In this document: piece by piece, positions 1-50,006 of the stretch
Position numbering within the stretch: position 1 is the first letter of the stretch
How the letters are laid out: every line of letters begins with the position of its first letter
From: an uncultured Candidatus Saccharibacteria bacterium
Lineage (GTDB): Bacteria; Patescibacteriota; Minisyncoccia; Phycocordibacterales; UBA9973
NCBI GenBank assembly: GCA_964454285.1
Contig: CAYVSW010000001.1
Location: 1-50,006 of the forward strand
Length of the DNA: 50,006 bases
Direction: 5' to 3'
Notes under the pieces: generated by a model
What the model was told of the DNA's origin: nothing
What the model saw: the letters and a program-made list of their open reading frames with translations, nothing else
The model's database searches: none
Program-made: the position numbers and the translations under genes

Positions 1-378
1 AAAGAAGTACGCCGCAGAATACTTGTCGGTACGTATGTACTCTCACATGGCTACTATGACGCATACTACAACAAAGCAGTCGCACTTCGCGAGATAATTA
101 AAGACGAGCTCAAAAATGTTTTAGAGGGGTACGATGGTGTGCTCACCCCGACTACGCCAAGTCCAGCATTCAAAATAGGAGAAAAAGTAAATGATCCACT
201 CGCGATGTATCTCTCAGATCTTTTCACTGTGCCGGCAAATATCGCGCAGCACCCAGCAATATCAGTACCATCTGGTACTACAAAGACAGGGCTCCCGCTC
301 GGTGTACAGTTTATCGGACCGCAATATGGCGAAGAAATACTTTTTGCACTTGGCAAAATGGTAGAAAGTGTACGATAA
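1..378 (+). CDS. gatA: Glutamyl-tRNA(Gln) amidotransferase subunit A, C-terminal part (5' end outside window)
   Basis: Frame 1 is open from base 1. Translation ...SHGYYDAYYNKA...FTVPANIAQHPAISVPSG...GLPLGVQFIGPQYGEE matches the conserved GatA/amidase C-terminus. Stop TAA at 376-378. Confidence 0.85.
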   Translation, partial: KEVRRRILVGTYVLSHGYYDAYYNKAVALREIIKDELKNVLEGYDGVLTPTTPSPAFKIGEKVNDPLAMYLSDLFTVPANIAQHPAISVPSGTTKTGLPLGVQFIGPQYGEEILFALGKMVESVR

Positions 379-385
379 TACATAC

Positions 386-979
386 ATGGACGCAGTAGCA
401 ACTATTCCACAGCAACCAGTATTCTTTAATCTTGAATATTTCTTTTTTCTTGCGTACAAAAATACCGCAGGATTCTTTAATCATATTTTTTCTGAGCAAT
501 TTTTTCACACGCTTCAGATAGTTGCGACAATACTCGTAATACTACTCATCACTGGGATACTATATTTGCTTGTGCTTCTGTATGAGTTCAAGTATGGTGG
601 CGCCGCAAAGAAAAAAGAAGCTGCTCCAGAGGCAGCACCTGCAGTAGGGCTCATACCTGCAAAAAATGAAACATGGGAGAAGATTCGCACCAAGGTACTC
701 TCTGACACTCCGAGTGAATGGCGTATTGGGATTATCGAGGCAGACATATATCTCGACAAATCGCTCGATCTCCTCGGCTACTATGGTGATACATTGGGAG
801 ACAAATTGAAGAAAATGACAGAAACCCAGCTCCCGTCTATTCAGCTCGCATGGAGCGCACACAAAGTACGTAATATGATTGCACACGAAGGGGGCGACTT
901 TGTGCTCACTATGCCAGAAGCACGCCGTACACTTTCGTATTATGAAATAGTATTTCGTGAATTGGGGCTGATTGACTAA
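386..979 (+). CDS. Hypothetical membrane protein (one central TM helix, charged Ala/Pro linker, soluble C-terminal domain)
   Basis: Long ORF. First ATG after the gatA stop is at 386 (the track starts at GTG 368, overlapping gatA). TM segment IVATILVILLITGILYLLVLL. No recognisable family. Confidence 0.5.
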   Translation: MDAVATIPQQPVFFNLEYFFFLAYKNTAGFFNHIFSEQFFHTLQIVATILVILLITGILYLLVLLYEFKYGGAAKKKEAAPEAAPAVGLIPAKNETWEKIRTKVLSDTPSEWRIGIIEADIYLDKSLDLLGYYGDTLGDKLKKMTETQLPSIQLAWSAHKVRNMIAHEGGDFVLTMPEARRTLSYYEIVFRELGLID

Positions 980-1000
980 AAGATGTTGATTTTGTATACT
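972..1000 (+). promoter_or_regulatory. Sigma70-like promoter for the tRNA cluster (TTGACT-17 nt-TATACT)
   Basis: ttgact at 972-977 and tatact at 995-1000 with a 17-nt spacer, about 25 nt upstream of tRNA-fMet. Confidence 0.5.
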
Positions 1001-1024
1001 GCGCGAGTTAATTAAATAATATAC

Positions 1025-1095
1025 CGCGGGGTAGAGAAGTGGTATCTCGTAAGGCTCATAACCTTAAGACCTAGGTTCGATTCCTAGCCCCGCAA
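1025..1095 (+). tRNA. tRNA-fMet (CAU), initiator type
   Basis: Hand-folded 71-nt cloverleaf. Acceptor CGCGGGG/CCCCGCA gives the C1xA72 mismatch; A11:U24 is in the D stem; anticodon loop CTCATAA; T loop TTCGATT. Only 2 of the usual 3 G-C pairs close the anticodon stem. Confidence 0.85.
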
Positions 1096-1154
1096 CATTC
1101 GACAGGTGACATGTCTTCATGAGTTGTTGCAGGTTGAAAGAACAGAGGAAACTT

Positions 1155-1228
1155 GTCGGCGTAGCTCAGCTGGTTAGAGCGTAGCACTCATAACGCTAAG
1201 GTCGGTGGATCGTGCCCACCCGTCGACA
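1155..1228 (+). tRNA. tRNA-Met (CAU) elongator, or tRNA-Ile2 (lysidine-modified CAU)
   Basis: 74-nt cloverleaf. Acceptor GTCGGCG/CGTCGAC (one G-U), D arm GCTC/GAGC, anticodon loop CTCATAA, T arm GGTGG-ATCGTGC-CCACC (non-canonical loop). Confidence 0.75.
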
Positions 1229-1230
1229 CC

Positions 1231-1252
1231 TTGCAATCTGAGAAGATTGCAA
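1231..1252 (+). other. Perfect 9-bp hairpin with GAGA loop directly 3' of the tRNA (processing or terminator-like element)
   Basis: ttgcaatct-gaga-agattgcaa. Confidence 0.5.
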
Positions 1253-1281
1253 TACAATACAAGCATTGCAAGAAAAGAATA

Positions 1282-1446
1282 CTTGCAGACTGTAAGCTAA
1301 AGCTTCCGTTTGCGGCGTTCGGACTATGTGTATAAATATGCTATATTTATACACAAGCTCCTCACTTGCAGACGTAAGCAAAAGCTTGCATCTGCTGCAT
1401 TCGGACGACACAAACAAATATGTTATATTTGTTTACACGATCCTCA
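1282..1446 (+). repeat. Two tandem units of about 83 nt, each starting with a copy of the tRNA-Asp 5' end and each containing two hairpins
   Basis: Units at 1282-1364 and 1365-1446 both begin cttgcagac(t)gtaagc; the tRNA-Asp 5' end is gcagacgtagc. They share ...ttcggac...tcctca. Internal AT hairpins at 1327-1355 (13 bp) and 1412-1434 (10 bp) differ in sequence but keep their pairing. The third register (1447) is the real tRNA-Asp. Confidence 0.8.
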
Positions 1447-1449
1447 TTT

Positions 1450-1523
1450 GCAGACGTAGCTCAACTGGTTAGAGCACCCGCCTGTCACGCGGGAGGTTAC
1501 GGGTTCAAGTCCCGCCGTTTGCG
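1450..1523 (+). tRNA. tRNA-Asp (GUC)
   Basis: 74-nt cloverleaf. Acceptor GCAGACG/CGTTTGC, anticodon stem CCCGC/GCGGG with loop CTGTCAC, T loop TTCAAGT. Confidence 0.9.
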
Positions 1524-1623
1524 CAAAACAAAATGCCCTAGCACACGCTAGAGTATTTTGTTTTCTGAGTTAGAAAAAGACTCACGAGACTTTTATTATC
1601 CTTTTAATTTTAAAAAAATTTTT

Positions 1624-2259
1624 ATGGCACATGACGAATTATTGCAAGTAGTAGATCAAGAAAATGGCGAGCCGACAGGCGAGCTCGTACCACGTAGTGT
1701 GCTTATCCGCGACCGCCTTTGGTGTCGCACTACAAATATTTTTATACTCAATGAAAAAGGTGAGATTCTTTGCCATGAGCGCTCAAAAAACAAAGAGCGT
1801 TTCCCGGGGGCATGGTCTACACACTTTGGTGGGCACGTCGTAGAAGGTGAATCTTTTAAAATTGGCGCGCTTAAGGAACTCGAAGAAGAGCTTGGACTTA
1901 ATGTAAATGCGTTCCAGCTCATCGCATGGCGCACTAGTAAAAAAGACGTCTCTCGTATTTGGGTACGTGATTTTATCACTATGTACACCGGCAGTATCGA
2001 CGACCTCGTACTTCAGAAATCAGAAATAGAGTCAGTACGATGGATGAATGCACAGGATATTCTCGCAGAGCTTGATTCAGAAGGTGAGCGCGAAGAGGAG
2101 AGTGTGGAATGGCTCGCAGGGACACATGATTTCAATGCGGATTACCAGTGTATGCGCGCAGTACTCACCGCTACAATCGACGCTGGGATCTTTGCTGGCG
2201 ACCTCAAATCACTCAAATCATGGCACCCACCACGATACGATGCGCGCAACCAAAACTAG
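1624..2259 (+). CDS. Nudix hydrolase family protein
   Basis: Nudix box GGHVVEGESFKIGALKELEEELGL (GX5EX7[RK]EUXEEXGU). ATG 1624 is preferred over 1558, which lies inside the hairpin that follows tRNA-Asp. Confidence 0.8.
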   Translation: MAHDELLQVVDQENGEPTGELVPRSVLIRDRLWCRTTNIFILNEKGEILCHERSKNKERFPGAWSTHFGGHVVEGESFKIGALKELEEELGLNVNAFQLIAWRTSKKDVSRIWVRDFITMYTGSIDDLVLQKSEIESVRWMNAQDILAELDSEGEREEESVEWLAGTHDFNADYQCMRAVLTATIDAGIFAGDLKSLKSWHPPRYDARNQN

Positions 2260-2268
2260 CTCAAAATA

Positions 2269-2297
2269 TTGACATATATAGTCCCTTGTGCTATACT
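2269..2297 (+). promoter_or_regulatory. Sigma70-like promoter with extended -10 (TTGACA-17-TGcTATACT)
   Basis: ttgaca at 2269-2274, tgctatact at 2289-2297, upstream of the DEAD-box helicase. Confidence 0.6.
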
Positions 2298-2369
2298 CAA
2301 AACGTTCGAAAATTAATTAAATAATTTCTCTTAGTATCATTGTAGTGCAAGCTTGTGTGATCGATAGAG

Positions 2370-3761
2370 ATGCACAAAAACACAATGTATACAAACACTC
2401 GAAATGGCTCGGGCGGCGCTAGTCGTGGCCCCCGTCGTTTTTCAACAAAATCAGATAATTCAGCATCAGGAGGTAGTCCACGGTTTGTCCGTTCTGGTGC
2501 GTATTCGCCAGCTGCTGCACAGAGTGCTCGCGCAGCACGTAGCGAGTCTTTTGGTGATGCTCCACGTCGTTCATACGGTGGTGGACGATCATCATTTGGC
2601 GGCGGCTCACGCTTTGGCGGTAGTAGTAATCGTGGTGGTGGGCGTCGCTCTGGCGCACGCAAAGACTTTATTGATGTAAATAAATTCATCAACAAAGCAA
2701 TTCCAAAAGAAGAAGATGTATATGTAGCGAAGCATACTTTTGCAGACTTTACGACAAGTGGCATCATGCTTGGTAATCTCAGTGCAAAAGGGATCACTAT
2801 TCCTTCACCTATCCAAGACCAGGCTATCCCGGTAGCAAATACTGGTGTAGATGTGATCGGTATTGCAAGTACTGGTACTGGTAAGACTATTGCCTTTCTT
2901 GTACCACTTATAAACAAACTTATGAAAGATCGCACCCAAAAGGTGATGATCCTCGCACCGACCCGTGAGCTCGCACAACAGATCGAAGGGGAATTCCGCA
3001 TCTTTGCAAAAGGTATGCGCCTCTTTAGTGTCTCTTGTGTTGGGGGCTCACCAATCAATCGCCAGATCAGCGAGCTCGCTCGTGGGGTGAATGTGGTGAT
3101 AGGTACTCCAGGCCGTATCAAAGATTTGATCGACCGCAACAAGATAGATATGACAGAATTTCACAGTATTGTCCTCGACGAAGCAGACCGTATGCTAGAT
3201 ATGGGATTCATCGATGATATGCGATATATTCTCGCAAATATGCCGACTACTCGCCAAGGATTATTTTTCTCTGCGACATTTTCTCCAGATATCAAAAGAC
3301 TTTGTACAGACTTTTTGAATGATCCAGTTACTATTACTATCCCATCTCGCGATACTGCTTCATCAGTAGATCAAAATGTAGTGCGTGTCATCGACCGTGC
3401 AAAAAAGATCGAGCAGCTTCACGATATCCTCACACAGCCAGAAGCGCACAAAGTGCTCATCTTCCGTGAGACAAAGCGTAGTGTAGATGATCTCGCAGAC
3501 GAGCTCCAGGCTCGTGGCTTCAAGGCGCTCGCACTCCATGGCGACATGCGCAACCGTGAGCGTGAGCGTGCGGTACGCGCACTTGCGACAGGTGATGCTC
3601 ATATCGTGATTGCGACAGACGTTGCAGCTCGCGGTATCGATATCGCAGATATCTCACACGTGATCAACTACGATACGCCTTCGACATACGATACCTACGT
3701 ACACCGCATCGGTCGTACCGGACGTGGTACAAAGACTGGTATCGCGCTTACATTTGTATAA
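2370..3761 (+). CDS. DEAD-box ATP-dependent RNA helicase with an N-terminal Arg/Gly/Ser-rich extension
   Basis: Motifs ASTGTGKT (I), PTRELA (Ia), DEAD (VLDEADRMLD), SAT (FSATF), HRIGRTGRG (VI). The first roughly 100 aa are RGG/SFGG-rich. Confidence 0.92.
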   Translation: MHKNTMYTNTRNGSGGASRGPRRFSTKSDNSASGGSPRFVRSGAYSPAAAQSARAARSESFGDAPRRSYGGGRSSFGGGSRFGGSSNRGGGRRSGARKDFIDVNKFINKAIPKEEDVYVAKHTFADFTTSGIMLGNLSAKGITIPSPIQDQAIPVANTGVDVIGIASTGTGKTIAFLVPLINKLMKDRTQKVMILAPTRELAQQIEGEFRIFAKGMRLFSVSCVGGSPINRQISELARGVNVVIGTPGRIKDLIDRNKIDMTEFHSIVLDEADRMLDMGFIDDMRYILANMPTTRQGLFFSATFSPDIKRLCTDFLNDPVTITIPSRDTASSVDQNVVRVIDRAKKIEQLHDILTQPEAHKVLIFRETKRSVDDLADELQARGFKALALHGDMRNRERERAVRALATGDAHIVIATDVAARGIDIADISHVINYDTPSTYDTYVHRIGRTGRGTKTGIALTFV

Positions 3762-3766
3762 TAGTT

Positions 3767-3775
3767 TGCTATAAT
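3767..3775 (+). promoter_or_regulatory. Extended -10 element TGCTATAAT
   Basis: tgctataat ends 11 nt before ATG 3787. Confidence 0.45.
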
Positions 3776-3786
3776 AGGCTTCTACT

Positions 3787-4158
3787 ATGAAATGGGCCAA
3801 AAAGACAATCTATAGACGCATCGCTGATATTATATTTATTTTTCATATACTAGTATTACTGACAATACTACTCGGCTGGTGGGTATTCCCACAATCATTA
3901 CTATGGGTATCTCAGGCGACAGTATTGCTTACGATTGTATTTGGTCTACTCAATAGAGGAGTATGTATTCTCACGCAATACGAATGGCGTTTTCGTCGCA
4001 AGTATTCACAAGAGGAATTCAAAGACACAGTGTTTCTCCCATTCTACATACGCAAATATTTTAAAAAGAATCCGAGTGAACGATTTTTTAATCGTCTTAC
4101 ACTTGCATTTCTTTTTTTGGCGCTCTGTATAAATATATATTTACTTTTTGTGTACTAG
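3787..4158 (+). CDS. Small integral membrane protein (DUF2784-like by recollection)
   Basis: Three hydrophobic helices. The motif GVCILTQYEWRFRRK resembles the CPLT..E..LR signature I recall for DUF2784. Confidence 0.55.
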   Translation: MKWAKKTIYRRIADIIFIFHILVLLTILLGWWVFPQSLLWVSQATVLLTIVFGLLNRGVCILTQYEWRFRRKYSQEEFKDTVFLPFYIRKYFKKNPSERFFNRLTLAFLFLALCINIYLLFVY

Positions 4159-4189
4159 TATAGTATAGTGCTACGCGTATAGCGTACGC

Positions 4190-4261
4190 GCCGTCTTGGC
4201 TCAGTGGTAGAGCACGTTCTTGGTAAGAACGAGGTCATGGGTCCGATTCCCATAGACGGCT
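4190..4261 (+). tRNA. tRNA-Thr (GGU)
   Basis: 72-nt cloverleaf. Acceptor GCCGTCT/AGACGGC, anticodon stem CGTTC/GAACG with loop TTGGTAA, T arm ATGGG-TCCGATT-CCCAT. Confidence 0.88.
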
Positions 4262-4304
4262 CAATTTTGATTTTTTCTAACTTTTGTGATATAGTTTGCG
4301 TCTT

Positions 4305-6110
4305 ATGGAAATACGAAATATTGCGATTATCGCCCATGTGGACCATGGAAAAACAACATTAACAGACAAAATGCTTGCATTCTGCGGAGAGGTACTTGAT
4401 GGTGCTTCTATGGACTCAAATGCGATCGAACAAGAGCGCGGTATCACTATCTATGCAAAGAACACTGCGGTAAATTATAAAGGAACAAAGATCAACATTG
4501 TGGACACACCAGGACACGCGGACTTCGGTAGTGAAGTTGAGCGCGTGCTCCGCTCTATCGACTCTGTGCTCCTCATTGTAGACGCCCAAGAAGGTCCTAT
4601 GCCACAAACTCGTTTCGTATTGAAAAAATCTCTAGAGCTTGGCCTCAAGCCAATCGTGGTGATCAACAAAATCGACAAGCCTGGGTCTAACTGCGCTGAG
4701 ACTCACGATGCGGTATTTGAGCTCTTCCTTGAGCTCGGGGCAACAGATGAGCAGCTCGACTTTACTACGGTATATGCTATCGGCCGTGATGGTGTAGCAA
4801 TGCGCGCAGAGGGTGATGAGAAAAAAGATCTCGCACCGCTCTTTGATACTATCCTCGAAAAAGTGCCAGTGGCAGCAAACGACACTTCAAAGGTGTTTCG
4901 TATGCAGGCATTCAACCTCGCATATGACAACTTCCTTGGGCGTCTCGCTGTGGGCCGTGTATACGAAGGTGTCGCAAAAGTTGGCGAGACCGTATACATC
5001 AAGTCTGGTGGTAGTGCAGACCGCACCGCAAAGATCGTGAAGCTATTTACATTCCACGGTATGAAGCGCGACGAAGTGTGTGAAGCAGTAGCAGGAGACA
5101 TCGTGATGATCGCAGGTATCCCAGACATCTTTATCGGAGAGACTATCAGTACAAATAAAGACGCAGAGCTCCTCCCAGCTATCTCTATCGACGAGCCAAC
5201 TATCGTTTTGGACTTCTTGGTCAACAACTCACCATTTGCTGGAAAAGAAGGGAAGTTTGTTACTTCTCGCCAGATCCGTGAGCGTCTCGAAAAAGAGCTC
5301 GAGGTAAACGTAGGGCTCAAAGTAGACTTTACTCCAAATGAAAATCGCATTGCAGAAGGCTTCACAGTGTTTGGTCGTGGAGAAATGCACATTGCAGTGC
5401 TCCTCGAAAACATGCGTCGTGAAGGGTACGAGGTACAGATCTCTCAGCCGCAGGTTATCATCAAAGATATCGACGGCGTAAAGAGCGAGCCATTTGAAGA
5501 AGTGACTATCGATGCACCAAATGAATTCCAAGGGGTGATCATCGAAAAGCTCGGTATGCGTGGTTTTATCATGGCAGATATGAAAGTAGGCGAAAATACT
5601 ACTCGTATGGTATTTACAGGGCCAACTCGTGGCCTCCTCGGATACCGCAACCAATTCCTCGTAGATACAAAGGGTGAGGGGATCATGTCTGCTCGCGTGC
5701 TCGGCTTCCAGAAATACGCAGGTGAGATCACTCGCCGCAATGTGGGATCTATGGTCTCTATGGAAAGTGGCAAGGCACTCGCATTTGCACTCTGGGGACT
5801 CCAGGATCGTGGTACACTCTACATCGGTCCACAGACAGAAGTGTATGAAGGTATGGTGATTGGTAATACTTCAAAGGGTGAAGAAATGAAAGTAAACCCT
5901 ACCAAAGGAAAACAGCTCACCAACATGCGTGCCTCTGGTACTGATGAAGCGGTGAATGTGATCCCCGCATGGACTATGACTATCGAGCGCGGGCTTGAAG
6001 TCATGGTGGATGATGAATTCCTAGAAATCACACCGCTCTCTGTACGTCTCCGAAAACAATTCCTCACTGAGACAGATCGCGCAAGAGCACGCCGTCCAAA
6101 GAATCAATAA
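4305..6110 (+). CDS. typA: Translational GTPase TypA/BipA
   Basis: N-terminus [24 protein letters not shown], then DTPGHADF and NKIDK GTPase motifs. Length is about 600 aa. ATG 4305 is preferred to TTG 4296. Confidence 0.93.
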
Positions 6111-6115
6111 TAAAA

Positions 6116-6148
6116 TAAAAATCCCTCATATAAATGGAGGGATTTTTA
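6116..6148 (+). terminator. Rho-independent terminator after typA
   Basis: aaaaatccctc-atataaatg-gagggattttt. Confidence 0.7.
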
Positions 6149-6164
6149 GAGTATACTAAAACAT

Positions 6165-6872
6165 ATGAACGAAAAACGCCTCAAAGAATTTTGGAATCAA
6201 GAATACAAAGACCCGACTATGTTTCTCCTTTCGGAGGAAGTGAGTACAGACTTGGTCAAATTTTGCCGCTGGATGCTCAAAGAATACGGCAAAGACGCGC
6301 TCCGCTCTGAAATATCTGTACTCGACGCTGGCTGCGGCAATGGGCGCAACTTGCTCTGGATGAATCGTGAATTCGGCATCAATGGCTTTGGTTACGATAT
6401 TTCAGACGAGGGTATCAGACAGGCGCAGACTCAGGCCGCAAAGCAAAAGTACGGCGGCAAGCTCGTATTCAAGGTGCACTCAGTAGGAGACACTATTCCG
6501 CTCGAGGATGAATCTGTAGATGTGGTACTCGATATGATGGCGAGCCACTTTTTGAAAAACAAAGAGCGTGAGCAATTTATCAAAGAGGTAGCACGCGTGC
6601 TCAAGCCACAAGGTGTGCTCTTTTTCAAGTCTTTTTATATGGAGCGCGATGGCCACACCAAGGCCCTCCTTGCTCAGAACCCGTCTGACGAAAAAAATGC
6701 ATACATACATCCCAAGCTCGGCGTATACGAATACGTATGGGAAGATGCGACCCTCGAAGAATCTTTTGGAAAAGATTTTATCTGCATGAAAAAGGAAGCT
6801 TCACACAAGCACCACATCAAGGGCAAGCCCGCGCGCCGCAGATCTGTGGTGTGCTATTTTGAGAAAAAGTAG
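6165..6872 (+). CDS. Class I SAM-dependent methyltransferase
   Basis: Motif I VLDAGCGNGRN, post-I acidic GYDISD, motif II/III VDVVLDM...LKPQGVLFF. Confidence 0.8.
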   Translation: MNEKRLKEFWNQEYKDPTMFLLSEEVSTDLVKFCRWMLKEYGKDALRSEISVLDAGCGNGRNLLWMNREFGINGFGYDISDEGIRQAQTQAAKQKYGGKLVFKVHSVGDTIPLEDESVDVVLDMMASHFLKNKEREQFIKEVARVLKPQGVLFFKSFYMERDGHTKALLAQNPSDEKNAYIHPKLGVYEYVWEDATLEESFGKDFICMKKEASHKHHIKGKPARRRSVVCYFEKK

Positions 6873-6886
6873 AGAATAGAGAAAAA

Positions 6887-6928
6887 AATAAAGCTTCTGT
6901 ATATTATAAAAATAATGGAAGCTTTATT
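6887..6928. terminator. Stem-loop between convergent genes (11-bp stem, 20-nt loop)
   Basis: aataaagcttc ... gaagctttatt. Confidence 0.4.
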
Positions 6929-7142
6929 GGTGTTGTGCTATAGATTTTTGAATTTCAAAAATCTGTTTACGAAAATGTTCTTCACCAAAAATATGCAATT
7001 CTTTTAAGATGATTAGGCATGCAGCCTTGAGGCTGCCGGTATCTGTAATTGTTTTTAATTGCTCTATTTGGCTTTGGATAAAACTTTTTCGTTTTCTTTT
7101 TTCAATAGCACGTTTTGCGAGGTATTTAATTAGCCAGTTCAT
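6924..7142 (-). CDS. Hypothetical small helical protein
   Basis: 72-aa ORF that fills the gap. No motif recognised. Confidence 0.35.
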   Translation of the reverse strand: MNWLIKYLAKRAIEKRKRKSFIQSQIEQLKTITDTGSLKAACLIILKELHIFGEEHFRKQIFEIQKSIAQHQ

Positions 7143-7172
7143 ATATTACTATTTTCTAAATTGTCTTCTTTT

Positions 7173-7181
7173 TGCTATAGT
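7173..7181 (+). promoter_or_regulatory. Extended -10 element TGCTATAGT
   Basis: Ends 9 nt before ATG 7191. Confidence 0.45.
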
Positions 7182-7190
7182 TTGTCAATC

Positions 7191-8063
7191 ATGCCTAAGG
7201 AAGTCATACAAAACCGCATACTAGAGATAGAAGCCGCGATGGGGCAGGCGGATTTTTGGAATGACAAAAATCTAGCGCAGGCGCAGATCAAAGAGCTCAA
7301 GGATTTGCAAAATGATTTGCTCGGCAGCGCAAAGTACGACAAAGGGAACGCTGTCATGAATATTTTTGCAGGTGCAGGCGGGGATGATGCAGAGGATTTT
7401 GTAGGGATACTGCTCCACATGTATACAAAATTTGCCGAGAAAAATAATTTTGGTATTTCGTATATCGATGAAAACCAAAACGACCATGGGGGGTATAGAA
7501 ATATCAGCTTCGAAGTATCTGGCAAGAATGCATACGGTACACTCAAAGGCGAGAGCGGTGTGCATCGCCTCGTGCGTATCAGCCCATTTAATGCAGCCGG
7601 TAAGCGCCAGACGTCTTTTGTGCTCGTAGAGGTAGTACCAGACTTTTCAAAAGAAAAGCAAACAGAAATAGAGATCCCCGAAAGCGAGCTTGATATTTCA
7701 TTTGCACGAGCTGGCGGCCCCGGCGGCCAAAATGTAAACAAACGCGAGACAGCGGTGCGTATCGTGCACAAGTCTACAGGTCTCTCTGTGCATGCGACCA
7801 ACGAGCGCAGCCAGGAGCAAAATAAACAACGCGCACTCTCTATACTCCAGGCAAAATTGTACAAAGTCCGCGAAGACGAGCGCATAGCACGCGAGGCAGG
7901 CATGGCAATATCAAAGACCACAGACATAGAATGGGGTAATCAAATGCGCAGCTACACGCTCCACCCATACAAGCTGATCAAAGACCACAAGACTGGTATA
8001 GAGACAGGGGATACAGAGGGGGTACTGGAGCGCGGAAATATAGATATTTTTATACAACAATAA
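7191..8063 (+). CDS. prfB: Peptide chain release factor 2, N-terminally short, no programmed frameshift
   Basis: SPF tripeptide (RISPFNAAGKRQTSF) and GGQ (AGGPGGQNVNK). ATG 7191 (MPKEVIQ...) is preferred to TTG 7161. Confidence 0.9.
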   Translation: MPKEVIQNRILEIEAAMGQADFWNDKNLAQAQIKELKDLQNDLLGSAKYDKGNAVMNIFAGAGGDDAEDFVGILLHMYTKFAEKNNFGISYIDENQNDHGGYRNISFEVSGKNAYGTLKGESGVHRLVRISPFNAAGKRQTSFVLVEVVPDFSKEKQTEIEIPESELDISFARAGGPGGQNVNKRETAVRIVHKSTGLSVHATNERSQEQNKQRALSILQAKLYKVREDERIAREAGMAISKTTDIEWGNQMRSYTLHPYKLIKDHKTGIETGDTEGVLERGNIDIFIQQ

Positions 8064-8088
8064 ATCCACACCCTGGGCCTTTGAGATA

Positions 8089-8097
8089 TGCTATAAT
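8089..8097 (+). promoter_or_regulatory. Extended -10 element TGCTATAAT
   Basis: Ends 8 nt before ATG 8106. Confidence 0.45.
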
Positions 8098-8105
8098 AGA
8101 AGCTC

Positions 8106-8786
8106 ATGATTACATTTACAAATGTTGCAAAAGCATATCCCAATGGCTCTGTCGCACTCCAGCATATAAATCTGGAAATTGAAAAAGGAGAGTTTGTCAC
8201 TATTATTGGCCCCTCTGGTGCTGGCAAGACTACGCTCACCAAACTCCTTCTTTGCGAGGAGGTCCCTAGTGAGGGCTCTGTCCTTTTTGAAGGTAAAGAT
8301 TTGAATACCTGCTCAGTGCACGAGATCACTGATTTGCGCCGCCGCGTGGGGACAATCTTTCAGGACTTCAGACTCCTTCGCGACAAGACCGCATACGAAA
8401 ACATCGCATTTGCAATGGAGGCAGCTGGCAAGAGCGACGAGGAGATCGTGACCGATGTACCGCACGTACTTCAGCTCGTAGGGCTCGAGGACAGAATGTT
8501 CCATTTCCCGACGCAGCTCTCTGGTGGCGAGAAGCAGCGCCTTGCTATCGCGCGCGCTATCATCAACCAGCCAGAGGTGCTCATTGCAGATGAGCCTACA
8601 GGCAATTTGGATAGTGCAAATACTGCAGAGGTAGTAGAGATTTTAAAAAAAATAAATGAGCTCGGCACGACTGTAATCCTCGCAACCCACGACGAGCATC
8701 TGATAAAGGCTGTGGGCAAGCGCATTATCACCATGGAAAAAGGCCGTATTATAAAAGATGAACAAAAACGCGCACATAAGGTATAA
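8106..8786 (+). CDS. ftsE: Cell-division ABC transporter ATP-binding protein FtsE
   Basis: Walker A GPSGAGKTT, signature LSGGEKQRLAIARA, Walker B LIADEPTGNLD. Directly followed by ftsX. Confidence 0.9.
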   Translation: MITFTNVAKAYPNGSVALQHINLEIEKGEFVTIIGPSGAGKTTLTKLLLCEEVPSEGSVLFEGKDLNTCSVHEITDLRRRVGTIFQDFRLLRDKTAYENIAFAMEAAGKSDEEIVTDVPHVLQLVGLEDRMFHFPTQLSGGEKQRLAIARAIINQPEVLIADEPTGNLDSANTAEVVEILKKINELGTTVILATHDEHLIKAVGKRIITMEKGRIIKDEQKRAHKV

Positions 8787-8795
8787 TATAGATAT

Positions 8796-9719
8796 ATGTT
8801 TTGGACCACGATACAAAGAGCAATACGAGCAGGGTGGATGTCATTTAAAAGAAATGGCGTGGTTTCTTCGGCTGCAGTACTTGCGACCACGATCACACTG
8901 TGTGTGATCACAGGACTATTTCTTTTTCATGCAGTACTCGGTACGACCCTTGCGACACTCAAGCAAAAGGTAGACATATCGGTGTACTTTAGTGTCTCGG
9001 CCCCAGAAGAGAAAATTTTGAAATTACAATCGACACTCCAAAAGCTCCCTGATGTAAAGAATGTCTCATATATCTCTGCGGACGACCAGGTAAAGCAATT
9101 TCGTACCCGCAATGCCGGCGACTATCTTACTATCCAGGCGCTCGACGAGCTCAATCAGAATCCGTTTGGTGGATATATTTTAGTCAAGGCTAGCGATACT
9201 ACGCGCTATGATAGTATTGTTGCTGTGCTCGAAGGCGACAGTAAAACTGCTTCGCAATATAGCGACATCATAGACCGGGTAAACTACAGCCAAAACAAAG
9301 AGATTATAAATCGTATTAATCGTATCAGTACCTCTGCAAACAATCTCGGCCTTACTATTATTTTTGTATTTGCAGCTATTTCTATACTTATCATGTTTAC
9401 CACTATCCGCCTTGCGATATACCTCTGGCGCGACGAGATTGGCATTATGCGCCTCGTAGGGGCAAGTACTGGCTATGCACGAGCGCCATTCCTGGTGACT
9501 GGCATGCTCTACGGCTTTGTCTCATGGCTCCTGATGCTCGGTATTATCATGCCTACTACGTACTTCCTCGGCCTCCGGGCGACCTCTCTCATCGGGATCA
9601 ACCTTTTCAGCTACTTTATGGGCAATTTCTTCTCGCTCGCTTTTGTGGTGCTCATCATCGGCCTCGCCCTCGGCACTATTTCGAGTGCACTTGCAATTCG
9701 CAAGTATTTGAAGGTATAA
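8796..9719 (+). CDS. ftsX: Cell-division permease-like protein FtsX
   Basis: N-terminus ...IRAGWMSFKRNG, a TM helix, a large extracytoplasmic loop, then 3 C-terminal TM helices. Adjacent to ftsE. Confidence 0.88.
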   Translation: MFWTTIQRAIRAGWMSFKRNGVVSSAAVLATTITLCVITGLFLFHAVLGTTLATLKQKVDISVYFSVSAPEEKILKLQSTLQKLPDVKNVSYISADDQVKQFRTRNAGDYLTIQALDELNQNPFGGYILVKASDTTRYDSIVAVLEGDSKTASQYSDIIDRVNYSQNKEIINRINRISTSANNLGLTIIFVFAAISILIMFTTIRLAIYLWRDEIGIMRLVGASTGYARAPFLVTGMLYGFVSWLLMLGIIMPTTYFLGLRATSLIGINLFSYFMGNFFSLAFVVLIIGLALGTISSALAIRKYLKV

Positions 9720-9739
9720 CATTTTTTAAAAAAACTATT

Positions 9740-9767
9740 TTGACAAGTATTATTTTTGTGCTATATT
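9740..9767 (+). promoter_or_regulatory. Sigma70-like promoter (TTGACA-16-TGcTATATT)
   Basis: ttgaca at 9740-9745, tgctatatt at 9759-9767. Confidence 0.55.
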
Positions 9768-9782
9768 AGCAAAAAAAATAAC

Positions 9783-10184
9783 ATGAATATAGAAACCACT
9801 GTTGCTCACATAGAGAACGGAACATTACCGTGGGAAGAATGGAATCATTACAACCACCTGCTTTTAGCACTGTATTATATTTTTACAGAAGAAGATGAAT
9901 TTGTAGCTCTTACAAAAACACGCTGTGCACTTACGCGTTATGGAACCTTGGCAAACAAAGAGTATGTATGCCCGCTTCGATATCACGAAACAATGACAGT
10001 GTTCTGGTGTTTTGAAATTAAAAAATTTATTTCAAAACACCAAGGTAAAACTCTTGATCAAATAGAGGAGCTTTTATCAAAAAGTGAGTTATTAGAAAAG
10101 GGGTACATCAATAAATTTTATTCTACAGAAGTTCTGATTTCTTCAAAAGCAAAAGCGATATATATCGCCCCACAAGTTATCTAA
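9783..10184 (+). CDS. Hypothetical protein
   Basis: ORF with ATG 9783 downstream of the promoter (the track TTG 9756 lies inside the promoter). AT-rich, no family recognised. Confidence 0.5.
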   Translation: MNIETTVAHIENGTLPWEEWNHYNHLLLALYYIFTEEDEFVALTKTRCALTRYGTLANKEYVCPLRYHETMTVFWCFEIKKFISKHQGKTLDQIEELLSKSELLEKGYINKFYSTEVLISSKAKAIYIAPQVI

Positions 10185-10188
10185 TTAT

Positions 10189-10213
10189 AAAAGCCTTGAA
10201 TTCCAAGGCTTTT
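10189..10213 (+). terminator. Rho-independent terminator
   Basis: aaaagccttg-aattc-caaggctttt followed by a T run. Confidence 0.7.
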
Positions 10214-10221
10214 ATTTATTA

Positions 10222-10249
10222 TTGACAAAATACTATAATTGTTTATAAT
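10222..10249 (+). promoter_or_regulatory. Sigma70-like promoter (TTGACA-16-TATAAT)
   Basis: ttgaca at 10222-10227, tataat at 10244-10249, 11 nt before ATG 10261. Confidence 0.55.
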
Positions 10250-10260
10250 ACTAAAAAATA

Positions 10261-10773
10261 ATGTATATGAAAAAAGCTATTGTTGCTGGAAATCATTTGA
10301 TTACAGAAGTAGGTATTGTCTTTGAAGAAAAACCATTAAGCTATAGTAAAAATCTTTTAGATGAAAATGCTGACCTTATTATTTCTTTTGATCAAATCAA
10401 TGTGAAGACATTAGATGTTGTCGATAGTTATAAAAGTTTGCCACTTGTTGCAATTGACAATTTTTTTCGAAAAGAAGAATTACCCGAGTTTCCAATAAGG
10501 ACAAGATTAATTTTTGAAAATTCGTTAAGAAATTATTCAAGAGCTGTTTTAAAAAATAACAAACCTTCTGCCCTTACAAAGAATATGTTTAATGATCATG
10601 AAGATCATATTAAATGCTCTTGTGTGGCGATCATTATCTCACTTGTTGAGATTTTATTTAAAAGGTATGACGAAGTTATTTTAATTGCAGACAAAGAAAG
10701 TAAAAGGTTACGACAAAGTGATTTGCTCAAGGTAAAAATGGTAATCCCAGAACTACAAATAGTCTGGGTATAA
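10261..10773 (+). CDS. Hypothetical protein
   Basis: 170-aa AT-rich ORF (alternative ATG 10267). No family recognised. Confidence 0.5.
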   Translation: MYMKKAIVAGNHLITEVGIVFEEKPLSYSKNLLDENADLIISFDQINVKTLDVVDSYKSLPLVAIDNFFRKEELPEFPIRTRLIFENSLRNYSRAVLKNNKPSALTKNMFNDHEDHIKCSCVAIIISLVEILFKRYDEVILIADKESKRLRQSDLLKVKMVIPELQIVWV

Positions 10774-10829
10774 GATATGGGTTGCTCAGTATAGTATATA
10801 TAGAGCAACCTATTTTTTTTGCCAAATAA

Positions 10830-10858
10830 TTGAAAAAAAGAGAGTTTTGCGCTATAGT
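10830..10858 (+). promoter_or_regulatory. Promoter of tRNA-Gln copy 1 (TTGAAA-17-TATAGT)
   Basis: ttgaaa at 10830-10835, tatagt at 10853-10858, 14 nt before the tRNA. Confidence 0.5.
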
Positions 10859-10872
10859 GGTACGGTAATTAT

Positions 10873-10946
10873 TGGGGTGTCGTCTAATGGTAGGACAACG
10901 GTTTCTGGTACCGTTTATTGAGGTTCGAGTCCTTGCACCCCAGCCA
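10873..10946 (+). tRNA. tRNA-Gln (CUG), copy 1, CCA encoded
   Basis: Acceptor TGGGGTG/CACCCCA, anticodon stem ACGGT/ACCGT with loop TTCTGGT, T loop TTCGAGT, 3' GCCA. Confidence 0.9.
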
Positions 10947-11037
10947 ACACGAGCTAGCACGAGACGCGTCATAAAAACGCCCGCAAGACTACTTCTTAGT
11001 AAAACTATACTTATATTTCATACCTGCTGAGAGTAGT

Positions 11038-11087
11038 AATGAAATAACAAAAAGTACCTAGAAATGGGTACTTTTTGTTATTTCATT
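11038..11087. repeat. Perfect 21-bp inverted repeat (hairpin, 8-nt loop) at the island edge
   Basis: aatgaaataacaaaaagtacc-tagaaatg-ggtactttttgttatttcatt. Confidence 0.85.
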
Positions 11088-11168
11088 AAAGTGCGATATC
11101 ATTAAATTAGAAATCGTTGTTGTGTTGTGGGTCTTACTTTTTTATTAAGATTATTTTTTATATTATAT

Positions 11169-14100
11169 ATGCCTAAGAAAGCAGTTACTTTTTTAAAATC
11201 ATTTGCTAGTGTACTCACAATTTTCAGTCTTTTATTAACTCCTGTAAGTCTTGCGTTTGCGCAAGAAGTACCAAAAATTGAAGTTATTTCTTCTGAAGAA
11301 CTTCAAACAGATATATCAACCCCTATATTTGATACAGGAAATACAGTTGATATAACAGCAGAAACACTGACTGATGAAATAAAAACTCTTTCAGATCCAA
11401 ATAAATATGACAATGATTATTTAGATAAAGCATATCTTGATCCTAATAGTCCCTTTTATGATCCAGAACATAAAGAACCCGAGGATATTACCCAAAGTAA
11501 TGACGACACAACAAAAGATTCTGATAAACAAATAGCTTCAAGAAGTGCCACTGTTAGTCAGAATACTTTAATTTTAAACAGCAATACACAACGCGACACT
11601 ATTCGCCCAGAAATTGATCAAACTACTGGTGCGCTTGTATATAACTATCCTATAGAGACACCTGACGGTATTAATGGTTTAAACCCAAAATTAAGACTCA
11701 TTTACAATTCTCAGAATACAAAAAATGATTCTGTATATGGATATGGATGGTCAAGTAATATTCCTTATATTGAACGAATAAATAAGCATGGTACAGATCA
11801 GCTTTATACAGGAACTTATGACGATTATGTATCGTCAACTTTTGGTGAGCTTGTAAAAAACACCAGTACTCAGTATGTTCCAAAGTCAGCATCAGATATT
11901 GTTAACTTTTCTTTTAATAGTAATGTTTGGACATATACTGATAAACAAGGAACTGTTTATACTTATGGTGGGACATCGGCTTCTCGCCAAGATGATCCAG
12001 GAAACTCATCACACATTTCTAAGTGGATGTTGAGTTCAATAACTGACTCAGATGGGAATAGTATTACCTATACCTATTTGAAGGATCAGGGTCAGATATA
12101 TCCACAAATAATTAATTATGGAATCTATGAACTTGGTTTTAATCTCCAAGCACGTACTGATGTTACTGATAGTTATGCAAAAGGATTTTTAGTAAATACA
12201 AGATTTGTTCTTGGTGGAATTTCTTTGCGTAAGGTAACAAGTCCAACTTCTGCACCAACTACACAAGCGAACATGCTAGTTGTTGGAGGAGGCGGTGGTG
12301 GAGGAGCTGGAGGATCTAATAGAGGGCATTATGGAGGAGGGGGTGCAGGTGGATATAAAGCGTTTACTAATCAAGTGATTGTTCCTGCAACAGCATATCC
12401 AATTGTAATTGGCGATGGTGGTAATGGAAATTATAATGGACAGGGATCAAATGGAGGTAATACAACATTTAATAATATTACTGCAACAGGCGGTGGTGGT
12501 GGAGCGACTTATAATTCAAATGGTAGTAATGGTGGATCTGGCGGCGGCGGAGGTTCAGGTATTGGAGGAAACGCAAATCTGTATGAAGGTAATGATGGTG
12601 GAGCAGGTGCTACATATGCAGGTGGTGGCGGCGGAGGTAGTGGTTCTACGGGTAGTAGTGGTAGTGGTTCTGGTGGAACAGGTGGTACTGGTACGCTAAA
12701 TTCAATAAATGGATCTTCTGTTTATTACGCAGCAGGTGGCGGCGGCGGAGCACGAACTGGCGGCGGTGGAACGGGAGGTACTGGCGGTGGTGGAAATGGT
12801 GGATCTACTGGCCCCGGAGGATCTGCTACAGGGTATGGATCAGGTGGAGGTGGTGCTGGTTGGTATAATTATTCTGGTGGAAATGGTAGTTCTGGAATTG
12901 TGATTATTTCATATAAGACAGATGGTAGTGATGGAATTGATTCTTCATTATCTACAGGTGGAACAAAAACTACTTCTGGTTCTTATACTATTCATACATT
13001 CACAAGTAATGGCACATTAAATCTTATCCCAATTGCTCCAAGTGGATCAACCCTTCTTAAAAATTATGCAATTACATATACAACAGGACATAATGGTGTA
13101 CGAGCAGTACTTTCTTCAATTACTCCAAGTGCATATGATATAAATAATACCCTTACTACATTACCTTCGACTTCATTTACATATAACAAAGCGTCTTCAG
13201 GTGTTGCAACATATAGTTCAAGTCCTTCAATTTCTGGAATGTTCCCGGGAACTATAAATAACGGAGTTGTTCTTGGTGATGTAAATGGAGATGCCTATAC
13301 CGATATTATCAAATCATATGATTACTATGGGTATAGTAATGTAGGAAATTTTACTGATCACGCAGTTTATACGTTCAACCCAGTAACAGATACCTATAGT
13401 ACAAGTTCTTATACTATACCTACTGATATAATTAATTTTATACAAAATGCAGGTTCAAAATATGATGGCGGAACTCGAGTAGTTGATCTCGATGGTAATA
13501 TGGCTCCAGACCTTGTCAGAACTCCATATTACAATCCAACCAATAGTACTGCTTCCGCTGAACAGCATAATGGAACGGGATGGACTCATTTAACAAGTGG
13601 TTCTCCTTCGTATTATCCACCATATGCATCAAACCCGTTTTATACAGTATTCTCTGGTGATTTCAATGGCGATGGATTAACTGATTACATGCAGGATGTA
13701 CAAGCATGGCCGGCCACAACACCAACTACAAGTCTGTCGGTTAACAACGGTTCTTCCTTTACTACAAGTGGATCTACGTTCACAGGAACACATACATTTA
13801 ATACAGGAGATGATAGATGGTTAATGTTTGATCTTAATGGAGACGGCTTGGATGATTTAATAAAAGCTGATACTACAATACCGTGTAGCGGAACTACAAC
13901 ATATGATCAGCAAGTATATATAAACAACGGAACAACATGGGTGCGTGATTATTCTTACCAACTTCCGCAGTACTTTACAATTTACAATATCGGTTGTTAT
14001 TCGTCGTCTCGATTACCAATAGAAATTGGTGACTTCAATGGTGATGGTCTAACTGATATTATGGATATCAACGCTCAAAGTCTCTATATCAATCAAGGTA

Positions 14101-17100
14101 AGAGTTTTAGTGTTATTGGAAACCCAGGAGTAGGATTTTATAACTCTATGGCCGGCGCGTCAGCTGCTTGTACTAATTGCTCAAACCCATATCTAATTTA
14201 CGATATTAATGCGGATGGTTCACCAGATATTATCAATAATACTGGAACTTGGATGTGGGATAACACCATAACAACACCGACTGATTTAATGTCAGCTATT
14301 ACTCTTCCAGCAGGAGGTTTAATGGCTGTGACATATCAATCAAGCCCTAAATATGAAGATGGTAGTGGAAACTCATTAAACCCAACCAATCCAGTATTTT
14401 TGCAGACAGTAAAGAGTATTGCGACAACCGATCCTGTTACAAGTACAACTACTACAACAAATTACGAATATGCAGGCGGATCATATTATTACAATACGCC
14501 ATTTGATAGAAAATTTGCTGGCTTTGAAAAAGTTACAGAAATACGTCCTGATAGTACAAAGGTTGTTAATTACCATCTCCAAGGAAATGGTACAAACAGT
14601 TCATATTATGAGTACTCAGATAATGTTGGAAAGATCGGGTATGTCTATAGAACAGATGTGCTTGATACTAGTAATGCATTAGTTTCTCGTACAACAACCA
14701 AATACGATTCAGCTAATCCTGTGACAGGCGCATACTTTGTATACCCAACACAAACAGTCAGTGAAAATAGTGGGGTCAATACTGCGAAAACATACAGCTA
14801 CAACATCACAACAGGCACACTCACAAGCGCCGTCGATTATGGAATTGTCACTGTTACCGATCCACTCACATTTACTGACACAGGCACAGACAAAAAAACA
14901 ACCAACTATACCTATGCAACCAATGGAACTATCTATAAAGTTTCAAACCAGACAACACTTGATCAATCAAGCGCAAAGGTAAATGAGACTAATCTATACT
15001 ACGACAATCAAACGCTTGGTACTGTTATAAAAGGAAATAATACTAAAACAGAGCAATGGAAGGTTGGTACTACGTATGTAAACACTCAAAAGTCATACAG
15101 TACATATGGTAATGTCCTTACTGCAACAGACGAGCGAGGAAAAGTAACTGCTTACGCATATGATAGTTATAACCTCTATCCTATAACCGTTACCGACCCA
15201 TTAACTCGAACAACTCAGTACGCCTATGACTACAACACAGGAAAGCCAACACAGATAACTGATCAAAATGGTTATATCTACCAAACATCATATGATGGTT
15301 TTGGACGAGTACTTGAGCAAAAAGTTCCTGACCTTGCGACTCCATCTACTCTCGTAACAAAGACAACATACAGCTACACTAATACCCCAAACAATGTTTC
15401 AACCTACAAGACTGATTATCTTGATGGATCAACTACAATTGATAGCTATCAGTACTTTGATAGTCTCGGAAGACTAATTCAAGATCGTAGTGAAGCCGAA
15501 GTTTCTGGTACCTTTAATGTTAAGGATGTTACTTACAACAATGTTGGACTACTACAAAGTGAATCAATACGATACACAGGAAGTGGATCTGCTCGTACAG
15601 CCCCAACAACAAATACAACACTCTATAACACCTATACCTATGATCAGCTCAATCGAATACTGACAAGTGTAAATGCTCTCGGTACAACGAGTTATGTCTA
15701 TACAGGACTCAAAACTGCGATTACTGATGCAAATGGAAAAGTGAAGAATTACTACAACGATGCCTATGGCAATTTGGTAAAGGTAGAAGAAATCAATGCT
15801 GGTTCAACATACACCACAACATATACATGGAATCTCAATAATAAACTTACCAACATCACCGATGCACTCGCTAATGTTCGAAACTTCACTTATGACGGTC
15901 TTGGACGAAGACTCACTGCACAAGATCTTCATGCCTCAGCTGATACAACATTTGGTACTTGGACATATACGTATGATGATGCAGGAAATCTCACCCAGAC
16001 GCTTGATCCAAAGAGTCAAACGGTTAACTACACCTACGACGACCTCAATCGAGTGCTTACTGAAGACTACACAGGGCAAGCCGGTATTGAAGTTACCTAC
16101 ACCTACGATGTTGGAACGGGTAATCTTGGAAAGCTCACGAGTGTTGTAAATCCTGCAAGTACGAGAGCGTACATCTATAACTCAAACGGTGGTTTGAAAC
16201 AAGAAACAGATACACTCAATTCGGTAAATTACGTAACAACATACGATTACGATCGACAAGGTAACCAAGTTACTATTACCAATCCAGATAACTCACAAGT
16301 AAAGTACACCTACAATACTGCTGGACTGCTTGAACAAGTACAAAGAAAAGAATCAACTGATGGATCGTTCATCAACGTCATTACAAATTTTGACTATAAC
16401 CCTGATGGAAAGATTGTCACAACAACAAATGCGAACAGCACAACTACAACAAATACCTATGATGCGACCAAGCTATATCGATTAACTCACAAAGTCACTA
16501 CAGGTCCAGGTGCAGGTGGTACTCCAACAACAGTATCATTCTTCCCACAAGCAGGAGACGGTATGGTCACTTCAAATGCGTCAGCAACATGGGCAACCAT
16601 ACATGATGGCACTACAGGATCTGCTGCTGCCGCTACAGCGACAACATTTAATGTTGACTCAGGTAAATCATCTTCAACAAACTACAAGATTGAGCGTGGG
16701 TTCCTTGCATTCGATACTTCTTCACTTCCAGACAATGCAGTGATTAGTAGTGCAAAACTAAAACTTATCCCTAACTCAAAATTAAATAATGATAACGATG
16801 GAGATGATTGGATAACGGTAACTCAAGGTACCCAAGCAAGCCCTACAACACTCGGAACTGCTGATTACAACAAAGCAGGTCTAGCAACACTTCCTGTAGA
16901 AGGCATCTACAATACAGAGCGAAAAGATATCACTAACATAACTACAGGATTGTATCTTGCATTCAATTTGAACCCAACAGGTAAAACATGGATCTCTACG
17001 ACAGGGTCAACGTTACTTGGTCTTCGTGAAGGACACGATGCTATTAACAGTGCATTTACCGGTACTTCTGGTCAGTATGATCAAGTGATATTTAGATCAG

Positions 17101-18689
17101 GAGAATATACTGGCACCACAAGTGACCCAGTACTTGAAGTTACTTACTACACCACCACTCCTGCTCCTACAACAATCCAAGATCTTACCTATACCTATGA
17201 CAACGTCGGCAATATCACTCAAATAGTTGACGCGTCAGGTACCGATACTGCAAAGACTATTGCATACAGCTATGATGATCTCTACAGACTACTCTCTGCT
17301 ACCATCACAGGAGCTGTAAATGGGGATAACAGTACCAAGACATATATCTACAACGCGATTGGTAACATGCTTACTTCTGACGCAGGTACCTATACCTATG
17401 CAGGTACGGGTTATGCGAACCCACACGCTGTCACAGGGCTCGCTGGGTCAACCTATACCTACGACAATAGTGGAAACCTCACAGGAGACGGTACATGGAC
17501 ATATACCTGGGATTACAACAACCAGCTTCTCCAGAGCTCAAAGAGTGGAGTCACAAGCTCATATACCTACGATGCTAAAGGGCAGAGAGTTAAACAAGTC
17601 TCTCCAACATTTGGTACTGTCTATTATCCAACTCTTTCCTATAGTACAGATGGCACCACACCAACGAAACAAATAATGGTAGGAGACATATCTATAGGAA
17701 CAGTGAAAGGTACTGGTGCAAGTGCTGTTATGTACTATAACCATGCAGATCAATTGCAAAGTACAAACATCGTCACAAACCAATCTGGTCAAATGGTTGA
17801 GCTCATGGATTATCAACCGTATGGAGCTATGAGAATAGATTGGCAGTACAATAACAACTTTGATCAGTCTAAAAAATACATCAACAGAGAATACGATAGA
17901 GACAGCCAGCTTCTGTATCTTCAAGCGAGGTATATGAATCCAGGTATTGCGAAGTTCTTGAGTCAGGATCCAACACATTTGTCTATAGGAAATCCGAGCG
18001 CTGTTCAATCTTTGACTGGTAAGGATATGAAGATATATCTTTCTGATCCACAACAATTCAATTCTTATGCATATGCTCGAAACAATCCTATAGTTAATAG
18101 TGACCCAACGGGCAACGCAACATATATATGGAATAATGGTGCCGGAATGTCAGGAATTGATACTTGGGATACGAATACTTACTATCAATCTAGTGACCGA
18201 GCATTACTTCAAAAAAATGCTGTTGAAATGAGTTCAGCGGGTAATTACGCAAACCTCGGTGCATTTTATGATCGTGTACGCAATGGTGCACAGTGGGATT
18301 ATAAGAATCAGGATCGAGCCTATTATTTCTATGGAAGTGATCTTGTTGATAAAGAAACATTTGGAAATAGAAATTATGGGTACACTGGTACAGCAGCGGG
18401 TTTTGGGAAGACATTACTAAAAAGTGCTGCGGGTTATGCCCAAGTACGATCAGGTAATGCTCAATTAAAAGATGTAAGAACATTTTTTGACGATCCAAAG
18501 GATACGGCTAATATCCAGATTGGAATTTTGTCCTACAATAATGGCAACAGAGTAACTCCTGCGAGTGGGTTACAGATAGGTAAGCAGACTACAGTAAATA
18601 GTAAGGTTCTAAATTCGGTTTATCGACAGTTTCAAAGTATACAAAAAAAGATTAGTAACCTTGCTAAGAAATTAGGAAAATCAAATTAA
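11169..18689 (+). CDS. Giant secreted RHS/YD-repeat polymorphic toxin, Tc-toxin B/C fusion-like. Order: signal peptide, SpvB-like N-domain, Gly-rich insert, FG-GAP/VCBS repeats, RHS shell with an inserted domain, Rhs core, C-terminal toxin tip.
   Basis: Signal peptide MPKKAVTFLKSFASVLTIFSLLLTPVSLAFA/QE. SpvB-like motif TGALVYNYPIETPDGINGLNPKLRLIYNSQ...GYGWS. Six D-x-[ND]-x-D-G-x-x-D repeats (GDVNGDAYTDII ... YDINADGSPDII). Dozens of YD repeats (YxYDxxGxL). Core YLQARYMNPGIAKFLSQDP...NSYAYARNNPIVNSDPTGN. ATG 11169 is preferred to GTG 11127. Confidence 0.9.
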   Translation: MPKKAVTFLKSFASVLTIFSLLLTPVSLAFAQEVPKIEVISSEELQTDISTPIFDTGNTVDITAETLTDEIKTLSDPNKYDNDYLDKAYLDPNSPFYDPEHKEPEDITQSNDDTTKDSDKQIASRSATVSQNTLILNSNTQRDTIRPEIDQTTGALVYNYPIETPDGINGLNPKLRLIYNSQNTKNDSVYGYGWSSNIPYIERINKHGTDQLYTGTYDDYVSSTFGELVKNTSTQYVPKSASDIVNFSFNSNVWTYTDKQGTVYTYGGTSASRQDDPGNSSHISKWMLSSITDSDGNSITYTYLKDQGQIYPQIINYGIYELGFNLQARTDVTDSYAKGFLVNTRFVLGGISLRKVTSPTSAPTTQANMLVVGGGGGGGAGGSNRGHYGGGGAGGYKAFTNQVIVPATAYPIVIGDGGNGNYNGQGSNGGNTTFNNITATGGGGGATYNSNGSNGGSGGGGGSGIGGNANLYEGNDGGAGATYAGGGGGGSGSTGSSGSGSGGTGGTGTLNSINGSSVYYAAGGGGGARTGGGGTGGTGGGGNGGSTGPGGSATGYGSGGGGAGWYNYSGGNGSSGIVIISYKTDGSDGIDSSLSTGGTKTTSGSYTIHTFTSNGTLNLIPIAPSGSTLLKNYAITYTTGHNGVRAVLSSITPSAYDINNTLTTLPSTSFTYNKASSGVATYSSSPSISGMFPGTINNGVVLGDVNGDAYTDIIKSYDYYGYSNVGNFTDHAVYTFNPVTDTYSTSSYTIPTDIINFIQNAGSKYDGGTRVVDLDGNMAPDLVRTPYYNPTNSTASAEQHNGTGWTHLTSGSPSYYPPYASNPFYTVFSGDFNGDGLTDYMQDVQAWPATTPTTSLSVNNGSSFTTSGSTFTGTHTFNTGDDRWLMFDLNGDGLDDLIKADTTIPCSGTTTYDQQVYINNGTTWVRDYSYQLPQYFTIYNIGCYSSSRLPIEIGDFNGDGLTDIMDINAQSLYINQGKSFSVIGNPGVGFYNSMAGASAACTNCSNPYLIYDINADGSPDIINNTGTWMWDNTITTPTDLMSAITLPAGGLMAVTYQSSPKYEDGSGNSLNPTNPVFLQTVKSIATTDPVTSTTTTTNYEYAGGSYYYNTPFDRKFAGFEKVTEIRPDSTKVVNYHLQGNGTNSSYYEYSDNVGKIGYVYRTDVLDTSNALVSRTTTKYDSANPVTGAYFVYPTQTVSENSGVNTAKTYSYNITTGTLTSAVDYGIVTVTDPLTFTDTGTDKKTTNYTYATNGTIYKVSNQTTLDQSSAKVNETNLYYDNQTLGTVIKGNNTKTEQWKVGTTYVNTQKSYSTYGNVLTATDERGKVTAYAYDSYNLYPITVTDPLTRTTQYAYDYNTGKPTQITDQNGYIYQTSYDGFGRVLEQKVPDLATPSTLVTKTTYSYTNTPNNVSTYKTDYLDGSTTIDSYQYFDSLGRLIQDRSEAEVSGTFNVKDVTYNNVGLLQSESIRYTGSGSARTAPTTNTTLYNTYTYDQLNRILTSVNALGTTSYVYTGLKTAITDANGKVKNYYNDAYGNLVKVEEINAGSTYTTTYTWNLNNKLTNITDALANVRNFTYDGLGRRLTAQDLHASADTTFGTWTYTYDDAGNLTQTLDPKSQTVNYTYDDLNRVLTEDYTGQAGIEVTYTYDVGTGNLGKLTSVVNPASTRAYIYNSNGGLKQETDTLNSVNYVTTYDYDRQGNQVTITNPDNSQVKYTYNTAGLLEQVQRKESTDGSFINVITNFDYNPDGKIVTTTNANSTTTTNTYDATKLYRLTHKVTTGPGAGGTPTTVSFFPQAGDGMVTSNASATWATIHDGTTGSAAAATATTFNVDSGKSSSTNYKIERGFLAFDTSSLPDNAVISSAKLKLIPNSKLNNDNDGDDWITVTQGTQASPTTLGTADYNKAGLATLPVEGIYNTERKDITNITTGLYLAFNLNPTGKTWISTTGSTLLGLREGHDAINSAFTGTSGQYDQVIFRSGEYTGTTSDPVLEVTYYTTTPAPTTIQDLTYTYDNVGNITQIVDASGTDTAKTIAYSYDDLYRLLSATITGAVNGDNSTKTYIYNAIGNMLTSDAGTYTYAGTGYANPHAVTGLAGSTYTYDNSGNLTGDGTWTYTWDYNNQLLQSSKSGVTSSYTYDAKGQRVKQVSPTFGTVYYPTLSYSTDGTTPTKQIMVGDISIGTVKGTGASAVMYYNHADQLQSTNIVTNQSGQMVELMDYQPYGAMRIDWQYNNNFDQSKKYINREYDRDSQLLYLQARYMNPGIAKFLSQDPTHLSIGNPSAVQSLTGKDMKIYLSDPQQFNSYAYARNNPIVNSDPTGNATYIWNNGAGMSGIDTWDTNTYYQSSDRALLQKNAVEMSSAGNYANLGAFYDRVRNGAQWDYKNQDRAYYFYGSDLVDKETFGNRNYGYTGTAAGFGKTLLKSAAGYAQVRSGNAQLKDVRTFFDDPKDTANIQIGILSYNNGNRVTPASGLQIGKQTTVNSKVLNSVYRQFQSIQKKISNLAKKLGKSN
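17515..17572 (+). repeat. 58-nt segment of the main rhs gene repeated at the 5' junction of the downstream orphan
   Basis: Matches 19320-19377 with 2 mismatches; both encode NNQLLQSSKSGVTSSYTYD. Confidence 0.9.
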
Positions 18690-18695
18690 ATCAAA

Positions 18696-19259
18696 ATGAA
18701 AAAAATATCTAAAAAAATAATATTAATAAGTGGGTTAGTGTTAATAATTGCCATTATTGTTGGGCGTGTTTACTTTAATGGTGGTAATGCAAAAGATTTA
18801 AGAATTGTTAATTCGTTGGAAAAAAATGTTCTTCCTTACATTCAACAAAATAAAGTATCTTTTTACTTTAATATGGATTGGTGTAAAGGTCTTCAGTATG
18901 ACTCTCGTTCAGTAGTAGAGATTTCTAGTTCAAGTAATAATTCGTCGTGCTTAAACAATGCTTCAACATTTTCTGATTCTGACCGTTCAATTTTTAATGA
19001 AATTGGTAAAAAATTGAGCTTTGTTTCTGTAGGAAAATTTAGAGAAATTGATACGGAATATCCAATAAGTTATAGGGGTGAACAAGTAAATATCCCTCAT
19101 GAATCAATAGGTTTAGCTTTCCATACGGATTGTTCTTTCTGTAGAATCCGCTATGTTTACTGGCCACAGTATACCGAGCTACCGCCCAGTATTGATGGAG
19201 AAATTAAATACATTCCTATCAATGAAAACTGGTATAGAGTTGAGCAAGATTGGAATTAA
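18696..19259 (+). CDS. Putative cognate immunity protein (N-terminal membrane anchor)
   Basis: Starts 7 nt after the rhs stop. TM segment KIILISGLVLIIAIIVG. Call rests on position; no family recognised. Confidence 0.55.
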   Translation: MKKISKKIILISGLVLIIAIIVGRVYFNGGNAKDLRIVNSLEKNVLPYIQQNKVSFYFNMDWCKGLQYDSRSVVEISSSSNNSSCLNNASTFSDSDRSIFNEIGKKLSFVSVGKFREIDTEYPISYRGEQVNIPHESIGLAFHTDCSFCRIRYVYWPQYTELPPSIDGEIKYIPINENWYRVEQDWN

Positions 19260-19270
19260 CTCCACTATAA

Positions 19271-19924
19271 GTCAACATTCTTTTAAGAAAAAAGTGTTAC
19301 AATCACACTAGTTCTTTAAACAACAACCAGCTCCTCCAGAGCTCAAAGAGTGGAGTCACAAGTTCATATACCTACGACGATCTCAACCGACTTCTGACTG
19401 CAACAATCACCTCAGTACCAACAGGACAGACTACCTATACACAAACCTATGTATATAATGCAATTGGAAATATAACCTCTGGTCCAGTTGGAACATATGT
19501 TTATAACGGTTCAAGTGGTTCAAACTGGGCTAACCCTCATGCAGCGACATCTATAAATGGTGTTACAAATACCTACGACAAGGATGGAAACAATACAGGA
19601 GACGGAACACTCACAAATACATGGAACTATAAAGACCAACTTACAAGAACTGTAAAAGGTGCAACAACAATTGACTATCTATATGACTATACTGGAGACC
19701 GTTCATCATATACTGACGGCACTACAACTACTGATTATGCCAACAAGTACTATAACTATGATGGTGCAAAGAAAGTTAAACAAATATTTGCTGGCAATCA
19801 ACTAGTTGGAACAATAGAGACAGTAGGAGCTACAGTATCTCCATACTATGTTCATACAGATACTGTTCTCGGTTCAAATGTAATATCAGATGGAACTGGT
19901 GCAAAGAATCAACTCCTTGACTAT
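19271..19924 (+). pseudogene. Start-less in-frame 5' part of the orphan Rhs cassette (YD repeats)
   Basis: Same frame as 19925-20767 and open back to TAA 19268-19270. No ATG, GTG or TTG codon in 218 codons. Encodes YD repeats paralogous to main-gene residues around nt 17275-17600. Confidence 0.75.
19320..19377 (+). repeat. Orphan-side copy of the 58-nt rhs homology
   Basis: See 17515-17572. Confidence 0.9.
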
Positions 19925-20767
19925 ATGCCGTTTGGAAAAGTGAGAATTAATCAGCAAGCAACCAGTTTCAACGAGAAAAATCAATTTATAGGACAGGAGT
20001 ATGACGAAGACACACAATTATCCTATCTTAACGCTCGTTACTATAATGGGGCTAGGGGTCAGTTTATAAGCCAAGATCCAGTATTCTGGGAGATTGGACA
20101 GTCTAAAGAAGGAATGAGTGCTCTATCTGATCCTCAATCAATGAATAGTTATTCCTATGCAGGAAATAATCCGATTAAAAATTCGGATCCTGACGGAAGA
20201 TGGTATAAGGAAGTTCTAACTGGTCAGCAATCCTGGTCTAGTTTCTCGGGAGAAGTAGGTCAAGCAACCCAATACATGGGTAGTGGGTGGCAGACAGCAA
20301 TGGATCATCCTGTTGCAGCAGGGGCAGCAGTTGGAGTTGGATCAGGATTAGCGGCATATGGAGCCGCCGCAGGACTTACTGCTCTTAGTACTCAATATCT
20401 TGGTGGAGCAGGTACGGCATGTGTAGCACTATGCAATCAAAATGGACAAAAACTAGTTGAGCAAGGAATATCAAATCTACAACAGTTACCAAGGGTGGTC
20501 ACTGCAACAGAAAAAATGGTAGAGCGGGGTCCAAATAAGGATATAGTTGGAATTAATAATTTCCTACAACAAGCACAAAAGGGTACAGCTTACTTGGATA
20601 ACAAAACAGGTAATATAAATATCTTTTCTAAGATAGGGGATAGTGCTAGGTACACAAGAACTACTCTTAATCCAGAGGGGAATAAAATTATTTCAGCTGG
20701 TATTAATCAGGCAAGAAATGTTATTAATGGTATTTCAAACGGACGCTTTACTAAGATTACTAAATAA
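19925..20767 (+). CDS. RHS repeat-associated core plus an alternative C-terminal toxin tip (orphan module; ORF as callable from its first ATG)
   Basis: Core motifs QEYDEDTQLSYLNARYYNGARGQFISQDP...NSYSYAGNNPIKNSDPDGR, followed by a 189-aa tip unrelated to the main tip and containing a Gly/Ala-rich hydrophobic stretch VAAGAAVGVGSGLAAYGAAAGLTAL. Confidence 0.8.
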   Translation: MPFGKVRINQQATSFNEKNQFIGQEYDEDTQLSYLNARYYNGARGQFISQDPVFWEIGQSKEGMSALSDPQSMNSYSYAGNNPIKNSDPDGRWYKEVLTGQQSWSSFSGEVGQATQYMGSGWQTAMDHPVAAGAAVGVGSGLAAYGAAAGLTALSTQYLGGAGTACVALCNQNGQKLVEQGISNLQQLPRVVTATEKMVERGPNKDIVGINNFLQQAQKGTAYLDNKTGNINIFSKIGDSARYTRTTLNPEGNKIISAGINQARNVINGISNGRFTKITK

Positions 20768-20784
20768 TATAAAATTAAAACAAC

Positions 20785-21078
20785 ATGAAAAACTTTATTG
20801 ACCTCATAGAATCATTCATAGAAGGAAAAATTGACTTCAAAGAATTTGATAAAAATTGGCAAAAATTATATATAGGCTCATCAGATAAAGGTGAACTCTA
20901 TGAGGCTTTGTCAGAATCAGAGAAGGATTTTCTTGATGAGATACATGATAAAGAGGATTTAGCTACCAAAGATGAAAAGGAATTACAGGATTTGAAAAAA
21001 TACAACTTTATTTCTGTAAAGGAATTTAAAGAGTGGCTAAAAGATTATAAACAAAAGAATATTGAAATCTGGAAATAG
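20785..21078 (+). CDS. Putative immunity protein for the orphan toxin (small acidic helical protein)
   Basis: Lies 17 nt after the orphan stop. The N-terminal pattern LIESFIEGKIDFKEFDKNWQKLY recalls colicin-type (ImmD-like) immunity proteins, from memory. Confidence 0.55.
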   Translation: MKNFIDLIESFIEGKIDFKEFDKNWQKLYIGSSDKGELYEALSESEKDFLDEIHDKEDLATKDEKELQDLKKYNFISVKEFKEWLKDYKQKNIEIWK

Positions 21079-21082
21079 CTTT

Positions 21083-21319
21083 TTAGTCTTCATTCGATTT
21101 GGTTAGTTGACGTTCTGCTTTATTAATCTCTTTCTCTATTGAAAAACTGATTTTTTCTTGTTCTTGAGAGTCAGAATTTTCGGTTGTTTTTAGTTGTAAT
21201 GGTACTGAGCCTTTCAAAATAACTTTTCCATGGTTGTAAATAATTTCTTCAACGAAGTCTAAGACAAATCTTCGCTTGTTATCAAAAGTATTACACTTAT
21301 CAAATCGGGGGAATAATGA
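21083..21319 (-). pseudogene. Possible remnant of the C-terminal end of a large serine recombinase
   Basis: Minus-frame open stretch without a start: ...FDNKRRFVLDFVEEIIYNHGKVILKGSVPLQLKTTENS...ERQLTKSNED*. The pattern F(E/D)xKRxxLxxx(V/I)xxIxxxxxGxVxIxGxIP is one I recall from the tails of large serine recombinases. Confidence 0.3.
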
Positions 21320-21354
21320 TTATTATTACTATTAAATTTTTGAGTTCATAAGAT

Positions 21355-21600
21355 ATGGATACAGGATATTGGCAACCATTATCAGGTTTAGTCATAGGTT
21401 TATTATTAGTAATCCTATTCTGTCTTCTTTATACGCGCTGGAGAAAAAAGCCTGTTCAATGGATTACAAAGCATATATTTCGAAGCCAGCTCATGAGCGA
21501 AAAGTCTGCAACTGGTCTTTATAATGTAATGATAAGTTTTATACCAGTGATAGGTGTAATATGGATTTTTTCAGCACTTCTGTATTTGAGGGTTCTGTAA
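21355..21600 (+). CDS. Hypothetical small membrane protein (2 TM)
   Basis: 81-aa ORF with two hydrophobic helices. Confidence 0.4.
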   Translation: MDTGYWQPLSGLVIGLLLVILFCLLYTRWRKKPVQWITKHIFRSQLMSEKSATGLYNVMISFIPVIGVIWIFSALLYLRVL

Positions 21601-21803
21601 AAAGTGAAAAAATAAGCACTAATGATAGTTGGGTAGTAAATACAAGTATAAGTGATGTATATGATTTCAATCCTGTAAATCCTCAAACATACAAGGGTGC
21701 AATTACAAAATTACCCGCTGGACAGGCACATAAAGATCAAGGCAGTGGTATTTTAAGTAATTACAATGTAAATATTCAATTTAGTGATAAAATTAACAAA
21801 TAG
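21561..21803 (+). CDS. Hypothetical 80-aa protein, possibly the remnant tip of a third toxin module
   Basis: Short ORF (frame opens only at 21525), followed 2 nt later by a membrane-anchored ORF in the same arrangement as the two toxin/immunity pairs upstream. Confidence 0.3.
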   Translation: MDFFSTSVFEGSVKSEKISTNDSWVVNTSISDVYDFNPVNPQTYKGAITKLPAGQAHKDQGSGILSNYNVNIQFSDKINK

Positions 21804-21805
21804 TT

Positions 21806-22321
21806 ATGAAAAATAAAAAGATACCATATGTATTAATAATACCTTTACTGATAATAGCAATTTTTGCTTTTAGTTATTATTATTTTATCAGAATTCCAAA
21901 TAAAAAAATTGCAGAAAGATGTATTCAATATGATCGTGAATGGGCGAATTTGGAAGATTGCTATGGTTTAATTTCACTTCGTTATGGTTGGGATATTGAT
22001 TATTATTACTTATTGGATCACATTCATGATTACGAAATTGCGAGAATCTATAACCTTGATCAATACATTTACGAAAACAATAAAATTTTCGTGATCAATC
22101 GCAAGACCATAGAAAACAGCTCATCTAACGGAATTAAGACTACCTATTATCAGGAACTGTTTCAGAACGGTAAGTTGTCAGATAATCCCTATAGTGAAAT
22201 TTCAGACATACCAACTTTCCTGGTTGTAGATACTGTTTCTGGTGAAGTACAAGCATATAAAAATATCACTGATGTTCCGAGTGATCAACAGAGCTATTTT
22301 ACCAAAATCAATAACCAGTAG
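21806..22321 (+). CDS. Hypothetical membrane-anchored protein (candidate orphan immunity protein)
   Basis: N-terminal TM segment IPYVLIIPLLIIAIFAFSYYYFI, then a Tyr/Asp-rich soluble domain. Confidence 0.5.
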   Translation: MKNKKIPYVLIIPLLIIAIFAFSYYYFIRIPNKKIAERCIQYDREWANLEDCYGLISLRYGWDIDYYYLLDHIHDYEIARIYNLDQYIYENNKIFVINRKTIENSSSNGIKTTYYQELFQNGKLSDNPYSEISDIPTFLVVDTVSGEVQAYKNITDVPSDQQSYFTKINNQ

Positions 22322-22572
22322 AAAACTAATGAAAGTAAAAATACTACTAAGAAAGATGTTATTAATGTCATGAATACCAAGTCTATAAAAGAAGTAAATA
22401 GCAATAAGATTGTAAGAAAACGTTTAGCTAGAATTTTATCTAGAGAATGTTTTCGCGATATGAAGAAATAGATTTTATGGAGATGACCCAAGAGATCAGC
22501 CTGATATTATGAGGCGTATTAATTTATATAGAAATATATAAAGTTATTTATAAAAAAATATTAATCACAATA

Positions 22573-22839
22573 ATGGATGAAAATACTATCATTAGAAGAA
22601 TAGAAGATACTGTACACCAAGTAGTGCACGAACAAACTGATCATCTCGGGCGAGGTCGTGTTAAGCGTACATTCACAAACGACCTCGCGCATAAACTCAA
22701 ACTGCTATTTGAGACAGGTGACATCGCTGTTGATCCTTTTTATAACCGGCATGTGCAAGCGACAAAACGGTTAGACGGTAAGGTTATTGAACTGGATATC
22801 GCTAATGATTTAAATATTTACTATTATAATATGCACTAG
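22573..22839 (+). CDS. Hypothetical protein, possibly a truncated fragment
   Basis: 88-aa ORF that ends abruptly after ...GKVIELDIANDL. No downstream continuation found. Confidence 0.35.
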   Translation: MDENTIIRRIEDTVHQVVHEQTDHLGRGRVKRTFTNDLAHKLKLLFETGDIAVDPFYNRHVQATKRLDGKVIELDIANDLNIYYYNMH

Positions 22840-22874
22840 AAATTTGATTAAAAAACTATGTTATACTCCCTCCT

Positions 22875-23201
22875 ATGAAACAAATTCTAGTACTACATGG
22901 AGGAGATAGTTTTGGGACAGAGGAGGAATATATTTCTTTTTTGAAGAATTTTGAGATAGAAAATCTCGATTATTTCAAAAGTAAACGATGGAAAGAAAAC
23001 CTACAGGCAGATCTGGGGCCAGACTTTGAAGTTATTGCGTCGCGGATGCCAAATGCATTTAATGCGCGCTATGAGGAGTGGAAGATCTGGTTTGAAAAGA
23101 TCCTCCCTTTGATGGACGATAGATGTGTACTCCTCGGGCATTCGCTCGGAGGGACTTTTCTTGCAAAAACAATAGAAAAACGAATTTCTTATCAAAAATA
23201 A
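22875..23201 (+). pseudogene. Truncated alpha/beta serine hydrolase (YdeN/RBBP9-like); only the N-terminal half is present
   Basis: Nucleophile elbow LLGHSLGG is present, but the ORF stops 17 codons later, so the Asp/His half is missing. A full-length family member lies at 27024-27578. Confidence 0.6.
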
Positions 23202-23332
23202 AGAATGGTAATAGAGTGTCACTTTTGTCACTTTTTGAGGTGCTCAAGATACGTTGATATGATATAGTAAGAATTATTGGAATAGCCTTGCAGTGCAATG
23301 AATCAAAAGGTTCTAGCTCAAGGACGCCAGCA

Positions 23333-23372
23333 CATACAAAAAAACATAGCAAACGCTATGTTTTTTTGTATG
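23333..23372. terminator. Perfect 18-bp hairpin (AAAC loop)
   Basis: catacaaaaaaacatagc-aaac-gctatgtttttttgtatg. Confidence 0.6.
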
Positions 23373-23571
23373 CCTCTGGCTGTTTAGGACGAGAAAGGCG
23401 TAGCCGTTCTTGCGGGGCAAGAATATAGGCGAGGCGGGGTCGCGAACACTTTATATTTTTGGAGTTTTACGAACAAAAATATTTAGTGATTTGTGACCGA
23501 GTCCCTGTCCCGCAGAACGCAAAAATACCTACTAAAAGTATACTTTCTTTACTTTTCGAGTACATTAGTTT

Positions 23572-23594
23572 ATAATGCAAGTTACTTGCATTAT
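23572..23594. promoter_or_regulatory. Perfect 11-1-11 palindrome; candidate Fur/Zur-family operator overlapping the -10 box and both candidate start codons
   Basis: ATAATGCAAGT-T-ACTTGCATTAT. The tataat at 23571-23576 overlaps its left arm. Confidence 0.65.
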
Positions 23595-23922
23595 GAGAAC
23601 CAATGTATACAAAGAACAGATATTAAGCCTACTCAGAAAAAAACATCTTCTGACTATCGCTGAAATTCACAAAGCAATCCCAGACGCTGATTATTCGACG
23701 ATTTTTCGCAATGTCGAACAATTGCTTTCTGATAAACAAATCAAAAGAATTATGATTGACAGCAAGTCAATTGCATACGAATCAGCTCATGAGAGCCACG
23801 ATCACTTTATTTGTAATGACTGTGGAAAAGTTGAAGAAATTCACGTTCCCCACACCTCAATCAAAGGTCGAAAGATTGACGATATTACCGTGCGAGGAAG
23901 TTGTAATGAGTGCGATAAATAA
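23593..23922 (+). CDS. zur: Fur-family metalloregulator, probably Zur
   Basis: HESHDHFICNDCGKVEEI (HxHxxCxxC) plus a C-terminal CNEC. Sits in an operon with a COG0523 GTPase. Alternative ATG at 23575. Confidence 0.8.
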   Translation: MRTNVYKEQILSLLRKKHLLTIAEIHKAIPDADYSTIFRNVEQLLSDKQIKRIMIDSKSIAYESAHESHDHFICNDCGKVEEIHVPHTSIKGRKIDDITVRGSCNECDK

Positions 23923-25006
23923 TATGAATAAAACAACCCTTAAAAAACAAATACCCGTTACTGTACTTTCTGGATTTCTTGGAGCGGGTAAAACAACCGT
24001 CTTAAATTACATACTTGCAAATCGACAAGGACTTAAGGTTGCGGTGATAGTAAACGATATGTCAGAAGTGAATATTGATGTAGAGTTGGTAAAAAACAAT
24101 GAGGTAGCCCTTGATCGCACAGAAGAAAAATTGATCGAGATGTCTAATGGCTGTATCTGCTGTACTCTTCGAGAAGATCTTCTAAAAGAGGTATCAAAGC
24201 TAGCATCAGAAGGAAAATTTGATGCAATCTTCATCGAATCAAGTGGAATTTCAGAACCACTTCCTGTTGCTGAAACATTCACGTTTGAAGATGAGAATGG
24301 AAAAATGCTTATGGATATTGCCCGACTCGATACTATGGTGACTGTCGTAGATGCAAAACATTTTCTGTTGAACTACGAAAATGACAAAAATCTCTCTGAT
24401 GAAAAGATTGGTGTATCAGATGACGATACTCGAACCATAGTTCACCTCCTTACCGATCAGGTCGAATTTGCCGATGTTATTTTACTTTCAAAAGTTGATA
24501 TCACCCCAAAAGAAGAAGTTGCAAAGATTAAAGCTATCATCAAAACACTTAATCCTGGAGCAAAGATATACGAGATTGAAAAAGGAAAAATTGAATTAGA
24601 CAAGATACTCAACACCGGTCTATTCACACTTAAAAACGCATCAAACAACGCTGGTTGGCTCAAGGAAATGCGAGGAGAACACATTCCAGAAACGGAGGAA
24701 TATGGAATCTCGAGTTTTGTATTCAAAGCCAATCGTCCATTTTCTCATACAAAGCTCCTGGATATTCTTAACGGTAACAAATTGAAGGGTGTAGTCAGAT
24801 CAAAAGGTTTCGCATGGACAGACGAAAGACCGAACATGGCACTAATGTGGAGTCATGCAGGCAATATTATCAACCTTGATCCCTATGGATACTGGAATAA
24901 GAGAAAAGACGGTTCATTAGATGCAGAGCAGAAAATTGTCTTCATCGGCATCGAAATGGACAAAGAATATATATTAGATGAACTTAATCAAGCACTTATT
25001 GCATAA
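23906..25006 (+). CDS. COG0523-family (CobW/YjiA/ZigA-like) metallochaperone GTPase
   Basis: Walker A GFLGAGKTT, metal motif GCICCT, ESSGISEP, SKVD, CobW C-terminal domain. ATG 23906 (GAGGAAG 8 nt upstream) overlaps the zur end. Alternative ATG 23924. Confidence 0.88.
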   Translation: MSAINNMNKTTLKKQIPVTVLSGFLGAGKTTVLNYILANRQGLKVAVIVNDMSEVNIDVELVKNNEVALDRTEEKLIEMSNGCICCTLREDLLKEVSKLASEGKFDAIFIESSGISEPLPVAETFTFEDENGKMLMDIARLDTMVTVVDAKHFLLNYENDKNLSDEKIGVSDDDTRTIVHLLTDQVEFADVILLSKVDITPKEEVAKIKAIIKTLNPGAKIYEIEKGKIELDKILNTGLFTLKNASNNAGWLKEMRGEHIPETEEYGISSFVFKANRPFSHTKLLDILNGNKLKGVVRSKGFAWTDERPNMALMWSHAGNIINLDPYGYWNKRKDGSLDAEQKIVFIGIEMDKEYILDELNQALIA

Positions 25007-25010
25007 AAAT

Positions 25011-25859
25011 ATGATAATTGGAATTTTAGGAAAAGGAGGTGTTGGAAAATCAACAATTTCATCACAAATTGCACTCTATCTTGCAAGTCAAAAGAAGAAA
25101 ATTCTTGCAATTGATGCTGATTATAATATGGATTTGGTATTCAATATTACAGGTGGAAATATTCCTGAGCAGTTGCCCTATTTTGGAACACAAAAATCAG
25201 CTATTAAATTTTTCCTCTCCCTTGAGAAGGGTACAAAATTTTCTGATGGGGTGCTTGGTTTTAATGAAGCACAATTTCATTTCTCAGAACCATCAGTTGA
25301 TAGTTTTACTGAATCAGTAGCTACTCCCATCAAGAACCATCTTTCAGTAATTGTTTGTGGACCAGAAACAGAAGACATTTTATACGGCCAAGGTTGTGGG
25401 CATGCATTATCAGCTCCTCTTAAGCTCTATTTACCACTACTGCATGTTGCGCCAAATTGTCATGTGGTGATCGATGAAAAGGCAGGTTCTGATGGTGCTA
25501 ATAGTGGAATCATTTCAGGGTGTGACATAGTTTATATTGTTACAGATCCATCACTTCATGGAACAAAAACAGCACTTCAGATTGCTCGCCTTGCAGAATT
25601 TTTTGAAACACCTTATAAATTTATTGCAAATAAGGTTCAAACACCTGAAGATCTTACGTACATTTCAGAACGATTAAATGTGGATGTTCATTTATCATTT
25701 ATATTTGATTCTGAACTTAGTAAAAATCCAGGACAAGTTTCTGCTAAAAACGTTAAATTCTTTGAGCAAATAGATAATCTTACAATTGACTCAGATAATC
25801 AAAATAGATTAGACCGCTCTCAGCGCAAATTCAAAATTGCTCAAGAAAGATACTCTTAG
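25011..25859 (+). CDS. ParA/MinD/CooC-family P-loop ATPase (deviant Walker A)
   Basis: ILGKGGVGKST, AIDADYNMDL. ATG 25011 is 4 nt after the upstream stop. Confidence 0.75.
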   Translation: MIIGILGKGGVGKSTISSQIALYLASQKKKILAIDADYNMDLVFNITGGNIPEQLPYFGTQKSAIKFFLSLEKGTKFSDGVLGFNEAQFHFSEPSVDSFTESVATPIKNHLSVIVCGPETEDILYGQGCGHALSAPLKLYLPLLHVAPNCHVVIDEKAGSDGANSGIISGCDIVYIVTDPSLHGTKTALQIARLAEFFETPYKFIANKVQTPEDLTYISERLNVDVHLSFIFDSELSKNPGQVSAKNVKFFEQIDNLTIDSDNQNRLDRSQRKFKIAQERYS

Positions 25860-25953
25860 TTTGTAATCACCTCGCATGTTTTCTTCTCGAAAGGAATCAT
25901 GTATGGTGACTATAATCACCGTGTTCTTTTTTCACAATTTAAAAATTTTAATC

Positions 25954-26370
25954 ATGAATTGCACAGACGCAAGAATGGTGTGGTCTCACCCAGAAGGACC
26001 AATCAAAGGAGTACAACAAGTATTTCCTGAAGCATGGAAACGTATCCATGCAATTGCTCATCATTTTGCAGACAAGAAAACAAATCCGTATAACGATTTG
26101 GTTCAAGCGGATGCAAAGGAGATGGGAGTTAATACTCCGTTTTATGTTGAACATGCGCTGGATGGTGATCCTGTTGCAGAGCAAATCCACGGAATCCTTG
26201 GAGATGTAGCAATGGGAAAAGTGATATCCAAATGGATGTCTGACCATTGTAAGGCACCCATGGTGCTTGCTAATGTATGCTGTAATGGTTGCACCTCCTA
26301 TCGACCAGATATGCCAGATGAGGAAATCAACAAAATGCAGCTTGCTGCAATCAAAAACAATCCTATATAG
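25954..26370 (+). CDS. Hypothetical His/Cys-containing protein (CCNGC motif), last gene of the Zur-linked cluster
   Basis: 138-aa ORF from ATG 25954 (the track start 25876 adds a hydrophobic, unlikely extension). Contains AIAHHF, DHC and VCCNGC. Confidence 0.5.
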   Translation: MNCTDARMVWSHPEGPIKGVQQVFPEAWKRIHAIAHHFADKKTNPYNDLVQADAKEMGVNTPFYVEHALDGDPVAEQIHGILGDVAMGKVISKWMSDHCKAPMVLANVCCNGCTSYRPDMPDEEINKMQLAAIKNNPI

Positions 26371-26403
26371 GTAATTGTTGTTATTTTGATAGCAAGCAAA
26401 AAC

Positions 26404-26431
26404 CCGGACAAAAACAATGTCCGGTTTTTTA
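26404..26431 (+). terminator. Rho-independent terminator
   Basis: ccggaca-aaaacaa-tgtccgg followed by tttttt. Confidence 0.65.
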
Positions 26432-26466
26432 TTTTTTTGACCTATTATTTCAAATCTCTTGTTTGA

Positions 26467-26649
26467 TCTAAAAAAGCAAAGAATGTCATATTCATATGCC
26501 TTCGAGGAAACACAAGTAGACTAGCAACTTATAAAGCAGAACAACTCGGCATCAAGGCAATAAATCTCAAGGGTGGAGATGCGGAATGGAGCAGGCTGAA
26601 TTTGCCTCGAATAATATCAATGTCCTGTATATTGAAGTACGACCTTTAA
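26467..26649 (+). pseudogene. Rhodanese-domain remnant (C-terminal about 45 aa, no start codon)
   Basis: Frame 1 reads KNVIFICLRGNTSRLATYKAEQLGIKAINLKGGDAEWSRLNLP, which is an active-site loop C-x-R-G-x-x-S followed by the L.GG...W end. An in-frame stop lies directly upstream at 26464-26466. Confidence 0.55.
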
Positions 26650-26669
26650 ATTAGATAATTTAAAACGAT

Positions 26670-26700
26670 AAAAACACCTCTCATTACGAGAGGTGTTTTT
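26670..26700. terminator. Bidirectional terminator hairpin (13-bp stem)
   Basis: aaaaacacctctc-attac-gagaggtgttttt, downstream of tRNA-Gln copy 2 on the minus strand. Confidence 0.7.
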
Positions 26701-26738
26701 ATCTTAAAACTAGCTATCTTTGAGCTAGCTCAAGTTTG

Positions 26739-26809
26739 CTGGGGTGCAAGGACTCGAACCTCAATAGACGGTACCAGAAACCGTAGTCCTACCATTAGAC
26801 GACACCCCA
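26739..26809 (-). tRNA. tRNA-Gln (CUG), copy 2, inverted relative to copy 1
   Basis: The reverse complement matches 10873-10943 at 69 of 71 positions. The two differences are at tRNA positions 26 and 44. CCA is not encoded. Confidence 0.9.
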
Positions 26810-26819
26810 ATATATTTTT

Positions 26820-26847
26820 ATTATATGCGAAGAATGCTTTTTTTCAA
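26820..26847 (-). promoter_or_regulatory. Promoter of tRNA-Gln copy 2 (TTGAAA-16-TATAAT on the minus strand)
   Basis: Minus strand reads ttgaaaaaaagcattcttcgcatataat. It shares the opening ttgaaaaaaag with the copy-1 promoter. Confidence 0.5.
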
Positions 26848-27023
26848 GTGTGAAAATAAATATTCCCCAAAAGGGGAATATAATTTTATGCCATCTAGCC
26901 ACTACTTAATCTTATTGTTTTAGAACATTTAGTAAACTAGCAAGGAGGTTCCTTGTTAAGACTAAAAAAAAGACAGTTTCGAGCTGTCCTTTTTATTTCA
27001 CCTTAATTTAGTATACTTATCAT

Positions 27024-27578
27024 ATGAAAAATACAATCCTTATACACGGAGCACCTTATGAAGACGAATTTAGAAATCTTGCGACACCTTCTCCTTCAAA
27101 TACAAATTGGTTCCCTTGGTTGCAAAAACAGCTTGCTTTGCACGATGAAATATCTGTAGCTCCAGAAATGCCTCGCCCGTATGACGGTGTATATAGTGAA
27201 TGGGAAGCCGTAATAAAACAGTATAGTGTTACCGCAGAAACAACATTAGTAGGGCACTCTTGTGGTGGTGGTTTTCTTCTTCGGTATCTATCAGAAAACC
27301 CCGATATTATTCCAGGTAAGGTTGTGCTTGTTGCGCCATGGCTCGATCCCGAACCTCATGAGCTAACTACCCCTTTCTTTGATTTTAAAATTGATGAAGA
27401 GTTGAATAGTAGAACAGATCTTCACTTTTTTATGTCTAGTGATGATTTTGATGGATGCTTAAAATCTTTTGAATTAATTAAAAAGATTTTACCAAATGCG
27501 CACTATCATCTTTTTGATAACAAAGGACACTTTACAGACAAAGAGTTTCCGGAAATAATAAAATTATTTTTTGTTTAG
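27024..27578 (+). CDS. Alpha/beta serine hydrolase (YdeN/RBBP9-like)
   Basis: Nucleophile elbow GHSCGG, then later SSDD and GHF positioned to supply the Asp and His. Length 184 aa. Confidence 0.75.
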   Translation: MKNTILIHGAPYEDEFRNLATPSPSNTNWFPWLQKQLALHDEISVAPEMPRPYDGVYSEWEAVIKQYSVTAETTLVGHSCGGGFLLRYLSENPDIIPGKVVLVAPWLDPEPHELTTPFFDFKIDEELNSRTDLHFFMSSDDFDGCLKSFELIKKILPNAHYHLFDNKGHFTDKEFPEIIKLFFV

Positions 27579-27593
27579 TTCTATTGCTTCATC

Positions 27594-27911
27594 ATGCAAA
27601 CCTTCAGCGATAGAGTAATAAAGATAGCATTGCAAATACCCGAAGGCAGAGTCACCACCTATGGGCGGATAGCCCGGGCTGCAGGGGCGGGGCCGATGGC
27701 ATCGCAGAGCATCACTGCAATACTCGGCAAGGCGCATCAGGCTGGGGTAAAGGGTATCCCATTTCATCGCATAGTATATGCAGACGGCAGAGCATGGCTC
27801 AACAATGAATACGAAAAAAAGCGCCTCGCGCTCTATAAAAAAGAGGGAATACAGCTCGACAAAAACGGCAAGATTGTAAACTTTAGAGATATTTTGTTTG
27901 AGTTTAAATAA
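27594..27911 (+). CDS. Alkyltransferase-like (ATL) / MGMT-family DNA-binding protein lacking the acceptor cysteine
   Basis: The MGMT C-domain pattern is IPEGRVTTYGRIA...; the active-site PCHRV is replaced by IPFHRIV. Single domain, 105 aa. Confidence 0.75.
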   Translation: MQTFSDRVIKIALQIPEGRVTTYGRIARAAGAGPMASQSITAILGKAHQAGVKGIPFHRIVYADGRAWLNNEYEKKRLALYKKEGIQLDKNGKIVNFRDILFEFK

Positions 27912-27913
27912 AT

Positions 27914-27945
27914 AAAAAGCCTAGACTATATAGTCTAGGCTTTTT
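27914..27945. terminator. Bidirectional terminator, perfect 15-bp palindrome arms
   Basis: aaaaagcctagacta-ta-tagtctaggcttttt, between convergent genes. Confidence 0.8.
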
Positions 27946-27947
27946 AT

Positions 27948-28469
27948 TTATACAAGGGCTAGTATTTGCTTGGCTATCTCACCAGGGCTTTGAGTATTTG
28001 AGTCAAAGGTTTTTTCTGCATGATCTTTGATTGCAAGATATGCATTGTAGCGCTCCATAAACTCTGCTTCTGTTGTTACCGATATTTTTGTGCCACGCAT
28101 TGTTGATTTGAATATTCTTTCTTCAAAACGTTTGAGTAATACCGGGAGCGGCGCTTCGATATTTACAAATGTCGTTTTGATACTATGTTTTTCACCCAGT
28201 GCGACTAGAGAATCGTTGAGTGTGCCTTGTATTACTGAGCCACCCTCGAGAAGGAGTGACATCCCATGCTCGAGCATTTTTTCTGCAATAAGTAAGAGAC
28301 TTTCGTGCACTACTTTGCGATCTCGTTCCGGGCTATAGTCTGATATTAAAAATTTTATTTTGTTCGCAGAGAGGCGAAAGACTTTTTTCTGTTGGCTCAT
28401 GAGAGCTTCTGCGGCATATGTTTTGCCGCCCATGATAGGGCCGTTGAGTATTAAAATAAATTGGTTCAT
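27948..28469 (-). CDS. P-loop NTPase/kinase-like protein
   Basis: Walker A NGPIMGGKT near the N-terminus. Length 173 aa. Confidence 0.6.
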   Translation of the reverse strand: MNQFILILNGPIMGGKTYAAEALMSQQKKVFRLSANKIKFLISDYSPERDRKVVHESLLLIAEKMLEHGMSLLLEGGSVIQGTLNDSLVALGEKHSIKTTFVNIEAPLPVLLKRFEERIFKSTMRGTKISVTTEAEFMERYNAYLAIKDHAEKTFDSNTQSPGEIAKQILALV

Positions 28470-28580
28470 ATGTTGTTTTGAATTATGGTTTTGATTAATG
28501 TAGATTACTCTACTTGAGAACTATACACTACTAAGGCGATTTATCAATATAAGTCAGATGTGTAGCATGCCCGCCAGAAG

Positions 28581-29141
28581 CTATCTTTTCTTTCTAAATA
28601 TAAGTCCTGTCATTAGAGTATTGGTAGTGATCATCGCTACAGAGTGGAGAGTGGTCGCTATATTGTATGCCTGCATTGAAAAAAGCATGAGTATATGGCG
28701 AAGAACATTCATACTGTAGAGTACTGGTGTCTCTGTCTCGGGGTGGCGATAGGTCTTGCGGATAGTCGGCATAAAAGCGACGAGGTCTATAGAGACTGCG
28801 ATAATAACTGAAATAGTTGGGTCCTTGGTGAGTACCCATGGGATGATACCTAGAAGTGCGATGATAAGAAATATAGTATCTGTCTTTTGGATATGTTTGA
28901 AGCCATAGCGGAGTGAGAAAAAGAAGATGATGATGGTGAATATTTCAGAAGCTGCAGTAGGTATCGCTCCATAGCCTGCGCCTTTTGCAAGCTGGCCAAA
29001 AAAAATAATACAAGACACGATAGACCATACGAGCCACGTATACGGGTGGGGCTGTACGCGTTTTTTGATAATATCTCTGAGGTATGGCAAGTTGCCAATG
29101 ATAGCGAGGACTACAGCAATATAGGCAACAATTTCTTTCAT
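28581..29141 (-). CDS. Hypothetical integral membrane protein (about 6 TM)
   Basis: Hydrophobic throughout. No motif recognised. Confidence 0.6.
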   Translation of the reverse strand: MKEIVAYIAVVLAIIGNLPYLRDIIKKRVQPHPYTWLVWSIVSCIIFFGQLAKGAGYGAIPTAASEIFTIIIFFFSLRYGFKHIQKTDTIFLIIALLGIIPWVLTKDPTISVIIAVSIDLVAFMPTIRKTYRHPETETPVLYSMNVLRHILMLFSMQAYNIATTLHSVAMITTNTLMTGLIFRKKR

Positions 29142-29226
29142 ATATACAGTGTAGCACCTTATAACAAAATAATAACTACTACAAAAAGCTTTTCCGCGGA
29201 GTTATTTTAGTATATATTTCTGGTAT

Positions 29227-31035
29227 ATGGTATCAAATGCAACAAAATTTTTGGATAGATTAAATAAAGAGTATTTTGTTTTACACAAAGAGTATGAAGA
29301 CTATTTTTGGCTTTCATATATGGGGGACCATAGTGTAGACAAGAAAAAAGACGAAGCACTTGCGGCTCGTGATGCATTTCGTGCAGATGCATCACTTGTT
29401 AGTGAGGCAGAAAATTTATTACAGTCTGCAACAGATGAAGAAAAAACTCGATTAAAATTGTGGCTTAGATTTTTTGAATGCTACCAATCTCCAAAAGCTG
29501 CACTTCCTGTAAAAAATAAAATTAGTAAGCTTGAATCAAAAATCCTCAAAAAGAGAGGTTCACGAAAAGAGGGCTATATAGATCCATATACAAAAAAGTT
29601 TGTAGTAGCATCGTCTGTAAAAATGAGTACTATGATAGCTACAAATCCAGACGAAAAAATCCGCAAGGCATGCTTTGATGCACGAGAAAATCTCGCAAAA
29701 GATTTTATTGCAGAATATATAGAGATGGTGGGGCTACGAAATACATATGCGCAGATTCTCGGGTACAAAGATTTTTATGACTACAAAGTACAACGCGAAG
29801 ACGGCATGACAAAGAAAGAACTCTTTGGTATTTTTGATGATATCTACAAAAAAACAAAATACGCGCATGATGATATAAAAGAGCTCGAAAAGACCATGCC
29901 AGGACTTCGCAAACCATGGAACCTCGGCTATATGATGGCTGGGGATTTCACCAAAGAAGAAGACCAGTACTTCCAATTTGATGAAGCGCTCCTTCGCTGG
30001 GGTAGATCATTTGCAGCGCTTGGTATAGATTTCAAAGGGAGCACGCTGCAGCTAGATTTGCTCGATAGAAAAGATAAATACAACAATGGCTTTTGCCATT
30101 GGCCAGAGCTTGTACGATATGAAAAAGGGAAGATTGTCCCAGGGAAATCAAACTTCACTTGTAATGTGGTGCCAGGCCAAGTAGGTTCTGGATTTATAGG
30201 GGTGAATACACTCTTTCATGAGGGCGGGCACTCTGCGCATATGCTCAATATCACACAGCAGGATGTCTGTGTAAATCATGAATACGCACCTATGTCGACT
30301 GCATGGTCTGAGACACAGAGTATGTTCCTCGATACAATGCTCTCTAGTATCGAATGGCGAGTACGATATGCAAAAAATGCTGATGGTGCAGCATACCCAC
30401 TAGATTTGTTTAAACGAAAAGTACAAAAGCTACATCCGCTCCAGCCACTTGCGCTCAGTAGTATTATTTTTGTTGCAAATTTTGAAAGAGAAATATACGA
30501 AGCAAAAGATTTGACTCCAGAAAAAGTAGAAGAGATTGCTCGAAAGAATCATAAAAAATACTTTGCCCGCTCTGAAACATCGTTGCTCGCACTCAATGTC
30601 CCACACATCTATTCTTTCGAAAGTTCTGCGGGGTATCATGGGTATGGCCTTGCTGAGCTTGCGCTCGAGCAATGGCGTGAATACTTTTATAAAAAGTATG
30701 GATATATTGTAGACAATCCTGCAGTAGGAAAAGAGATGGAAGCAGTATGGAAATTTGGCGGGGCAAAAACCTTTGATGAATTTGTAGTACTTGCTACTGG
30801 CAAAAAACTTTCAGCAGATGCACTGCTCAAAAATATCACCGCTCCAGTCTCAGCGGTAGTAGCTGATGCAAAAAAGAAAATTAAAAAGCTCGAAAGTGTA
30901 CCAGAATATACTGGGCTAGTAGTACTGAGCGCAAAGATCAAGATGGTGCACGGAAAGGAGACTGTCGCGACAAATACAAAAAGCTTTGAAGATATGGCAG
31001 AAAAGTACAAAAAGTGGTTTACCAATAAATTATAG
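29227..31035 (+). CDS. M3-family zinc metallopeptidase (oligoendopeptidase F-like)
   Basis: HEXXH as [10 protein letters not shown]. Length about 600 aa and a helical architecture typical of PepF-type enzymes. Confidence 0.8.
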
Positions 31036-31037
31036 AC

Positions 31038-31077
31038 ATAACAAAAAACCTCTCAATATTGAGAGGTTTTTTGTTAT
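31038..31077. terminator. Bidirectional terminator, perfect 40-nt palindrome
   Basis: ataacaaaaaacctctcaat|attgagaggttttttgttat. Confidence 0.8.
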
Positions 31078-31205
31078 GCGCGCTTTTTGTTTGAGTTAGC
31101 TTTCTTGGCTGCAAGCATTTCGTGCTTTATAGCAAGGCGCTTTGCGGTCTTGTGAGAGTGTCGTGATTTTACTCCTTTTTTGATGTCTGTACTTCTTTTT
31201 GCCAT
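31074..31205 (-). CDS. Candidate 43-aa highly basic protein (below the track's length cutoff)
   Basis: Minus-strand ATG 31205 to TAA 31074: MAKRSTDIKKGVKSRHSHKTAKRLAIKHEMLAAKKANSNKKRA. Fills an otherwise empty 230-nt gap and is followed by the palindromic terminator. Confidence 0.4.
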   Translation of the reverse strand: MAKRSTDIKKGVKSRHSHKTAKRLAIKHEMLAAKKANSNKKRA

Positions 31206-31287
31206 ATGTATTGTATTACGTGATATAGACAACAGTATACACTAAAAATCGAAAAAAGCTATGAAATCTTTATTTTTAAAGAATTTA

Positions 31288-31296
31288 TGCTATAAT
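31288..31296 (+). promoter_or_regulatory. Extended -10 element TGCTATAAT
   Basis: Ends 12 nt before ATG 31309. Confidence 0.45.
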
Positions 31297-31308
31297 CTCA
31301 AAACTATT

Positions 31309-32778
31309 ATGGCAAACGACACCCTAGCCCGATTTGATAAGGTCTCATTTGAATACAGCGCTACAAAACCTATCTTGGACCAGGTGGATTTTTCTTTGCG
31401 CCGGGGAGCAAAGCTCACTCTCATGGGGCAAAATGGTGCTGGCAAAAGTACTATCTTTAATCTCCTCGCAGGTACGTACAAACCAGAAGAAGGGCGTGTA
31501 ATCATCGTCCCTGGTACTACTATAGCGACTGGCCGCCAGGTGATCCCTCGCGAAGACATGGATCTCACCGTGCGAGCATTTTTTGAAAAGTGCTTTACGC
31601 AAAAAGTGTACGACATAGATCCACGCATCGACGAAGTACTCGAAGTGGTGAACCTCAAAGGTCACGAAAAAATCCACGATAGAATTGTAAAAACATTTTC
31701 TGGTGGGCAGCAGGCGCGCCTCCTCCTAGCTTCCGCTCTTATTCAAGATCCAGACCTACTCCTCCTCGACGAGCCTACCAACAATCTCGACCACGCTGGG
31801 ATACAGCATCTGACAAAATTTCTTATCGACTACAAAAAGACCGTAGTGGTGATCTCCCATGATGCAGACTTCCTCAATGCCTTTACCGAAGGCGTCTTGT
31901 ACCTAGATGTATATACTCGCAAGATTGAGCAATATGTAGGCGACTACAACGATGTGCTCCGCGATATCAGTGCACGTATCGAAAAAGAAAATATGAAAAA
32001 TGCACAGCTCGCAAAAGAGATCCAGGCCAAAAAAGAAAAGGCAAATCAATTTGCATTCAAAGGTGGCCAGATGCGTCTCGTGGCAAAGCGCATGCGCGAA
32101 AAAGCAGAAGAGCTCGAAGAAGATATCGTAGATGTTCGCAAAGAAGACCGCACGATACGCCCATTTACTATCCCAGTACAAGAAGACATCATTGGCGAGA
32201 TTATGAACATCAGTAGCTTCTCTGTGCTCAAAAATCACAAGCCAGTGGTCCGCAAAGCTGCAATAAGTCTCAAAAAAAACCAGCACCTACGCCTCGTGGG
32301 GCCAAATGGTATCGGCAAGAGTACACTCCTCGAAGCGCTCGCTCGTGGCACTGCAGAGGGTGCGACCATTGCAAAAGATGTACGCGTAGGCTACTACCGC
32401 CAGGACTTCTCGACGCTTGATTTCAATGACACCGTATTCCAAGCGCTCCGCAAAGCTATGGAAGCATCGGGCAAGAGATTCGCAGAAGACCGTGTGCGCT
32501 CTGTGGCCGCGAGTTTACTCATTACTGGTGAATACATGCAGACACGCATTGGCGCGCTCTCTGAGGGGCAGAAAGGGATGGTGGCATTTGCGAGTCTCAT
32601 ACTCCTCGAGCCAGGGCTCCTCATACTTGACGAGCCGACAAACCATATCAACTTCCGCCATTTGCCGGTGATTGCAAAAGCACTTTCGCAATTTGCAGGT
32701 GCGATGATACTTGTTTCTCACGTAGAAGAATTTGTTTCTCAGATACGTATCGATGAGATACTCGATCTAGAAAAGTAG
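31309..32778 (+). CDS. ABC-F family ATPase (two ABC domains, no TM domain)
   Basis: Walker A GQNGAGKST and GPNGIGKST; signatures FSGGQQARL and LSEGQKGMV; charged linker between the domains. ATG 31309 lies downstream of the -10 (the track start 31261 includes the promoter). Confidence 0.88.
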   Translation: MANDTLARFDKVSFEYSATKPILDQVDFSLRRGAKLTLMGQNGAGKSTIFNLLAGTYKPEEGRVIIVPGTTIATGRQVIPREDMDLTVRAFFEKCFTQKVYDIDPRIDEVLEVVNLKGHEKIHDRIVKTFSGGQQARLLLASALIQDPDLLLLDEPTNNLDHAGIQHLTKFLIDYKKTVVVISHDADFLNAFTEGVLYLDVYTRKIEQYVGDYNDVLRDISARIEKENMKNAQLAKEIQAKKEKANQFAFKGGQMRLVAKRMREKAEELEEDIVDVRKEDRTIRPFTIPVQEDIIGEIMNISSFSVLKNHKPVVRKAAISLKKNQHLRLVGPNGIGKSTLLEALARGTAEGATIAKDVRVGYYRQDFSTLDFNDTVFQALRKAMEASGKRFAEDRVRSVAASLLITGEYMQTRIGALSEGQKGMVAFASLILLEPGLLILDEPTNHINFRHLPVIAKALSQFAGAMILVSHVEEFVSQIRIDEILDLEK

Positions 32779-32788
32779 AAATATTTTT

Positions 32789-34030
32789 ATGAAAAACCTA
32801 AATACGTTTGATGTAATAGTGATCGGTGGTGGGGCATCAGGGATGATGGCTGCAGGCAGAGCGGGTGCACTCGGAAAGAAAGTACTCGTGATAGAAAAGA
32901 ATTCAAAGCTCGGCGAGAAACTCAAAATCTCTGGCGGGGGTAGATGCAATATCACCAATGCAGAAGAAGATATACACACACTCCTCAAAAATTATGGCAA
33001 GGCTGCACCATTTCTATATTCGCCATTTTCGCAATTTTCAAATATTGATAGTTTTGATTTTTTTGAAAACCTCGGCTTGCCGCTTGTCGTACAAGCTCGC
33101 AAGCGAGCATTCCCACACACTGAAAAAGCGAGTGATGTATTTCAGGCACTTATGAAATACATGCAGGCGGGGAAGGTAGCAATCCTTGCTGGGACAAAGG
33201 TATCTCGTGTGCTCCGTGACGGTGGGCGTATTACAGGCGTTGTTGCAGGTGGGGAGACCTACACTGCTACGAGCTACATACTCGCAACTGGCGGCCTCTC
33301 GCACCCAGAGACGGGCTCTACTGGAGACGGATTTAATTGGCTCAAAGACCTCGGCCATACTATCGCGACACCGACCCCGACCATAGTGCCACTCGCGACA
33401 AAAGAAGCTTGGGGGCACAAGCTCTCTGGTACATCGCTTTCATTTATGAAGATCACATTTTTTGTCGATGGCAAAAAAGCATTTGCAAAAACTGGTAAAA
33501 TTCTCTTTACGCACTTTGGGCTTTCGAGCCCGCTTATTTTAAATAGTGCAGCCCAGGTGGGGGACTTGCTCCACACCGGCCTTGTGACTGCGCGCATAGA
33601 TGCTTTTCCAGATACCGACCATGGCGCGCTCGAACAAAAGATAATCAACATTTTTGATGCAAATAAAAACAAGATGATTAAAAATGTGATAGACGATATA
33701 GTGCCGCACGGTATGTCTGGTGTGATATTTGATATTGTAAAAATAAATCCAGATACAAAAGTCCACTCTGTGACAAAAGAAGAGCGCAAAGAACTCGTAG
33801 AAAAATTGAAAGCGCTCCCGCTCACTATCACTGGGCTTCTCGGCTTTGACAAAGCAGTCGTCGCAGATGGGGGGATACCGCTCACCGAGATAGATACAAA
33901 GACCTGCAGATCAAAGATGGTAGAAAATCTTTTTATTACCGGAGACTTGCTCCATATCAATCGCCCAAGTGGAGGGTTTTCACTCCAGCTCTGCTGGACG
34001 ACCGGCTGGATATCGGGGAGTAATGCATAA
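32789..34030 (+). CDS. FAD-dependent oxidoreductase, HI0933/YhiN (BaiN-like) family
   Basis: DVIVIGGGASGMMAAG dinucleotide fold and KISGGGRCNITN, the family signature. Confidence 0.85.
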   Translation: MKNLNTFDVIVIGGGASGMMAAGRAGALGKKVLVIEKNSKLGEKLKISGGGRCNITNAEEDIHTLLKNYGKAAPFLYSPFSQFSNIDSFDFFENLGLPLVVQARKRAFPHTEKASDVFQALMKYMQAGKVAILAGTKVSRVLRDGGRITGVVAGGETYTATSYILATGGLSHPETGSTGDGFNWLKDLGHTIATPTPTIVPLATKEAWGHKLSGTSLSFMKITFFVDGKKAFAKTGKILFTHFGLSSPLILNSAAQVGDLLHTGLVTARIDAFPDTDHGALEQKIINIFDANKNKMIKNVIDDIVPHGMSGVIFDIVKINPDTKVHSVTKEERKELVEKLKALPLTITGLLGFDKAVVADGGIPLTEIDTKTCRSKMVENLFITGDLLHINRPSGGFSLQLCWTTGWISGSNA

Positions 34031-34034
34031 AAAT

Positions 34035-34066
34035 AAAAACACTCAGTATTGCTACGGAGTGTTTTT
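34035..34066. terminator. Bidirectional terminator between convergent genes
   Basis: aaaaacactc-12 nt-gagtgttttt. Confidence 0.65.
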
Positions 34067-34085
34067 ATAAAAGAGTTAGTGTGTA

Positions 34086-34286
34086 TTACGCACGCTGTAC
34101 GTTTACTGCACTTGGTCCTTTTGGACTGTCTTCTGTATCGAAAGATACAGCGTCACCTTCGCGGAGGTCGTTAAAATTAACGCCTACGAGAGAATTCATG
34201 TGGAAGAAAAGATCCTTGCTCATGCCCTCTGCAGAGATAAAGCCGTATCCTTTTTCGCCATTGATTTTTTTGATTGATCCTGTCAT
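34086..34286 (-). CDS. cspA: Cold-shock protein (CspA family)
   Basis: GSIKKINGEKGYGFIS (RNP1-like) and DLFFH (RNP2). Length 66 aa. Confidence 0.92.
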   Translation of the reverse strand: MTGSIKKINGEKGYGFISAEGMSKDLFFHMNSLVGVNFNDLREGDAVSFDTEDSPKGPSAVNVQRA

Positions 34287-34421
34287 ATGTTTTAGATATT
34301 TACTTATAATTACAAACCGCTATATAAGAAATCGACATATTCCAGATAAACCTTTGTGTACTATTATAATATCATACTTTCAGTAAAAAATCAATATATT
34401 GGAAAATGATATACTTCGCTC

Positions 34422-34661
34422 ATGTATTATGTCTATATACTCGAATGCGCAGACAATACGCTCTATATAGGGTCTACCAACGATCTCGTGAAGCGTCTAC
34501 ACAGCCACAACAATCTCAAATCGGGCGCACACTACACAAAGATACGCCGGCCAGTGGTGCTCAAATACTCGGAAAGCTTTGAAACATACGCACAGGTGCG
34601 CGCGAGAGAAGGGGAGCTCAAGCGGCTGACTAGGCAAGAGAAAATGAAATTGATAGGATAA
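34422..34661 (+). CDS. GIY-YIG nuclease-domain protein (UPF0213/YhbQ-like)
   Basis: YYVYILEC...LYIGSTNDLVKRLHSHN...R..E.K. Confidence 0.85.
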   Translation: MYYVYILECADNTLYIGSTNDLVKRLHSHNNLKSGAHYTKIRRPVVLKYSESFETYAQVRAREGELKRLTRQEKMKLIG

Positions 34662-34754
34662 GGCTTGCTTTTTTGTAATAAATATTGTACTATGTCAATA
34701 TAGTAATAAGACCTAGCGCTGGGCGCTACGTATAAAAAATAAAACAAATAATAT

Positions 34755-35369
34755 ATGGGTAAATTCGATAGAGGAGGAGATAGAGGGGGATTTGGCGGTG
34801 GACGCGGAGGGTTTTCAAAACCTCGTGGTTTTGAGCGTGGTGGCGATATGCCCACATACAAAGCAACTTGTGCAGAATGTAGTAAATCATGTGATGTACC
34901 GTTTCGCCCAACTAGTGGCAAGCCAGTGTACTGTAACGACTGTTTCGGTGCAAAGAGAGATATGGAAGACCGTGCTCCAAGAAAGGAATTCGGTAATCGT
35001 GCGTTTGGCAAGCCTGAGTTCAATCGTAACGACCGTCCTTCATTTGATCGCGGAGGTCGCGATGAATTCAAGGGGCGCTCTGAATTCCCAGCTCGCGCTG
35101 CAGTAGCACCGGCTATGAATACAGAAAAGCTCGAAAAGCAGATGGCAGATATCTCTTTCAAACTCGAAAAGCTTACAGAAGCTATCATGAAGATGAGTGC
35201 ACCTAAAGCGGAAGTAGCTGCTCCAAAAGTAGCTCCAGTAGTAGAAAAGAAGGTAGAAGCAAAAGCTGCAAAGCCAACTGCTAAAGCAGTAGTAAAAACA
35301 CCAGCAAAGGCAGTTGCTAAGAAAGCAGCTCCAGCCCCTAAGAAAGTAGTAGCAAAGAAAAAGAAATAA
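34755..35369 (+). CDS. CxxC-x17-CxxC zinc-ribbon protein with an RGG-rich N-terminus and a Lys/Ala/Pro-rich histone-H1-like tail
   Basis: CAEC-17 aa-CNDC counted directly. N-terminus GGDRGGFGGGRGGF; C-terminus AKAAKPTAKAVVKTPAKAVAKKAAPAPKKVVAKKKK. Confidence 0.8.
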   Translation: MGKFDRGGDRGGFGGGRGGFSKPRGFERGGDMPTYKATCAECSKSCDVPFRPTSGKPVYCNDCFGAKRDMEDRAPRKEFGNRAFGKPEFNRNDRPSFDRGGRDEFKGRSEFPARAAVAPAMNTEKLEKQMADISFKLEKLTEAIMKMSAPKAEVAAPKVAPVVEKKVEAKAAKPTAKAVVKTPAKAVAKKAAPAPKKVVAKKKK

Positions 35370-35381
35370 TTTTCTTTTAAT

Positions 35382-35412
35382 AAAAATCCCCACGTCTAGT
35401 GTGGGGATTTTT
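35382..35412 (+). terminator. Rho-independent terminator (12-bp stem)
   Basis: aaaaatccccac-gtctagt-gtggggattttt. Confidence 0.75.
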
Positions 35413-35415
35413 ATA

Positions 35416-35443
35416 TTGAAAAAATGCTATGTTCTGTTATACT
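35416..35443 (+). promoter_or_regulatory. Sigma70-like promoter (TTGAAA-16-TGtTATACT)
   Basis: ttgaaa at 35416-35421, tatact at 35438-35443, 14 nt before ATG 35458. Confidence 0.5.
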
Positions 35444-35457
35444 AGCCAATACAAATT

Positions 35458-36375
35458 ATGAAAAACACTATACTTCTATACTACAAATACACACCGGTCG
35501 CAGACCCACAAAAGCTTCGAGACGAGCAATATGCATTCTGCAAAGAACATGGCCTCAAAGGGCGTATTATCGTCGCACACGAGGGTATAAATGGCACACT
35601 AGAAGGCTCAGTTGAGGCATGTGACGCATATCGTGCGTATATGGTATCCCAGCCACATTTTGCAGATATACACTGGAAAATAAGTGATGGTACGCCCGAC
35701 CAGAGTGCATTCCCACGACTTTCTGTAAAAGTGCGCCCTGAGATAGTGTCGCTCCACTTGGGAGAAAATGATTTTGATCCAAATGACACCACTGGAGTGC
35801 ATCTCAAGCCCGAGGAGCTCCGCAAGTGGTACGAGGAAGGCAAAGAATTCCACATCGTAGATATGCGCAACGACTATGAGCTCGAAGTAGGAAAATTCAA
35901 AGATACTATTTTCCCTGGGATGAGTAATTTCCGAGACCTCCGCAAAGATATACAAAAGATAAAAGATCTCAAAGATAAGCCAGTGCTCACGGTATGTACT
36001 GGTGGGGTACGCTGCGAAAAAGCATCAGGCTTTCTCGTAAAAGAAGGATTCAAAGATGTGTACCAGCTCGATGGTGGGATTGTCAGCTATATGGAGAAGT
36101 ACCCGGGGCTTGACTTTGAAGGTTCGCTCTATGTTTTTGATACACGCAAGACGGTGCATTTTGAAAAGCCAGAAGCGCACAAGGTGATATCGAAATGTCG
36201 CAAGTGTGGCGTATCTACAGAGAGCTATGTAAACTGCGCAAACTTTTTTTGCAACAACCATTTTGTTTGTTGTGAGGCGTGTACTGTAAAAACAAAAATA
36301 GGGAAGAATGGTACAAAATTTGCATACTGCGGCGCATTCTGCAAAATTAAAGACAAGCTTCATATAAAAGCGTAA
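35458..36375 (+). CDS. trhO: Rhodanese-related UPF0176 protein / tRNA U34 hydroxylase TrhO (YceA family)
   Basis: N-terminus ILLYYKY...GRIIVAHEGINGTLEG, rhodanese loop CTGGVRCEKASGFL, C-terminal Cys cluster. Confidence 0.85.
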   Translation: MKNTILLYYKYTPVADPQKLRDEQYAFCKEHGLKGRIIVAHEGINGTLEGSVEACDAYRAYMVSQPHFADIHWKISDGTPDQSAFPRLSVKVRPEIVSLHLGENDFDPNDTTGVHLKPEELRKWYEEGKEFHIVDMRNDYELEVGKFKDTIFPGMSNFRDLRKDIQKIKDLKDKPVLTVCTGGVRCEKASGFLVKEGFKDVYQLDGGIVSYMEKYPGLDFEGSLYVFDTRKTVHFEKPEAHKVISKCRKCGVSTESYVNCANFFCNNHFVCCEACTVKTKIGKNGTKFAYCGAFCKIKDKLHIKA

Positions 36376-36420
36376 TAACAACAAAAAATCTCCACTGTTT
36401 GTGGAGATTTTTTGTTGTTA
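36376..36420. terminator. Bidirectional terminator, perfect 20-bp stem
   Basis: taacaacaaaaaatctccac-tgttt-gtggagattttttgttgtta. Confidence 0.8.
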
Positions 36421-36648
36421 TAGTTTTTTAATAGAGATAGTGTGCTTGCCCCAATGGACTCTGTTCCAGATGCGCTCGTGCCCGAAGTATAATATGAGGC
36501 TGAGTGTGTTTGAAAGTAATACAAAAAAAGCTGTTTTTTCTATACTTTTAGTAATGTAAAATGCAATAAAACTATCCATAATAATACTCAAAAGACGATA
36601 TGTGATAGCTTTTGCAATAGAGCGAGTGCGCTTTTCGTGATGTGTCAT
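36418..36648 (-). CDS. DUF2061-family small membrane protein
   Basis: RSIAKAITYRLLS...YFGHERIWN pattern with 2 TM helices. Confidence 0.7.
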   Translation of the reverse strand: MTHHEKRTRSIAKAITYRLLSIIMDSFIAFYITKSIEKTAFFVLLSNTLSLILYFGHERIWNRVHWGKHTISIKKL

Positions 36649-36657
36649 AGGTGTGTA

Positions 36658-37245
36658 TTATATCTTATTTTTCTTATATTTACCGCGGCCGTACTCAAGC
36701 ATGACTAGTACAAAAGAAAGTATAATCACTGTCAAAAGTATTTTGGGGACAAGGAGCTCCAGTCCTGGAAAAAGCGTCCCTGCAAAATATCCAAATGCTG
36801 TGACAGCACTCACCCACAAAAAGCTCCCTAGTATATTGCTTCGATGAAAAACTTTTGCGCTCATTCCGCTTGCTCCAGCAACTACTGGTGCTATAGTGCG
36901 TACAACAGGTATAAAACGATTTAATAGTACTGCATAGCTTCCAAATTTTGCAAAAAATTTTTTGGTCTTGTGTATCTGTGCATCAGTAAAAAATACAGTG
37001 TGCAATTTTCTATGCGCAAAATGTCGCCCGATATAAAACCCAATCACCGCACCGAGTATACTCGAAAGAGACCCATAGAGTATAAGCTCTATAAAAGAAA
37101 ATTTTGCTTGGGATGCATAAATGCCGGCGCCAAGCAGTAATGTATCACCAGGAAGGAAAAATAAAAATACGCCAGATTCAAAGAAAAGTGTTATAGAGAT
37201 ACCAAGATACCCAAAGCCAAGGAGTGTTTCTGTAATGTGGTGCAT
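36658..37245 (-). CDS. DedA-family membrane protein
   Basis: FFESGVFLFFLPGDTLLLGAG and NRFIPVVRTIAPVVAG motifs. Confidence 0.85.
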   Translation of the reverse strand: MHHITETLLGFGYLGISITLFFESGVFLFFLPGDTLLLGAGIYASQAKFSFIELILYGSLSSILGAVIGFYIGRHFAHRKLHTVFFTDAQIHKTKKFFAKFGSYAVLLNRFIPVVRTIAPVVAGASGMSAKVFHRSNILGSFLWVSAVTAFGYFAGTLFPGLELLVPKILLTVIILSFVLVMLEYGRGKYKKNKI

Positions 37246-37280
37246 GTAGACAATATACTATAGTAATGAGAAATTAAAAA

Positions 37281-37306
37281 ACATCCGCCAGCTACGATGC
37301 GGATGT
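37281..37306 (-). terminator. Terminator hairpin downstream of 37364-37696
   Basis: acatccgc-10 nt-gcggatgt, flanked by an A run and a T run. Confidence 0.55.
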
Positions 37307-37363
37307 CTTTTATATATAAAGTATACTACAAAGTATTTTGTGTATACAAGAGCCTGTTGTGGA

Positions 37364-37696
37364 TTAATTTTTTGGTTCAGGCTTTGTAGTAGTACTTGAT
37401 GCTGCCGGTGTTTCAGTGGCTGGCGTAGTAGTGTCAGATGTAGGGAGCATCATGCGGTCATTTTGTATGTTGTGGTGGTACATCATTTGCTGGCGTGGTA
37501 TAAGTCCAGCATCAGACATTAGTATTGCTTTGATCATACCTACTTGGTGTCCAAAAGAGTACGCAGCACAAATTGCTACCACTATGATTAATACACGAAG
37601 TAGTTTGTGTAATGTACATCCTGCACACCATTTACTACATGATGAGCCCTCTGTTATGTTGCATGTCGTACATACACCCGGTTTGCTTTTTTCCAT
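37364..37696 (-). CDS. Hypothetical membrane-anchored protein with a Cys-rich N-terminus and a Thr/Pro-rich tail
   Basis: CTTCNITEGSSCSKWCAGC, one TM helix, and a TTTPATETPAASSTTTKPEP tail. Confidence 0.5.
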   Translation of the reverse strand: MEKSKPGVCTTCNITEGSSCSKWCAGCTLHKLLRVLIIVVAICAAYSFGHQVGMIKAILMSDAGLIPRQQMMYHHNIQNDRMMLPTSDTTTPATETPAASSTTTKPEPKN

Positions 37697-37720
37697 AATA
37701 TTGTATTTTGTATATTAAAT

Positions 37721-37729
37721 TGCTATATA
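37721..37729 (+). promoter_or_regulatory. Extended -10 element TGCTATATA
   Basis: Ends 11 nt before ATG 37741. Confidence 0.4.
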
Positions 37730-37740
37730 TACAGTATATC

Positions 37741-38568
37741 ATGAAAGATACTAGTCTAAACAAAAAAGATATACAAACATACGCAAAAGCACTGCTTGAT
37801 TTTAAAAAGCAGTATGGCTTGCGCGACTTACCATGGCGAAATACAAAAAATCCATATCATATTTTGGTTTCAGAGATAATGCTCCAGCAGACACAAGTGC
37901 CACGCGTGATAGAAAAGTACAAAATATTTTTAAAAAATTTTCCTACAGTAGTAGACCTCGCGCGAGCGCCGCTTCGCGACGTGCTCGCGCTTTGGAGTGG
38001 TCTCGGCTACAATCGGCGCGCAAAGTTTTTGCAGCAATGCGCGATATCTATCGCAAATGAGTATGGTGGCAAATTTCCAAAGACTATCGAAATGCTAGAA
38101 AAGCTCCCTGGGGTCGGCCCATACACTGCGCGTGCAGTAGCTGCATTTGCATACAATACACCGAGTGTACTTTTTGAGACCAATATTCGCACGGTATTTA
38201 TCCATCACTTTTTTACAAATCAAAAAGAAAAAATTGCCGACGCAGTACTTGCGCCATACGTGGAGGCCTGTATGGATAGAGAAAATCCGCGTGAGTGGTA
38301 CTGGCTGCTCATGGACTATGGCTCGTATCTCAAAAGTATAGGGATAAAGACGCATACAAAGAGTACGATGTTTACTAGGCAGACAAAGTTTGCTGGGTCA
38401 TTTCGCCAGATACGTGGTGGCATATTGAAATTGCTCATAGAAAAGCCTTATACAGAAGCTATGCTTACAAAAGCATTGGGTCGCGAAAAAGAAGATGTAT
38501 CTCGTGCGCTCAGCGAGCTTATCTCAGAAAAATTGATACAGAAAAAAGGTCGGCAATATATGCTCTAG
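37741..38568 (+). CDS. HhH-GPD DNA glycosylase, MutY/Nth-like core without the Fe-S cluster loop, with a winged-helix-like C-terminus
   Basis: LPWRNTKNPYHILVSEIMLQQTQV, GLGYNRRAKFL, HhH LPGVGPYTARAVAAFAYN. No C-x6-C-x2-C-x5-C. ATG 37741 is preferred to TTG 37708. Confidence 0.8.
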   Translation: MKDTSLNKKDIQTYAKALLDFKKQYGLRDLPWRNTKNPYHILVSEIMLQQTQVPRVIEKYKIFLKNFPTVVDLARAPLRDVLALWSGLGYNRRAKFLQQCAISIANEYGGKFPKTIEMLEKLPGVGPYTARAVAAFAYNTPSVLFETNIRTVFIHHFFTNQKEKIADAVLAPYVEACMDRENPREWYWLLMDYGSYLKSIGIKTHTKSTMFTRQTKFAGSFRQIRGGILKLLIEKPYTEAMLTKALGREKEDVSRALSELISEKLIQKKGRQYML

Positions 38569-39707
38569 TATTTTCGTAGTGATAGCGCATACAATGCAGT
38601 CAAGACTAGACCAGCAGTAAGCACACTAAAGAGTAGATGAAAGCCACCAAATACTAGTAGAAGCCCACCAAAAAATGGACCTACCAGGTATGCAAGTGGG
38701 ATAGTAGATTGGTATAGTCCTGCGAGGCCGACATCGTTTTCGTCTATATGGCGAAAGAAGTAGCTATCGGTAGTGACCTCTACAATACTCGCACCAATAC
38801 GACTGATAAAAAGTACGACAGCAAAATATACCCACGACGTATACAGTGGTGCAAGTACATATACAATAGCAAGCGCCATGAGTGCAAAACCAAAAACAAG
38901 CATGCCTTTTTCGTTGTGTGATTTATCGAGATATTTGCCGACAGGGAATTGAAATAGTACAAACGGAATAAGCATAACAGAGAATACAAGACCAATATGT
39001 TCCCAATTGAGCCCTATATGTAGTAGGTATGGAGCCATAAAGAGAGCTGAGATAGAAAAAAATATTTGAAGGATCCAGGTCAGTATAAGTATCTTGCGAA
39101 GCATTATTTTTTTGCGTAGGCTGCGAAGTGCCTCTAGTGTACTATGTGAGCGATGTATACGCTCTCTATTACTAAGTGTTTTTTTGTTTTTTAAGAGTAG
39201 AATGATAGAGAGTACAACAGGTACAAGTGCAAATATATATGGCGCCTTGATACCACCATAGGTGATGAGGGCTCCAGAGATACTTGGTGCTCCCACCCAT
39301 GCGAGGTTTGTGGCGGTGAGATATAGCCCGCGCAGTCTCCCCATAGATTTGCTATCTGCAAAATGCTCAATGAGTAGATTGAAATTGTACCAAACTACTG
39401 TGTTGAGTGAAAAATATACAACAAAGAACATAGCAGCTGCTATGTTCTTTGTATATGCGATAGATGCAAGAAGCACCGTAGAGAGTACTAGAATACCAAT
39501 AAGTATTTTGTACGGTCCCCATACTTTTTCAAATTTTGGCAATCCGATAAGTATGAGAAGAGAGATACCACTCGACACAGTAAAATATACTCCAATTTTT
39601 TCAGGGTGTACCAATGCTCCCAGCATACTCGAGTGTACAAAAGCGAGCAGTGCAGCATGAAAAGAAAAAAGTATTGATGCGAGAAAAAGTGTACGTAGTG
39701 GTCTCAT
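38565..39707 (-). CDS. MFS-type transporter
   Basis: About 12 predicted TM helices over 380 aa, with a loop after TM6. Assigned from topology only. Confidence 0.65.
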   Translation of the reverse strand: MRPLRTLFLASILFSFHAALLAFVHSSMLGALVHPEKIGVYFTVSSGISLLILIGLPKFEKVWGPYKILIGILVLSTVLLASIAYTKNIAAAMFFVVYFSLNTVVWYNFNLLIEHFADSKSMGRLRGLYLTATNLAWVGAPSISGALITYGGIKAPYIFALVPVVLSIILLLKNKKTLSNRERIHRSHSTLEALRSLRKKIMLRKILILTWILQIFFSISALFMAPYLLHIGLNWEHIGLVFSVMLIPFVLFQFPVGKYLDKSHNEKGMLVFGFALMALAIVYVLAPLYTSWVYFAVVLFISRIGASIVEVTTDSYFFRHIDENDVGLAGLYQSTIPLAYLVGPFFGGLLLVFGGFHLLFSVLTAGLVLTALYALSLRKY

Positions 39708-39715
39708 GACCAGTA

Positions 39716-41605
39716 TTATACCGTAAGGATCACAGGGATTACTAGTGGGCGCTTTGCAGTCTTTTGGAGGAGGTATTTTGAAACCCCATCTGCAACATCA
39801 TTTTTGAGGCGATCGATATCTACCATTTCATTGGTCTGGAATGCAATCTCTACAGTCTTTTTGATGTATAGACGTGTCTGGCGAAGGAGGTCTTGGTTTT
39901 CCTTGAGATATACGAATCCACGAGAAATGATGTCTGGAGACTTGCGGAGGAGGCCAGTCTTTTGGTCGACTGTTGCAATCACCACGAACATACCATCCTC
40001 TGAGAGGAGCTGGCGGTCGCGGATGACTACATTTTGCTCGTCACCTACTGAGAAGCCGTCTACAATCATCGGGCTCGATGGAGCCTTTTCTTTGCGGACA
40101 TTGATCTTTGTACCTTCATTGGTGATTTCAATAATAGAGCCATTGTCTGGTACTACGATATTTTCTTCGGGCATACCGAGCTCCATAGCAAGCTCTTTGT
40201 GAAGCTCGAGGTGGTAGTGGTGACCGTGGATTGGGATAAAGAATTTTGCATGCATCTTGCGGTGAAGCCATTTGATGTCTTCTTTGTTGCCGTGACCTGT
40301 CGCGTGAACAAATTCTTCACCTGGGGTACGGAATGAAATAATCTTCACACCTTGGCGAGAGAGACCGTCTTTCATAGACTGCACTGCACGCTCATTTCCT
40401 GGGACGATAGATGATGAAAGGATGATGCGATCACCTTTGCGAAGTGCAAGTTTTTTTACACTCTTGTTTGCGAGGCGATTGAGGTATCCAAATTCTTCTC
40501 CTTGTGCACCAGTCACGAGGATGAGGATGCGGTTTGGTGGGAAGCTATCTATCTGATCGATAGAGATGATACTATCCTTTTTTGGTTTGAGGAGTCCTGC
40601 CTGGATAGCGATATCGAGGTTGGTCTTCATAGAGCGGCCTTCGATGACGATCTTTTTGCCGAGCTCTTCTGCGATCTCTACCACCTTGATAAGGCGAGAA
40701 ATACTAGATGCAAATGCCGCCATAAAGATACGGCTACCTGTCTCACGACGCAAGATATTCTCAATACCTTGGTGCACCTTCACCTCAGCGAGTGAAAAGC
40801 CTTCATTCTCGATGTTTGTAGAGTCTGTCATGAGGAGGAGGTTGTTTGCAGTGTCGAATTGTGCGTACTCCTTTTCTTCATCAGGCTGTACAACACCGTC
40901 TATCTGGTCGAGCTTGTAGTCTCCAGGAGTTACGATATTGCCGTATGGTGTCTCGATGATGAGCCCCATAGAGTCTGGGATAGTGTGTGTCACACCCCAA
41001 AAACGCACCTTGACATTACCGAGAGTAATAGTCTGGTCCTTTTCTACAATGTTTGTATTCATTGCAGGCAAGTGTGGGAATTCGCTCTGGCGCTTTTTCA
41101 TGAGGAGCACAGAGAGGTTGCGAGAATACACTGGTGGATTGCCGATACGAGAGAGCACAAGTGGTACACCACCGATGTGGTCTAGGTGGCCGTGTGTTAC
41201 GACGAGGGCGCGGATTTTGTCTTTGCGCTCTTCGAGGTAGCGAGTGTTTGGGATCACGTAGTCGATACCAGGAGTGCTTTCATTTGAGAAAAACATACCT
41301 GCGTCGATAACGATGATATCGTCACCGATTTCGATTGCGGTCATATTTTTGCCGATCTCTTCTACGCCACCGAGTGGGATGATACGTATAACTCCCGGAA
41401 GAATATCTGGGATATGCGCAGTACGCTTTTCCTGAGGCATAGTTGCCTCCATAGGGTCGATAGGTGGATGCGCTGGGCGACGATTGAATTGTTTGCGATT
41501 ATTAAAAGGGCGACGCTTTGGGCCATTTGCAGATGCAAAAGGTTTTCGCGCTGGTCCTGCTGTAGGTGCTCCTGCTGTCGCTGGAGCTGTATTTTGTTGT
41601 TCCAT
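39716..41605 (-). CDS. rnj: Ribonuclease J (metallo-beta-lactamase/beta-CASP) with a basic N-terminal extension
   Basis: IIPLGGVEEIGKNMTAIE, VVTHGHLDHIGG (HxHxDH), beta-CASP and C-terminal domains. Length 629 aa. Confidence 0.92.
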   Translation of the reverse strand: MEQQNTAPATAGAPTAGPARKPFASANGPKRRPFNNRKQFNRRPAHPPIDPMEATMPQEKRTAHIPDILPGVIRIIPLGGVEEIGKNMTAIEIGDDIIVIDAGMFFSNESTPGIDYVIPNTRYLEERKDKIRALVVTHGHLDHIGGVPLVLSRIGNPPVYSRNLSVLLMKKRQSEFPHLPAMNTNIVEKDQTITLGNVKVRFWGVTHTIPDSMGLIIETPYGNIVTPGDYKLDQIDGVVQPDEEKEYAQFDTANNLLLMTDSTNIENEGFSLAEVKVHQGIENILRRETGSRIFMAAFASSISRLIKVVEIAEELGKKIVIEGRSMKTNLDIAIQAGLLKPKKDSIISIDQIDSFPPNRILILVTGAQGEEFGYLNRLANKSVKKLALRKGDRIILSSSIVPGNERAVQSMKDGLSRQGVKIISFRTPGEEFVHATGHGNKEDIKWLHRKMHAKFFIPIHGHHYHLELHKELAMELGMPEENIVVPDNGSIIEITNEGTKINVRKEKAPSSPMIVDGFSVGDEQNVVIRDRQLLSEDGMFVVIATVDQKTGLLRKSPDIISRGFVYLKENQDLLRQTRLYIKKTVEIAFQTNEMVDIDRLKNDVADGVSKYLLQKTAKRPLVIPVILTV

Positions 41606-41698
41606 ATAAATATAGGGTTTGATTGATTACATTGCCGTAAGGCAGCTAATAAATCGGTATAGAACAGAAACTATCTAAAAAGAGGGGAGTAAAGAGGA

Positions 41699-41920
41699 TT
41701 AGCCGCGGAGTGCGAGGACAATACCAATACTTGCACCAACAAAAACAAGCGCTACGATAATCGTAGTGAAAAATAGGAATTTTTCTGCGCCACGGCGGGT
41801 CTGCATAAATGAGCCTTCGCTCGATGAGCCTCCCATATCACCTTGTGTTCTCTGGAGTAATACCAAAGCAACGAGGGCAATTGCGCTTATTATTTGGATG
41901 ATAGATAGTGTGTGTGCCAT
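41699..41920 (-). CDS. secG: Preprotein translocase subunit SecG
   Basis: 73 aa with two TM helices separated by a Gly/Ser-rich loop (LLQRTQGDMGGSSSEGSF). Confidence 0.75.
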   Translation of the reverse strand: MAHTLSIIQIISAIALVALVLLQRTQGDMGGSSSEGSFMQTRRGAEKFLFFTTIIVALVFVGASIGIVLALRG

Positions 41921-41966
41921 AACGAAACGTATCTATTCTAGCATAAAGCCTAAAAAACTGCAATTA

Positions 41967-41975
41967 TGCTATACT
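41967..41975 (+). promoter_or_regulatory. Extended -10 element TGCTATACT
   Basis: Ends 6 nt before ATG 41982, so the predicted transcript is leaderless. Confidence 0.45.
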
Positions 41976-41981
41976 GCGTAT

Positions 41982-44675
41982 ATGATTAGTCTCAACGAGA
42001 TACGAAATAGAGCAGTAGCTTTTTCTGCAGAGTGGGACAGAGAATACAGTGAAGATGCTGAAGCAAAAAGCTTTTGGGACGGTTTTTTTGATGTATTTGG
42101 GGTTTCTCGCAGGCGTGTAGCTTCGTTTGAATACCAAGTAAAAAAGCAAGATGGTGGGCAAGGGTTCATAGATGTACTTTGGAAAGGGGTAATGCTAGCC
42201 GAGCACAAAAGTCGTGGACGCAGTCTCGACAAAGCGTTTACCCAAGCAAAAGATTATTTTCCTGGGCTCACCGATGCAGAGCTTCCTCGCTATGTGGTAG
42301 TTTCTGATTTTGAAAAAATAAGAATTACAGACCTCGAATCAAACAAAGAGACAGAATTTGTACTCAAAGATTTGCACAACTACATACACCTTTTTGATTT
42401 TATTTCTGGATATACTTCACATAGTGATTATGCAAAAGAAGAGGAGGTTAGTATCAAAGGCGCAAAGCTCATGGCGGACTTTCACAATGAAATAGCAAAG
42501 ACTGGCTACACTGGACATGAGCTAGAAGTATTTTTGATACGCATACTTTTTTGTCTTTTTGCAGACGATACAGGAATTTTTGAAAAAGGACTTTTTAGAA
42601 ATTATATAGAAAACAGAATCAGTAAAGATGGGGGAGACCTCGGTATTCATTTGGGGCAGATTTTTTATATTTTAAATACACCACAAGAAAAAAGACAGAC
42701 CACTACAGACGAGCAACTCATGCAATTCCCCTATATAAACGGTGGTATTTTTGCAGAAAATCTCTCTCCTGTGTCGCTCGATGCTACAGCATATCTCAAG
42801 CTCTTGCGTTGCTGCGAATTCGACTGGTCGGGGATTTCTGCATCTATTTTTGGATCGCTTTTCCAAGGGGTAATGAATGAAAAGCAGCGTCGTGAGCTCG
42901 GCGCGCACTACACTTCAGAAATAAATATACTAAAAGTAATCCAGCCTCTTTTTCTCGATGAGTTGTATATTGAGTTTGATGCTCTAAAATACGACTCAAA
43001 AAAACTCACAGCTTTTCATGAAAAGCTTACAATGCTCACATTCCTCGACCCGGCGTGTGGCTGTGGCAATTTCCTCGTCACTGCATATAGAGAGCTGCGC
43101 ACGCTCGAGCTAGAGGTGCTCAAAATACTGCGCAAAGACAACAAGCGCGTACTCTTTGGGGCCGAAGATATTTCCAAAATACAAGTGAATCAATTCTACG
43201 GTATCGAAATAGAAGAGTTCCCAGCACTTGTCGCACGCACTGCGATGTATCTCGTGGATCACCAGATGAACATGGCGCTTTCTACAGAATTCGGGCAAGC
43301 CTATGCGCGTATCCCACTTCGCGAGCCTGCGACTATCGTACACGCAGATGCACTCACGACAGACTGGGAGAGCGTAATACCCAAAAACAAGCTCTCGTAC
43401 ATTCTCGGCAACCCGCCATTTTCAGGAGGTCAAATAATGACCAAATCTCAAAAAGAAAATTTCTTGAAAGTTTTTGACGAATTAAAAGCTGTGGGTAATC
43501 TAGATTTTGTCACTGCATGGTACGAAAAAGCAGCAAAATATATGGTGGGTACAAAAATCAAAACAGCATTTGTATCTACAAACAGTATTTGCCAGGGCGA
43601 GCAAGTAGGGATACTCTGGAAGCACCTCAAAGAAACATACGGCGTAGTAATACACTTCGCGCATCAGACTTTCAAATGGAACAACGACGCTCCAGGAGTC
43701 GCCGCTGTGTACTGTGTTATTGTCGGCTTCGCAGATTTTGACACACCTAAAAAATACCTTTTTGAATACGAGACGATAAAAAGCGAGCCAAAAGAAAAAG
43801 AAGTAGAGCATATAAATGCATACTTGGTAGCAGGTGAGGATATTTTTATTGAAAAGAGAACAAAGCCAATTTGCGAAGTTTTAAATATTATTAAAGGAAA
43901 TTATTATGCAAAAAGTGAAGGATTAATTATAGAGGAAGAAGATTTAGATTATTTGGTAACAAATGAATCAAATGCAAAAAAATGGATAAAGCTTTTGATT
44001 GGTGCCGATGAATTTATAAATAACAAAAAACGATATTGTCTTTGGCTGGTTGATTGCCCGCCAGAAGAATTACGCAAAATGCCTTTAGTTATGGAGCGCA
44101 TCAATCGCGTCCGAGAAGATAGACTAAAAAGCACTGACAAAGGAATGCAAAACCTTGCGCCTACGCGTTTTCGTGAGACAAACAATCCTGAGACATGTCT
44201 TGTGATTCCAGTTGTTTCTTCTGAAAAGAGAAAATATATTCCAATGGGGTTTATTGATAAAAATACCATTTCAACAAATGGCAATTTAATAATGCCCGAC
44301 GCAGATTTGTTCCATTTTGGAATACTGCAATCTTTGCAGCATATGACTTGGGTTTCGTATACTTGTGGAAGATTGAAAAGTGATTATCGATATTCAAAAG
44401 ATATTGTGTACAACAATTTCCCTTGGCCAGAGAGTGTAAGTGATGAGCAAAAGAAAAAAGTAGAGGATTGCGCGCAAAAAGTACTCGATGCTCGAGCGCA
44501 ATTTCCAAATAGCTCGCTCGCAGATCTCTATGATCCGAACACTATGCCACCAGAGCTCACAAAAGCCCACAATGAGCTCGATAGAGCAGTAGATGCCTGC
44601 TATGGCGCGCGTTTTGCAAATAAAGAGGATCGCATCGAGCATCTTTTTGATTTGTATAAGAAATATACGAAATAG
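41982..44675 (+). CDS. MmeI-family type IIL/IIG restriction-modification enzyme (nuclease, N6-adenine methyltransferase and specificity domain fused)
   Basis: N-terminal nuclease region EAKSFWDGFFDVFGVSRRRVASFEYQVKK...GFIDVLWKGVMLAEHKSRG, MTase motif I LDPACGCGNFL, motif IV NPPF (ILGNPPFSGG). Length about 897 aa. The track's 5' extension (41766) runs antisense through secG and is rejected. Confidence 0.88.
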   Translation: MISLNEIRNRAVAFSAEWDREYSEDAEAKSFWDGFFDVFGVSRRRVASFEYQVKKQDGGQGFIDVLWKGVMLAEHKSRGRSLDKAFTQAKDYFPGLTDAELPRYVVVSDFEKIRITDLESNKETEFVLKDLHNYIHLFDFISGYTSHSDYAKEEEVSIKGAKLMADFHNEIAKTGYTGHELEVFLIRILFCLFADDTGIFEKGLFRNYIENRISKDGGDLGIHLGQIFYILNTPQEKRQTTTDEQLMQFPYINGGIFAENLSPVSLDATAYLKLLRCCEFDWSGISASIFGSLFQGVMNEKQRRELGAHYTSEINILKVIQPLFLDELYIEFDALKYDSKKLTAFHEKLTMLTFLDPACGCGNFLVTAYRELRTLELEVLKILRKDNKRVLFGAEDISKIQVNQFYGIEIEEFPALVARTAMYLVDHQMNMALSTEFGQAYARIPLREPATIVHADALTTDWESVIPKNKLSYILGNPPFSGGQIMTKSQKENFLKVFDELKAVGNLDFVTAWYEKAAKYMVGTKIKTAFVSTNSICQGEQVGILWKHLKETYGVVIHFAHQTFKWNNDAPGVAAVYCVIVGFADFDTPKKYLFEYETIKSEPKEKEVEHINAYLVAGEDIFIEKRTKPICEVLNIIKGNYYAKSEGLIIEEEDLDYLVTNESNAKKWIKLLIGADEFINNKKRYCLWLVDCPPEELRKMPLVMERINRVREDRLKSTDKGMQNLAPTRFRETNNPETCLVIPVVSSEKRKYIPMGFIDKNTISTNGNLIMPDADLFHFGILQSLQHMTWVSYTCGRLKSDYRYSKDIVYNNFPWPESVSDEQKKKVEDCAQKVLDARAQFPNSSLADLYDPNTMPPELTKAHNELDRAVDACYGARFANKEDRIEHLFDLYKKYTK

Positions 44676-44747
44676 CCAGATACCCTTGTATTGGGCTTTA
44701 TACTATATAGTAAGGCAAAAGTTAATTAAAAAAGCCTTAAATATATT

Positions 44748-45092
44748 ATGAATAAACAAATACAACACGCAATACGATTATTTTTTATAGATAAAAAAAA
44801 GACATATCTAGGGATAGATAAGATACACCAAGAAATGTATAGTAAAAATCTTTGTGTTGTGCGGGAAGAAACTATAAAACAATTAGAGTTTCTTATTGAA
44901 AATGGAGAATTATATAAAGACGAGGTTGTACAAGGTTCCCCCGAGTATAGACTAACTAAATGGGGAGAATTAAAAGAAGGTTGTATCTTTAATCGAGCCT
45001 GGTATTGGTTGTTGTATAGAAAGCATAATCTCGGAAGTCTTATTGCTATAGCAGCTTTGGTTATTTCTATACTTCCTTATTTTAAAAAATAG
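44748..45092 (+). CDS. Hypothetical protein (winged-helix-like N-terminal half, C-terminal TM helix)
   Basis: 114-aa ORF. C-terminal TM segment GSLIAIAALVISILPYF. Confidence 0.5.
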   Translation: MNKQIQHAIRLFFIDKKKTYLGIDKIHQEMYSKNLCVVREETIKQLEFLIENGELYKDEVVQGSPEYRLTKWGELKEGCIFNRAWYWLLYRKHNLGSLIAIAALVISILPYFKK

Positions 45093-45124
45093 TTATAATA
45101 TATATGTAGTATACTAAATCCAGT

Positions 45125-45727
45125 ATGGCAAAGTTTGCATTTATTGATGTACAAAACACAGAGACAACTACGCGCAAGTGGCTTAATTTTGAAATCGACT
45201 GGGTTAGATTAACTCAGTTTTTACAAAACGAATGGGGTTGCGATCAGGTTTTCTATTATCTAGGAATACAAGAGGGTGATACTGCTCGTGATGAAGAATT
45301 TTCAAGGCTTAAAAATGAAAAAGTAATTATTAGACCAAAATATTATTTTGTTCATAAAGTAAGTGATAGACTTGTAGCTACTACTTGTACAACATGTGCA
45401 ATCCCCATGCAAGTTCGTATTGATATGGGATATCAATGGAAATGTAACTGTGATGTTGAACTCACTGTGGATGTGCTAGATAAGGCGTATGGAGATAATG
45501 AGATAATTCTTTTCACTGGTGATGGCGACTTCGAATTTCTAATAGATACAGTACTTGCAAAAGTTTCTGGCAATGTGTCTATTGTATCAACTTCAAAACC
45601 TAGAATACGAGCGGGAAAAACTGAGCATAGACTTTCAAAAAAACTAAAAAAGAAAAAAAGAGTGCGAGTGCTAGAGATAGATAATCTTAAAAATAAAATT
45701 AAAAGCAGCACAGTGTTTTCAAAATAA
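45125..45727 (+). CDS. NYN-domain (LabA/DUF88-like) putative RNase
   Basis: KFAFIDVQN near the N-terminus and VDVELTVDVL...IILFTGDGDFEFLI acidic motifs. Basic C-terminal tail. Confidence 0.7.
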   Translation: MAKFAFIDVQNTETTTRKWLNFEIDWVRLTQFLQNEWGCDQVFYYLGIQEGDTARDEEFSRLKNEKVIIRPKYYFVHKVSDRLVATTCTTCAIPMQVRIDMGYQWKCNCDVELTVDVLDKAYGDNEIILFTGDGDFEFLIDTVLAKVSGNVSIVSTSKPRIRAGKTEHRLSKKLKKKKRVRVLEIDNLKNKIKSSTVFSK

Positions 45728-45745
45728 AGTATAGTTTAGGTACGC

Positions 45746-45773
45746 AAAAAGGCCGCGAAGCGCGACCTTTTTT
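45746..45773. terminator. Terminator hairpin between convergent genes
   Basis: aaaaaggccgcg-aag-cgcgaccttttt (one mismatch). Confidence 0.65.
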
Positions 45774-45857
45774 AGCGATAAATAAACTATATACTAAAAC
45801 ATAAAATAAGTCAAGTCAATAGGTGTGGATAGTATTTTAAAGATACGATCTTTAAAA

Positions 45858-47303
45858 CTATTCTTTCTCTCCTACTTTGTATATAAACCCATCTCGGGCG
45901 CCAAAGTATATGCCACCGTTCCAGATGAGTGGGGTGGATTCGATGCAGGCTTTTGAGGGGATTTGCATCTCGGTGTCGAGCGAGAGCGCTTCGCCAATGC
46001 TAAATACTTTTATATATCCTTCGCAGGTTGTGAGGATCAATTTTTCGTCTACTATATTTGGCGAAGACCATGCATGTACACCGATGGAAATGGTCTGGAG
46101 GACTGTACCTGTATCAGTATCTATCACGAGTAAGTCACCTGGGTTGGTCGGCACGTAGAGCTTGCCATTGTGAATTGCAGGGGTCGCCCATACGCCGCCA
46201 TCGATACCTTTTTGCTTGGGTAGTACTGGTACGCCCCATACGAGCGGATTTGCTGTATTGCGAGGGTCGAGCTTCATTATTTGTCCCACTTCGTCGCTTC
46301 TTTTATTGATGCGCTCGCGCTCACTTGCTGCGTATATGTAGCCTTTGTCATCGGTGACGAGCGTCGCATCTGTGTCATCGCCTGTCCAAAAATCAAACAC
46401 TATGGGCGCGAGGCCTTCGATTACACGTGATACATCCATGCCGAGAATCCTGCCGCCAGAGTTTGCTATGTAGACAGTATTGCCGATCTTGAGCGGCGAG
46501 CTCTCTATACTCACATCTTCATCGCCGATATTTTTGAGGAGCTCTGTATTGAATGATGGTACCTTTATGAGCACGCTTGGCGCGACGGTGACTTTGCCGT
46601 CTGCATCATATGCGCGGTTGAGCTTGAGTATATGAAAGAGGCCGTTCTCGGCGCCGGTGTAGAGGATATCATTTTCAATAATCGCATTCGGGTCCCAGTC
46701 GTTGTTCCAGTAGCCGTCACTAATTTTTGCCTCAATTTTATAGAGCTCGCGAGGTTTGTCGCCGTCGAGAGAAATTATACGGAAAAAGTTGTCGCGAGAG
46801 CCGCTGTATAGGAGTGGGTAGCCGTCTGGATCCAAGCTAACGGTGCCTTTGATGATATCGCCAGTGTAGAACGTAGGGAAGGCTGTTTCGCCGGTGTCTG
46901 CATAGACGAAGTGTATACCTTTGTCGTATGCGTTAAAGACTATTACATCGCGGCCATCTTTCTCCCAGAGTACTGGCTGGCCCGTCCATCCATTGCCGCA
47001 CCATATCTTGCTCATGCCGCCCACCCATGAGCGCGCGCAGAGGGGATTGGTCTTAGGATATTTCCAGAGTATTGAAAGTGAACTTGGCACCGGGCCAACG
47101 CCATAGAAATTGCGGGATATATTGCCGCGGAACATGCGCATAGTGTTTGGTGCTTTTGGAGTTTCTATTTGTGGAGCTTTGGGGATTTCCTGTACTACAG
47201 CTGGAGTAGGTGCGGGGAGACTAGAGGGTACATTTTTGAGTACCCATACATACCCGCCGTAGATGCAGAGAAGGAAGACGCAGAGGATGAGAAGTTTTTT
47301 CAT
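45858..47303 (-). CDS. PQQ-like/BamB-like beta-propeller repeat protein with an N-terminal signal/anchor
   Basis: Recurrent blade motifs (NTVYIANSGGRILGMD, NGKLYVPTNPGDLLVIDTDTG, GGIYFGARDGFIYKV). N-terminal hydrophobic helix. Its start overlaps the rnr stop (TAATG). Confidence 0.75.
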   Translation of the reverse strand: MKKLLILCVFLLCIYGGYVWVLKNVPSSLPAPTPAVVQEIPKAPQIETPKAPNTMRMFRGNISRNFYGVGPVPSSLSILWKYPKTNPLCARSWVGGMSKIWCGNGWTGQPVLWEKDGRDVIVFNAYDKGIHFVYADTGETAFPTFYTGDIIKGTVSLDPDGYPLLYSGSRDNFFRIISLDGDKPRELYKIEAKISDGYWNNDWDPNAIIENDILYTGAENGLFHILKLNRAYDADGKVTVAPSVLIKVPSFNTELLKNIGDEDVSIESSPLKIGNTVYIANSGGRILGMDVSRVIEGLAPIVFDFWTGDDTDATLVTDDKGYIYAASERERINKRSDEVGQIMKLDPRNTANPLVWGVPVLPKQKGIDGGVWATPAIHNGKLYVPTNPGDLLVIDTDTGTVLQTISIGVHAWSSPNIVDEKLILTTCEGYIKVFSIGEALSLDTEMQIPSKACIESTPLIWNGGIYFGARDGFIYKVGEKE

Positions 47304-49225
47304 TACACCAAAACGTAATCAATTATCCTTTTATTGAGATCTGCCGCTACGACTTTGAAAGACACCGGGTCGCCGATGCGGTATTCTTTGCGAGTGCGCT
47401 TGCCGATGATAGCGAGCTCTTTTTCATTGTATTCGAAGTAGTCTGCACCGAGGTCTTTGAGGCGGATCATACCTTCGCATTTGCTTTCTTTTTCTTCTAC
47501 AAAAATACCATTTGGAGAAATACCAGTGACAGTACCAGAGAATGTCTGCCCAATACGGTAGCTCATGTACTCTGTCTGTTTGTACTTGATAGATGCGCGC
47601 TCTGCATCACTTGCTTCTTTTTCACGTACCGATGAATGCGCGCAGACTTTGTCATAATAATCCCAGTGCTCCTGTGCGATAGTACCACCAGAGAGGTACT
47701 CATTGAGCAAGCGGTGCACGATAGTGTCTGGATAGCGGCGGATAGGCGAGGTGAAGTGCGTGTAGAATTCAAAAGCAAGACCATAGTGGCCGATGTTTTT
47801 TGTAGAGTAGATAGCTTTGGACATAGTACGAGCGATCGCAGTCTGGATAGTGTCTTTTTCGGGTTTGCCGTCGAGCTCCTGGAGTACACGGTTTATCTCG
47901 CTTGTCGGTATAATACCGTCTTCATCGCGCTTCACAGCGTAGCCGAGGCGCTTGAGGAACATATACAAATCCTGCATGCGGTCGAGCTCTGGTTTTGGGT
48001 GGACGCGGAATACAAATACTCGGTCCTGGTCTTTTGTTATACTCTCTGCTACCTTGCGGTTTGCGAGCAGCATGAGCTCCTCGATCATGTGGTGTGTGTC
48101 GCCGCGGGTTTTGATATACACGCCAGTAGGGACGCCTTTTTCATCGAGCTTGAATTTCACTTCTTGGCTGTCGATAGAGATAGCACCATTTGCAAAGCGC
48201 TCTTTTTCTAAGTATTTTGAAATATCAAGTGCTGCCTGGAGTTCACGATAGTATGGGCCGTCTTTTTTGTCCAAAACTTCCTGTGCATTTTCGTAAGTGA
48301 ATCTATAGTGTGAGTGGATCACCGTCTTGCCATACCATTCTTCGACAATCTTATTATTTTTATCAAACGTAAATACAGCACTCATCGTGAGGCGGTCTAC
48401 ATCGGGGTTGAGCGAGCAGAGCTCATTTGAGAGTGCTTCTGGGAGCATGGGGATAGTGCGGTCTACGAGGTACACACTCGTCGCTCTCCTGTATGCCTCG
48501 GTGTCGAGCGCACTTCCTGGGCGCACGTAGTGCGACACATCGGCAATGTGTATGCCGACTTCAGTATTGCCATTCTCGAGGAATTTGACCGAGATAGCAT
48601 CGTCAAAGTCTTTTGCGTCAAATGGGTCGATAGTGACAGTCGCTACATCGCGAAAATCTCGGCGACTCGCTTTTTCTTCTTCGGTAATGCCGTGCTCGTG
48701 TATCACTTTTGCTTCGTCGAGGACAGCCTGGGGGTAGCTATCGTCAAAGCCTTTTTCAAGTGCGAGAGAGAGCATCTCGGCGTCATTTTCCAAAGGTTTT
48801 CCGAGCACACGCACTACCTCGCCAATAGGCGTCGCCATAGGGTCGTTCCATTCTGTGATACTACAAAAGATTTTGTCGCCAGGTTTTGCACCTCCCAATT
48901 TATCTTCAGGGATATTTATATTTGTATAATTGCGAGAATCATTGTGGATGAGGCAGTGTGCGCCATTGTCCACAGAGAGAGTACCACTGTATCCAATCTT
49001 TGCGCGGCGGGTTATAGCAGTGACTATCCCTTGTGGGTTGAAGCCGTCTATCATACTCACCACTCGCGCCTCTACGGTGTCGCCAGGAAATGCTTTGTTG
49101 AGCCCTTCGCGAGGGATTTCGATAGTAAATCCAGCATCGCGGATTTTGACATACCCGACCCCTTTTCCTGAAATATTGATAGTACCTTCTCGTGTTTCGC
49201 CTATAGTTGGCTTTATTGTCTGCAT
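47303..49225 (-). CDS. rnr: Ribonuclease R / exoribonuclease II family (RNB domain plus C-terminal S1)
   Basis: RNB motifs TIDPFDAKDFDDAIS, YLVDRTIPMLP, HYGLAFEFYTHFTSPIRRYPD. S1-like C-terminus GTVTGISPNGIFVE. Confidence 0.92.
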   Translation of the reverse strand: MQTIKPTIGETREGTINISGKGVGYVKIRDAGFTIEIPREGLNKAFPGDTVEARVVSMIDGFNPQGIVTAITRRAKIGYSGTLSVDNGAHCLIHNDSRNYTNINIPEDKLGGAKPGDKIFCSITEWNDPMATPIGEVVRVLGKPLENDAEMLSLALEKGFDDSYPQAVLDEAKVIHEHGITEEEKASRRDFRDVATVTIDPFDAKDFDDAISVKFLENGNTEVGIHIADVSHYVRPGSALDTEAYRRATSVYLVDRTIPMLPEALSNELCSLNPDVDRLTMSAVFTFDKNNKIVEEWYGKTVIHSHYRFTYENAQEVLDKKDGPYYRELQAALDISKYLEKERFANGAISIDSQEVKFKLDEKGVPTGVYIKTRGDTHHMIEELMLLANRKVAESITKDQDRVFVFRVHPKPELDRMQDLYMFLKRLGYAVKRDEDGIIPTSEINRVLQELDGKPEKDTIQTAIARTMSKAIYSTKNIGHYGLAFEFYTHFTSPIRRYPDTIVHRLLNEYLSGGTIAQEHWDYYDKVCAHSSVREKEASDAERASIKYKQTEYMSYRIGQTFSGTVTGISPNGIFVEEKESKCEGMIRLKDLGADYFEYNEKELAIIGKRTRKEYRIGDPVSFKVVAADLNKRIIDYVLV

Positions 49226-49251
49226 GAGTATAACTGTAGCATATTTTATAA

Positions 49252-49285
49252 AAGCCCCGAAATCGTTTTTACGATTTCGGGGCTT
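49252..49285 (-). terminator. Terminator hairpin (14-bp stem) between 49288-49614 and rnr
   Basis: aagccccgaaatcg-ttttta-cgatttcggggctt. Confidence 0.7.
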
Positions 49286-49287
49286 AC

Positions 49288-49614
49288 TTATTTTAAGTAT
49301 TGCTTAATACTTTTTTCTATAACTTCTGAAACATTGTATGTAAGTATTTTTCTAGATGTAAACACAAAGCGAAATTTTAATGTTTCAAGATTGTTTAGAA
49401 TAAATAACTTAATAGCTGCCTCATTTTTTGGAACCTTACTTATTTCCGCACTATTGCAAATATAAGTTATAAAATCATTAATATCTGCAACCGAGGTCTC
49501 TACTTTAGTATTTTTTTTCTTTTGATAAAGGATTACTATGGTCGCAAGGAAGACAATGCATATAGGATAAAAAACGATAGGCTCACTAAAGATGCTTGAA
49601 AGGAAGTTTTTCAT
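49288..49614 (-). CDS. Hypothetical membrane-anchored protein
   Basis: 108-aa ORF. N-terminal TM segment PIVFYPICIVFLATIVILY. Confidence 0.45.
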   Translation of the reverse strand: MKNFLSSIFSEPIVFYPICIVFLATIVILYQKKKNTKVETSVADINDFITYICNSAEISKVPKNEAAIKLFILNNLETLKFRFVFTSRKILTYNVSEVIEKSIKQYLK

Positions 49615-49695
49615 ATTTTTTCTTTTACCATATCATATATAAAAGGATTGTCATCTTATTGACTATATTCAAGCAATTTGCTATTATCTCCAGAC

Positions 49696-50006
49696 ATGTT
49701 GAAAATACGACTACAAAGAATAGGACGCAAGAACGAAGCGGCATTTCGCCTCGTTGTTACAGAATCAAAAAATGGCCCACAAAGTGGTAAGTTTTTGGAA
49801 GTGCTCGGCTCATACACAGTAAAGGCTGACAAAGTAGAGCTCAAGGCAGACCGTATCAAGCACTGGCTCGCACACGGCGTACAGCTCTCAGATACTGCAC
49901 ACAATATGCTTGTAAAACAAGGTGTTGTAGAAGGAAAGAAGCGAAACTCACTTTCAAAAAAGTCTCCTACAGTAAAACGCAAAGACGCTCCAAAGAAAAA
50001 GAAATA
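49696..50006 (+). CDS. rpsP: 30S ribosomal protein S16 (3' end outside window)
   Basis: ATG 49696. MLKIRLQRIGRKNEAAFRLVVTESKNGPQSGKFLEVLGSY... matches the S16 N-terminal signature. The frame is open to the window end, so it is absent from the ORF track. Confidence 0.9.
   Translation, partial: MLKIRLQRIGRKNEAAFRLVVTESKNGPQSGKFLEVLGSYTVKADKVELKADRIKHWLAHGVQLSDTAHNMLVKQGVVEGKKRNSLSKKSPTVKRKDAPKKKK

Follow-up and report, generated by a model that had tools for sequence, protein, structure and literature searches.

Two almost identical tRNA-Gln(CUG) genes face each other across a 15.8-kb segment of accessory DNA in the window analysed here (the whole stretch of 50,006 nt). Do these genes mark the ends of a mobile or invertible unit? 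The earlier note on this DNA proposed that the inverted copies could mediate inversion of the segment, or that one copy is the duplicated attachment target of an integrated element. We consider it moderately probable that the segment belongs to a long-standing slot for accessory genes, rewritten many times over, in a genome of the Paceibacteria (Parcubacteria, candidate phyla radiation), and that the tRNA pair does not mark the ends of a mobile element. The locus is a fairly ordinary accessory-gene hot spot.

The tRNA-Gln(CUG) pair

ARAGORN called tRNA-Gln(ctg) genes at 10873-10946 (+) and 26738-26809 (-). Their Rfam tRNA bit scores were 55.4 (copy A) and 52.1 (copy B), with a gathering score of 29, and the Rfam scan of the window returned six tRNAs and nothing else. 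The earlier note had described 71-nt mature genes at 10873-10943 (+) and 26739-26809 (-) that match at 69/71 positions. We recovered these coordinates and both differences, which are A26/U44 in copy A and U26/C44 in copy B. One more difference had been overlooked: at the 3' end copy A encodes CCA (10944-10946), whereas copy B has CAA there. Copy B is accepted by both ARAGORN and the covariance model, its thermodynamic minimum-free-energy fold is not a cloverleaf, and its state at positions 26 and 44 is derived.

Each copy has its own promoter facing into the island, as had been noted, and a strong hairpin comes after each gene (Table 1). Both promoters are strong and sigma-70-like, and they are among the best matches of the region, where the total of promoter-like sites is not above that of shuffled sequences. 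We infer that both copies are expressed. As hairpins intervene, the tRNA promoters would not drive the cargo genes. The shared promoter motif was considered as evidence of a recent duplication and rejected, since this TTGAAAAAAAG...TATAxT promoter, along with the trailer hairpin, is also found at the lone tRNA-Gln of the distant relatives L012 and L002.

The two genes form the only long inverted repeat in the window (10870-10958 versus 26724-26812), which spans 89 nt, is 94% complementary and contains uninterrupted identity tracts of 27, 17 and 29 nt. Comparison of the flanks of A and B beyond these 89 nt showed no homology except the promoter motif.

Table 1. Coordinates of features in and around the tRNA-Gln bracket.
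Feature	Position	Strand	Remarks
Low-GC insertion between ftsX and tRNA-Gln A	9743-10869	+	In variable slot, outside tRNA bracket; GC 0.303
Two orphan ORFs of this insertion	9783-10184, 10261-10773	+	GC3 0.30, 0.22; consensus-like promoter each
Copy A promoter	10830-10858	+	TTGAAA-17-TATAGT; motif common to copy B, L012, L002
tRNA-Gln(CUG) copy A	10873-10946	+	CCA encoded; genus-level orthologous copy
Hairpin, likely terminator or insulator	11038-11087	+	23-bp stem; between tRNA A and RHS gene; z-score -7.9 for 10944-11090
RHS/WapA-like polymorphic toxin	11127-18689	+	ORF 2520 aa; probable start at MPKK signal peptide near 11169
Candidate immunity protein for Ntox44 tip	18696-19259	+	187 aa, N-terminal transmembrane segment; by position alone, no family match
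Orphan RHS C-terminal cassette	19283-20767	+	No start codon or N-terminus; different toxin tip; TIGR03696 2.6e-18
Putative immunity gene of orphan tip	20785-21078	+	Tip and immunity travel together
Small ORFs and gene fragments	21355-23201	+	Translations, Pfam/NCBIfam
Possible further tip/immunity pair	21561-21803 with 21806-22321	+	Among small ORFs
Truncated alpha/beta-hydrolase	22875-23201	+	27% identical to gene at 27024-27578
Zinc-starvation-type operon	23575-26370	+	Pfam, NCBIfam
Intrinsic terminator of tRNA-Gln B	26667-26703	-	17-pair stem, then T-run
tRNA-Gln(CUG) copy B	26739-26809	-	Without encoded CCA; derived U26/C44
Copy B promoter	26820-26847	-	TTGAAA-16-TATAAT; aligns with promoter of L012 minus-strand tRNA-Gln
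Right-hand slot part	26966-29201		Common to L021 with indels; absent from L001
Right-hand slot genes: hydrolase	27024-27578		
Right-hand slot genes: alkyltransferase-like protein (ATL)	27594-27911		
Right-hand slot genes: P-loop kinase-like		-	
Right-hand slot genes: membrane protein		-	

Edges of the low-GC DNA and the slot in relatives

The DNA between the tRNAs has a GC content of 0.371, compared to 0.453 in the left core and 0.425 in the right core, and it is missing at the same place in the nearest genome, L001. The bracketed DNA is thus accessory and AT-rich, as the earlier note had judged by eye. The tRNAs did not hold up as its boundaries, however. In windowed GC and k-mer analyses the compositional step lay elsewhere, with GC change points on the left at 9702, the stop of ftsX, and on the right at 27639 (weak) or 31311. 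Low GC and unusual k-mers start at about 9.7 kb, 1.1 kb outside copy A, and fade gradually past copy B. GC3 was 0.19-0.36 over 9756-27578 (0.40-0.57 in the core), and the tetranucleotide correlation to the core fell to 0.23-0.6 across 11-23 kb. The insertion at 9743-10869 is equally foreign (GC 0.30) and likewise absent from L001, and the hydrolase just beyond copy B has a GC3 of 0.26. Since the shift starts at the ftsX stop and fades beyond copy B, neither tRNA marks an edge. The ORFs of the 9743-10869 insertion gave zero Pfam or NCBIfam matches, and its promoter-like sites scored 11/12 and 12/12.

Relatives found through ftsX are Paceibacterota/Minisyncoccia/Parcubacteria MAGs. L001 keeps the order NUDIX-DEAD-BipA-MT-prfB-ftsE-ftsX-tRNAGln(+) and M3-ABCF, with 5.6 kb of unrelated genes between. 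The synteny comparison that the earlier note had suggested came out in its favour for the cargo, as ftsX in L001 is followed by tRNA-Gln, the unrelated genes and the M3 peptidase, and the 15.8-kb content is missing. Nucleotide homology between the window and L001 stops at 9742, is then confined to the tRNA, and resumes from 29202; homology to the close relative L021 begins at 26966. None of these positions coincides with the tRNAs.

The 71 nt of copy A are identical in L001, L006 and L008, and the 32 nt left on the L010 contig match as well. The position of copy A downstream of ftsX and its orientation are those seen in L001, L008 and L010. What follows this identical tRNA on its 3' side differs each time: the RHS gene in the window, a Ser/Thr kinase in L001, an unknown ORF in L008, and in L006 a large serine recombinase, a primase-like gene and a restriction-modification system. 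The 550-aa recombinase ORF of L006 runs into the tRNA on the opposite strand; a search for it in IMG/VR found no relative. A GIY-YIG gene was seen in association with a partial tRNA duplication in L008 and L010.

At the family level, ftsX of L012 is followed by 6.7 kb, a tRNA-Gln(-), 2.9 kb and an ABC-F orthologue (77% aa identity), and L013 and L002 have one minus-strand tRNA-Gln each, 5-6 kb after ftsX. One tRNA-Gln(CUG) is thus invariably present in the ftsX/ABC-F interval of the relatives, in one orientation or the other and surrounded by unrelated cargo. L001 and L012 retain both flanks, ftsX and M3/ABC-F; what lies in the interval differs among the window, L001, L012 and L013. For the species-level relatives (L007-L011) the comparison stops 0.2-1 kb past ftsX, where their contigs end, and no genome with an empty or otherwise filled slot was seen at this level; L008 and L021 are from the same sample series, with no overlap between their contigs. 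Exact look-up returned a single 1.5-kb Logan contig for ftsX and no record for the M3 peptidase or the hydrolase.

We propose that the slot lies between the conserved ftsE-ftsX and M3-peptidase/ABC-F genes, with tRNA-Gln(CUG) as a constant resident across the family. Copy A would be the orthologue of the single tRNA-Gln after ftsX in genus-level relatives, and the DNA 3' of it would have been replaced many times. At least one of these replacements was probably a site-specific integration, as judged from the large serine recombinase that adjoins the tRNA in L006.

A metagenome assembler might instead have joined different strains or loci through the shared tRNA-Gln, so that the bracket exists in no single cell. 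The window is part of a 55,107-bp MAG contig, mis-joins typically occur at tRNA repeats of 71-89 nt, the contigs of relatives fragment exactly here, and the composition of the cargo is unlike that of the core. Yet two internal positions and both flanks distinguish the copies, so each junction is marked by k-mers of its own, unlike a single collapsed repeat. Low-GC accessory DNA also runs on outside both tRNAs, contiguous with core genes. The independent Logan contig L005 bridges ftsX into the first low-GC ORF with 100% identity, L021 carries the hydrolase-ATL-membrane block of the window, and core proteins as well as island proteins are found on three NCBI contigs each. We therefore regard a mis-join as very unlikely.

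Cargo of the slot

The earlier note had listed an RHS toxin array, gene fragments and a Zur operon. The Pfam and NCBIfam results agree with it, giving an RHS toxin plus orphan cassettes, fragments of genes and an operon with Zur and CobW. The main RHS gene (PF05593, 1.2e-25; GC3 0.255) encodes SpvB, FG-GAP and glycine-rich domains, RHS repeats and a C-terminal Ntox44 domain (9.7e-14). RHS repeats and an RHS-associated core thus precede a variable C-terminal toxin, and each tip has a small ORF immediately downstream with a putative immunity role. The NNPIxNSDPxG motif is present in the translations of both the main gene and the orphan cassette. The orphan cassette aligns with RHS residues 2017-2329 at 42% aa identity, and its 58-nt tract at 19320-19377 is 97% identical to 17515-17572. 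Two other metagenomes carry unrelated, full-length RHS genes whose tip shares 93% nt identity with the orphan tip and its putative immunity gene (20024-21091). The two hydrolase genes, one on each side of copy B, were considered as a recent duplication across it; this was ruled out by their low identity (Table 1).

This organization resembles the rhs/WapA loci of E. coli and Salmonella (Rhs) and Bacillus subtilis (WapA), where a small immunity gene comes after the gene of a large RHS protein with a core motif and a variable C-terminal toxin (Zhang et al. 2012, PMC3482391). The likeness extends to the promoter-less downstream orphan with its near-identical core tract and to the occurrence of the same tip and immunity cassette on unrelated RHS genes elsewhere. 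It differs in its host, a small-genome Paceibacteria MAG, and in having a Sec-type signal peptide, SpvB/FG-GAP domains, an internal glycine-rich domain and no T6SS context; the toxin here is a predicted one.

Four proteins are encoded by the zinc-starvation-type operon: a Zur-like regulator of the Fur family, a GTPase of the CobW/G3E type, a P-loop ATPase resembling ParA/Mrp, and an unknown protein of 138-164 aa. Its zur-cobW part (23547-25018) shows 78-80% nt identity to L019 and L020, where the flanks are unrelated. In L019 a serine recombinase and an IS3-type transposase are encoded close to the module. As in Zur-regulated G3E GTPase modules of the CobW/ZigA/YeiR type, the regulator lies directly upstream of, and overlaps, the CobW-domain GTPase, and this Fur-CobW arrangement is widely conserved in Patescibacteria (matches at 60-89% identity). 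Here, by contrast, the pair is joined to the ParA/Mrp-like ATPase and the unknown protein, and control by Zur is putative; in L019 and L020 it is paired with nicotianamine synthase and a second CobW. Judged by these alignments, zur-cobW is a portable module, and the island cargo is a mosaic of independently distributed modules.

Three kinds of content thus occupy the slot in this genome: the Sec-signal RHS/WapA-type toxin (Ntox44 tip) with a putative immunity gene and one or more orphan tip/immunity cassettes, decayed gene fragments, and the portable zur-cobW module.

Integration, inversion and the origin of copy B

Is the block an integrative element or the remnant of a prophage, inserted at tRNA-Gln and leaving copy B as a duplicate of its attachment target? 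In L006 the copy-A-type tRNA is used as, or adjoins, an integration site, as its serine recombinase indicates, and the recombinase and transposase near zur-cobW in L019 also fit this idea. The signature of tRNA islands in the Islander approach is a same-orientation tRNA fragment with an integrase on board; opposite orientation is rejected (PMC4383910). Here an intact tRNA is present at one end (tRNA-Gln A, 55.4 bits), but there is no same-orientation displaced fragment at the far end, no on-board integrase, and no boundary that coincides with the tRNA genes. Copy B is complete, inverted, separately promoted and terminated, and differently flanked, and no other tRNA-Gln fragment was found in the window with up to 1-3 mismatches. 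No recombinase, transposase, phage gene or remnant was detectable; Pfam and NCBIfam searches of the ORFs of 9.7-29.2 kb gave no recombinase or transposase, and tblastn of the window with the serine recombinases of L006 and L019 and the IS3 transposase gave only chance matches, apart from a trivial one where the end of the L006 ORF overlaps the tRNA. The boundaries in composition and synteny outside both tRNAs, and the mosaic cargo, also speak against a single element. The proposal of an attachment-site duplication thus fails for lack of an integrase, a direct-repeat tRNA fragment or a recombinase remnant in the window, and we consider an integrated element extremely unlikely.

The locus does share features with the tRNA-linked islands of Enterobacteria (pheV, leuX, selC; Islander, PMC4383910): a tRNA anchors a strain-variable, low-GC accessory block whose content varies among close relatives, and the recombinase-bearing element of L006 adjoins the same tRNA. 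It differs from them in lacking an integrase and a same-orientation far-end fragment, in its full-length inverted second copy, in having its edges outside the tRNAs, and in that the recombinase of the relative is a serine rather than a tyrosine enzyme. A literature search on inverted tRNA pairs flanking islands returned nothing relevant.

Homologous recombination between inverted repeated genes, such as rrn operons, IS copies and duplicated tRNA or tuf genes, can invert chromosomal segments. RecA-dependent recombination between the 89-nt repeats might likewise flip the 15.8-kb segment within the population, and the pair may be kept for inversion or as homology handles for whole-cassette swaps between strains. 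As in the known cases the genes are near-identical and inverted, and flipping would leave both intact. The repeat is genuine and the sole long one in the window, and its perfect 27- and 29-nt tracts are close to the minimal length for E. coli RecA-type recombination. Moreover, tRNA-Gln is on the plus strand in genus-level and on the minus strand in family-level relatives, so at least one past inversion ended at this gene. Several contigs of relatives break at or in the tRNA, which would fit a repeat or strain-variable junction: that of L010 stops at tRNA nt 32, and that of L006 begins 19 nt upstream.

The differences from the known cases are, however, considerable. The repeats are only 89 nt with perfect tracts of at most 29 nt, and a low inversion frequency is expected because these tracts are short. 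A single orientation was observed: the other was not found, and the tRNA pattern matched one metagenome contig and zero viral contigs. Every cargo gene is co-oriented with the flanking core genes. A flip would merely swap which tRNA promoter faces which end, with no obvious regulatory effect; as hairpins insulate both tRNAs, there is no apparent switch function and no predictable phenotype. Pfam/NCBIfam and tblastn searches of the window region found no site-specific invertase gene, nor any resolvase/invertase or Piv-type domain as in Hin/Gin/Piv-type elements. GC3 skew was uninformative as an inversion signal. Overall, an invertible cassette seems unlikely.

Where, then, does copy B come from? 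Copies A and B share all genus-specific positions (69/71, versus 58/71 to L012). A26/U44 occurs in every A-clade relative and in L012 and L013, and U26/C44 is unique to copy B among nine sequences; an exact-pattern scan with N at 26 and 44 found the one metagenome contig (L006, copy-A type), zero viral contigs and no second U26/C44. On sequence comparison, copy B thus belongs to the same genus-level clade as A, with two derived substitutions. It lies on the variable side, as L021 homology begins only at 26966, and it is not at the equivalent place in L021. Its minus-strand orientation on the ABC-F side is that of the single copy in family-level relatives. Copy B possibly arose by in-situ inverted duplication, is possibly an ancestral copy retained and homogenized by gene conversion, or was possibly imported with foreign DNA. 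We propose that the tRNA pair is a by-product of events at the hot spot, be it an inverted duplication, an inversion or the import of DNA from a close relative, with the redundant copy B then drifting slightly.

A bolder idea, which we think quite improbable, is that tRNA-Gln(CUG) in these Paceibacteria is an actively targeted recombination site, and that the inverted pair provides homology or att handles for inverting the toxin and zinc-starvation cassette or swapping it between strains. The candidate targeters would be the large serine recombinase of L006 and a free-standing GIY-YIG endonuclease that would leave partial tRNA duplications, as in L008 and L010. If true, this would be a tRNA-bracketed exchangeable cassette system in candidate-phyla-radiation bacteria.

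The favoured reading, a rewritten accessory-gene slot, does not overturn current understanding. Its practical value is modest: MAG annotation can flag the redundant tRNA-Gln, the RHS toxin locus and a probable assembly-fragile site. The serine recombinase that abuts a tRNA gene and the GIY-YIG gene with a partial tRNA duplication are side leads. The lesson is that an inverted, near-identical tRNA pair around such cargo should not be taken as the ends of a mobile element. The locus offers a worked example of accessory-gene organization in a very small candidate-phyla-radiation genome, in which a family-wide ftsX/ABC-F slot with tRNA-Gln(CUG) would gather mosaic cargo, among it interbacterial toxins whose tips are swappable and a module for zinc starvation.

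An inverted tRNA-Gln pair inside a foreign block

ARAGORN called six tRNA genes in the window, of which two are tRNA-Gln(CUG) genes, referred to here as copies A and B; both exceed the 29-bit threshold of the Rfam tRNA model. Over the 71-nt mature tRNA the copies differ solely at position 26 (A in copy A, U in copy B) and position 44 (U versus C), and at the 3′ end CCA is encoded in copy A and CAA in copy B. Together they form an 89-nt inverted repeat (10870-10958 and 26724-26812, 94% complementarity) with perfect-match tracts of 27, 17 and 29 nt, and no other long inverted repeat was found within the window. As the tRNA calls with their two differences, the inverted repeat, and the promoters and hairpins were all recovered, the near-identical inverted tRNA-Gln(CUG) pair described in the earlier note is real.

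Features of the window around the tRNA-Gln pair
Feature	Position in window	Strand	Details
Left flank			In order: NUDIX, DEAD-box helicase, DUF2784, tRNA-Thr, BipA, methyltransferase, RF2, ftsE, ftsX
Copy A promoter	10830-10858		TTGAAA-17-TATAGT; high-scoring, sigma-70-like
tRNA-Gln(CUG) copy A	10873-10946	+	ARAGORN; Rfam tRNA model 55.4 bits
Strong hairpin after copy A	11038-11087
RHS protein, 2520 aa, between the tRNAs			SpvB, FG-GAP, glycine-rich and RHS-repeat domains, C-terminal Ntox44 toxin; followed by a small ORF
Orphan RHS C-terminal cassette without start, between the tRNAs	19283-20767		TIGR03696 core domain; own small ORF downstream
Small ORFs (several) and truncated hydrolase, between the tRNAs
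Metal-related and other genes, between the tRNAs			Fur-family (Zur-like) regulator, CobW GTPase, ParA/Mrp-like ATPase, protein without assigned family
Strong hairpin after copy B	26667-26703
tRNA-Gln(CUG) copy B	26738-26809	-	ARAGORN; Rfam tRNA model 52.1 bits
Copy B promoter	26847-26820		TTGAAA-16-TATAAT; high-scoring, sigma-70-like
Right of copy B			Alpha/beta hydrolase, alkyltransferase-like protein, P-loop kinase-like protein, membrane protein, M3 peptidase, ABC-F ATPase

The pair had also been read as the two boundaries of an AT-rich accessory island. GC content was 0.453 in the left core, 0.303 at 9743-10869, 0.371 between the tRNAs, 0.392 at 26810-29201 and 0.425 farther right. GC3 set two gene classes clearly apart, with 0.40-0.57 in core genes and 0.19-0.36 in all genes from 9756 through the end of the hydrolase gene at 27578. 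The tetranucleotide correlation to the core fell from ~0.89 to 0.23-0.6 over 11-23 kb and recovered gradually past 27-29 kb. Maximum-likelihood GC change points were placed on the left at 9702, where ftsX stops, and on the right at 27639 (weak) or 31311, with none at 10.87 or 26.8 kb. The foreign composition of the island was thus upheld, but its delimitation by the tRNAs was not: composition does not shift at either tRNA, an outcome that the earlier note had itself listed as refuting, and both copies lie inside the foreign block.

Two local features of genes in the window were also seen. The internal glycine-rich domain of the RHS protein (PF21722, ~220 aa, window 12250-12900) produces a local spike in GC and GC skew (skew +0.36) and has short direct repeats. 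Release factor 2 (window 7161-8063) appears short (~290 aa, start 7192) and matches the PCRF domain model at positions 76-194 only; the gene calls of relatives are equal in length.

The ftsX-to-ABC-F slot in related genomes

The nearest relatives of ftsX are found in MAGs of Paceibacterota, Minisyncoccia and Parcubacteria (Patescibacteria/candidate phyla radiation). The nearest species-representative genome, L001 (ftsX protein 76% identical), keeps both flanks in order. Its single plus-strand tRNA-Gln lies 37 nt after ftsX, and has 71 nt identical to copy A. Unrelated genes (Ser/Thr kinase, DoxX, ApbE and others) occupy the next 5.6 kb, ahead of the M3 peptidase and ABC-F genes. The window and L001 are homologous at the nucleotide level up to 9742, then over the tRNA only, and again from 29202. 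The variable interval by synteny is therefore 9743-29201, which exceeds the tRNA bracket on either side. At the family level (L012, L013 and L002; ftsX 46-59% identical) there is one tRNA-Gln(CUG) per contig, on the minus strand and 5-7 kb downstream of ftsX; in L012, a further 2.9 kb separate it from the ABC-F orthologue. The presence of tRNA-Gln in the window, in L001 and in these family-level relatives indicates that the interval from ftsX to ABC-F is a conserved slot which, as judged from gene order, always holds a tRNA-Gln but differs in the orientation and position of this gene and in its cargo.

Between the M3 peptidase and ABC-F genes, a highly basic ORF of 43 aa (MAKRSTDIKKGVKSRHSHKTAKRL..., window ~31099-31230, minus strand) had no Pfam match. 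It is kept in L001 (~13320-13450, minus strand, 75% nucleotide identity) at a different place in the slot, and could represent a small protein missed in annotation. The M3 peptidase gene is followed by a palindromic hairpin resembling a terminator (window 31024-31075), which is 84-92% identical, in both orientations, to 13031-13080 of L002, a distant Parcubacteria contig; this conservation is unusually high for a terminator.

Among closer relatives, L008 and L010 (ftsX 89-91% identical) have the copy-A tRNA downstream of ftsX on the plus strand. In L008 it is complete and unrelated DNA follows; in L010 the contig end cuts it at tRNA nt 32. Between ftsX and the tRNA both contigs have a decayed 5′ tRNA fragment and a GIY-YIG ORF. 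The fragment comprises the first 27 nt of tRNA-Gln in three pieces (nt 1-10, 11-18 and 19-27) split by GC-rich hairpin insertions (L008 1108-1570, L010 3117-3499), and is followed by the 81-aa GIY-YIG nuclease ORF (Pfam 2.3e-15), with the motif AATAATATTGGGGTGTCG on both sides. The arrangement looks like a partial tRNA duplication tied to a free-standing, homing-endonuclease-like GIY-YIG gene.

The metagenome contig L006 starts 19 nt ahead of the tRNA, has the same sequence as the window from there through the discriminator base, and diverges directly after it. Against the 3′ end of this copy-A-type tRNA-Gln lies a 550-aa large serine recombinase (L006 1-1683; Resolvase, Recombinase and Zn-ribbon domains), encoded on the opposite strand and terminating inside the tRNA gene. 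The next genes encode a Toprim primase-like protein and a restriction-modification pair (EcoRI-like REase and D12 methylase). According to the Islander paper, no tRNA genes were known as targets of serine integrases (PMC4383910). The L006 recombinase had no relative in IMG/VR.

On the right, the close relative L021 shares the hydrolase, alkyltransferase-like and membrane-protein block, with homology from window 26966, 157 bp past copy B. Upstream of its hydrolase gene, where the window has copy B, L021 has a degenerate tRNA-like sequence (785-869, 36.8 bits) that is not a tRNA-Gln: it has anticodon GTC, a long variable arm and a mismatched acceptor stem. Contigs with close ftsX relatives from four independent metagenomes (L007, L009, L010 and L011) stop 0.2-0.7 kb after ftsX, which suggests that those populations, too, have a repeat or strain-level variation here.

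Mosaic cargo

The orphan RHS tip with its putative immunity gene (window 20024-21091) is 93% identical at the nucleotide level to the tips of full-length RHS genes from two other metagenomes (L027 3168-4234 and L028 3601-4667), the cores of which are only 42-45% identical to the window RHS core at the protein level. We take this match to show directly that different RHS genes have exchanged cassettes. The orphan cassette also has a 58-nt tract that is 97% identical to 17515-17572. The zur-cobW unit (window 23547-25018) recurs with 78-80% nucleotide identity and unrelated flanks in L019 (8353-9793) and L020 (2145-3619), and so behaves as a portable module of ~1.4 kb (1.44 kb). Its neighbours in both contigs are nicotianamine synthase and another, longer CobW protein, and the L019 copy has a serine recombinase and an IS3-type transposase nearby. 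The cargo is a mosaic of modules travelling independently.

Origin of the pair

Copy A is invariant in sequence among the window, L001, L006 and L008, genomes with coding DNA only 77-87% identical (nucleotide). Copy B has every genus-specific position in common with copy A, matching it at 69 of 71 positions (58 of 71 for L012). Because L012 and L013 likewise have A26/U44, the two changes in copy B, which are unique to it, are derived. Outside the 89 nt, no flank alignment of the two copies was found except the promoter motif. This motif and a trailer hairpin also accompany the one tRNA-Gln of L012 and that of L002; they thus characterise the gene family and are no sign of recent duplication. 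Taken together, the common genus-specific positions and the unique derived changes argue that copy B arose in the genus-level lineage or was homogenised with copy A, and that it is now probably under weaker constraint. Copy B may be the older, minus-strand resident, with A a duplicate placed beside ftsX; copy A may be the older resident and B the duplicate; or copy B may have been imported in DNA of a close relative.

What brought the pair about? The earlier note had proposed a duplicated attachment target. A classic tRNA island is recognised by an intact tRNA, by a displaced piece of that tRNA pointing the same way and by an on-board integrase (PMC4383910). This signature fails here on three counts, and we reject the explanation: copy B is a whole gene in inverted orientation, no other tRNA-Gln fragments were found in the window, and no recombinase or recombinase remnant was detected in the window region by Pfam, NCBIfam or tblastn searches.

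Inversion by homologous recombination through the identity tracts of 27-29 nt is physically possible for the pair, and the difference in tRNA-Gln orientation between genus and family shows that an inversion with one end at this gene took place historically. Against inversion of the present segment, pattern scans of metagenome and viral contigs found no alternative orientation, and inversion would only swap the ends that the two insulated tRNA promoters face, so that a switch function is not apparent. The idea of an invertible segment thus gained no support.

A mis-join in the metagenome assembly through the shared tRNA-Gln sequence is improbable. The junctions at copies A and B are distinct in sequence, the low-GC DNA runs on beyond both tRNAs without a break into core genes (backed by the independent contigs L005 and L021), and NCBI lists the core proteins and the island proteins on three contigs each.

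The locus is best read as a long-lived hot spot of recombination and integration anchored by tRNA-Gln, with the inverted second copy as a probable by-product of rearrangement. The most promising leads are the serine recombinase and the GIY-YIG gene found at the same tRNA-Gln. The region is a new instance, in an under-studied lineage, of two known things: a tRNA-anchored hypervariable accessory slot and an RHS toxin locus accompanied by orphan cassettes.

Follow-up and report, generated by a model that had tools for sequence, protein, structure and literature searches.

An Rhs cocoon toxin with TcB/TcC-fusion architecture, a predicted Sec signal peptide, a polymorphic Ntox44 tip and an adjoining immunity candidate in a Saccharibacteria genome

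CPR bacteria (Patescibacteria) make up a very large, mostly uncultured share of bacterial diversity, and they live on other microbes. Little is known of the ways in which they harm their hosts or compete. The locus analysed here lies in a 50,006-nt stretch of DNA from an uncultured Candidatus Saccharibacteria bacterium (the window) and shows a big, mobile and fast-diversifying toxin-immunity system, in which CPR devote 7.5 kb of coding DNA to a Tc/Rhs cocoon toxin. The family of this toxin raises the question of how a cocoon of the TcB/TcC type is targeted and opened without TcA or a T6SS, and whether target specificity is set by modules that are plugged into the shell. The question of delivery without these partners stands in the same way for Sec-exported WapA of monoderms (PMC12704120). 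The best explanation overall, and one in which we have good confidence, is that the locus is a Rhs polymorphic toxin-immunity locus of the 'TcdB/TcaC' class, encoding a cocoon whose tip is released on contact.

The open reading frame that begins at the ATG at 11169 and ends at 18689 encodes a cocoon toxin of the Rhs/TcB-TcC type that is predicted to be secreted. It forms a single frame without interruption, has exactly the 2,506 aa that a preliminary description of the window had estimated, and takes up 15.0% of the window, in agreement with the share given there. An identical protein is present in NCBI (entry P0001), the same protein occurs on several contigs, and in the family alignment more than 30 homologues, drawn from independent assemblies, are collinear with it end to end. 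The frameshift or assembly chimera that the preliminary description had considered is therefore not indicated anywhere in the gene. Scans with domain models returned matches to SpvB, FG-GAP_3, TcdB_toxin_midN, RHS and TIGR03696, so most of the parts proposed in that description were recovered (Table 1). The N-terminus consists of MPKK, a hydrophobic core and an AFA/QE junction, which by rule-based reading is the expected Sec signal peptide, and a signal peptide ending in '..VFAQE' is common to the relatives in the family alignment. The linker that follows has no significant Pfam match and is matched by homologues P0002 and P0003 only. The SpvB/TcB-type domain was identified as predicted, and SpvB structure 6p0x is among the PDB matches of the family profile. 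The six propeller repeats, previously placed at about 13270-14240, correspond to six DxDxDG-like motifs that begin at aa 703, 772, 831, 888, 955 and 1012 (nt 13275-14232); in the PDB search the family profile matched the propellers of integrin alpha-V and TcB. The TcdB-mid-like segment was recovered in part. In a scan of its tile by itself, TcdB_toxin_midN reached 39.2 bits (cut-off 24.8). The best stretch of the 6h6g alignment spans profile positions 316-827, and the profile aligns across TcdB2 region 286-792, but TcdB_toxin_midC (which we take to be PF12255) had no match in the protein even at E values up to 10.

Table 1. Positions of the features of the locus in the window, with the evidence for each
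Feature	Position	Strand	Evidence
tRNA-Gln(CTG), just upstream of the Rhs gene	10873..10946	+	ARAGORN, Rfam
Rhs cocoon toxin gene, TcB/TcC-fusion type, 2,506 aa, predicted Sec-exported	11169..18689	+	Domain models, profile, fold
Sec signal peptide, aa 1-31, ...SLAFA/QE	11169..11261	+	Rule-based sequence reading
Acidic low-complexity linker, aa 32-151	11262..11621	+	Sequence
SpvB/TcB N-terminal domain, first part, aa ~152-354	11622..12230	+	PF03534 E 1.9e-19; SpvB 6p0x
Gly_rich_2 module inserted at 'site 1', aa 355-632, splitting the SpvB region	12231..13064	+	PF21722
Rest of SpvB-type region, aa 633-690	13065..13238	+	Family consensus 'KYxLxYTxGxNGxRSLLSSIT'
FG-GAP/integrin-like beta-propeller, six DxDxDG-type repeats, aa ~691-1040	13239..14288	+	FG-GAP_3 E 5e-11; motifs
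TcdB-middle region, aa 1041-1330	14289..15158	+	TcdB_toxin_midN 39.2 bits; 6h6g profile alignment
YD-repeat shell, first part, aa 1331-1775	15159..16493	+	RHS_repeat, YD_repeat_2x; all-beta-hairpin model
DNRLRE/CBM96-like beta-sandwich at 'site 2', aa 1776-2005	16494..17183	+	AlphaFold, Foldseek, NCBIfam
YD-repeat shell, second part, aa 2006-2214	17184..17810	+	RHS/YD models, structure model, profile
58-nt repeat copy in main gene	17515..17572	+	97% identity to 19320-19377; repeat search, blastn
Rhs-associated core, aa 2215-2315, dyad D2243/D2267, motif NNPIVNSDPTGN	17811..18113	+	TIGR03696
Polymorphic toxin tip, aa 2316-2506, Ntox44 then basic amphipathic tail	18114..18686	+	PF15607
Candidate cognate immunity protein, 187 aa, N-terminal membrane anchor	18696..19259	+	Position, linkage (putative function)
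Orphan Rhs cassette: shell end, Rhs core and a different tip	19271..20767	+	TIGR03696 65.6 bits
Acidic 97-aa ORF, putative immunity protein for the orphan tip	20785..21078	+	18 nt past orphan stop
Large serine recombinase remnant, last ~60 codons	21125..21307	-	Nucleotide identity to L001

The C-terminal half carries YD repeats, with matches to RHS repeats (PF05593, E 1.3e-25, 9 stretches) and YD repeats (TIGR01643, E 2.3e-27). Their presence agrees with the preliminary description; the length of more than 1,000 aa given there is an overestimate, since ~230 aa within this region (aa 1776-2005) are an inserted non-YD domain. Compared with the PDB as a single sequence, the whole protein gave weak matches only; such searches were weak or empty throughout, so family profiles were needed. 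The best PDB match of the family profile is TcdB2-TccC3 (6h6g, E 9e-49); YenB and TcdB1 come next, and Rhs cages were matched as well. In the AlphaFold model of the shell (aa 1121-2320) the structure is all beta-hairpin, with pLDDT of 85-93. The insert within it has a pLDDT of ~25 and is not resolved because most rows of the alignment carry a different module at 'site 2'. Foldseek analysis indicated that the shell model superposes on TcdB2-TccC3 (4o9x/6sup) with a query-normalised TM of 0.63-0.65, and that it matches Rhs and Tc cages with E values of 1e-35 to 1e-39 (8uxt, E 5e-39). The domain models, the 6h6g match and the superposition together bear out the B/C-fusion cocoon architecture that had been proposed.

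The Rhs core that follows scores 46.3 bits with TIGR03696 (cut-off 32.5) and is succeeded by a tip that is polymorphic among relatives, as had been anticipated for this end of the protein. The residues of the dyad align with 'ERDA...SADP' of TccC2 and with RhsP and RhsA, and they are invariant in the family alignment. Family conservation ends after DPxG of a PxxxxDPxG motif, and an autocleavage site is predicted at or just past NNPIVNSDPTGN. The change at this boundary is visible at both levels: protein identity to relatives drops from 80-96% to background past ~aa 2200-2300, and nucleotide homology stops at 17956-17972. The tip has no match in P0002 and P0003, which are relatives of 75-78% identity, nor in the PDB when searched as a single sequence. 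It contains an Ntox44 domain at aa 2366-2458 (PF15607, E 1.7e-15, 57.7 bits against 24). A word-index search yielded five homologues of the tip, and the motifs DYKN, FGNxxxG (here FGNRNYG) and DDPKD are invariant in the six sequences; the available portion of the survey by Zhang et al. (2012) gives DxK, GNxxxG and DxxxD as the motifs of Ntox44, which it lists as all-alpha and without known immunity (PMC3482391). Elsewhere Ntox44 has been treated as a nuclease-type domain (bioRxiv 10.1101/2020.05.11.077669). We also considered Ntox44 as a member of the TelC/lipocone superfamily, which would suit an outward-facing immunity protein; this was dropped, as the lipocone paper makes no mention of Ntox44.

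Two further modules are inserted in the scaffold. The first, Gly_rich_2 (PF21722), was matched at aa 363-583 with E 7.5e-19 and 69.1 bits (cut-off 24.3) over positions 13-226 of a 226-position profile, and it lies at a site that in other family members spans 19 aa. In those proteins a homologous module (46-66% identity) is found elsewhere in the scaffold, and among the best 48 matches the module is present in 30, at four or more different positions. The second, at 'site 2', was modelled alone with pLDDT of 91 and pTM of 0.87, and its fold is similar to a chondroitin-sulfate CBM (8wab, E 5.6e-6) and an alginate CBM96 (7vbo, E 1e-4), with TM values of 0.49-0.66. Its match to NCBIfam DNRLRE (NF033679, E 3.4e-8) reaches 33.7 bits, just under the cut-off of 34, and as a single sequence against the PDB it gave only a non-significant hint of the neuropilin discoidin domain. 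Modules of this second type also occur as stand-alone proteins of ~360 aa. If, as we assume, both modules are located on the outside of the cocoon, they may bind glycans.

Immediately downstream, 7 nt past the stop codon of the toxin gene, begins an ORF for a 187-aa protein with a Cys-containing domain that is predicted to be extracytoplasmic. Its homologues follow Ntox44 cassettes in loci L076 (70.6% identity), L081 and L082 (41-43%), so the linkage between Ntox44 and this family is found in four loci including the present one. The family comprises 78 clusters, of which 59 have an N-terminal hydrophobic segment, and about four cysteines recur in it. Profiles of known immunity families in Pfam and NCBIfam gave no match to the 187-aa protein, and neither did a single-sequence search of the PDB. 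A pair made up of Ntox44 and a putative immunity protein outside the cytoplasm appears not to have been described before, and it offers a handle on Ntox44 activity. As the immunity candidate is predicted to face outward, the tip may have its target at the outer side of the membrane or in the wall, and delivery would then require no TcA-like translocator. The nuclease reading of Ntox44 fits poorly with this orientation, since a nuclease must reach the cytoplasm. In relatives, other small genes are located downstream of the Rhs gene, one of them Imm33-like. Across the family about half of these ORFs look cytosolic and about half are membrane proteins; the latter suggest envelope-directed tips, and members with the former would need a toxin that crosses a membrane.

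The borders of the locus point to a mobile origin. Nucleotide homology to the locus of the closest relative (L083) begins at 10866, and in L083, too, a tRNA-Gln precedes the Rhs gene, at a distance of 214 nt. Past the immunity candidate lies an orphan Rhs cassette, whose junction is the second copy of the 58-nt repeat (19320-19377). This cassette is an open frame of 498 codons without a start codon before the ATG at 19925, and its tip matches the genuine tips of homologues P0006, P0007 and P0018. Of 59 related loci, 16 carry orphan cassettes. The acidic ORF that follows the orphan has weak similarity to Colicin_immun (E 0.006, below the cut-off). The recombinase remnant has 93.5% nucleotide identity to the 3' end of an intact gene for a 557-aa recombinase (L001:19008-20681), which in that genome comes after the Rhs gene and small ORFs; judged from this sequence identity, the remnant probably marks the decayed end of a Rhs-bearing island. 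A third toxin/immunity remnant at 21.1-22.3 kb was considered and rejected, as the region has no similarity to family tips, and the 171-aa anchored ORF within it is unrelated to the 187-aa protein. Promoter and terminator scans of the locus performed no better than on shuffled sequence. The two inserted modules, the Ntox44 tip, the downstream immunity and orphan genes and the recombinase remnant were absent from the preliminary description.

The architecture of the toxin is already known as a class since 2012. The 'TcdB/TcaC' polymorphic toxins combine a signal peptide, SpvB, an integrin-like propeller, RHS and a variable tip, and they share with the present locus linked immunity genes and stand-alone cassettes (Zhang et al. 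2012, Biol Direct 7:18; PMC3482391, as far as its available portion goes). In that portion the class is spread over many phyla without CPR/Patescibacteria, Ntox44 is not among its tips and Gly_rich_2/DNRLRE-like inserts at varying sites are not found, whereas the present family is mostly CPR and the present protein has both an Ntox44 tip and such inserts. T6SS Rhs effectors (RhsA 7Q97, Tse15 8UXT, Tre23-Rhs 7PQ5, RhsP 8H8A) share with it a YD cage, a core dyad and an encapsulated tip, the last being predicted for the present protein, and gave strong fold and profile matches to its C-terminal half. Its N-terminal half, however, is TcB-like, and no Pfam match to PAAR, VgrG or prePAAR was obtained in the main protein or its neighbours, nor were T6SS genes found. 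A closer parallel is WapA of Bacillus subtilis and Streptococcus suis, which is exported by Sec and then delivered by an unknown route, and for some of whose tips toxicity is confined to sites outside the cytoplasm (PMC12704120). Both proteins have a signal peptide, YD shell, Rhs core, polymorphic tip and a DNRLRE or DNRLRE-like domain, and both loci have an adjoining immunity gene (a candidate in our case) and downstream 'Rhs orphans', non-functional in WapA loci (PMC12704120). They differ in the N-terminal region, which in WapA consists of DNRLRE, LysM and DUF6531, with SpvB, propeller and TcdB-mid not listed (PMC12704120). The DNRLRE-like module of the present protein is instead placed within the sequence of the YD shell, LysM is absent from the protein, DUF6531 stays below the cut-off (E 0.017), and the window contains no sortase gene. 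By this analogy, the biology of the family seems to resemble that of Sec-exported WapA of Gram-positives more than that of the insecticidal ABC toxins.

On the polymorphic toxin-immunity reading, the 2,506-aa protein would leave the cell via Sec, and its SpvB, propeller, mid and YD-repeat regions would fold into a closed cocoon. The aspartyl protease of the core (D2243/D2267) would cut after DPxG, so that the ~190-aa Ntox44 tip is freed and kept inside the shell. The Gly_rich_2 and DNRLRE/CBM96-like modules, carried in scaffold loops, could tether the cocoon to an envelope polysaccharide of the producer or the target. When the cocoon meets another bacterium, be it sibling, competitor or host, the tip would be released and poison that cell, with the membrane-anchored 187-aa protein shielding the producer. 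The Ntox44 tip may work at the outer surface of the membrane or on the wall and in that event without a TcA-like translocator. New tips would enter by recombination within the core-coding sequence, leaving the former 3' end in place as a silent orphan together with its immunity ORF, and the whole locus may represent a decayed serine-recombinase island adjoining the tRNA-Gln. The candidate immunity gene next door and the orphan cassette argue for antibacterial use rather than for a Tc-type anti-eukaryote toxin, and the family most likely kills neighbouring bacteria without a TcA injector. Tentatively, this can be taken further: Patescibacteria may in general carry a self-sufficient, TcA-independent cocoon weapon, the outside of which shows exchangeable envelope-binding modules, Gly_rich_2 in most members examined and lectin-like ones such as the DNRLRE/CBM96-like module of the present protein. 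By means of these the cocoon would dock on the wall of host or rival, open there and set free its tips, many of which may act outside, on the membrane or the wall. Tips of that kind would explain membrane-anchored immunity in about half of the linked cases. Were this so, host killing and the competition between strains of episymbiotic CPR would be governed in large part by this family, which would also illustrate from nature how a Tc-type cocoon can be opened without TcA.

A related reading, which we regard as rather unlikely, is that the cocoon serves the episymbiont as a weapon or attachment device against its host bacterium, with modules that bind the host wall and a toxin that kills or permeabilises the host for nutrients, immunity being only self-protection. 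The family is indeed concentrated in Patescibacteria, whose cultivated members are obligate epibionts according to the part of the literature available, and a gene of this size is a big outlay for a small genome. Such a role would also suit the CBM-like module, the Gly-rich module found in most members examined, and the envelope-directed tips suggested by the membrane proteins among the putative immunity proteins. However, the rapid exchange of tips and immunity genes among almost identical scaffolds and the presence of orphan arrays are classic features of kin or competitor discrimination and not of a fixed host-directed effector, and the source organism has no known host. Use against hosts and use against competitors are not mutually exclusive.

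It is very improbable that the protein forms the BC part of a true ABC-type Tc toxin, in which a TcA pentamer from another place in the genome would attach to the propeller and inject the tip into eukaryotes (protists, invertebrates). The resemblance to Tc cocoons is close: SpvB, the propeller and the midN part of the TcdB-mid region are present as in TcdB2-TccC3 (4O9X, 6H6G; Photorhabdus) and YenB-YenC2 (4IGL; Yersinia), a YD shell is shut by a Rhs core with an equivalent aspartyl dyad, and the best profile and fold matches are to Tc components. In addition, the genome was covered over 50 kb. Within this window, however, profile scans of the ORFs found no TcA, T6SS or T7SS family, and no ORF of TcA size is present (the longest other one, of 969 aa, encodes an MmeI-type enzyme), as the preliminary description had stated for the translocator. 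Nor was a TcA-like gene detected within ~7 kb of 80 related loci. Large upstream neighbours in several of these loci (ORFs of 1,100-1,300 aa) were considered as TcA-like; seven of them were scanned and proved to be rpoC, Ig/deacetylase surface proteins or unknowns, with none recurring from locus to locus. In contrast to Tc cocoons, the present protein is one polypeptide with a Sec signal peptide, two extra scaffold modules and no midC match. Canonical TcB and TcC are not known to carry a Sec signal peptide, and they exit the cell by lysis-type release. Where Tc tips are directed at eukaryotes, the locus has an antibacterial-type tip, a conserved adjoining immunity candidate and an orphan cassette, which are hallmarks of antibacterial polymorphic toxins, and in the available portion of the survey Ntox44 is known from T6SS, T7SS and Sec antibacterial toxins (PMC3482391). 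A non-toxic surface or S-layer-like protein, a decaying pseudogene or an assembly chimera is scarcely credible: Gly_rich_2 and DNRLRE domains are frequent among the big surface proteins that CPR and archaea encode and the serine recombinase beside the locus has decayed, but the 7.5-kb frame is intact, the identical protein recurs on several contigs, full-length collinear homologues exist in many independent assemblies, and the conservation of the dyad, the three Ntox44 motifs and the linked candidate immunity gene contradicts such readings.

Species-representative genomes encode relatives of the toxin family in at least 532 stretches, and the best 80 of these are mostly from Patescibacteria. 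The closest loci belong mostly to Saccharibacteria and other Patescibacteria, and the housekeeping genes of the window match those loci best, in line with the CPR-like background recognised earlier from the DNA itself. A CPR-wide family of cocoon toxins with modules plugged in at varying sites appears not to have been described before. Saccharibacteria are now genetically tractable (PMC10633639). For 'T. rhizospherense', a member of the Saccharibacteria, a single sentence notes a secreted RHS/YD polymorphic toxin of 2,487 aa that has PA14 and galactose-binding domains, with no further analysis (Starr et al. 2018, PMC6031116); likened by its description only, it shares with the present protein a similar size, a neighbouring immunity gene (a candidate in the present locus) and the taxonomic group (PMC6031116).

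The main gene proved to be a genuine single reading frame that runs from an ATG at 11169 to a stop codon at 18689 and encodes 2,506 residues. Its start is backed by relatives, which have the same opening (MSKKT..F.K) and a common signal-peptide ending (..VFAQE). A frameshift or an assembly chimera is very unlikely, since an identical protein is present in NCBI-derived data (P0001), and independent assemblies contain over 30 full-length homologues that align collinearly with the main protein. The parts that the preliminary description had assigned to it were recovered with domain models for SpvB (E 1.9e-19), FG-GAP (FG-GAP_3, E 5e-11; residues 703–1021 contain six DxDxDG-type motifs), TcdB-mid (TcdB_toxin_midN, 39 bits vs a cut-off of 24.8), and the Rhs-associated core (46 bits vs 32.5). 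The YD region was also matched (RHS, E 1e-25; YD, E 2e-27), but the more than 1,000 residues of YD repeats claimed for it include a 230-aa non-YD domain. That description had missed a Gly_rich_2 module (PF21722, E 7.5e-19; residues 355–632) that interrupts the SpvB region, a separate, well-conserved module inserted at residues 1776–2005, and the identity of the tip, which is an Ntox44 domain (57.7 bits vs a cut-off of 24). The three published Ntox44 motifs (DxK, GNxxxG, and DxxxD; PMC3482391) are all invariant. For the 1776–2005 insert, a fold was predicted with a pLDDT of 91 and a pTM of 0.87, and its top structural matches are polysaccharide-binding modules, namely a chondroitin-sulfate CBM (8wab, E 5.6e-6) and an alginate CBM96 (7vbo, E 1e-4). 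It matches the NCBIfam DNRLRE domain with an E of 3.4e-8, marginally below the curated cut-off; within the DNRLRE domain, CBM96 is the branch that has been characterised (PMC9971899). This DNRLRE-like module (window positions 16494–17183) also occurs as a stand-alone protein family of ∼360 aa without Pfam annotation (P0126–P0143), and the related protein P0038 contains two copies.

When structures were searched with a profile built from 16 family members, TcdB2-TccC3 was retrieved first (6h6g, E 9e-49), followed by YenB and TcdB1 for the N-terminal half; the C-terminal half retrieved T6SS Rhs cages and teneurin-like proteins. The AlphaFold model of residues 1121–2320 is entirely beta-hairpin, with pLDDT values of 85–93 in the YD parts, and superposes on TcdB2-TccC3 (TM 0.63–0.65) and also on Tse15, RhsA, and Tre23-Rhs. 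Residues D2243 and D2267, both invariant across the family, align with the tip-releasing aspartates of TcC and Rhs proteins. Based on the fold match with TcdB2-TccC3 and the alignment of the invariant dyad with TcC and Rhs proteins, we infer with good reason that the tip would be encapsulated in the shell and cut free by D2243/D2267.

Comparison with relatives shows the main tip to be strictly polymorphic. Those with 75–78% overall identity have no common sequence with it beyond the DPxG motif, and nucleotide homology to them extends from the upstream tRNA-Gln to 17956–17972 (codons 2262–2268, 'FLSQDP'), with none beyond. The small genes downstream in these relatives also differ, one of them being Imm33-like. 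In the window, an ORF of 187 aa with a membrane anchor at its N-terminus (18696–19259) begins 7 nt 3' of the toxin stop codon. At the Saccharibacteria locus L076, a homologue of the Ntox44 tip (∼80% identical) is located in a downstream orphan cassette rather than in the main Rhs gene, and is directly followed by a copy of the 187-aa ORF (70.6% identical). The same pairing recurs in two metagenomic loci at 41–43% identity. The 187-aa family comprises 78 representative clusters, and its hydrophobic N-terminal segment (59/78) and about four recurring cysteines fit a candidate immunity protein that is tethered and faces outward. In the loci L081 and L082 (9001–10267 in both), an Ntox44 cassette and an anchored partner gene occur with no full-length Rhs gene nearby; the surrounding serine recombinase, ParB-methylase, and restriction genes suggest that this cassette may be carried on a mobile element.

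Relatives of the main protein are encoded in at least 532 stretches in a scan of species-representative genomes. The best 80 of these are overwhelmingly from Patescibacteria, many of them Saccharibacteria, and also cover Paceibacteria, Doudna-, Ryan-, Kaiser-, Magasanik-, Uhr-, Adler-, Falkow-, and Lloydbacteria, Gracilibacteria, and Microgenomates; a few loci among them have non-CPR labels. Seven loci of close family members (L009, L021, L029, L034, L054, L060, and L072), of which one sits on a contig of 876 kb, come from third-party assemblies with the MAG label 'uncultured Gammaproteobacteria', so either the family extends beyond CPR or the labels are wrong. The size of the scaffold is conserved (propeller ∼340 aa, mid region ∼295, shell ∼443 + 206, core ∼90, and tip ∼190), and extra modules are inserted at differing positions across the family. 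A Gly_rich_2 module homologous to that of the window (46–66% identity) is present in 30 of the top 48 matches, either close to the N-terminus, within the mid region, at the shell site (the commonest position), or late in the shell; among the same 48, only P0001–P0003 have it in the SpvB region. Its retention by most members regardless of position would fit a displayed binding function. Apart from Rhs orphans, no neighbour family common to most related loci was found, and the large neighbours scanned with Pfam at these loci gave no TcA-family match. Genes in the flanks of L001–L080 include hybrid histidine kinase/response regulators (14 loci), IS200 transposases (8 loci), and the type IV pilus genes PilM and PilB (6 loci each).

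The reading with the most support takes the main protein to be an antibacterial cocoon toxin like WapA, exported through Sec. The protein would be exported, fold, and cleave itself, its accessory modules would tether the cocoon, the tip would be released at a neighbouring cell, and the anchored immunity protein would serve the self-protection of the producer. The outward orientation of the immunity candidate suggests that the Ntox44 tip acts outside the cytoplasmic membrane, in which case a TcA-like translocator would be unneeded. This is the weakest step, because Ntox44 is called a nuclease domain in one paper (bioRxiv 10.1101/2020.05.11.077669). Of the ORFs next to the family's Rhs genes, about half encode membrane proteins and half cytosolic-looking proteins, so both envelope-acting and cytoplasm-acting tips are probably used. 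Cytoplasm-acting tips would still have to enter the target cell, a step at issue for WapA as well (PMC12704120). Zhang et al. 2012 (PMC3482391) described the same architecture as the 'TcdB/TcaC' class. Functionally, the main protein is not an ABC toxin: ABC toxins have a TcA partner and lack an immunity gene, and the main-gene locus departs from them in both respects, with no TcA gene in the window or detected within about 7 kb of 80 related loci and with a linked immunity candidate. A toxin of similar size in one Saccharibacteria genome was mentioned in a single sentence in 2018 (PMC6031116), and no description of a CPR-wide family was found among open-access papers and preprints. What appears to be new is how widely the family occurs in CPR, the insertion of accessory modules into the cocoon at varying sites, and the combination of Ntox44 and an anchored candidate immunity protein.

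The region 3' of the candidate immunity gene (19271–20767) has the typical make-up of a displaced 'orphan'. It is an open frame with its first start codon only at 19925, and codes for the last ∼280 shell residues, an Rhs core (65.6 bits), and a tip unlike the main one, which is the real tip of the related proteins P0006, P0007, and P0018. The junction is a 58-nt stretch 97% identical to 17515–17572, and the cassette is followed by an acidic 97-aa ORF. Such cassettes are present in 16 of the 59 related loci with sufficient downstream sequence. Many family tips start directly after the DPxG site with a common G(R/K)W(Y/F)KE(V/F)LxGxQSW segment (P0008, P0011, P0014, P0015, P0022, P0024, P0027, P0031, and the window's orphan, 19925–20767), which is absent from the window's main tip and may represent a pre-toxin or membrane-entry module shared by these tips. 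In the orphan tip, it is followed by a glycine-zipper-like hydrophobic stretch.

The remnant of a large serine recombinase, the tRNA-Gln upstream of the main gene, a second, inverted tRNA-Gln, and a drop in GC content at ∼9.7–31 kb together suggest that the Rhs locus is a decayed recombinase-borne island. The remnant and the 3' end of an intact gene in a Saccharibacteria MAG (L001:19008-20681) share 93.5% identity; in that MAG, the recombinase is placed after the Rhs and immunity genes. A serine recombinase is also located beside the Rhs gene in the closest relatives (L083, L084, and L085), and such genes recur in 10 of the 80 related loci. The two inverted tRNA-Gln copies flank the low-GC block containing the Rhs locus, and might reflect the boundary of an island or an earlier inversion.

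Features surrounding the Rhs locus in the window
Feature	Position	Strand	Remarks
tRNA-Gln(CTG)	10873-10946	+	just upstream of main gene; likewise upstream in L083
Large serine recombinase remnant, last ~60 codons	21125-21307	-	directly after 97-aa ORF
80-aa ORF	21561-21803	+	precedes 171-aa ORF
171-aa ORF, N-terminal membrane anchor	21806-22321	+	
Short ORF, alpha/beta-hydrolase-like start (…ILVLHGG…), apparently truncated	22875-23201	+	judged from sequence alone
tRNA-Gln(CTG), second copy, inverted	26738-26809	-	89-nt arms, 94% complementary
Short ORF, alpha/beta-hydrolase-like start (…ILIHGAP…)	27024-27578	+	Pfam Abhydrolase_1 match
MmeI-type restriction-modification enzyme, complete, 969 aa, all five MmeI domains	41766-44675	+	

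The 80-aa and 171-aa ORFs look like a toxin fragment with an immunity gene, a reading that was rejected, as the pair matches none of the family tips and does not resemble the 187-aa protein. The remaining content of the window consists of housekeeping genes and the MmeI-type enzyme. The best matches of the housekeeping genes are in loci of Saccharibacteria and other Patescibacteria, which makes a CPR origin of the window likely.

What the first reader, a model, noticed from the sequence alone, without database searches (positions are those of the whole stretch)
18099..19259. Unassigned 190-aa C-terminal toxin tip after the DPxG core boundary, paired with a membrane-anchored immunity candidate
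The Rhs core ends ...NNPIVNSDPTGN (18099-18116). The following 190 aa are unrelated to the repeats: WDYKNQDRAYYFYGSDLVDKETFGNRNYGYTGTAAGFGKTLLKSAAGYAQVRSG.... The GNxNYGxxGxAxGF...AGxAQ pattern reminds me of the Ntox44-type polymorphic toxin domain, but I cannot verify that here. The next gene starts 7 nt downstream and has an N-terminal TM anchor. That is unusual if the toxin is a cytoplasmic nuclease and hints at an envelope target or membrane-tethered neutralisation. This toxin/immunity pair may be novel.
Basis: partly seen in the sequence, partly recalled or inferred. Interest (0 to 1): 0.7.

Follow-up and report, generated by a model that had tools for sequence, protein, structure and literature searches.

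The report
Rhs Ntox44 toxin with membrane-tethered immunity
The end of a giant secreted Rhs protein carries a toxin domain of a known family (Ntox44), followed by a protective partner gene of an unnamed family that is anchored on the outside of the cell membrane; across this toxin family such exported partners turn out to be the rule, which sits badly with its usual label of "RNase".

Summary
The Rhs core ends at ...NSDPTGN (18099-18116). A 190-aa tip follows (18117-18686). A 187-aa ORF with an N-terminal membrane anchor starts at 18696.

The tip is not unassigned. It is a clear Ntox44 domain (Pfam PF15607, E 1.7e-15) with all three family motifs: DxK, GNxxxG and DDPxD.

The downstream protein has no Pfam or NCBIfam family and no structural match in the PDB. 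Only 12 relatives exist among 5.8 billion proteins. Six of the eight distinct relatives with readable context sit directly after an Ntox44 tip. Toxin and partner diverge together, and the module is bounded by a 58-nt recombination repeat. It is therefore very probably the cognate immunity protein, oriented N-in/C-out.

A membrane-tethered partner is not unusual for this family. In 80 unrelated Ntox44 loci, 19 of 22 downstream protein families are TM-anchored, lipoproteins or polytopic, against a 30% background. Ntox44 also occurs fused to peptidoglycan-binding and lysozyme-like domains, and as bare Sec-secreted proteins.

This favours action at the cell envelope. It conflicts with the "predicted RNase" label and with the reported RNase activity of TseR.

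Verdict: an ordinary Rhs cassette with a new immunity family. The side result about the whole family is more interesting than the locus.

The parts
11169..18689 (+). Rhs/YD-repeat polymorphic toxin gene. It is 2506 aa from ATG 11169; the mechanical ORF starts at GTG 11127 and gives 2520 aa. Domain order: SpvB/TcB-like, glycine-rich, FG-GAP, RHS repeats, core, Ntox44.
   Evidence: ORF list. Pfam RHS_repeat 7 stretches E 1.2e-25, SpvB 6.3e-17, Gly_rich_2 7.6e-19, FG-GAP_3, Ntox44. The library protein P0014 is 2506 aa.
11169..11261 (+). Predicted Sec signal peptide MPKKAVTFLKSFASVLTIFSLLLTPVSLAFA|QE.
   Evidence: Read from the translation and flagged by the N-terminal hydropathy scan. The cleavage site is inferred from the AxA rule and was not computed with a dedicated predictor.
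17515..17572 (+). Left copy of a 58-nt direct repeat, inside the Rhs gene. It marks the upstream recombination boundary of the toxin-immunity cassette.
   Evidence: the repeat finder family D4, 97% identical to 19320-19377.
17811..18113 (+). Rhs-associated core domain, ending in the DPTG self-cleavage-type motif.
   Evidence: TIGR03696 E 4.7e-13, residues 38-138 of the segment starting at 17700.
18099..18116 (+). SDPTGN, the core/tip boundary named in the finding.
18117..18686 (+). 190-aa C-terminal toxin tip. AF2 model: mean pLDDT 87.2, pTM 0.81, mostly helical with short hairpins.
18264..18542 (+). Ntox44 (PF15607) core, tip residues 50-142.
   Evidence: Pfam E 1.7e-15, 57.7 bits against a cut-off of 24. 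747 relatives by exhaustive HMMER.
18297..18305 (+). DxK motif (D61, K63).
   Evidence: 98% and 97% conserved in 149 relatives. The motif is listed for Ntox44 in PMC3482391.
18363..18380 (+). GNxxxG motif (G83 N84 ... G88).
   Evidence: 98-99% conserved.
18489..18503 (+). DDPxD acidic motif (D125 D126 P127 K128 D129). It is the probable metal site.
   Evidence: 89-99% conserved. The metal role is inferred.
18597..18686 (+). C-terminal cationic amphipathic helix (tip residues 161-190), shared only with the closest ~20 relatives.
   Evidence: Hydrophobic moment 0.65-0.69, 7 K/R and 0 D/E. AF2 helix 163-189. Extent of matches.
18696..19259 (+). Candidate cognate immunity gene, 187 aa, of an unnamed family.
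   Evidence: No Pfam or NCBIfam hit. 12 relatives. 6 of 8 contexts lie directly after Ntox44. Co-divergence r = 0.93.
18717..18773 (+). Signal-anchor / TM helix (residues 8-26), predicted N-in/C-out.
   Evidence: Hydropathy 2.63. N-flank +4/0 and C-flank +2/-1, with the same pattern in all 11 full-length relatives. AF2 helix 6-51.
18882..19142 (+). Span holding the four invariant cysteines of the ectodomain: C63, C85 and C146-x-x-C149.
   Evidence: Alignment A1. Exactly these four are conserved in all members.
19320..19377 (+). Right copy of the 58-nt direct repeat, at the start of the displaced orphan Rhs fragment.
19320..20767 (+). Orphan Rhs C-terminal fragment with no start of its own. It has its own ...NSDPDGR boundary and a different ~185-aa tip without a Pfam family.
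   Evidence: Frame translation. No Pfam hit for 19925-20764.
20785..21078 (+). 97-aa soluble, acidic ORF after the orphan tip. It is a probable cytoplasmic immunity protein and serves as an internal contrast to the membrane-anchored one.
   Evidence: Weak Colicin_immun PF09204 hit, E 0.0057, below the gathering score. No hydrophobic N-terminus.

Best explanation
This is the toxin-immunity cassette at the end of a Sec-exported Rhs (YD-repeat) polymorphic toxin. The genome is probably a Saccharibacteria-like (Patescibacteria) bacterium. The tip is a member of the known Ntox44 family. The gene 6 nt downstream encodes its cognate immunity protein, from a small, previously unnamed family. That protein is anchored by one N-terminal helix, with a cysteine-containing beta-rich domain on the outer face of the membrane.

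Proposed mechanism, with shown and inferred steps marked:
1. The Rhs protein is exported by Sec. The signal peptide was read from the sequence; export is inferred.
2. The YD shell encloses the tip and cuts it free at DPTG|N. The motif is shown; the cleavage is inferred from what is known of Rhs/TcC proteins.
3. The tip is delivered to a neighbouring cell and acts at or near the outer face of the cytoplasmic membrane. The most likely form is a metal-dependent enzyme using D61/K63/N84/DDPxD on a membrane-proximal envelope substrate, such as a lipid-linked cell-wall precursor or the wall itself. This is inferred from family-wide context.
4. Producer and kin are protected because the tethered ectodomain binds the tip where it arrives. 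This is inferred.
5. The cassette moves by recombination in the conserved core-coding region, displacing the previous tip downstream. This is shown by the 58-nt repeat and by the orphan copy in a related genome.

Confidence by step: Ntox44 Rhs tip plus cognate immunity about 0.9; N-in/C-out topology about 0.8; envelope site of action about 0.55.
For: Identity of the tip:
- Pfam Ntox44, E 1.7e-15.
- The motifs are conserved in 149 relatives.

Rhs architecture.

Immunity assignment:
- The start is 6 nt after the toxin stop.
- There are 12 relatives only.
- They lie directly after Ntox44 tips in the window, L002/L003, L005, L089/L090, L091 and L093, at down to 37-45% identity.
- Toxin and partner identities co-vary, r = 0.93 over 15 pairs.
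- In a Ca. Saccharibacteria MAG the same module is an orphan cassette behind another Rhs.
- A 58-nt, 97% identical repeat brackets the module.

Topology: the positive-inside pattern holds in 11 of 11 full-length members.

Envelope action:
- In 67 Ntox44 loci with a downstream ORF, 19 of 22 sequence families have a TM anchor, a lipobox or several TM segments. The background in the same loci is 30%, binomial P about 8e-8.
- The same holds in annotated Enterobacter, Pantoea, Serratia, Mitsuaria, Bacillus and Clostridium genomes.
- Ntox44 is fused to 2-4 PG_binding_1 domains and a GH25-like Rv2525c domain in clostridial plasmids. It is fused to LysM and choline-binding repeats elsewhere.
- 27 of 127 complete representatives are just a Sec signal plus Ntox44.
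- Corals acquired a secreted copy (PMC8162421).
- The orphan tip in the same window has a soluble partner instead.
- The tip has a cationic amphipathic C-terminal helix.
Against: - The one characterised member, TseR of Yersinia pseudotuberculosis (PAAR-Ntox44), is reported as a divalent-cation-dependent RNase that is toxic inside HeLa cells. I know this only through a review and a preprint; the primary paper was not readable.
- Pfam and the 2012 survey call the family a predicted RNase.
- 9 of 146 representatives are fused to phage MuF. MuF-linked toxins are usually thought to be injected into the cytoplasm.
- No structural match gives any enzymatic clue.
- Membrane and lipoprotein calls rest on my hydropathy and lipobox scripts and on automatic choice of the downstream ORF, not on dedicated predictors.
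- The 80 loci were recruited with two peptide patterns, so they sample only part of the family.
- The taxon of the window is inferred from the closest relative only.
Confidence: 0.6

Rival explanations
1. The tip is a cytoplasm-acting, metal-dependent RNase, as Pfam predicts and as reported for TseR. On this view the membrane-anchored partner still gives immunity, by one of two routes. It could capture the toxin at the cell surface before import. Alternatively, against the positive-inside prediction, it could face the cytoplasm.
For: TseR (PAAR-Ntox44) is described as a divalent-cation-dependent ssRNA-preferring RNase. The family is labelled a predicted RNase. The conserved acidic cluster and Lys fit a metal-dependent phosphodiesterase. 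MuF, PAAR and Rhs carriers can deliver into the cytoplasm.
Against: At least a dozen partner proteins carry lipoprotein signal peptides with a lipobox cysteine, so they are certainly exported. Partners are membrane-associated in 19 of 22 families. Many Ntox44 proteins are bare secreted domains with no translocation module. Some are fused to cell-wall-binding and lysozyme-like domains. The model shows no similarity to any nuclease structure in the PDB. The nuclease-type orphan tip next door has a soluble partner.
Confidence: 0.28
2. The tip is not an enzyme but a membrane-disrupting toxin. It would bind the membrane through its glycine-rich helices and cationic amphipathic tail. The immunity protein would block insertion in the plane of the membrane.
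For: Several Ntox44 partner families are small polytopic membrane proteins with 3-5 TM segments, as for pore-forming colicins. The tip has an amphipathic, +7 C-terminal helix and Gly/Ala-rich helices at residues 79-111.
Against: The invariant residues are polar or charged (D61, K63, N84, Q109, D125, D129) and look like an active site. The Gly-rich helices carry N, R and K and are not hydrophobic enough to span a membrane. The amphipathic tail is absent from most of the family. Fusion to a second cell-wall hydrolase domain suggests an enzyme module.
Confidence: 0.08
3. The downstream ORF is not an immunity gene. It would be an unrelated conserved membrane protein, or an accessory factor for export or maturation of the Rhs protein.
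For: Two relatives lie without an adjacent tip: L004, and L087/L088 directly after a housekeeping nucleoside-diphosphate kinase gene. No binding evidence exists.
Against: It travels with the tip rather than with the Rhs body. In L002 it follows an orphan tip while the main Rhs there has another tip and another partner. It lies inside the repeat-bounded cassette. It co-diverges with the tip. It is extremely rare, with 12 relatives and 1 of 185,579 species genomes, unlike a general export factor. L004 places it within a run of small genes that includes a DUF4265 protein, which looks like a poly-immunity array.
Confidence: 0.04

Closest known systems
Ntox44 (Pfam PF15607, 'Bacterial toxin 44'; NCBI 'polymorphic toxin type 44 domain'). 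The characterised member is TseR of Yersinia pseudotuberculosis.
   Same: The HMM match is well above threshold. The DxK, GNxxxG and DxxxD motifs are present. The domain lies at the C-terminal end of a polymorphic toxin carrier and is largely helical.
   Different: The carrier is a Sec-exported Rhs in a Saccharibacteria-like genome, not a T6SS PAAR protein. The tip has extra N-terminal (1-45) and C-terminal amphipathic (145-190) segments, found only in about 20 close relatives. The reported RNase activity of TseR was not testable here and fits poorly with the exported partners of the family.
Rhs/YD-repeat polymorphic toxins with orphan toxin-immunity cassettes (the enterobacterial Rhs systems; the TcB-TcC shell of ABC toxins).
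   Same: It has RHS repeats, SpvB and FG-GAP N-terminal parts, an Rhs-associated core ending in DPxG, a variable tip, an immunity gene directly downstream, a displaced orphan tip with its own partner, and a recombination repeat in the core-coding region.
   Different: It has a Sec signal peptide and no T6SS or TcA genes nearby; the neighbours are housekeeping genes. It carries a large glycine-rich insertion. The host is a monoderm-like candidate-phyla bacterium (inferred).
TelC-TipC (the Streptococcus intermedius LXG lipid II phosphatase and its outward-facing anchored immunity protein) and colicin M-Cmi. This comparison is from my own knowledge, not from a tool.
   Same: The logic is the same: an exported toxin with an aspartate-rich, metal-dependent site acts outside the cytoplasm and is neutralised by an immunity protein tethered to the outer face of the membrane.
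   Different: There is no sequence or structural similarity. The Foldseek search of the PDB gave nothing at E <= 0.001. The substrate of Ntox44 is unknown. This is an analogy of mechanism only, not membership.
DUF5412 (PF17428), here the commonest partner of Ntox44.
   Same: It takes the same genomic position directly after Ntox44. It also has an N-terminal TM or lipoprotein signal and a small beta-rich exported domain.
   Different: The window's protein has no DUF5412 hit. Profile-profile comparison gives a probability of 2.8%. It lacks the GATT motif and has four invariant cysteines instead.

Membership tests
Ntox44 (PF15607) | Profile HMM score above Pfam's gathering threshold | tested here: met
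   57.7 bits against a cut-off of 24, E 1.7e-15, profile positions 2-104 of 104.
Ntox44 (PF15607) | Conserved motifs DxK, GNxxxG and DxxxD (Zhang et al. 2012) | tested here: met
   D61-Y-K63, G83-N84-R-N-Y-G88 and D125-D-P-K-D129 are present, each 89-99% conserved in 149 relatives.
Ntox44 (PF15607) | All-alpha fold | tested here: inconclusive
   The AF2 model (pLDDT 87) is mainly helical but has five short strands. No solved Ntox44 structure exists to compare with.
Ntox44 (PF15607) | C-terminal position in a polymorphic toxin, followed by an immunity gene | tested here: met
   It lies after the Rhs core, with a partner ORF 6 nt downstream.
Ntox44 (PF15607) | RNase activity (predicted for the family, reported for TseR) | not testable with these tools
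   Only literature statements are available. Genomic context argues against a cytoplasmic target.
Rhs / YD-repeat polymorphic toxin | RHS repeats and an Rhs-associated core ending in a DPxG motif | tested here: met
   PF05593, 7 stretches, E 1.2e-25. TIGR03696, E 4.7e-13, ending at DPTG.
Rhs / YD-repeat polymorphic toxin | Modular tip exchange with orphan cassettes | tested here: met
   58-nt 97% repeat at 17515 and 19320, with an orphan fragment plus partner downstream. The same module is an orphan in L002.
Rhs / YD-repeat polymorphic toxin | Autoproteolytic release of the tip | not testable with these tools
   Only the motif was seen.
Cognate immunity protein of a polymorphic toxin | Conserved adjacency to the same toxin family across divergent loci | tested here: met
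   6 of 8 distinct relatives lie directly after Ntox44, and the 2 others are orphan-like. r = 0.93 between toxin and partner identities.
Cognate immunity protein of a polymorphic toxin | Physical binding and neutralisation of the toxin | not tested
An experiment is needed.
DUF5412 (PF17428) and the named Pfam Imm families | Profile match | tested here: not met
   No Pfam or NCBIfam family for 18696-19256. hhalign against a DUF5412-like alignment gives probability 2.8%.
TelC / colicin M type lipid II-cleaving toxins | Sequence or fold similarity to TelC or ColM catalytic domains | tested here: not met
   No PDB sequence hit at E <= 10. No Foldseek hit at E <= 0.001.

The most novel reading that the evidence does not exclude
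Ntox44 as a whole family is mis-labelled. On this reading it is not a cytoplasmic RNase but a metal-dependent enzyme that attacks the cell envelope from outside the cytoplasm. A possible mode is binding the diphosphate of lipid-linked wall precursors through its DDxxD-like motif. That would explain four things. Its partners are almost always lipoproteins, anchored ectodomains or polytopic membrane proteins. It is fused to peptidoglycan-binding and lysozyme-like modules. It works as a bare secreted protein. Corals could domesticate it. The window's 187-aa protein would then be a new class of outward-facing immunity protein in Saccharibacteria.
Probability: 0.45. Interest if true: 0.7.

Novelty: new member of a known kind. 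Interest (0 to 1): 0.45.

Why it matters
For the locus itself the gain is modest. It adds an unnamed immunity family to a known toxin family. It also documents an Rhs toxin arsenal with cassette exchange in a Saccharibacteria-like episymbiont, a group whose means of competing with or attacking other cells are little known.

The wider point matters more. Ntox44 is counted as an RNase in Pfam, in T6SS/T7SS effector catalogues and in microbiome profiling. If its site of action is really the envelope, those annotations mislead. Toxicity assays should then use periplasmic targeting. The coral homologue would make sense as a secreted antibacterial enzyme. The family would offer a new enzymatic activity against the bacterial cell wall pathway.

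Tried and rejected
- Sequence search of the tip and of its 38-sequence profile against all PDB chains found no hit at E <= 10.
- Foldseek of the confident tip model against the PDB and against BFVD gave nothing at E <= 0.001. The immunity model gave the same result against the PDB. No fold-based function could be assigned.
- NCBIfam gave only noise for both proteins.
- The word-indexed protein search found just one relative of the tip. The exhaustive search was needed.
- Two apparent multi-domain 'hits', P0078 and P0087 with 17-18 stretches, are glycine/asparagine-rich beta-propeller repeats. They are false positives.
- The genome scan with the immunity family found a single species genome.
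- The first metagenome scan failed because the alignment was too diverse and was repeated with a tighter one.
- Homology of the window's immunity family to DUF5412-like partners was rejected.
- A possible link through a shared C-terminal ...NWYxV motif to other partner families reached only 44-54% probability and was chosen post hoc. I leave it open.
- The context of a PAAR-Ntox44 protein was uninformative, with no same-strand downstream gene.
- The TseR primary paper and its immunity protein could not be read.
- Cluster look-ups gave no organism names.
- Promoter and terminator scans were at chance level.

Full report
**What is there.**
The window holds one very long + strand ORF, 11127..18689. 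The likely start is ATG 11169, which gives the 2506-aa protein found in the public library. Pfam finds, in order:
- an SpvB/TcB-like region;
- a glycine-rich domain;
- FG-GAP repeats;
- seven RHS repeat stretches;
- Ntox44 at the extreme C-terminus.

The N-terminus reads as a classical Sec signal peptide, MPKK...SLAFA|QE. NCBIfam's Rhs-associated core model ends exactly at the G of ...NNPIVNSDPTG, and SDPTGN is encoded by 18099-18116. After it come 190 codons and a TAA at 18687-18689. Six bases later an ATG at 18696 opens a 187-codon ORF that runs to 19259. The finding's coordinates, quoted peptide and spacing are all correct.

**The tip.**
The 190-aa tip matches Pfam PF15607 (Ntox44) over the whole profile (positions 2-104 of 104) at E 1.7e-15 and 57.7 bits, against a gathering score of 24. 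The 2012 survey that defined the family lists it as all-alpha with motifs DxK, GNxxxG and DxxxD, and names no immunity family for it (PMC3482391).

All three motifs are present: D61-Y-K63, G83-N84-x-x-x-G88 and D125-D-P-K-D129. Each is 89-99% conserved in 149 relatives cut from an exhaustive HMMER search, which found 747 relatives at E <= 0.001.

AlphaFold2 with a 38-sequence alignment gives a confident model: pLDDT 87.2, pTM 0.81, mostly helices with short hairpins. Neither a sequence profile nor Foldseek finds a relative among solved structures or viral models. The fold therefore gives no clue to activity.

Residues 1-45 and 145-190 lie outside the Pfam core and are shared only with about 20 close relatives. 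The last 30 residues form a strongly amphipathic helix with seven basic and no acidic residues.

**The downstream gene.**
The 187-aa product has no Pfam or NCBIfam family and no structural match. It has only 12 relatives among 5.8 billion clustered proteins. It occurs in one of 185,579 species-representative genomes, a Candidatus Saccharibacteria MAG.

All 11 full-length members share these features:
- a 19-residue hydrophobic segment near the N-terminus;
- two to four basic and no acidic residues before that segment;
- a neutral or acidic flank after it;
- exactly four invariant cysteines: C63, C85 and C146-x-x-C149.

By the positive-inside rule the protein is N-in/C-out, so the beta-rich domain faces outward. 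The AF2 model has pLDDT 84.5, but only two of the five models were confident.

**Is it the immunity gene?**
Among the eight distinct relatives with readable context, six lie directly after an ORF with a full-length Ntox44 match:
- the window itself;
- L002/L003;
- L005;
- L089/L090;
- L091;
- L093.

This holds down to 37-45% identity. Pairwise identities of tips and partners rise and fall together (r = 0.93 over 15 non-independent pairs).

In the Saccharibacteria MAG the module is an orphan cassette. It comprises the end of the core, the tip and the partner, at 71-79% identity to the window. It sits behind a different Rhs gene that has its own tip and partner.

In the window the module is bracketed by a 58-nt, 97% identical direct repeat, at 17515-17572 inside the Rhs gene and at 19320-19377. 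The second copy starts a start-less Rhs fragment with its own ...NSDPDGR boundary and a different tip. That fragment is followed by a soluble 97-aa ORF with weak similarity to colicin immunity proteins. This is the textbook scar of tip displacement, and it shows that tip and partner move as one unit.

Two relatives lack an adjacent tip. One sits in a run of small genes behind an Rhs gene (L004). The other sits directly after a housekeeping ndk gene (L087/L088). Orphan immunity genes are common, so I read these as such.

**Is a membrane-anchored partner unusual?**
I tested this across the family. A metagenome scan with a tight Ntox44 alignment returned 80 loci.
- In 67 of them a same-strand ORF of at least 50 aa starts within 250 nt of the toxin stop, usually overlapping it by 1-7 nt.
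- These ORFs fall into 22 BLAST families.
- 19 of the 22 have an N-terminal TM anchor, a lipoprotein signal with a lipobox cysteine, or three to five TM segments.
- The three exceptions are doubtful ORFs.
- With the same hydropathy measure, 30% of the other long ORFs in these loci score positive. The binomial P for 19 of 22 is about 8e-8.
- The largest partner family is Pfam DUF5412.
- None of the 80 loci carries a relative of the window's partner.

Annotated genomes agree:

| Genome | Ntox44 protein | Downstream partner |
|---|---|---|
| Enterobacter hormaechei plasmid | 130 aa, next to hcp | TM-anchored |
| Pantoea | Ntox44 domain protein | TM-anchored |
| Serratia rubidaea | 137 aa | TM-anchored |
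| Mitsuaria | 182 aa | Lipoprotein |
| Bacillus toyonensis | 240 aa | Polytopic membrane protein |
| Clostridium botulinum p6CSt | Fused to peptidoglycan-binding domains | DUF5412 protein |

Tethered or exported partners are therefore the rule for Ntox44, not an oddity of this locus.

**What this says about mechanism.**
The family is called a predicted RNase. A review and a preprint report that TseR, a PAAR-Ntox44 effector of Yersinia pseudotuberculosis, is a divalent-cation-dependent RNase that is toxic to bacteria and HeLa cells. I could not read the primary paper.

Several independent observations point instead to action outside the cytoplasm:
- The partners are exported, and lipoproteins cannot be cytoplasmic.
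- In clostridial plasmids the domain is fused to two to four PG_binding_1 domains and to a GH25-like Rv2525c domain.
- Among 146 representatives it is also fused to LysM and to choline-binding repeats.
- 27 of 127 complete representatives are nothing but a Sec signal peptide, a short linker and the domain, with no module that could carry them across a membrane.
- Corals acquired an intron-bearing, signal-peptide-bearing copy, expressed where the polyp settles.

From general knowledge, antibacterial genes that eukaryotes borrow from bacteria are typically cell-wall enzymes. Toxins with anchored or polytopic immunity proteins, such as colicin M/Cmi, TelC/TipC and the pore-forming colicins, act at the membrane or on lipid-linked wall precursors.

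The conserved D/K/N/Q and DDPxD residues look like a metal-dependent active site. DDxxD is the Mg-diphosphate motif of isoprenoid enzymes. That similarity makes a lipid II or undecaprenyl-diphosphate substrate an attractive guess, but it is only a guess.

Points against the envelope reading:
- the TseR report;
- nine MuF fusions;
- my reliance on simple hydropathy scripts.

I put the envelope reading at about 0.55, the RNase reading at about 0.3, and a non-enzymatic membrane toxin at under 0.1.

**Most likely working of the locus.**
- The Rhs protein is exported by Sec (inferred).
- Its YD shell holds the tip and releases it at DPTG|N (motif shown, cleavage inferred).
- The tip reaches a neighbouring cell and acts at the outer face of the membrane or on the wall (inferred).
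- The producer and its kin carry the outward-facing, tethered partner, which binds the tip on arrival (inferred).
- New tips with their partners are swapped in by recombination within the conserved core-coding sequence (shown).

The surrounding genes are housekeeping: RF2, FtsEX, BipA, a DEAD helicase and CobW. No dedicated secretion system is encoded nearby.

**Comparison and novelty.**
The tip is a member of Ntox44, and every testable membership feature was met. The carrier is a standard Rhs polymorphic toxin with orphan cassettes.

The partner belongs to no described family. It is unrelated to DUF5412 (hhalign probability 2.8%). A shared C-terminal ...NWYxV motif with several other Ntox44 partner families gave only 44-54% probability and was noticed post hoc, so it stays open.

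The locus is thus a new member of a known kind. The interesting by-product is the family-wide conflict between the RNase label and the exported immunity proteins. A cytoplasm-versus-periplasm toxicity test would settle it.

Noticed in passing
window 17515-17572 and 19320-19377: A 58-nt direct repeat, 97% identical, brackets the Ntox44 tip and its partner gene. It looks like the recombination scar of a tip replacement that pushed the previous tip downstream.
   Followed up: yes
window 19320-21078: An orphan Rhs C-terminal fragment with its own NSDPDGR boundary and a ~185-aa tip that has no Pfam family. The tip has a Gly/Ala-rich hydrophobic stretch (AAGAAVGVGSGLAAYGAAAGLTAL). A soluble 97-aa ORF follows, with a weak, sub-threshold Colicin_immun hit (E 0.0057).
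   Followed up: partly
window 21561-22321: An 80-aa ORF that may be a tip remnant, followed at once by a 171-aa ORF with an N-terminal TM anchor and no Pfam family. This may be a third, decayed toxin-immunity cassette with another membrane-anchored partner.
   Followed up: no
window 10873-10946 (+) and 26738-26809 (-): Two tRNA-Gln(CTG) genes in opposite orientation flank the Rhs region. The first lies about 220 nt upstream of the Rhs start. This may mark an island boundary.
   Followed up: no
window 12255-12917 (Rhs residues 377-597): A long glycine-rich insertion (Pfam Gly_rich_2, E 7.6e-19) lies inside the N-terminal part of the Rhs protein, with internal short DNA repeats (families D1 and D3). 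Its role is unknown.
   Followed up: no
L094 4340-4720; L096 3754-4191; L097 3754-4218; L099 5392-5808; L100 516-914; many of L011-L084: DUF5412-like proteins with a shared GATT motif and an N-terminal TM or lipoprotein signal follow Ntox44 genes in Clostridium, Enterobacter, Pantoea, Serratia, Mitsuaria and gut metagenomes. DUF5412 appears to be the main, so far unlabelled, Ntox44 immunity family. No paper in the library mentions DUF5412.
   Followed up: partly
L095 2468-4321 and L094 3317-4324: Clostridial plasmid proteins combine PG_binding_1 repeats with a C-terminal Ntox44 domain, and in C. tyrobutyricum also a GH25-like Rv2525c domain. This is a lysin-like architecture.
   Followed up: partly
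L087 137-1286 / L088 21-1170: The most divergent relative of the window's partner protein (36% identity) sits 4 nt after a housekeeping nucleoside-diphosphate kinase gene, with no toxin on the contig. It is either an orphan immunity gene or a hint that the family has another role.
   Followed up: partly
C-termini of downstream proteins in L007-L010, L009, L022, L033, L044, L050, L062, L078, L079, L098 and window 19221-19256: Many otherwise dissimilar Ntox44 partner proteins end in a ...(I/L)xxxNWYx(V/Y)... motif like the window's PINENWYRVEQDWN. The profile comparison is only weakly supportive (probability 44-54%).
   Followed up: partly
proteins P0078 and P0087: Two ~2000-aa beta-propeller repeat proteins score against the tip through 17-18 weak stretches. 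This is a compositional artefact and shows that summed repeat hits can pass E <= 1e-11 in the representative search.
   Followed up: yes

Follow-up and report, generated by a model that had tools for sequence, protein, structure and literature searches.

[quoted passage not shown] The features of this locus are as follows.

11127–18689 (+): full-length main Rhs gene, 2520 aa counted from GTG 11127 (Pfam, TIGR03696 and translation)
17515–17572 (+): block B (NNQLLQSSKSGVTSSYTYD), first copy of a 58-nt repeat; it lies within the main gene, whose core ends 541 nt further downstream
18114–18689 (+): toxin tip of the main gene, 3' of ...NSDPTGN, with the core end placed by tblastn
18696–19259 (+): imm1, which encodes the 187-aa candidate immunity partner of the main tip and begins 7 nt past the main-gene stop
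19260–19319 (+): spacer without Rhs homology, holding the in-frame TAA (19268–19270) that closes the orphan frame upstream
19320–19377 (+): second copy of the repeat (B'), at the 5' end of the Rhs homology of the orphan and 56/58 identical to the first copy
19378–20200 (+): YD-shell/core fragment of the orphan (A'-B''-C'), a diverged paralogue of main-gene positions 17264–18113 at an offset of 2114
20174–21091 (+): horizontally shared module that runs from the last nine core codons through the tip and imm2 to 13 nt past imm2, delimited by comparison with loci L001/L002
20201–20767 (+): orphan toxin tip, 188 aa (residues at 20201–20764), from alignment and AlphaFold2
20747–20775 (+): promoter-like TTTACT-17-TAAAAT; the end of its –10 box is 10 nt ahead of the imm2 ATG
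20785–21078 (+): imm2, encoding an acidic protein of 97 aa that is the candidate immunity partner of the orphan tip, assigned from its pairing with the tip in other loci

The main gene is open from GTG 11127, and its true start is likely ATG 11169 (MPKKAVTF...). The residues after this ATG form a hydrophobic stretch that resembles a signal peptide and would end at AFA-QE. Pfam matches in the main protein are SpvB (PF03534, E = 6.3e-17), FG-GAP_3, Gly_rich_2, seven stretches of RHS_repeat in the shell (PF05593, E = 1.2e-25) and, in the tip, Ntox44 (PF15607, E = 9.7e-14) at residues 2380–2472, approximately 18264–18542. The core scored 47.3 bits against TIGR03696 (cutoff 32.5) and carries the boundary motif NNPIVNSDPTGN. 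The Pfam scan found no PAAR domain, the mark of a T6SS-delivered effector, in the 2520-aa protein, and T6SS families were absent from those neighboring ORFs that were scanned. imm1 has an N-terminal hydrophobic helix and matched no Pfam family; a homologue that is 72% identical follows the homologous tip in locus L023. An ORF at 21806–22321 was considered as a paralogue of imm1 and rejected for want of similarity, and the ORFs at 21355–23201 gave no family matches in Pfam. No gene resembling a TcA partner stood out beside the locus or elsewhere in the window.

The orphan frame is open back to 19271, immediately after the TAA at 19268–19270, and no ATG, GTG or TTG occurs in its first 218 codons, the first start being ATG 19925. 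Both points agree with a preliminary description made from the sequence, and no upstream start that would turn the frame into an independent full gene was found between the in-frame stop and 19925. imm1, which ends at 19259, is read in a different frame. Compared with the Rhs part of the main gene, where start codons occur at 2.2% per codon, zero in 218 codons has a Poisson probability of ~0.008, which is only suggestive of a shortage beyond chance. Selection on orphans against start codons was rejected as a cause, since the pooled frequency in 48 orphans (3.1% per codon) equals that in 48 full-length genes.

The Rhs-associated core domain of the orphan lies at approximately 19922–20197 (TIGR03696 Rhs_assc_core, 65.6 bits against a cutoff of 32.5, residues 218–309). 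Its boundary motif, of the form PxxxxDPxG[RLN], is NNPIKNSDPDGR, and the core closes with NSDPDGR, as had been described, at 20200. Across 35 homologues, R241, G248, F250 and D254 are invariant and D291, P292 and G294 nearly so. The orphan fragment had no Pfam match at E ≤ 0.01; the orphan core aligns over its full length with proteins bearing PF05593/PF25023 TEN_YD-shell, and its nearest relatives are P0002 and P0003 (63–65% amino acid identity). The homologues of the orphan share its core and not its tip, with a coverage of 56–63% for most matches. A related orphan in L007 begins at nearly the same boundary as the one in the window. With the TIGR03696 match, the signature of a displaced rhs-CT/immunity orphan that had been proposed for this stretch stands as an orphan core, tip and immunity cassette, which may have been either displaced or acquired as an orphan.

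The preliminary description also gave the orphan a separate tip of 189 aa with a glycine-zipper-like stretch; the tip and the stretch are present, and the length is 188 aa. This tip is unrelated to the Ntox44 tip of the main gene. Its N-terminal part (~95 aa) is glycine-zipper/hydrophobic and helical, and by alignment it is common to tips with other toxin domains; P0130, P0048 and P0135, which contain PF15649, share only this part. The C-terminal domain is alpha+beta and ~70 aa long (roughly 20552–20764). In the AlphaFold2 model of the tip, pLDDT is above 90 at residues ~130–188 and the N-terminal half is of low confidence. The tip had no match in Pfam and no sequence match in the PDB, and Foldseek returned no PDB match below E = 0.4. 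The 97-aa product of imm2 is acidic (25 D+E vs 18 K+R), as the immunity-like gene had been described. It has a weak, sub-threshold match to Pfam Colicin_immun, a likeness to which the PDB sequence search lent no support. Comparison of the window with L001 gave dN/dS values of 0.17 for the tip and 0.13 for imm2; both are under purifying selection, with values that cannot be assigned to the orphan lineage as opposed to the expressed copy in L001.

The typical gene of this genome lacks a Shine-Dalgarno sequence and has a TATAAT-like box that ends 9–13 nt ahead of its ATG. The spacing of the –10 box before imm2 equals that ahead of other genes, so imm2 may have its own promoter. A promoter and terminator scan of 18500–22500 gave site counts at or below the shuffle expectation. 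Because these counts do not exceed that expectation, our statements about promoters are taken solely from the spacing comparison.

Gene callers choose ATG 19925, and the resulting 280-aa ORF is in the public annotation as P0001. Expressed alone, this ORF would yield an intracellular toxin fragment that retains the core motifs and the DPDGR boundary and is neutralised by imm2, directly downstream; the two would then resemble a toxin–antitoxin module, as has been reported for an orphan Rhs of Salmonella (PMC7043789). Against this, 5' of 19925 there is nothing but a GACTAT that directly adjoins the ATG, in a place where the promoter scan shows no site. The Met also falls within a conserved core motif, LDY(M/Y/F)P(F/Y)G, in which homologues usually have Tyr or Phe, so that it is an ordinary internal residue. 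We regard expression of this ORF alone as very unlikely.

The window is metagenome-derived and repeats are classic sites of mis-joining, so an assembly chimera has to be weighed, in which the alternative Rhs 3' ends of two strains were strung in tandem through the shared 58-nt sequence. Logan contig L086 is 100% identical to the window over 18571–20641, which takes in imm1, the spacer, the repeat copy and the orphan core, and contigs L003/L004 are 100% identical over 20370–21741. These contigs stem from three other sequencing runs (SRR10036056, SRR10036059 and SRR10036065). The orphan-side copy of the 58-nt match is thus present in independent data. Because L086, the assembly of another run, crosses from imm1 through the spacer into B' and A' without a difference, the adjacency of spacer and B' is read-supported and the orphan-side junction is not specific to one assembly. 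The two copies of the repeat also have two mismatches and no exact run above 29 nt, a length below the k = 31 with which Logan contigs are built, and the arrangement of a main gene followed by an orphan recurs in 17 other loci. A chimera is hardly credible in light of these data.

A survey covered 78 Patescibacteria loci, the species-representative matches of a genome scan with a trimmed core alignment. The host of the window itself is placed in the Patescibacteria by its TypA, whose relatives are from Paceibacterota and Nomurabacteria, and this bears out the view that the lineage is far from the enterobacteria. A full-length Rhs gene followed by one to three short core-plus-tip frames was found in 17 of the 78 loci. 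Many of the surveyed orphans open with blocks that are 92–99.8% identical to their own main gene. Such head blocks are 494 nt long in L023 (99.8% identity), 719 nt in L013 (98%) and 386 nt in L021 (96%), and L049 has three of them (226–353 nt, 96–99.6%). The related locus L005 contains a TcdB_toxin_midN domain.

Comparisons across genomes show that tips occur in both orphan and main positions. Over the 918 nt of 20174–21091, the window differs at 26 positions (97% identity) from L001/L002, where the matching sequence forms the 3' end of a full-length Rhs locus. Identity between the window and these loci steps from ~55% to 97% at 20173/20174 and homology stops at 21091. The Rhs gene of L001/L002 encodes more than 1447 aa before it runs off the contig, and its body is 42–45% identical to the main Rhs of the window; imm2 lies directly 3' of the same tip there, with 95% amino acid identity. 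More distant pairs are found in L010, which has a full-length Rhs, and in L024, where tip homologues (40% identical) are followed by immunity homologues (33–34%). Conversely, the main tip and imm1 of the window are found as an orphan in L023. Judging from these identities, the module of tip and imm2 has been exchanged horizontally very recently, with its breakpoint at the core end. It had been proposed that such orphans can be swapped onto the full-length gene by homologous recombination; the part of this that stands is the movement of tips between orphan and main positions across genomes, in both directions.

The 58-nt repeat was also examined. Positions 17515–17572 and 19320–19377 match with two mismatches (56/58, family D10; local BLASTN E = 8.6e-23), in exact runs of 13, 29 and 14 nt, and the paired motifs DLNRLLTATI and DLYRLLSATI are as first described. 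Colinearity after the block has an offset of 2114, not 1805, so orphan position 19378 matches the main gene at ~17264. The paralogous segment therefore begins 251 nt ahead of the block; the estimate had been about 240 nt. This colinearity is seen in family D7, in which 17455–17528 and 19569–19642 are 76% identical. Measured against the register of the orphan, the block is displaced by about 300 nt (–282 to –309 nt). The nucleotide motif that recurs most often in the gene (family D3) underlies the B'/A' junction. In register, identity between orphan and main gene is at most 76%. Because the exact runs there never exceed 13 nt, a canonical swap presently has no substrate. The idea that the block joins the orphan to the main gene thus holds as far as in-frame homology goes, but the homology is out of register and the natural breakpoint is at 20173/20174.

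Both copies of the repeat start at codon position 2; therefore, a crossover between them would be in frame, and the predicted fusion is a frame of 2611 aa without stops. This raises the possibility that the block is a working switch. A RecA-dependent deletion of 1805 nt would take out the end of the main core together with the Ntox44 tip, imm1 and the spacer and yield a functional 2611-aa Rhs with the orphan tip, and the array would be kept by toxin-switching subpopulations as in Salmonella LT2. The shared codon phase, the 56/58 identity with its 29-nt exact run, the intact orphan frame and the interchange of orphan and main positions across genomes all fit with this. The 29-nt run is about as long as the minimal efficient processing segment reported for RecA in E. 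coli. A precedent for such switching exists in Salmonella LT2 (PMC3967940). By contrast, the predicted product would contain a tandem 103-aa duplication of the shell (A-B/A'-B'') with two ANPHA motifs, and a tandem NP[HDN]A-containing block of this kind was seen in 0 of 52 full-length homologues. Other orphans in the phylum bear in-register blocks of 200–700 nt, and the natural exchange of this tip took place at 20174, away from the block. The deletion would also remove imm1 and expose the cell to the Ntox44 toxin of its siblings, and this loss of the old immunity upon rhs switching is solved in Salmonella by prior duplication (PMC3967940). Moreover, an exact search of JGI metagenome contigs with the 27-nt core of the repeat gave 0 matches, and no recombinant or excised form came to light. 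Exact-protein look-ups of P0001 and of the 293-aa neighbor, made in search of strain variants, returned no record. On balance, a working switch is improbable.

Instead, the 58-nt block is best read as a scar of recombination and not as a proven switch. It would be a recent copy of main-gene sequence, joined out of register at the YxYD|DLxRL repeat motif during the recombination event that built the array, and it could still, on rare occasions, support an in-frame fusion of orphan and main gene by RecA-type deletion. The block may have arisen by Campbell insertion into an ancestral A-B-A' gene, by a homeologous crossover at the right end of an incoming fragment at the YxYD motif, or by break repair in which a short stretch of main-gene sequence was copied. 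A broader and rather doubtful idea is that the 58-nt and the 200–700-nt blocks are direct repeats from Campbell-type insertion of circularised core-end/tip/immunity cassettes, which would go through an integron-like cycle of insertion and excision. If this were true, these ultra-small episymbionts would have a homology-driven cycle for their Rhs warheads, and shells of altered length would be among its products, as the out-of-register block would then indicate.

It is possible, and not the reading we prefer, that the toxin part of the orphan is a decaying fossil and that only imm2 is selected, as an acquired orphan immunity gene. The lack of a start in 218 codons and of in-register homology for canonical re-attachment is in keeping with this, as is the promoter-like –10 box of imm2. 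That orphans elsewhere show no depletion of start codons also favors it. Because the module of tip and imm2 is only ~3% diverged from L001, it arrived recently, and under the fossil reading the intact frame would reflect this recent arrival. However, the frame runs through 498 codons without stops or frameshifts at 37% G+C, and tips do change places between orphans and main genes. The frequency in the phylum of orphans headed by near-identical blocks also argues for continuing recombination between orphan and main gene.

Taken together, these data make it very probable that 19320–21078 is an orphan Rhs C-terminal cassette located downstream of a Sec-type, TcB/TcC-like Rhs toxin gene and imm1 in a Patescibacteria genome. 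The cassette consists of a truncated YD-shell/core with the Rhs-associated core domain and DPxGR motif, a two-part tip and a putative cognate immunity gene. Because the toxin part has no start codon, signal peptide or shell of its own, it would not be made or delivered alone. We infer two roles for the cassette. First, imm2, for which a –10 box of its own probably drives transcription, would guard against neighbors that carry this tip on a full-length Rhs, of which the L001/L002 organism is an example. Second, the tip, presumably silent, would be a stored alternative warhead that could be moved onto a full-length gene by recombination.

Several known systems resemble this locus. Orphan rhs-CT/rhsI modules are known in Enterobacteria, in Salmonella Typhimurium LT2 (STM0292), E. 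coli and Dickeya (PMC3150448; PMC3967940), and in LT2, recombination between orphan and main rhs makes use of 522 bp that are 95% identical (PMC3967940). As in these, the fragment in the window shares sequence with the main gene and its tip is found on full-length genes elsewhere. Unlike the in-register homology of LT2, that in the window is 58 nt long and ~300 nt out of register. The main protein also differs from enterobacterial Rhs in that it has no PAAR domain or T6SS link and has a signal-peptide-like N-terminus and TcB-like SpvB and FG-GAP domains. The host differs as well, being from the Patescibacteria.

WapA/WapI of Bacillus subtilis is a large Sec-dependent YD-repeat toxin with a polymorphic C-terminus and an adjacent immunity gene, and it needs no T6SS. 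The main Rhs is likewise a large YD-repeat protein with a signal-like N-terminus, a C-terminal toxin and an adjoining candidate immunity gene. Where WapA has wall-binding repeats, however, its N-terminal part is made of SpvB, FG-GAP and glycine-rich regions, a distinction drawn against WapA as it is generally described. The TcB-TcC cocoon of the Tc (ABC) toxin, reportedly described by Busby and colleagues in 2013, is similar to the main Rhs, which joins SpvB, FG-GAP/beta-propeller, RHS repeats, core and variable tip in one polypeptide. To our knowledge, Tc loci are not known for arrays of orphan tips and immunity genes. CdiA-CT tips have two parts, a shared N-terminal region and a variable C-terminal toxin. 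Poole et al. (2011, PMC3150448) describe orphan CdiA-CT/CdiI modules, which are located 3' of the main gene. The orphan pair in the window has the same position and its tip the same division into a shared N-terminal region and a variable C-terminal domain. By contrast with CdiA, a two-partner-secretion filament, the scaffold in the window is an Rhs shell without a VENN motif, and the shared N-terminal part is a glycine-zipper/hydrophobic region.

Arrays of Rhs orphan toxin and immunity genes are a textbook feature of enterobacterial interbacterial warfare. Patescibacteria have very small genomes and live attached to other cells, and we know of hardly any study of contact-dependent antagonism against hosts or rival epibionts in this group. 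In the window, FtsX and a peptidase gene flank ~19 kb that include a 7.5-kb Rhs gene and spare cassettes; the corresponding interval of a close relative is devoid of Rhs genes. Our literature search found no paper describing Rhs orphan arrays in Patescibacteria. The finding extends a known principle and is not a new one: the orphan Rhs architecture reaches into the Patescibacteria, where its frequency in our survey suggests that it is common, and the movement of tips between orphan and expressed positions points to active diversification of toxins and hoarding of immunity.

The full-length Rhs gene (the main gene) is followed by a second, start-less frame encoding an Rhs core and toxin tip (the orphan), and each has a candidate immunity gene behind it.

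Open reading frames of the Rhs locus (ORF reading)
11127–18689, + strand: main Rhs ORF, 2520 aa
18696–19259, + strand: imm1 ORF, 187 aa, directly after the main ORF
20785–21078, + strand: imm2 ORF, 97 aa, after the orphan frame

The orphan frame is open from 19271 to a stop at 20767, with its earliest ATG, GTG or TTG at 19925. It is closed upstream by a TAA at 19268–19270 and imm1 lies in another frame. The 58-nt repeat shared with the main gene (B, 17515–17572; orphan copy B', 19320–19377) is identical at 56 of 58 positions (E = 8.6e-23 in a local comparison), with exact runs of 13, 29, and 14 nt, and both copies start at codon position 2. The sequence directly preceding 19320 does not resemble the main gene. 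Past 19377, orphan and main gene are colinear at an offset of 2114 (repeat family D7), versus 1805 for the 58-nt block, and therefore the orphan has the layout B'-A'-B''-C'-tip versus A-B-C-tip in the main gene. Logan contigs of three other sequencing runs are 100% identical to the window, and one of these contigs, L086, covers imm1, the spacer, B', and A'. Because of this contig, and because the same architecture recurs in other loci, it is unlikely that the tandem of main gene and orphan is an assembly chimera. Frame reading, the repeat comparison, and the Logan contigs bore out in every detail the open start-less frame and 58-nt match of the preliminary description. The 97-aa gene behind the tip is also present, and the diverged paralogous segment and separate tip are real, but the former starts 251 nt, not about 240 nt, before the block and the latter has 188 aa, not 189.

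The main protein contains SpvB, FG-GAP, an inserted glycine-rich domain, seven RHS-repeat matches, the Rhs-associated core domain (TIGR03696), and a C-terminal Ntox44 toxin domain. Its probable N-terminus, from the ATG at 11169 (MPKKAVTFLKSF...AFA-QE), resembles a Sec signal peptide, and a domain search found no PAAR domain. Together these features argue that the product is a TcB/TcC-like, Sec-type Rhs toxin, not a T6SS effector. The inserted domain is PF21722 Gly_rich_2 (12250–12900, residues 377–597), and a DNRLRE-like domain scores below threshold within the repeat region (NF033679, 30.1 bits vs a cutoff of 34; ~16650–17150, residues ~1840–2006).

The orphan frame also matches TIGR03696 (65.6 bits vs a cutoff of 32.5, residues 218–309), and its core ends with NNPIKNSDPDGR. 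The tip that follows has two parts. The first, of ~95 aa (20201–20485; WYKEVLTGQQSWSSF...AAGAAVGVGSGLAAYGAAAG...GGAGTAC), is a glycine-zipper, Ala/Gly-rich hydrophobic stretch covered by no Pfam family. It recurs ahead of differing C-terminal domains, including Tox-REase-7 (PF15649), and looks like a pre-toxin or entry module that is shared among, and specific to, Rhs tips of these Patescibacteria. In homologues P0130, P0048, and P0135 it is conserved before at least two unrelated toxin domains. The second part, the last ~90 aa, is common to a smaller set of proteins. AlphaFold2 modeled the N-terminal part of the tip as helical and poorly defined and the last ~60 residues (~130–188) as a confident alpha+beta domain with a helix and four strands (pLDDT >90). 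Searches of Pfam and of PDB sequences, and a Foldseek comparison with the PDB, all failed to identify this candidate toxin domain.

Two Logan contigs, L001 and L002, which share 99.98% identity, encode a protein 95% identical to imm2. Its gene immediately follows one of >1302 and >1447 residues that is cut by the contig end. Nucleotide identity between the window and these contigs is ~55% up to 20173, 97% over 20174–21091 (26 differences in 918 nt), and nil beyond, and the rest of their Rhs protein is only 42–45% identical to the main protein. This step in identity and the divergent remainder show that the final nine codons of the core, together with tip and immunity gene, are a module that moved recently between two distantly related genomes. 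The module ends a full-length, expressed Rhs in one genome and is an orphan in the window. Substitutions between the copies are mostly synonymous (dN/dS: tip, 0.17; immunity gene, 0.13). A somewhat doubtful alternative, which overlaps with our explanation, is that the toxin part is a pure fossil and only imm2 is under selection. Tip homologues of 40% identity again have immunity homologues of 33–34% behind them in L010, where the Rhs is full-length, and L024. The reverse case was also found: the Ntox44 tip and core end of the main gene are 60.6% identical to orphan 1 of L023, and the 187-aa ORF behind that orphan encodes a protein 72% identical to imm1. This comparative evidence, in both directions between orphan and full-length positions, is new and supports the proposed identification of the segment as an orphan Rhs toxin/immunity cassette outside enterobacteria.

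The 58-nt block had been proposed as a handle for swapping tips. A computed crossover between its copies deletes 1805 nt and leaves an open frame of 2611 aa, so the block could mediate a rare in-frame fusion to a putative protein of that size. A role as swapping handle is possible but doubtful. In the predicted fusion, A-B precedes A'-B'', which duplicates 103 aa in tandem and puts ANPHA-type motifs both 514 and 411 residues from the C-terminus. Among the 52 full-length homologues, most carry one such motif, usually 400–450 residues before the end; four carry two that are at least 165 residues apart, three carry none, and a tandem pair ~100 residues apart occurs in none of the 52. Moreover, orphan and main gene share no identity longer than 13 nt in register. 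The B'/A' junction (TATACCTACGA|CGATCTCAACCG) falls on the nucleotide motif that the gene repeats most often, the YxYD-DLxRL repeat junction (five copies, family D3), and a related orphan in L007 (core 63% identical) begins within ~10 codons of this boundary. Our conclusion is that recombination at a YD-repeat motif joined the block, a recent main-gene copy, to the orphan, and that it is a scar of array building. Three histories all fit: a circle of B-C-tip1-imm1 may have inserted by a single crossover into an ancestral A-B-A' gene, an incoming fragment may have displaced sequence with its right end crossing over homeologously at a YxYD motif, or break repair may have copied a short main-gene patch.

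The TypA of this genome (4296–6107) shares 79–93% identity with proteins labeled Candidatus Pacebacteria, Paceibacterota or Nomurabacteria. In a close relative (GCA_037127795.1, L089; TypA 92%), synteny with the window extends to FtsX and a single tRNA-Gln, beyond which the relative has different, unrelated genes and no Rhs. The Rhs locus lies within a low-G+C (30–39%) stretch of ~16 kb, within 9700–29200 of the window, bracketed by two nearly identical tRNA genes.

tRNA genes bracketing the low-G+C stretch
10873–10946, + strand: tRNA-Gln(CTG), at the start of the stretch
26738–26809, – strand: tRNA-Gln(CTG), inverted, 2 mismatches, near the end of the stretch

Therefore, the Rhs locus is in a strain-variable island, which looks tRNA-associated with an unusual inverted tRNA duplication. 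This island also holds a gene for a Fur-family regulator (PF01475, E 2.7e-13) overlapping the start of a 416-aa ORF that looks like a CobW/G3E-type GTPase (23575–25006); as a pair, the two may give the island a function in metal homeostasis. Three ORFs after imm2 (21355–22321) encode a two-TM protein of 81 aa, one of 80 aa (21561–21803), and an abutting one of 171 aa (21806–22321) with a hydrophobic N-terminal helix. They resemble a further degraded tip and immunity pair, with no family match and no similarity to imm1.

Most genes of this genome have a TATAAT/TATACT-like box ending 9–13 nt before the ATG, without a Shine-Dalgarno (e.g., upstream of 3787, 8106, 8796, 10261, 39707(–), and 45125), which suggests leaderless or near-leaderless mRNAs. 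Before imm2, TAAAAT ends 10 nt from the ATG, a spacing compatible with independent expression of imm2, which we only infer, as the overall promoter scan did not exceed chance. No comparable box was found before the orphan frame or ATG 19925. Independent expression of the toxin part from ATG 19925 is unlikely because this codon has no promoter-like context and its Met lies within a conserved internal core motif.

To survey other loci, one genome per GTDB species was scanned with a trimmed core alignment, giving 217 confirmed matches; the best 78 are nearly all from Patescibacteria MAGs. A script mapped every core end with its open frame. Among the best 78, 17 loci have a full-length gene, with 900–2800 codons upstream of the core end, and behind it, within 10 kb, between one and three short core-plus-tip frames, with a small ORF after each (checked directly in L023 and L049). 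Start-less stretches of 77–153 codons are frequent in these orphans; selection against start codons was tested and rejected. In L005, L006, and L030 (~5350–10616 in L005), from a MAG labeled Gracilibacteria, three consecutive ORFs (482, 846, and 382 aa) take the place of one homologous Rhs gene, with the same split in two independent assemblies. The gene could be a true pseudogene, or the split could stem from an alternative genetic code of that lineage that reads UGA as sense.

Many surveyed orphans open with a block near-identical to their own main gene, roughly in register.

Blocks opening orphans (region of the orphans in brackets), with identity to the main gene
L023 (7431–9264): 494 nt, 99.8%
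L013 (9266–10825): 719 nt, 98%
L021 (9764–10807): 386 nt, 96%
L049 (8408–12940), three orphans: 226–353 nt, 96–99.6%
L012: 221 nt and 58 nt, 92–93%

All three blocks of L049 end at the same main-gene position. Such long, similar direct repeats should be recombinationally unstable, and the persistence of 226–719-nt blocks of 96–99.8% identity points to insertion in the very recent past, to gene conversion or to selection. Orphans headed by near-identical main-gene blocks follow the enterobacterial pattern, as in Salmonella LT2, where orphan and main gene share 522 bp at 95% (PMC3967940). Our literature searches found no paper tying Rhs orphans to Patescibacteria or CPR. The chief interest of these data lies in how widespread Rhs orphan arrays and tip shuffling are among Patescibacteria.
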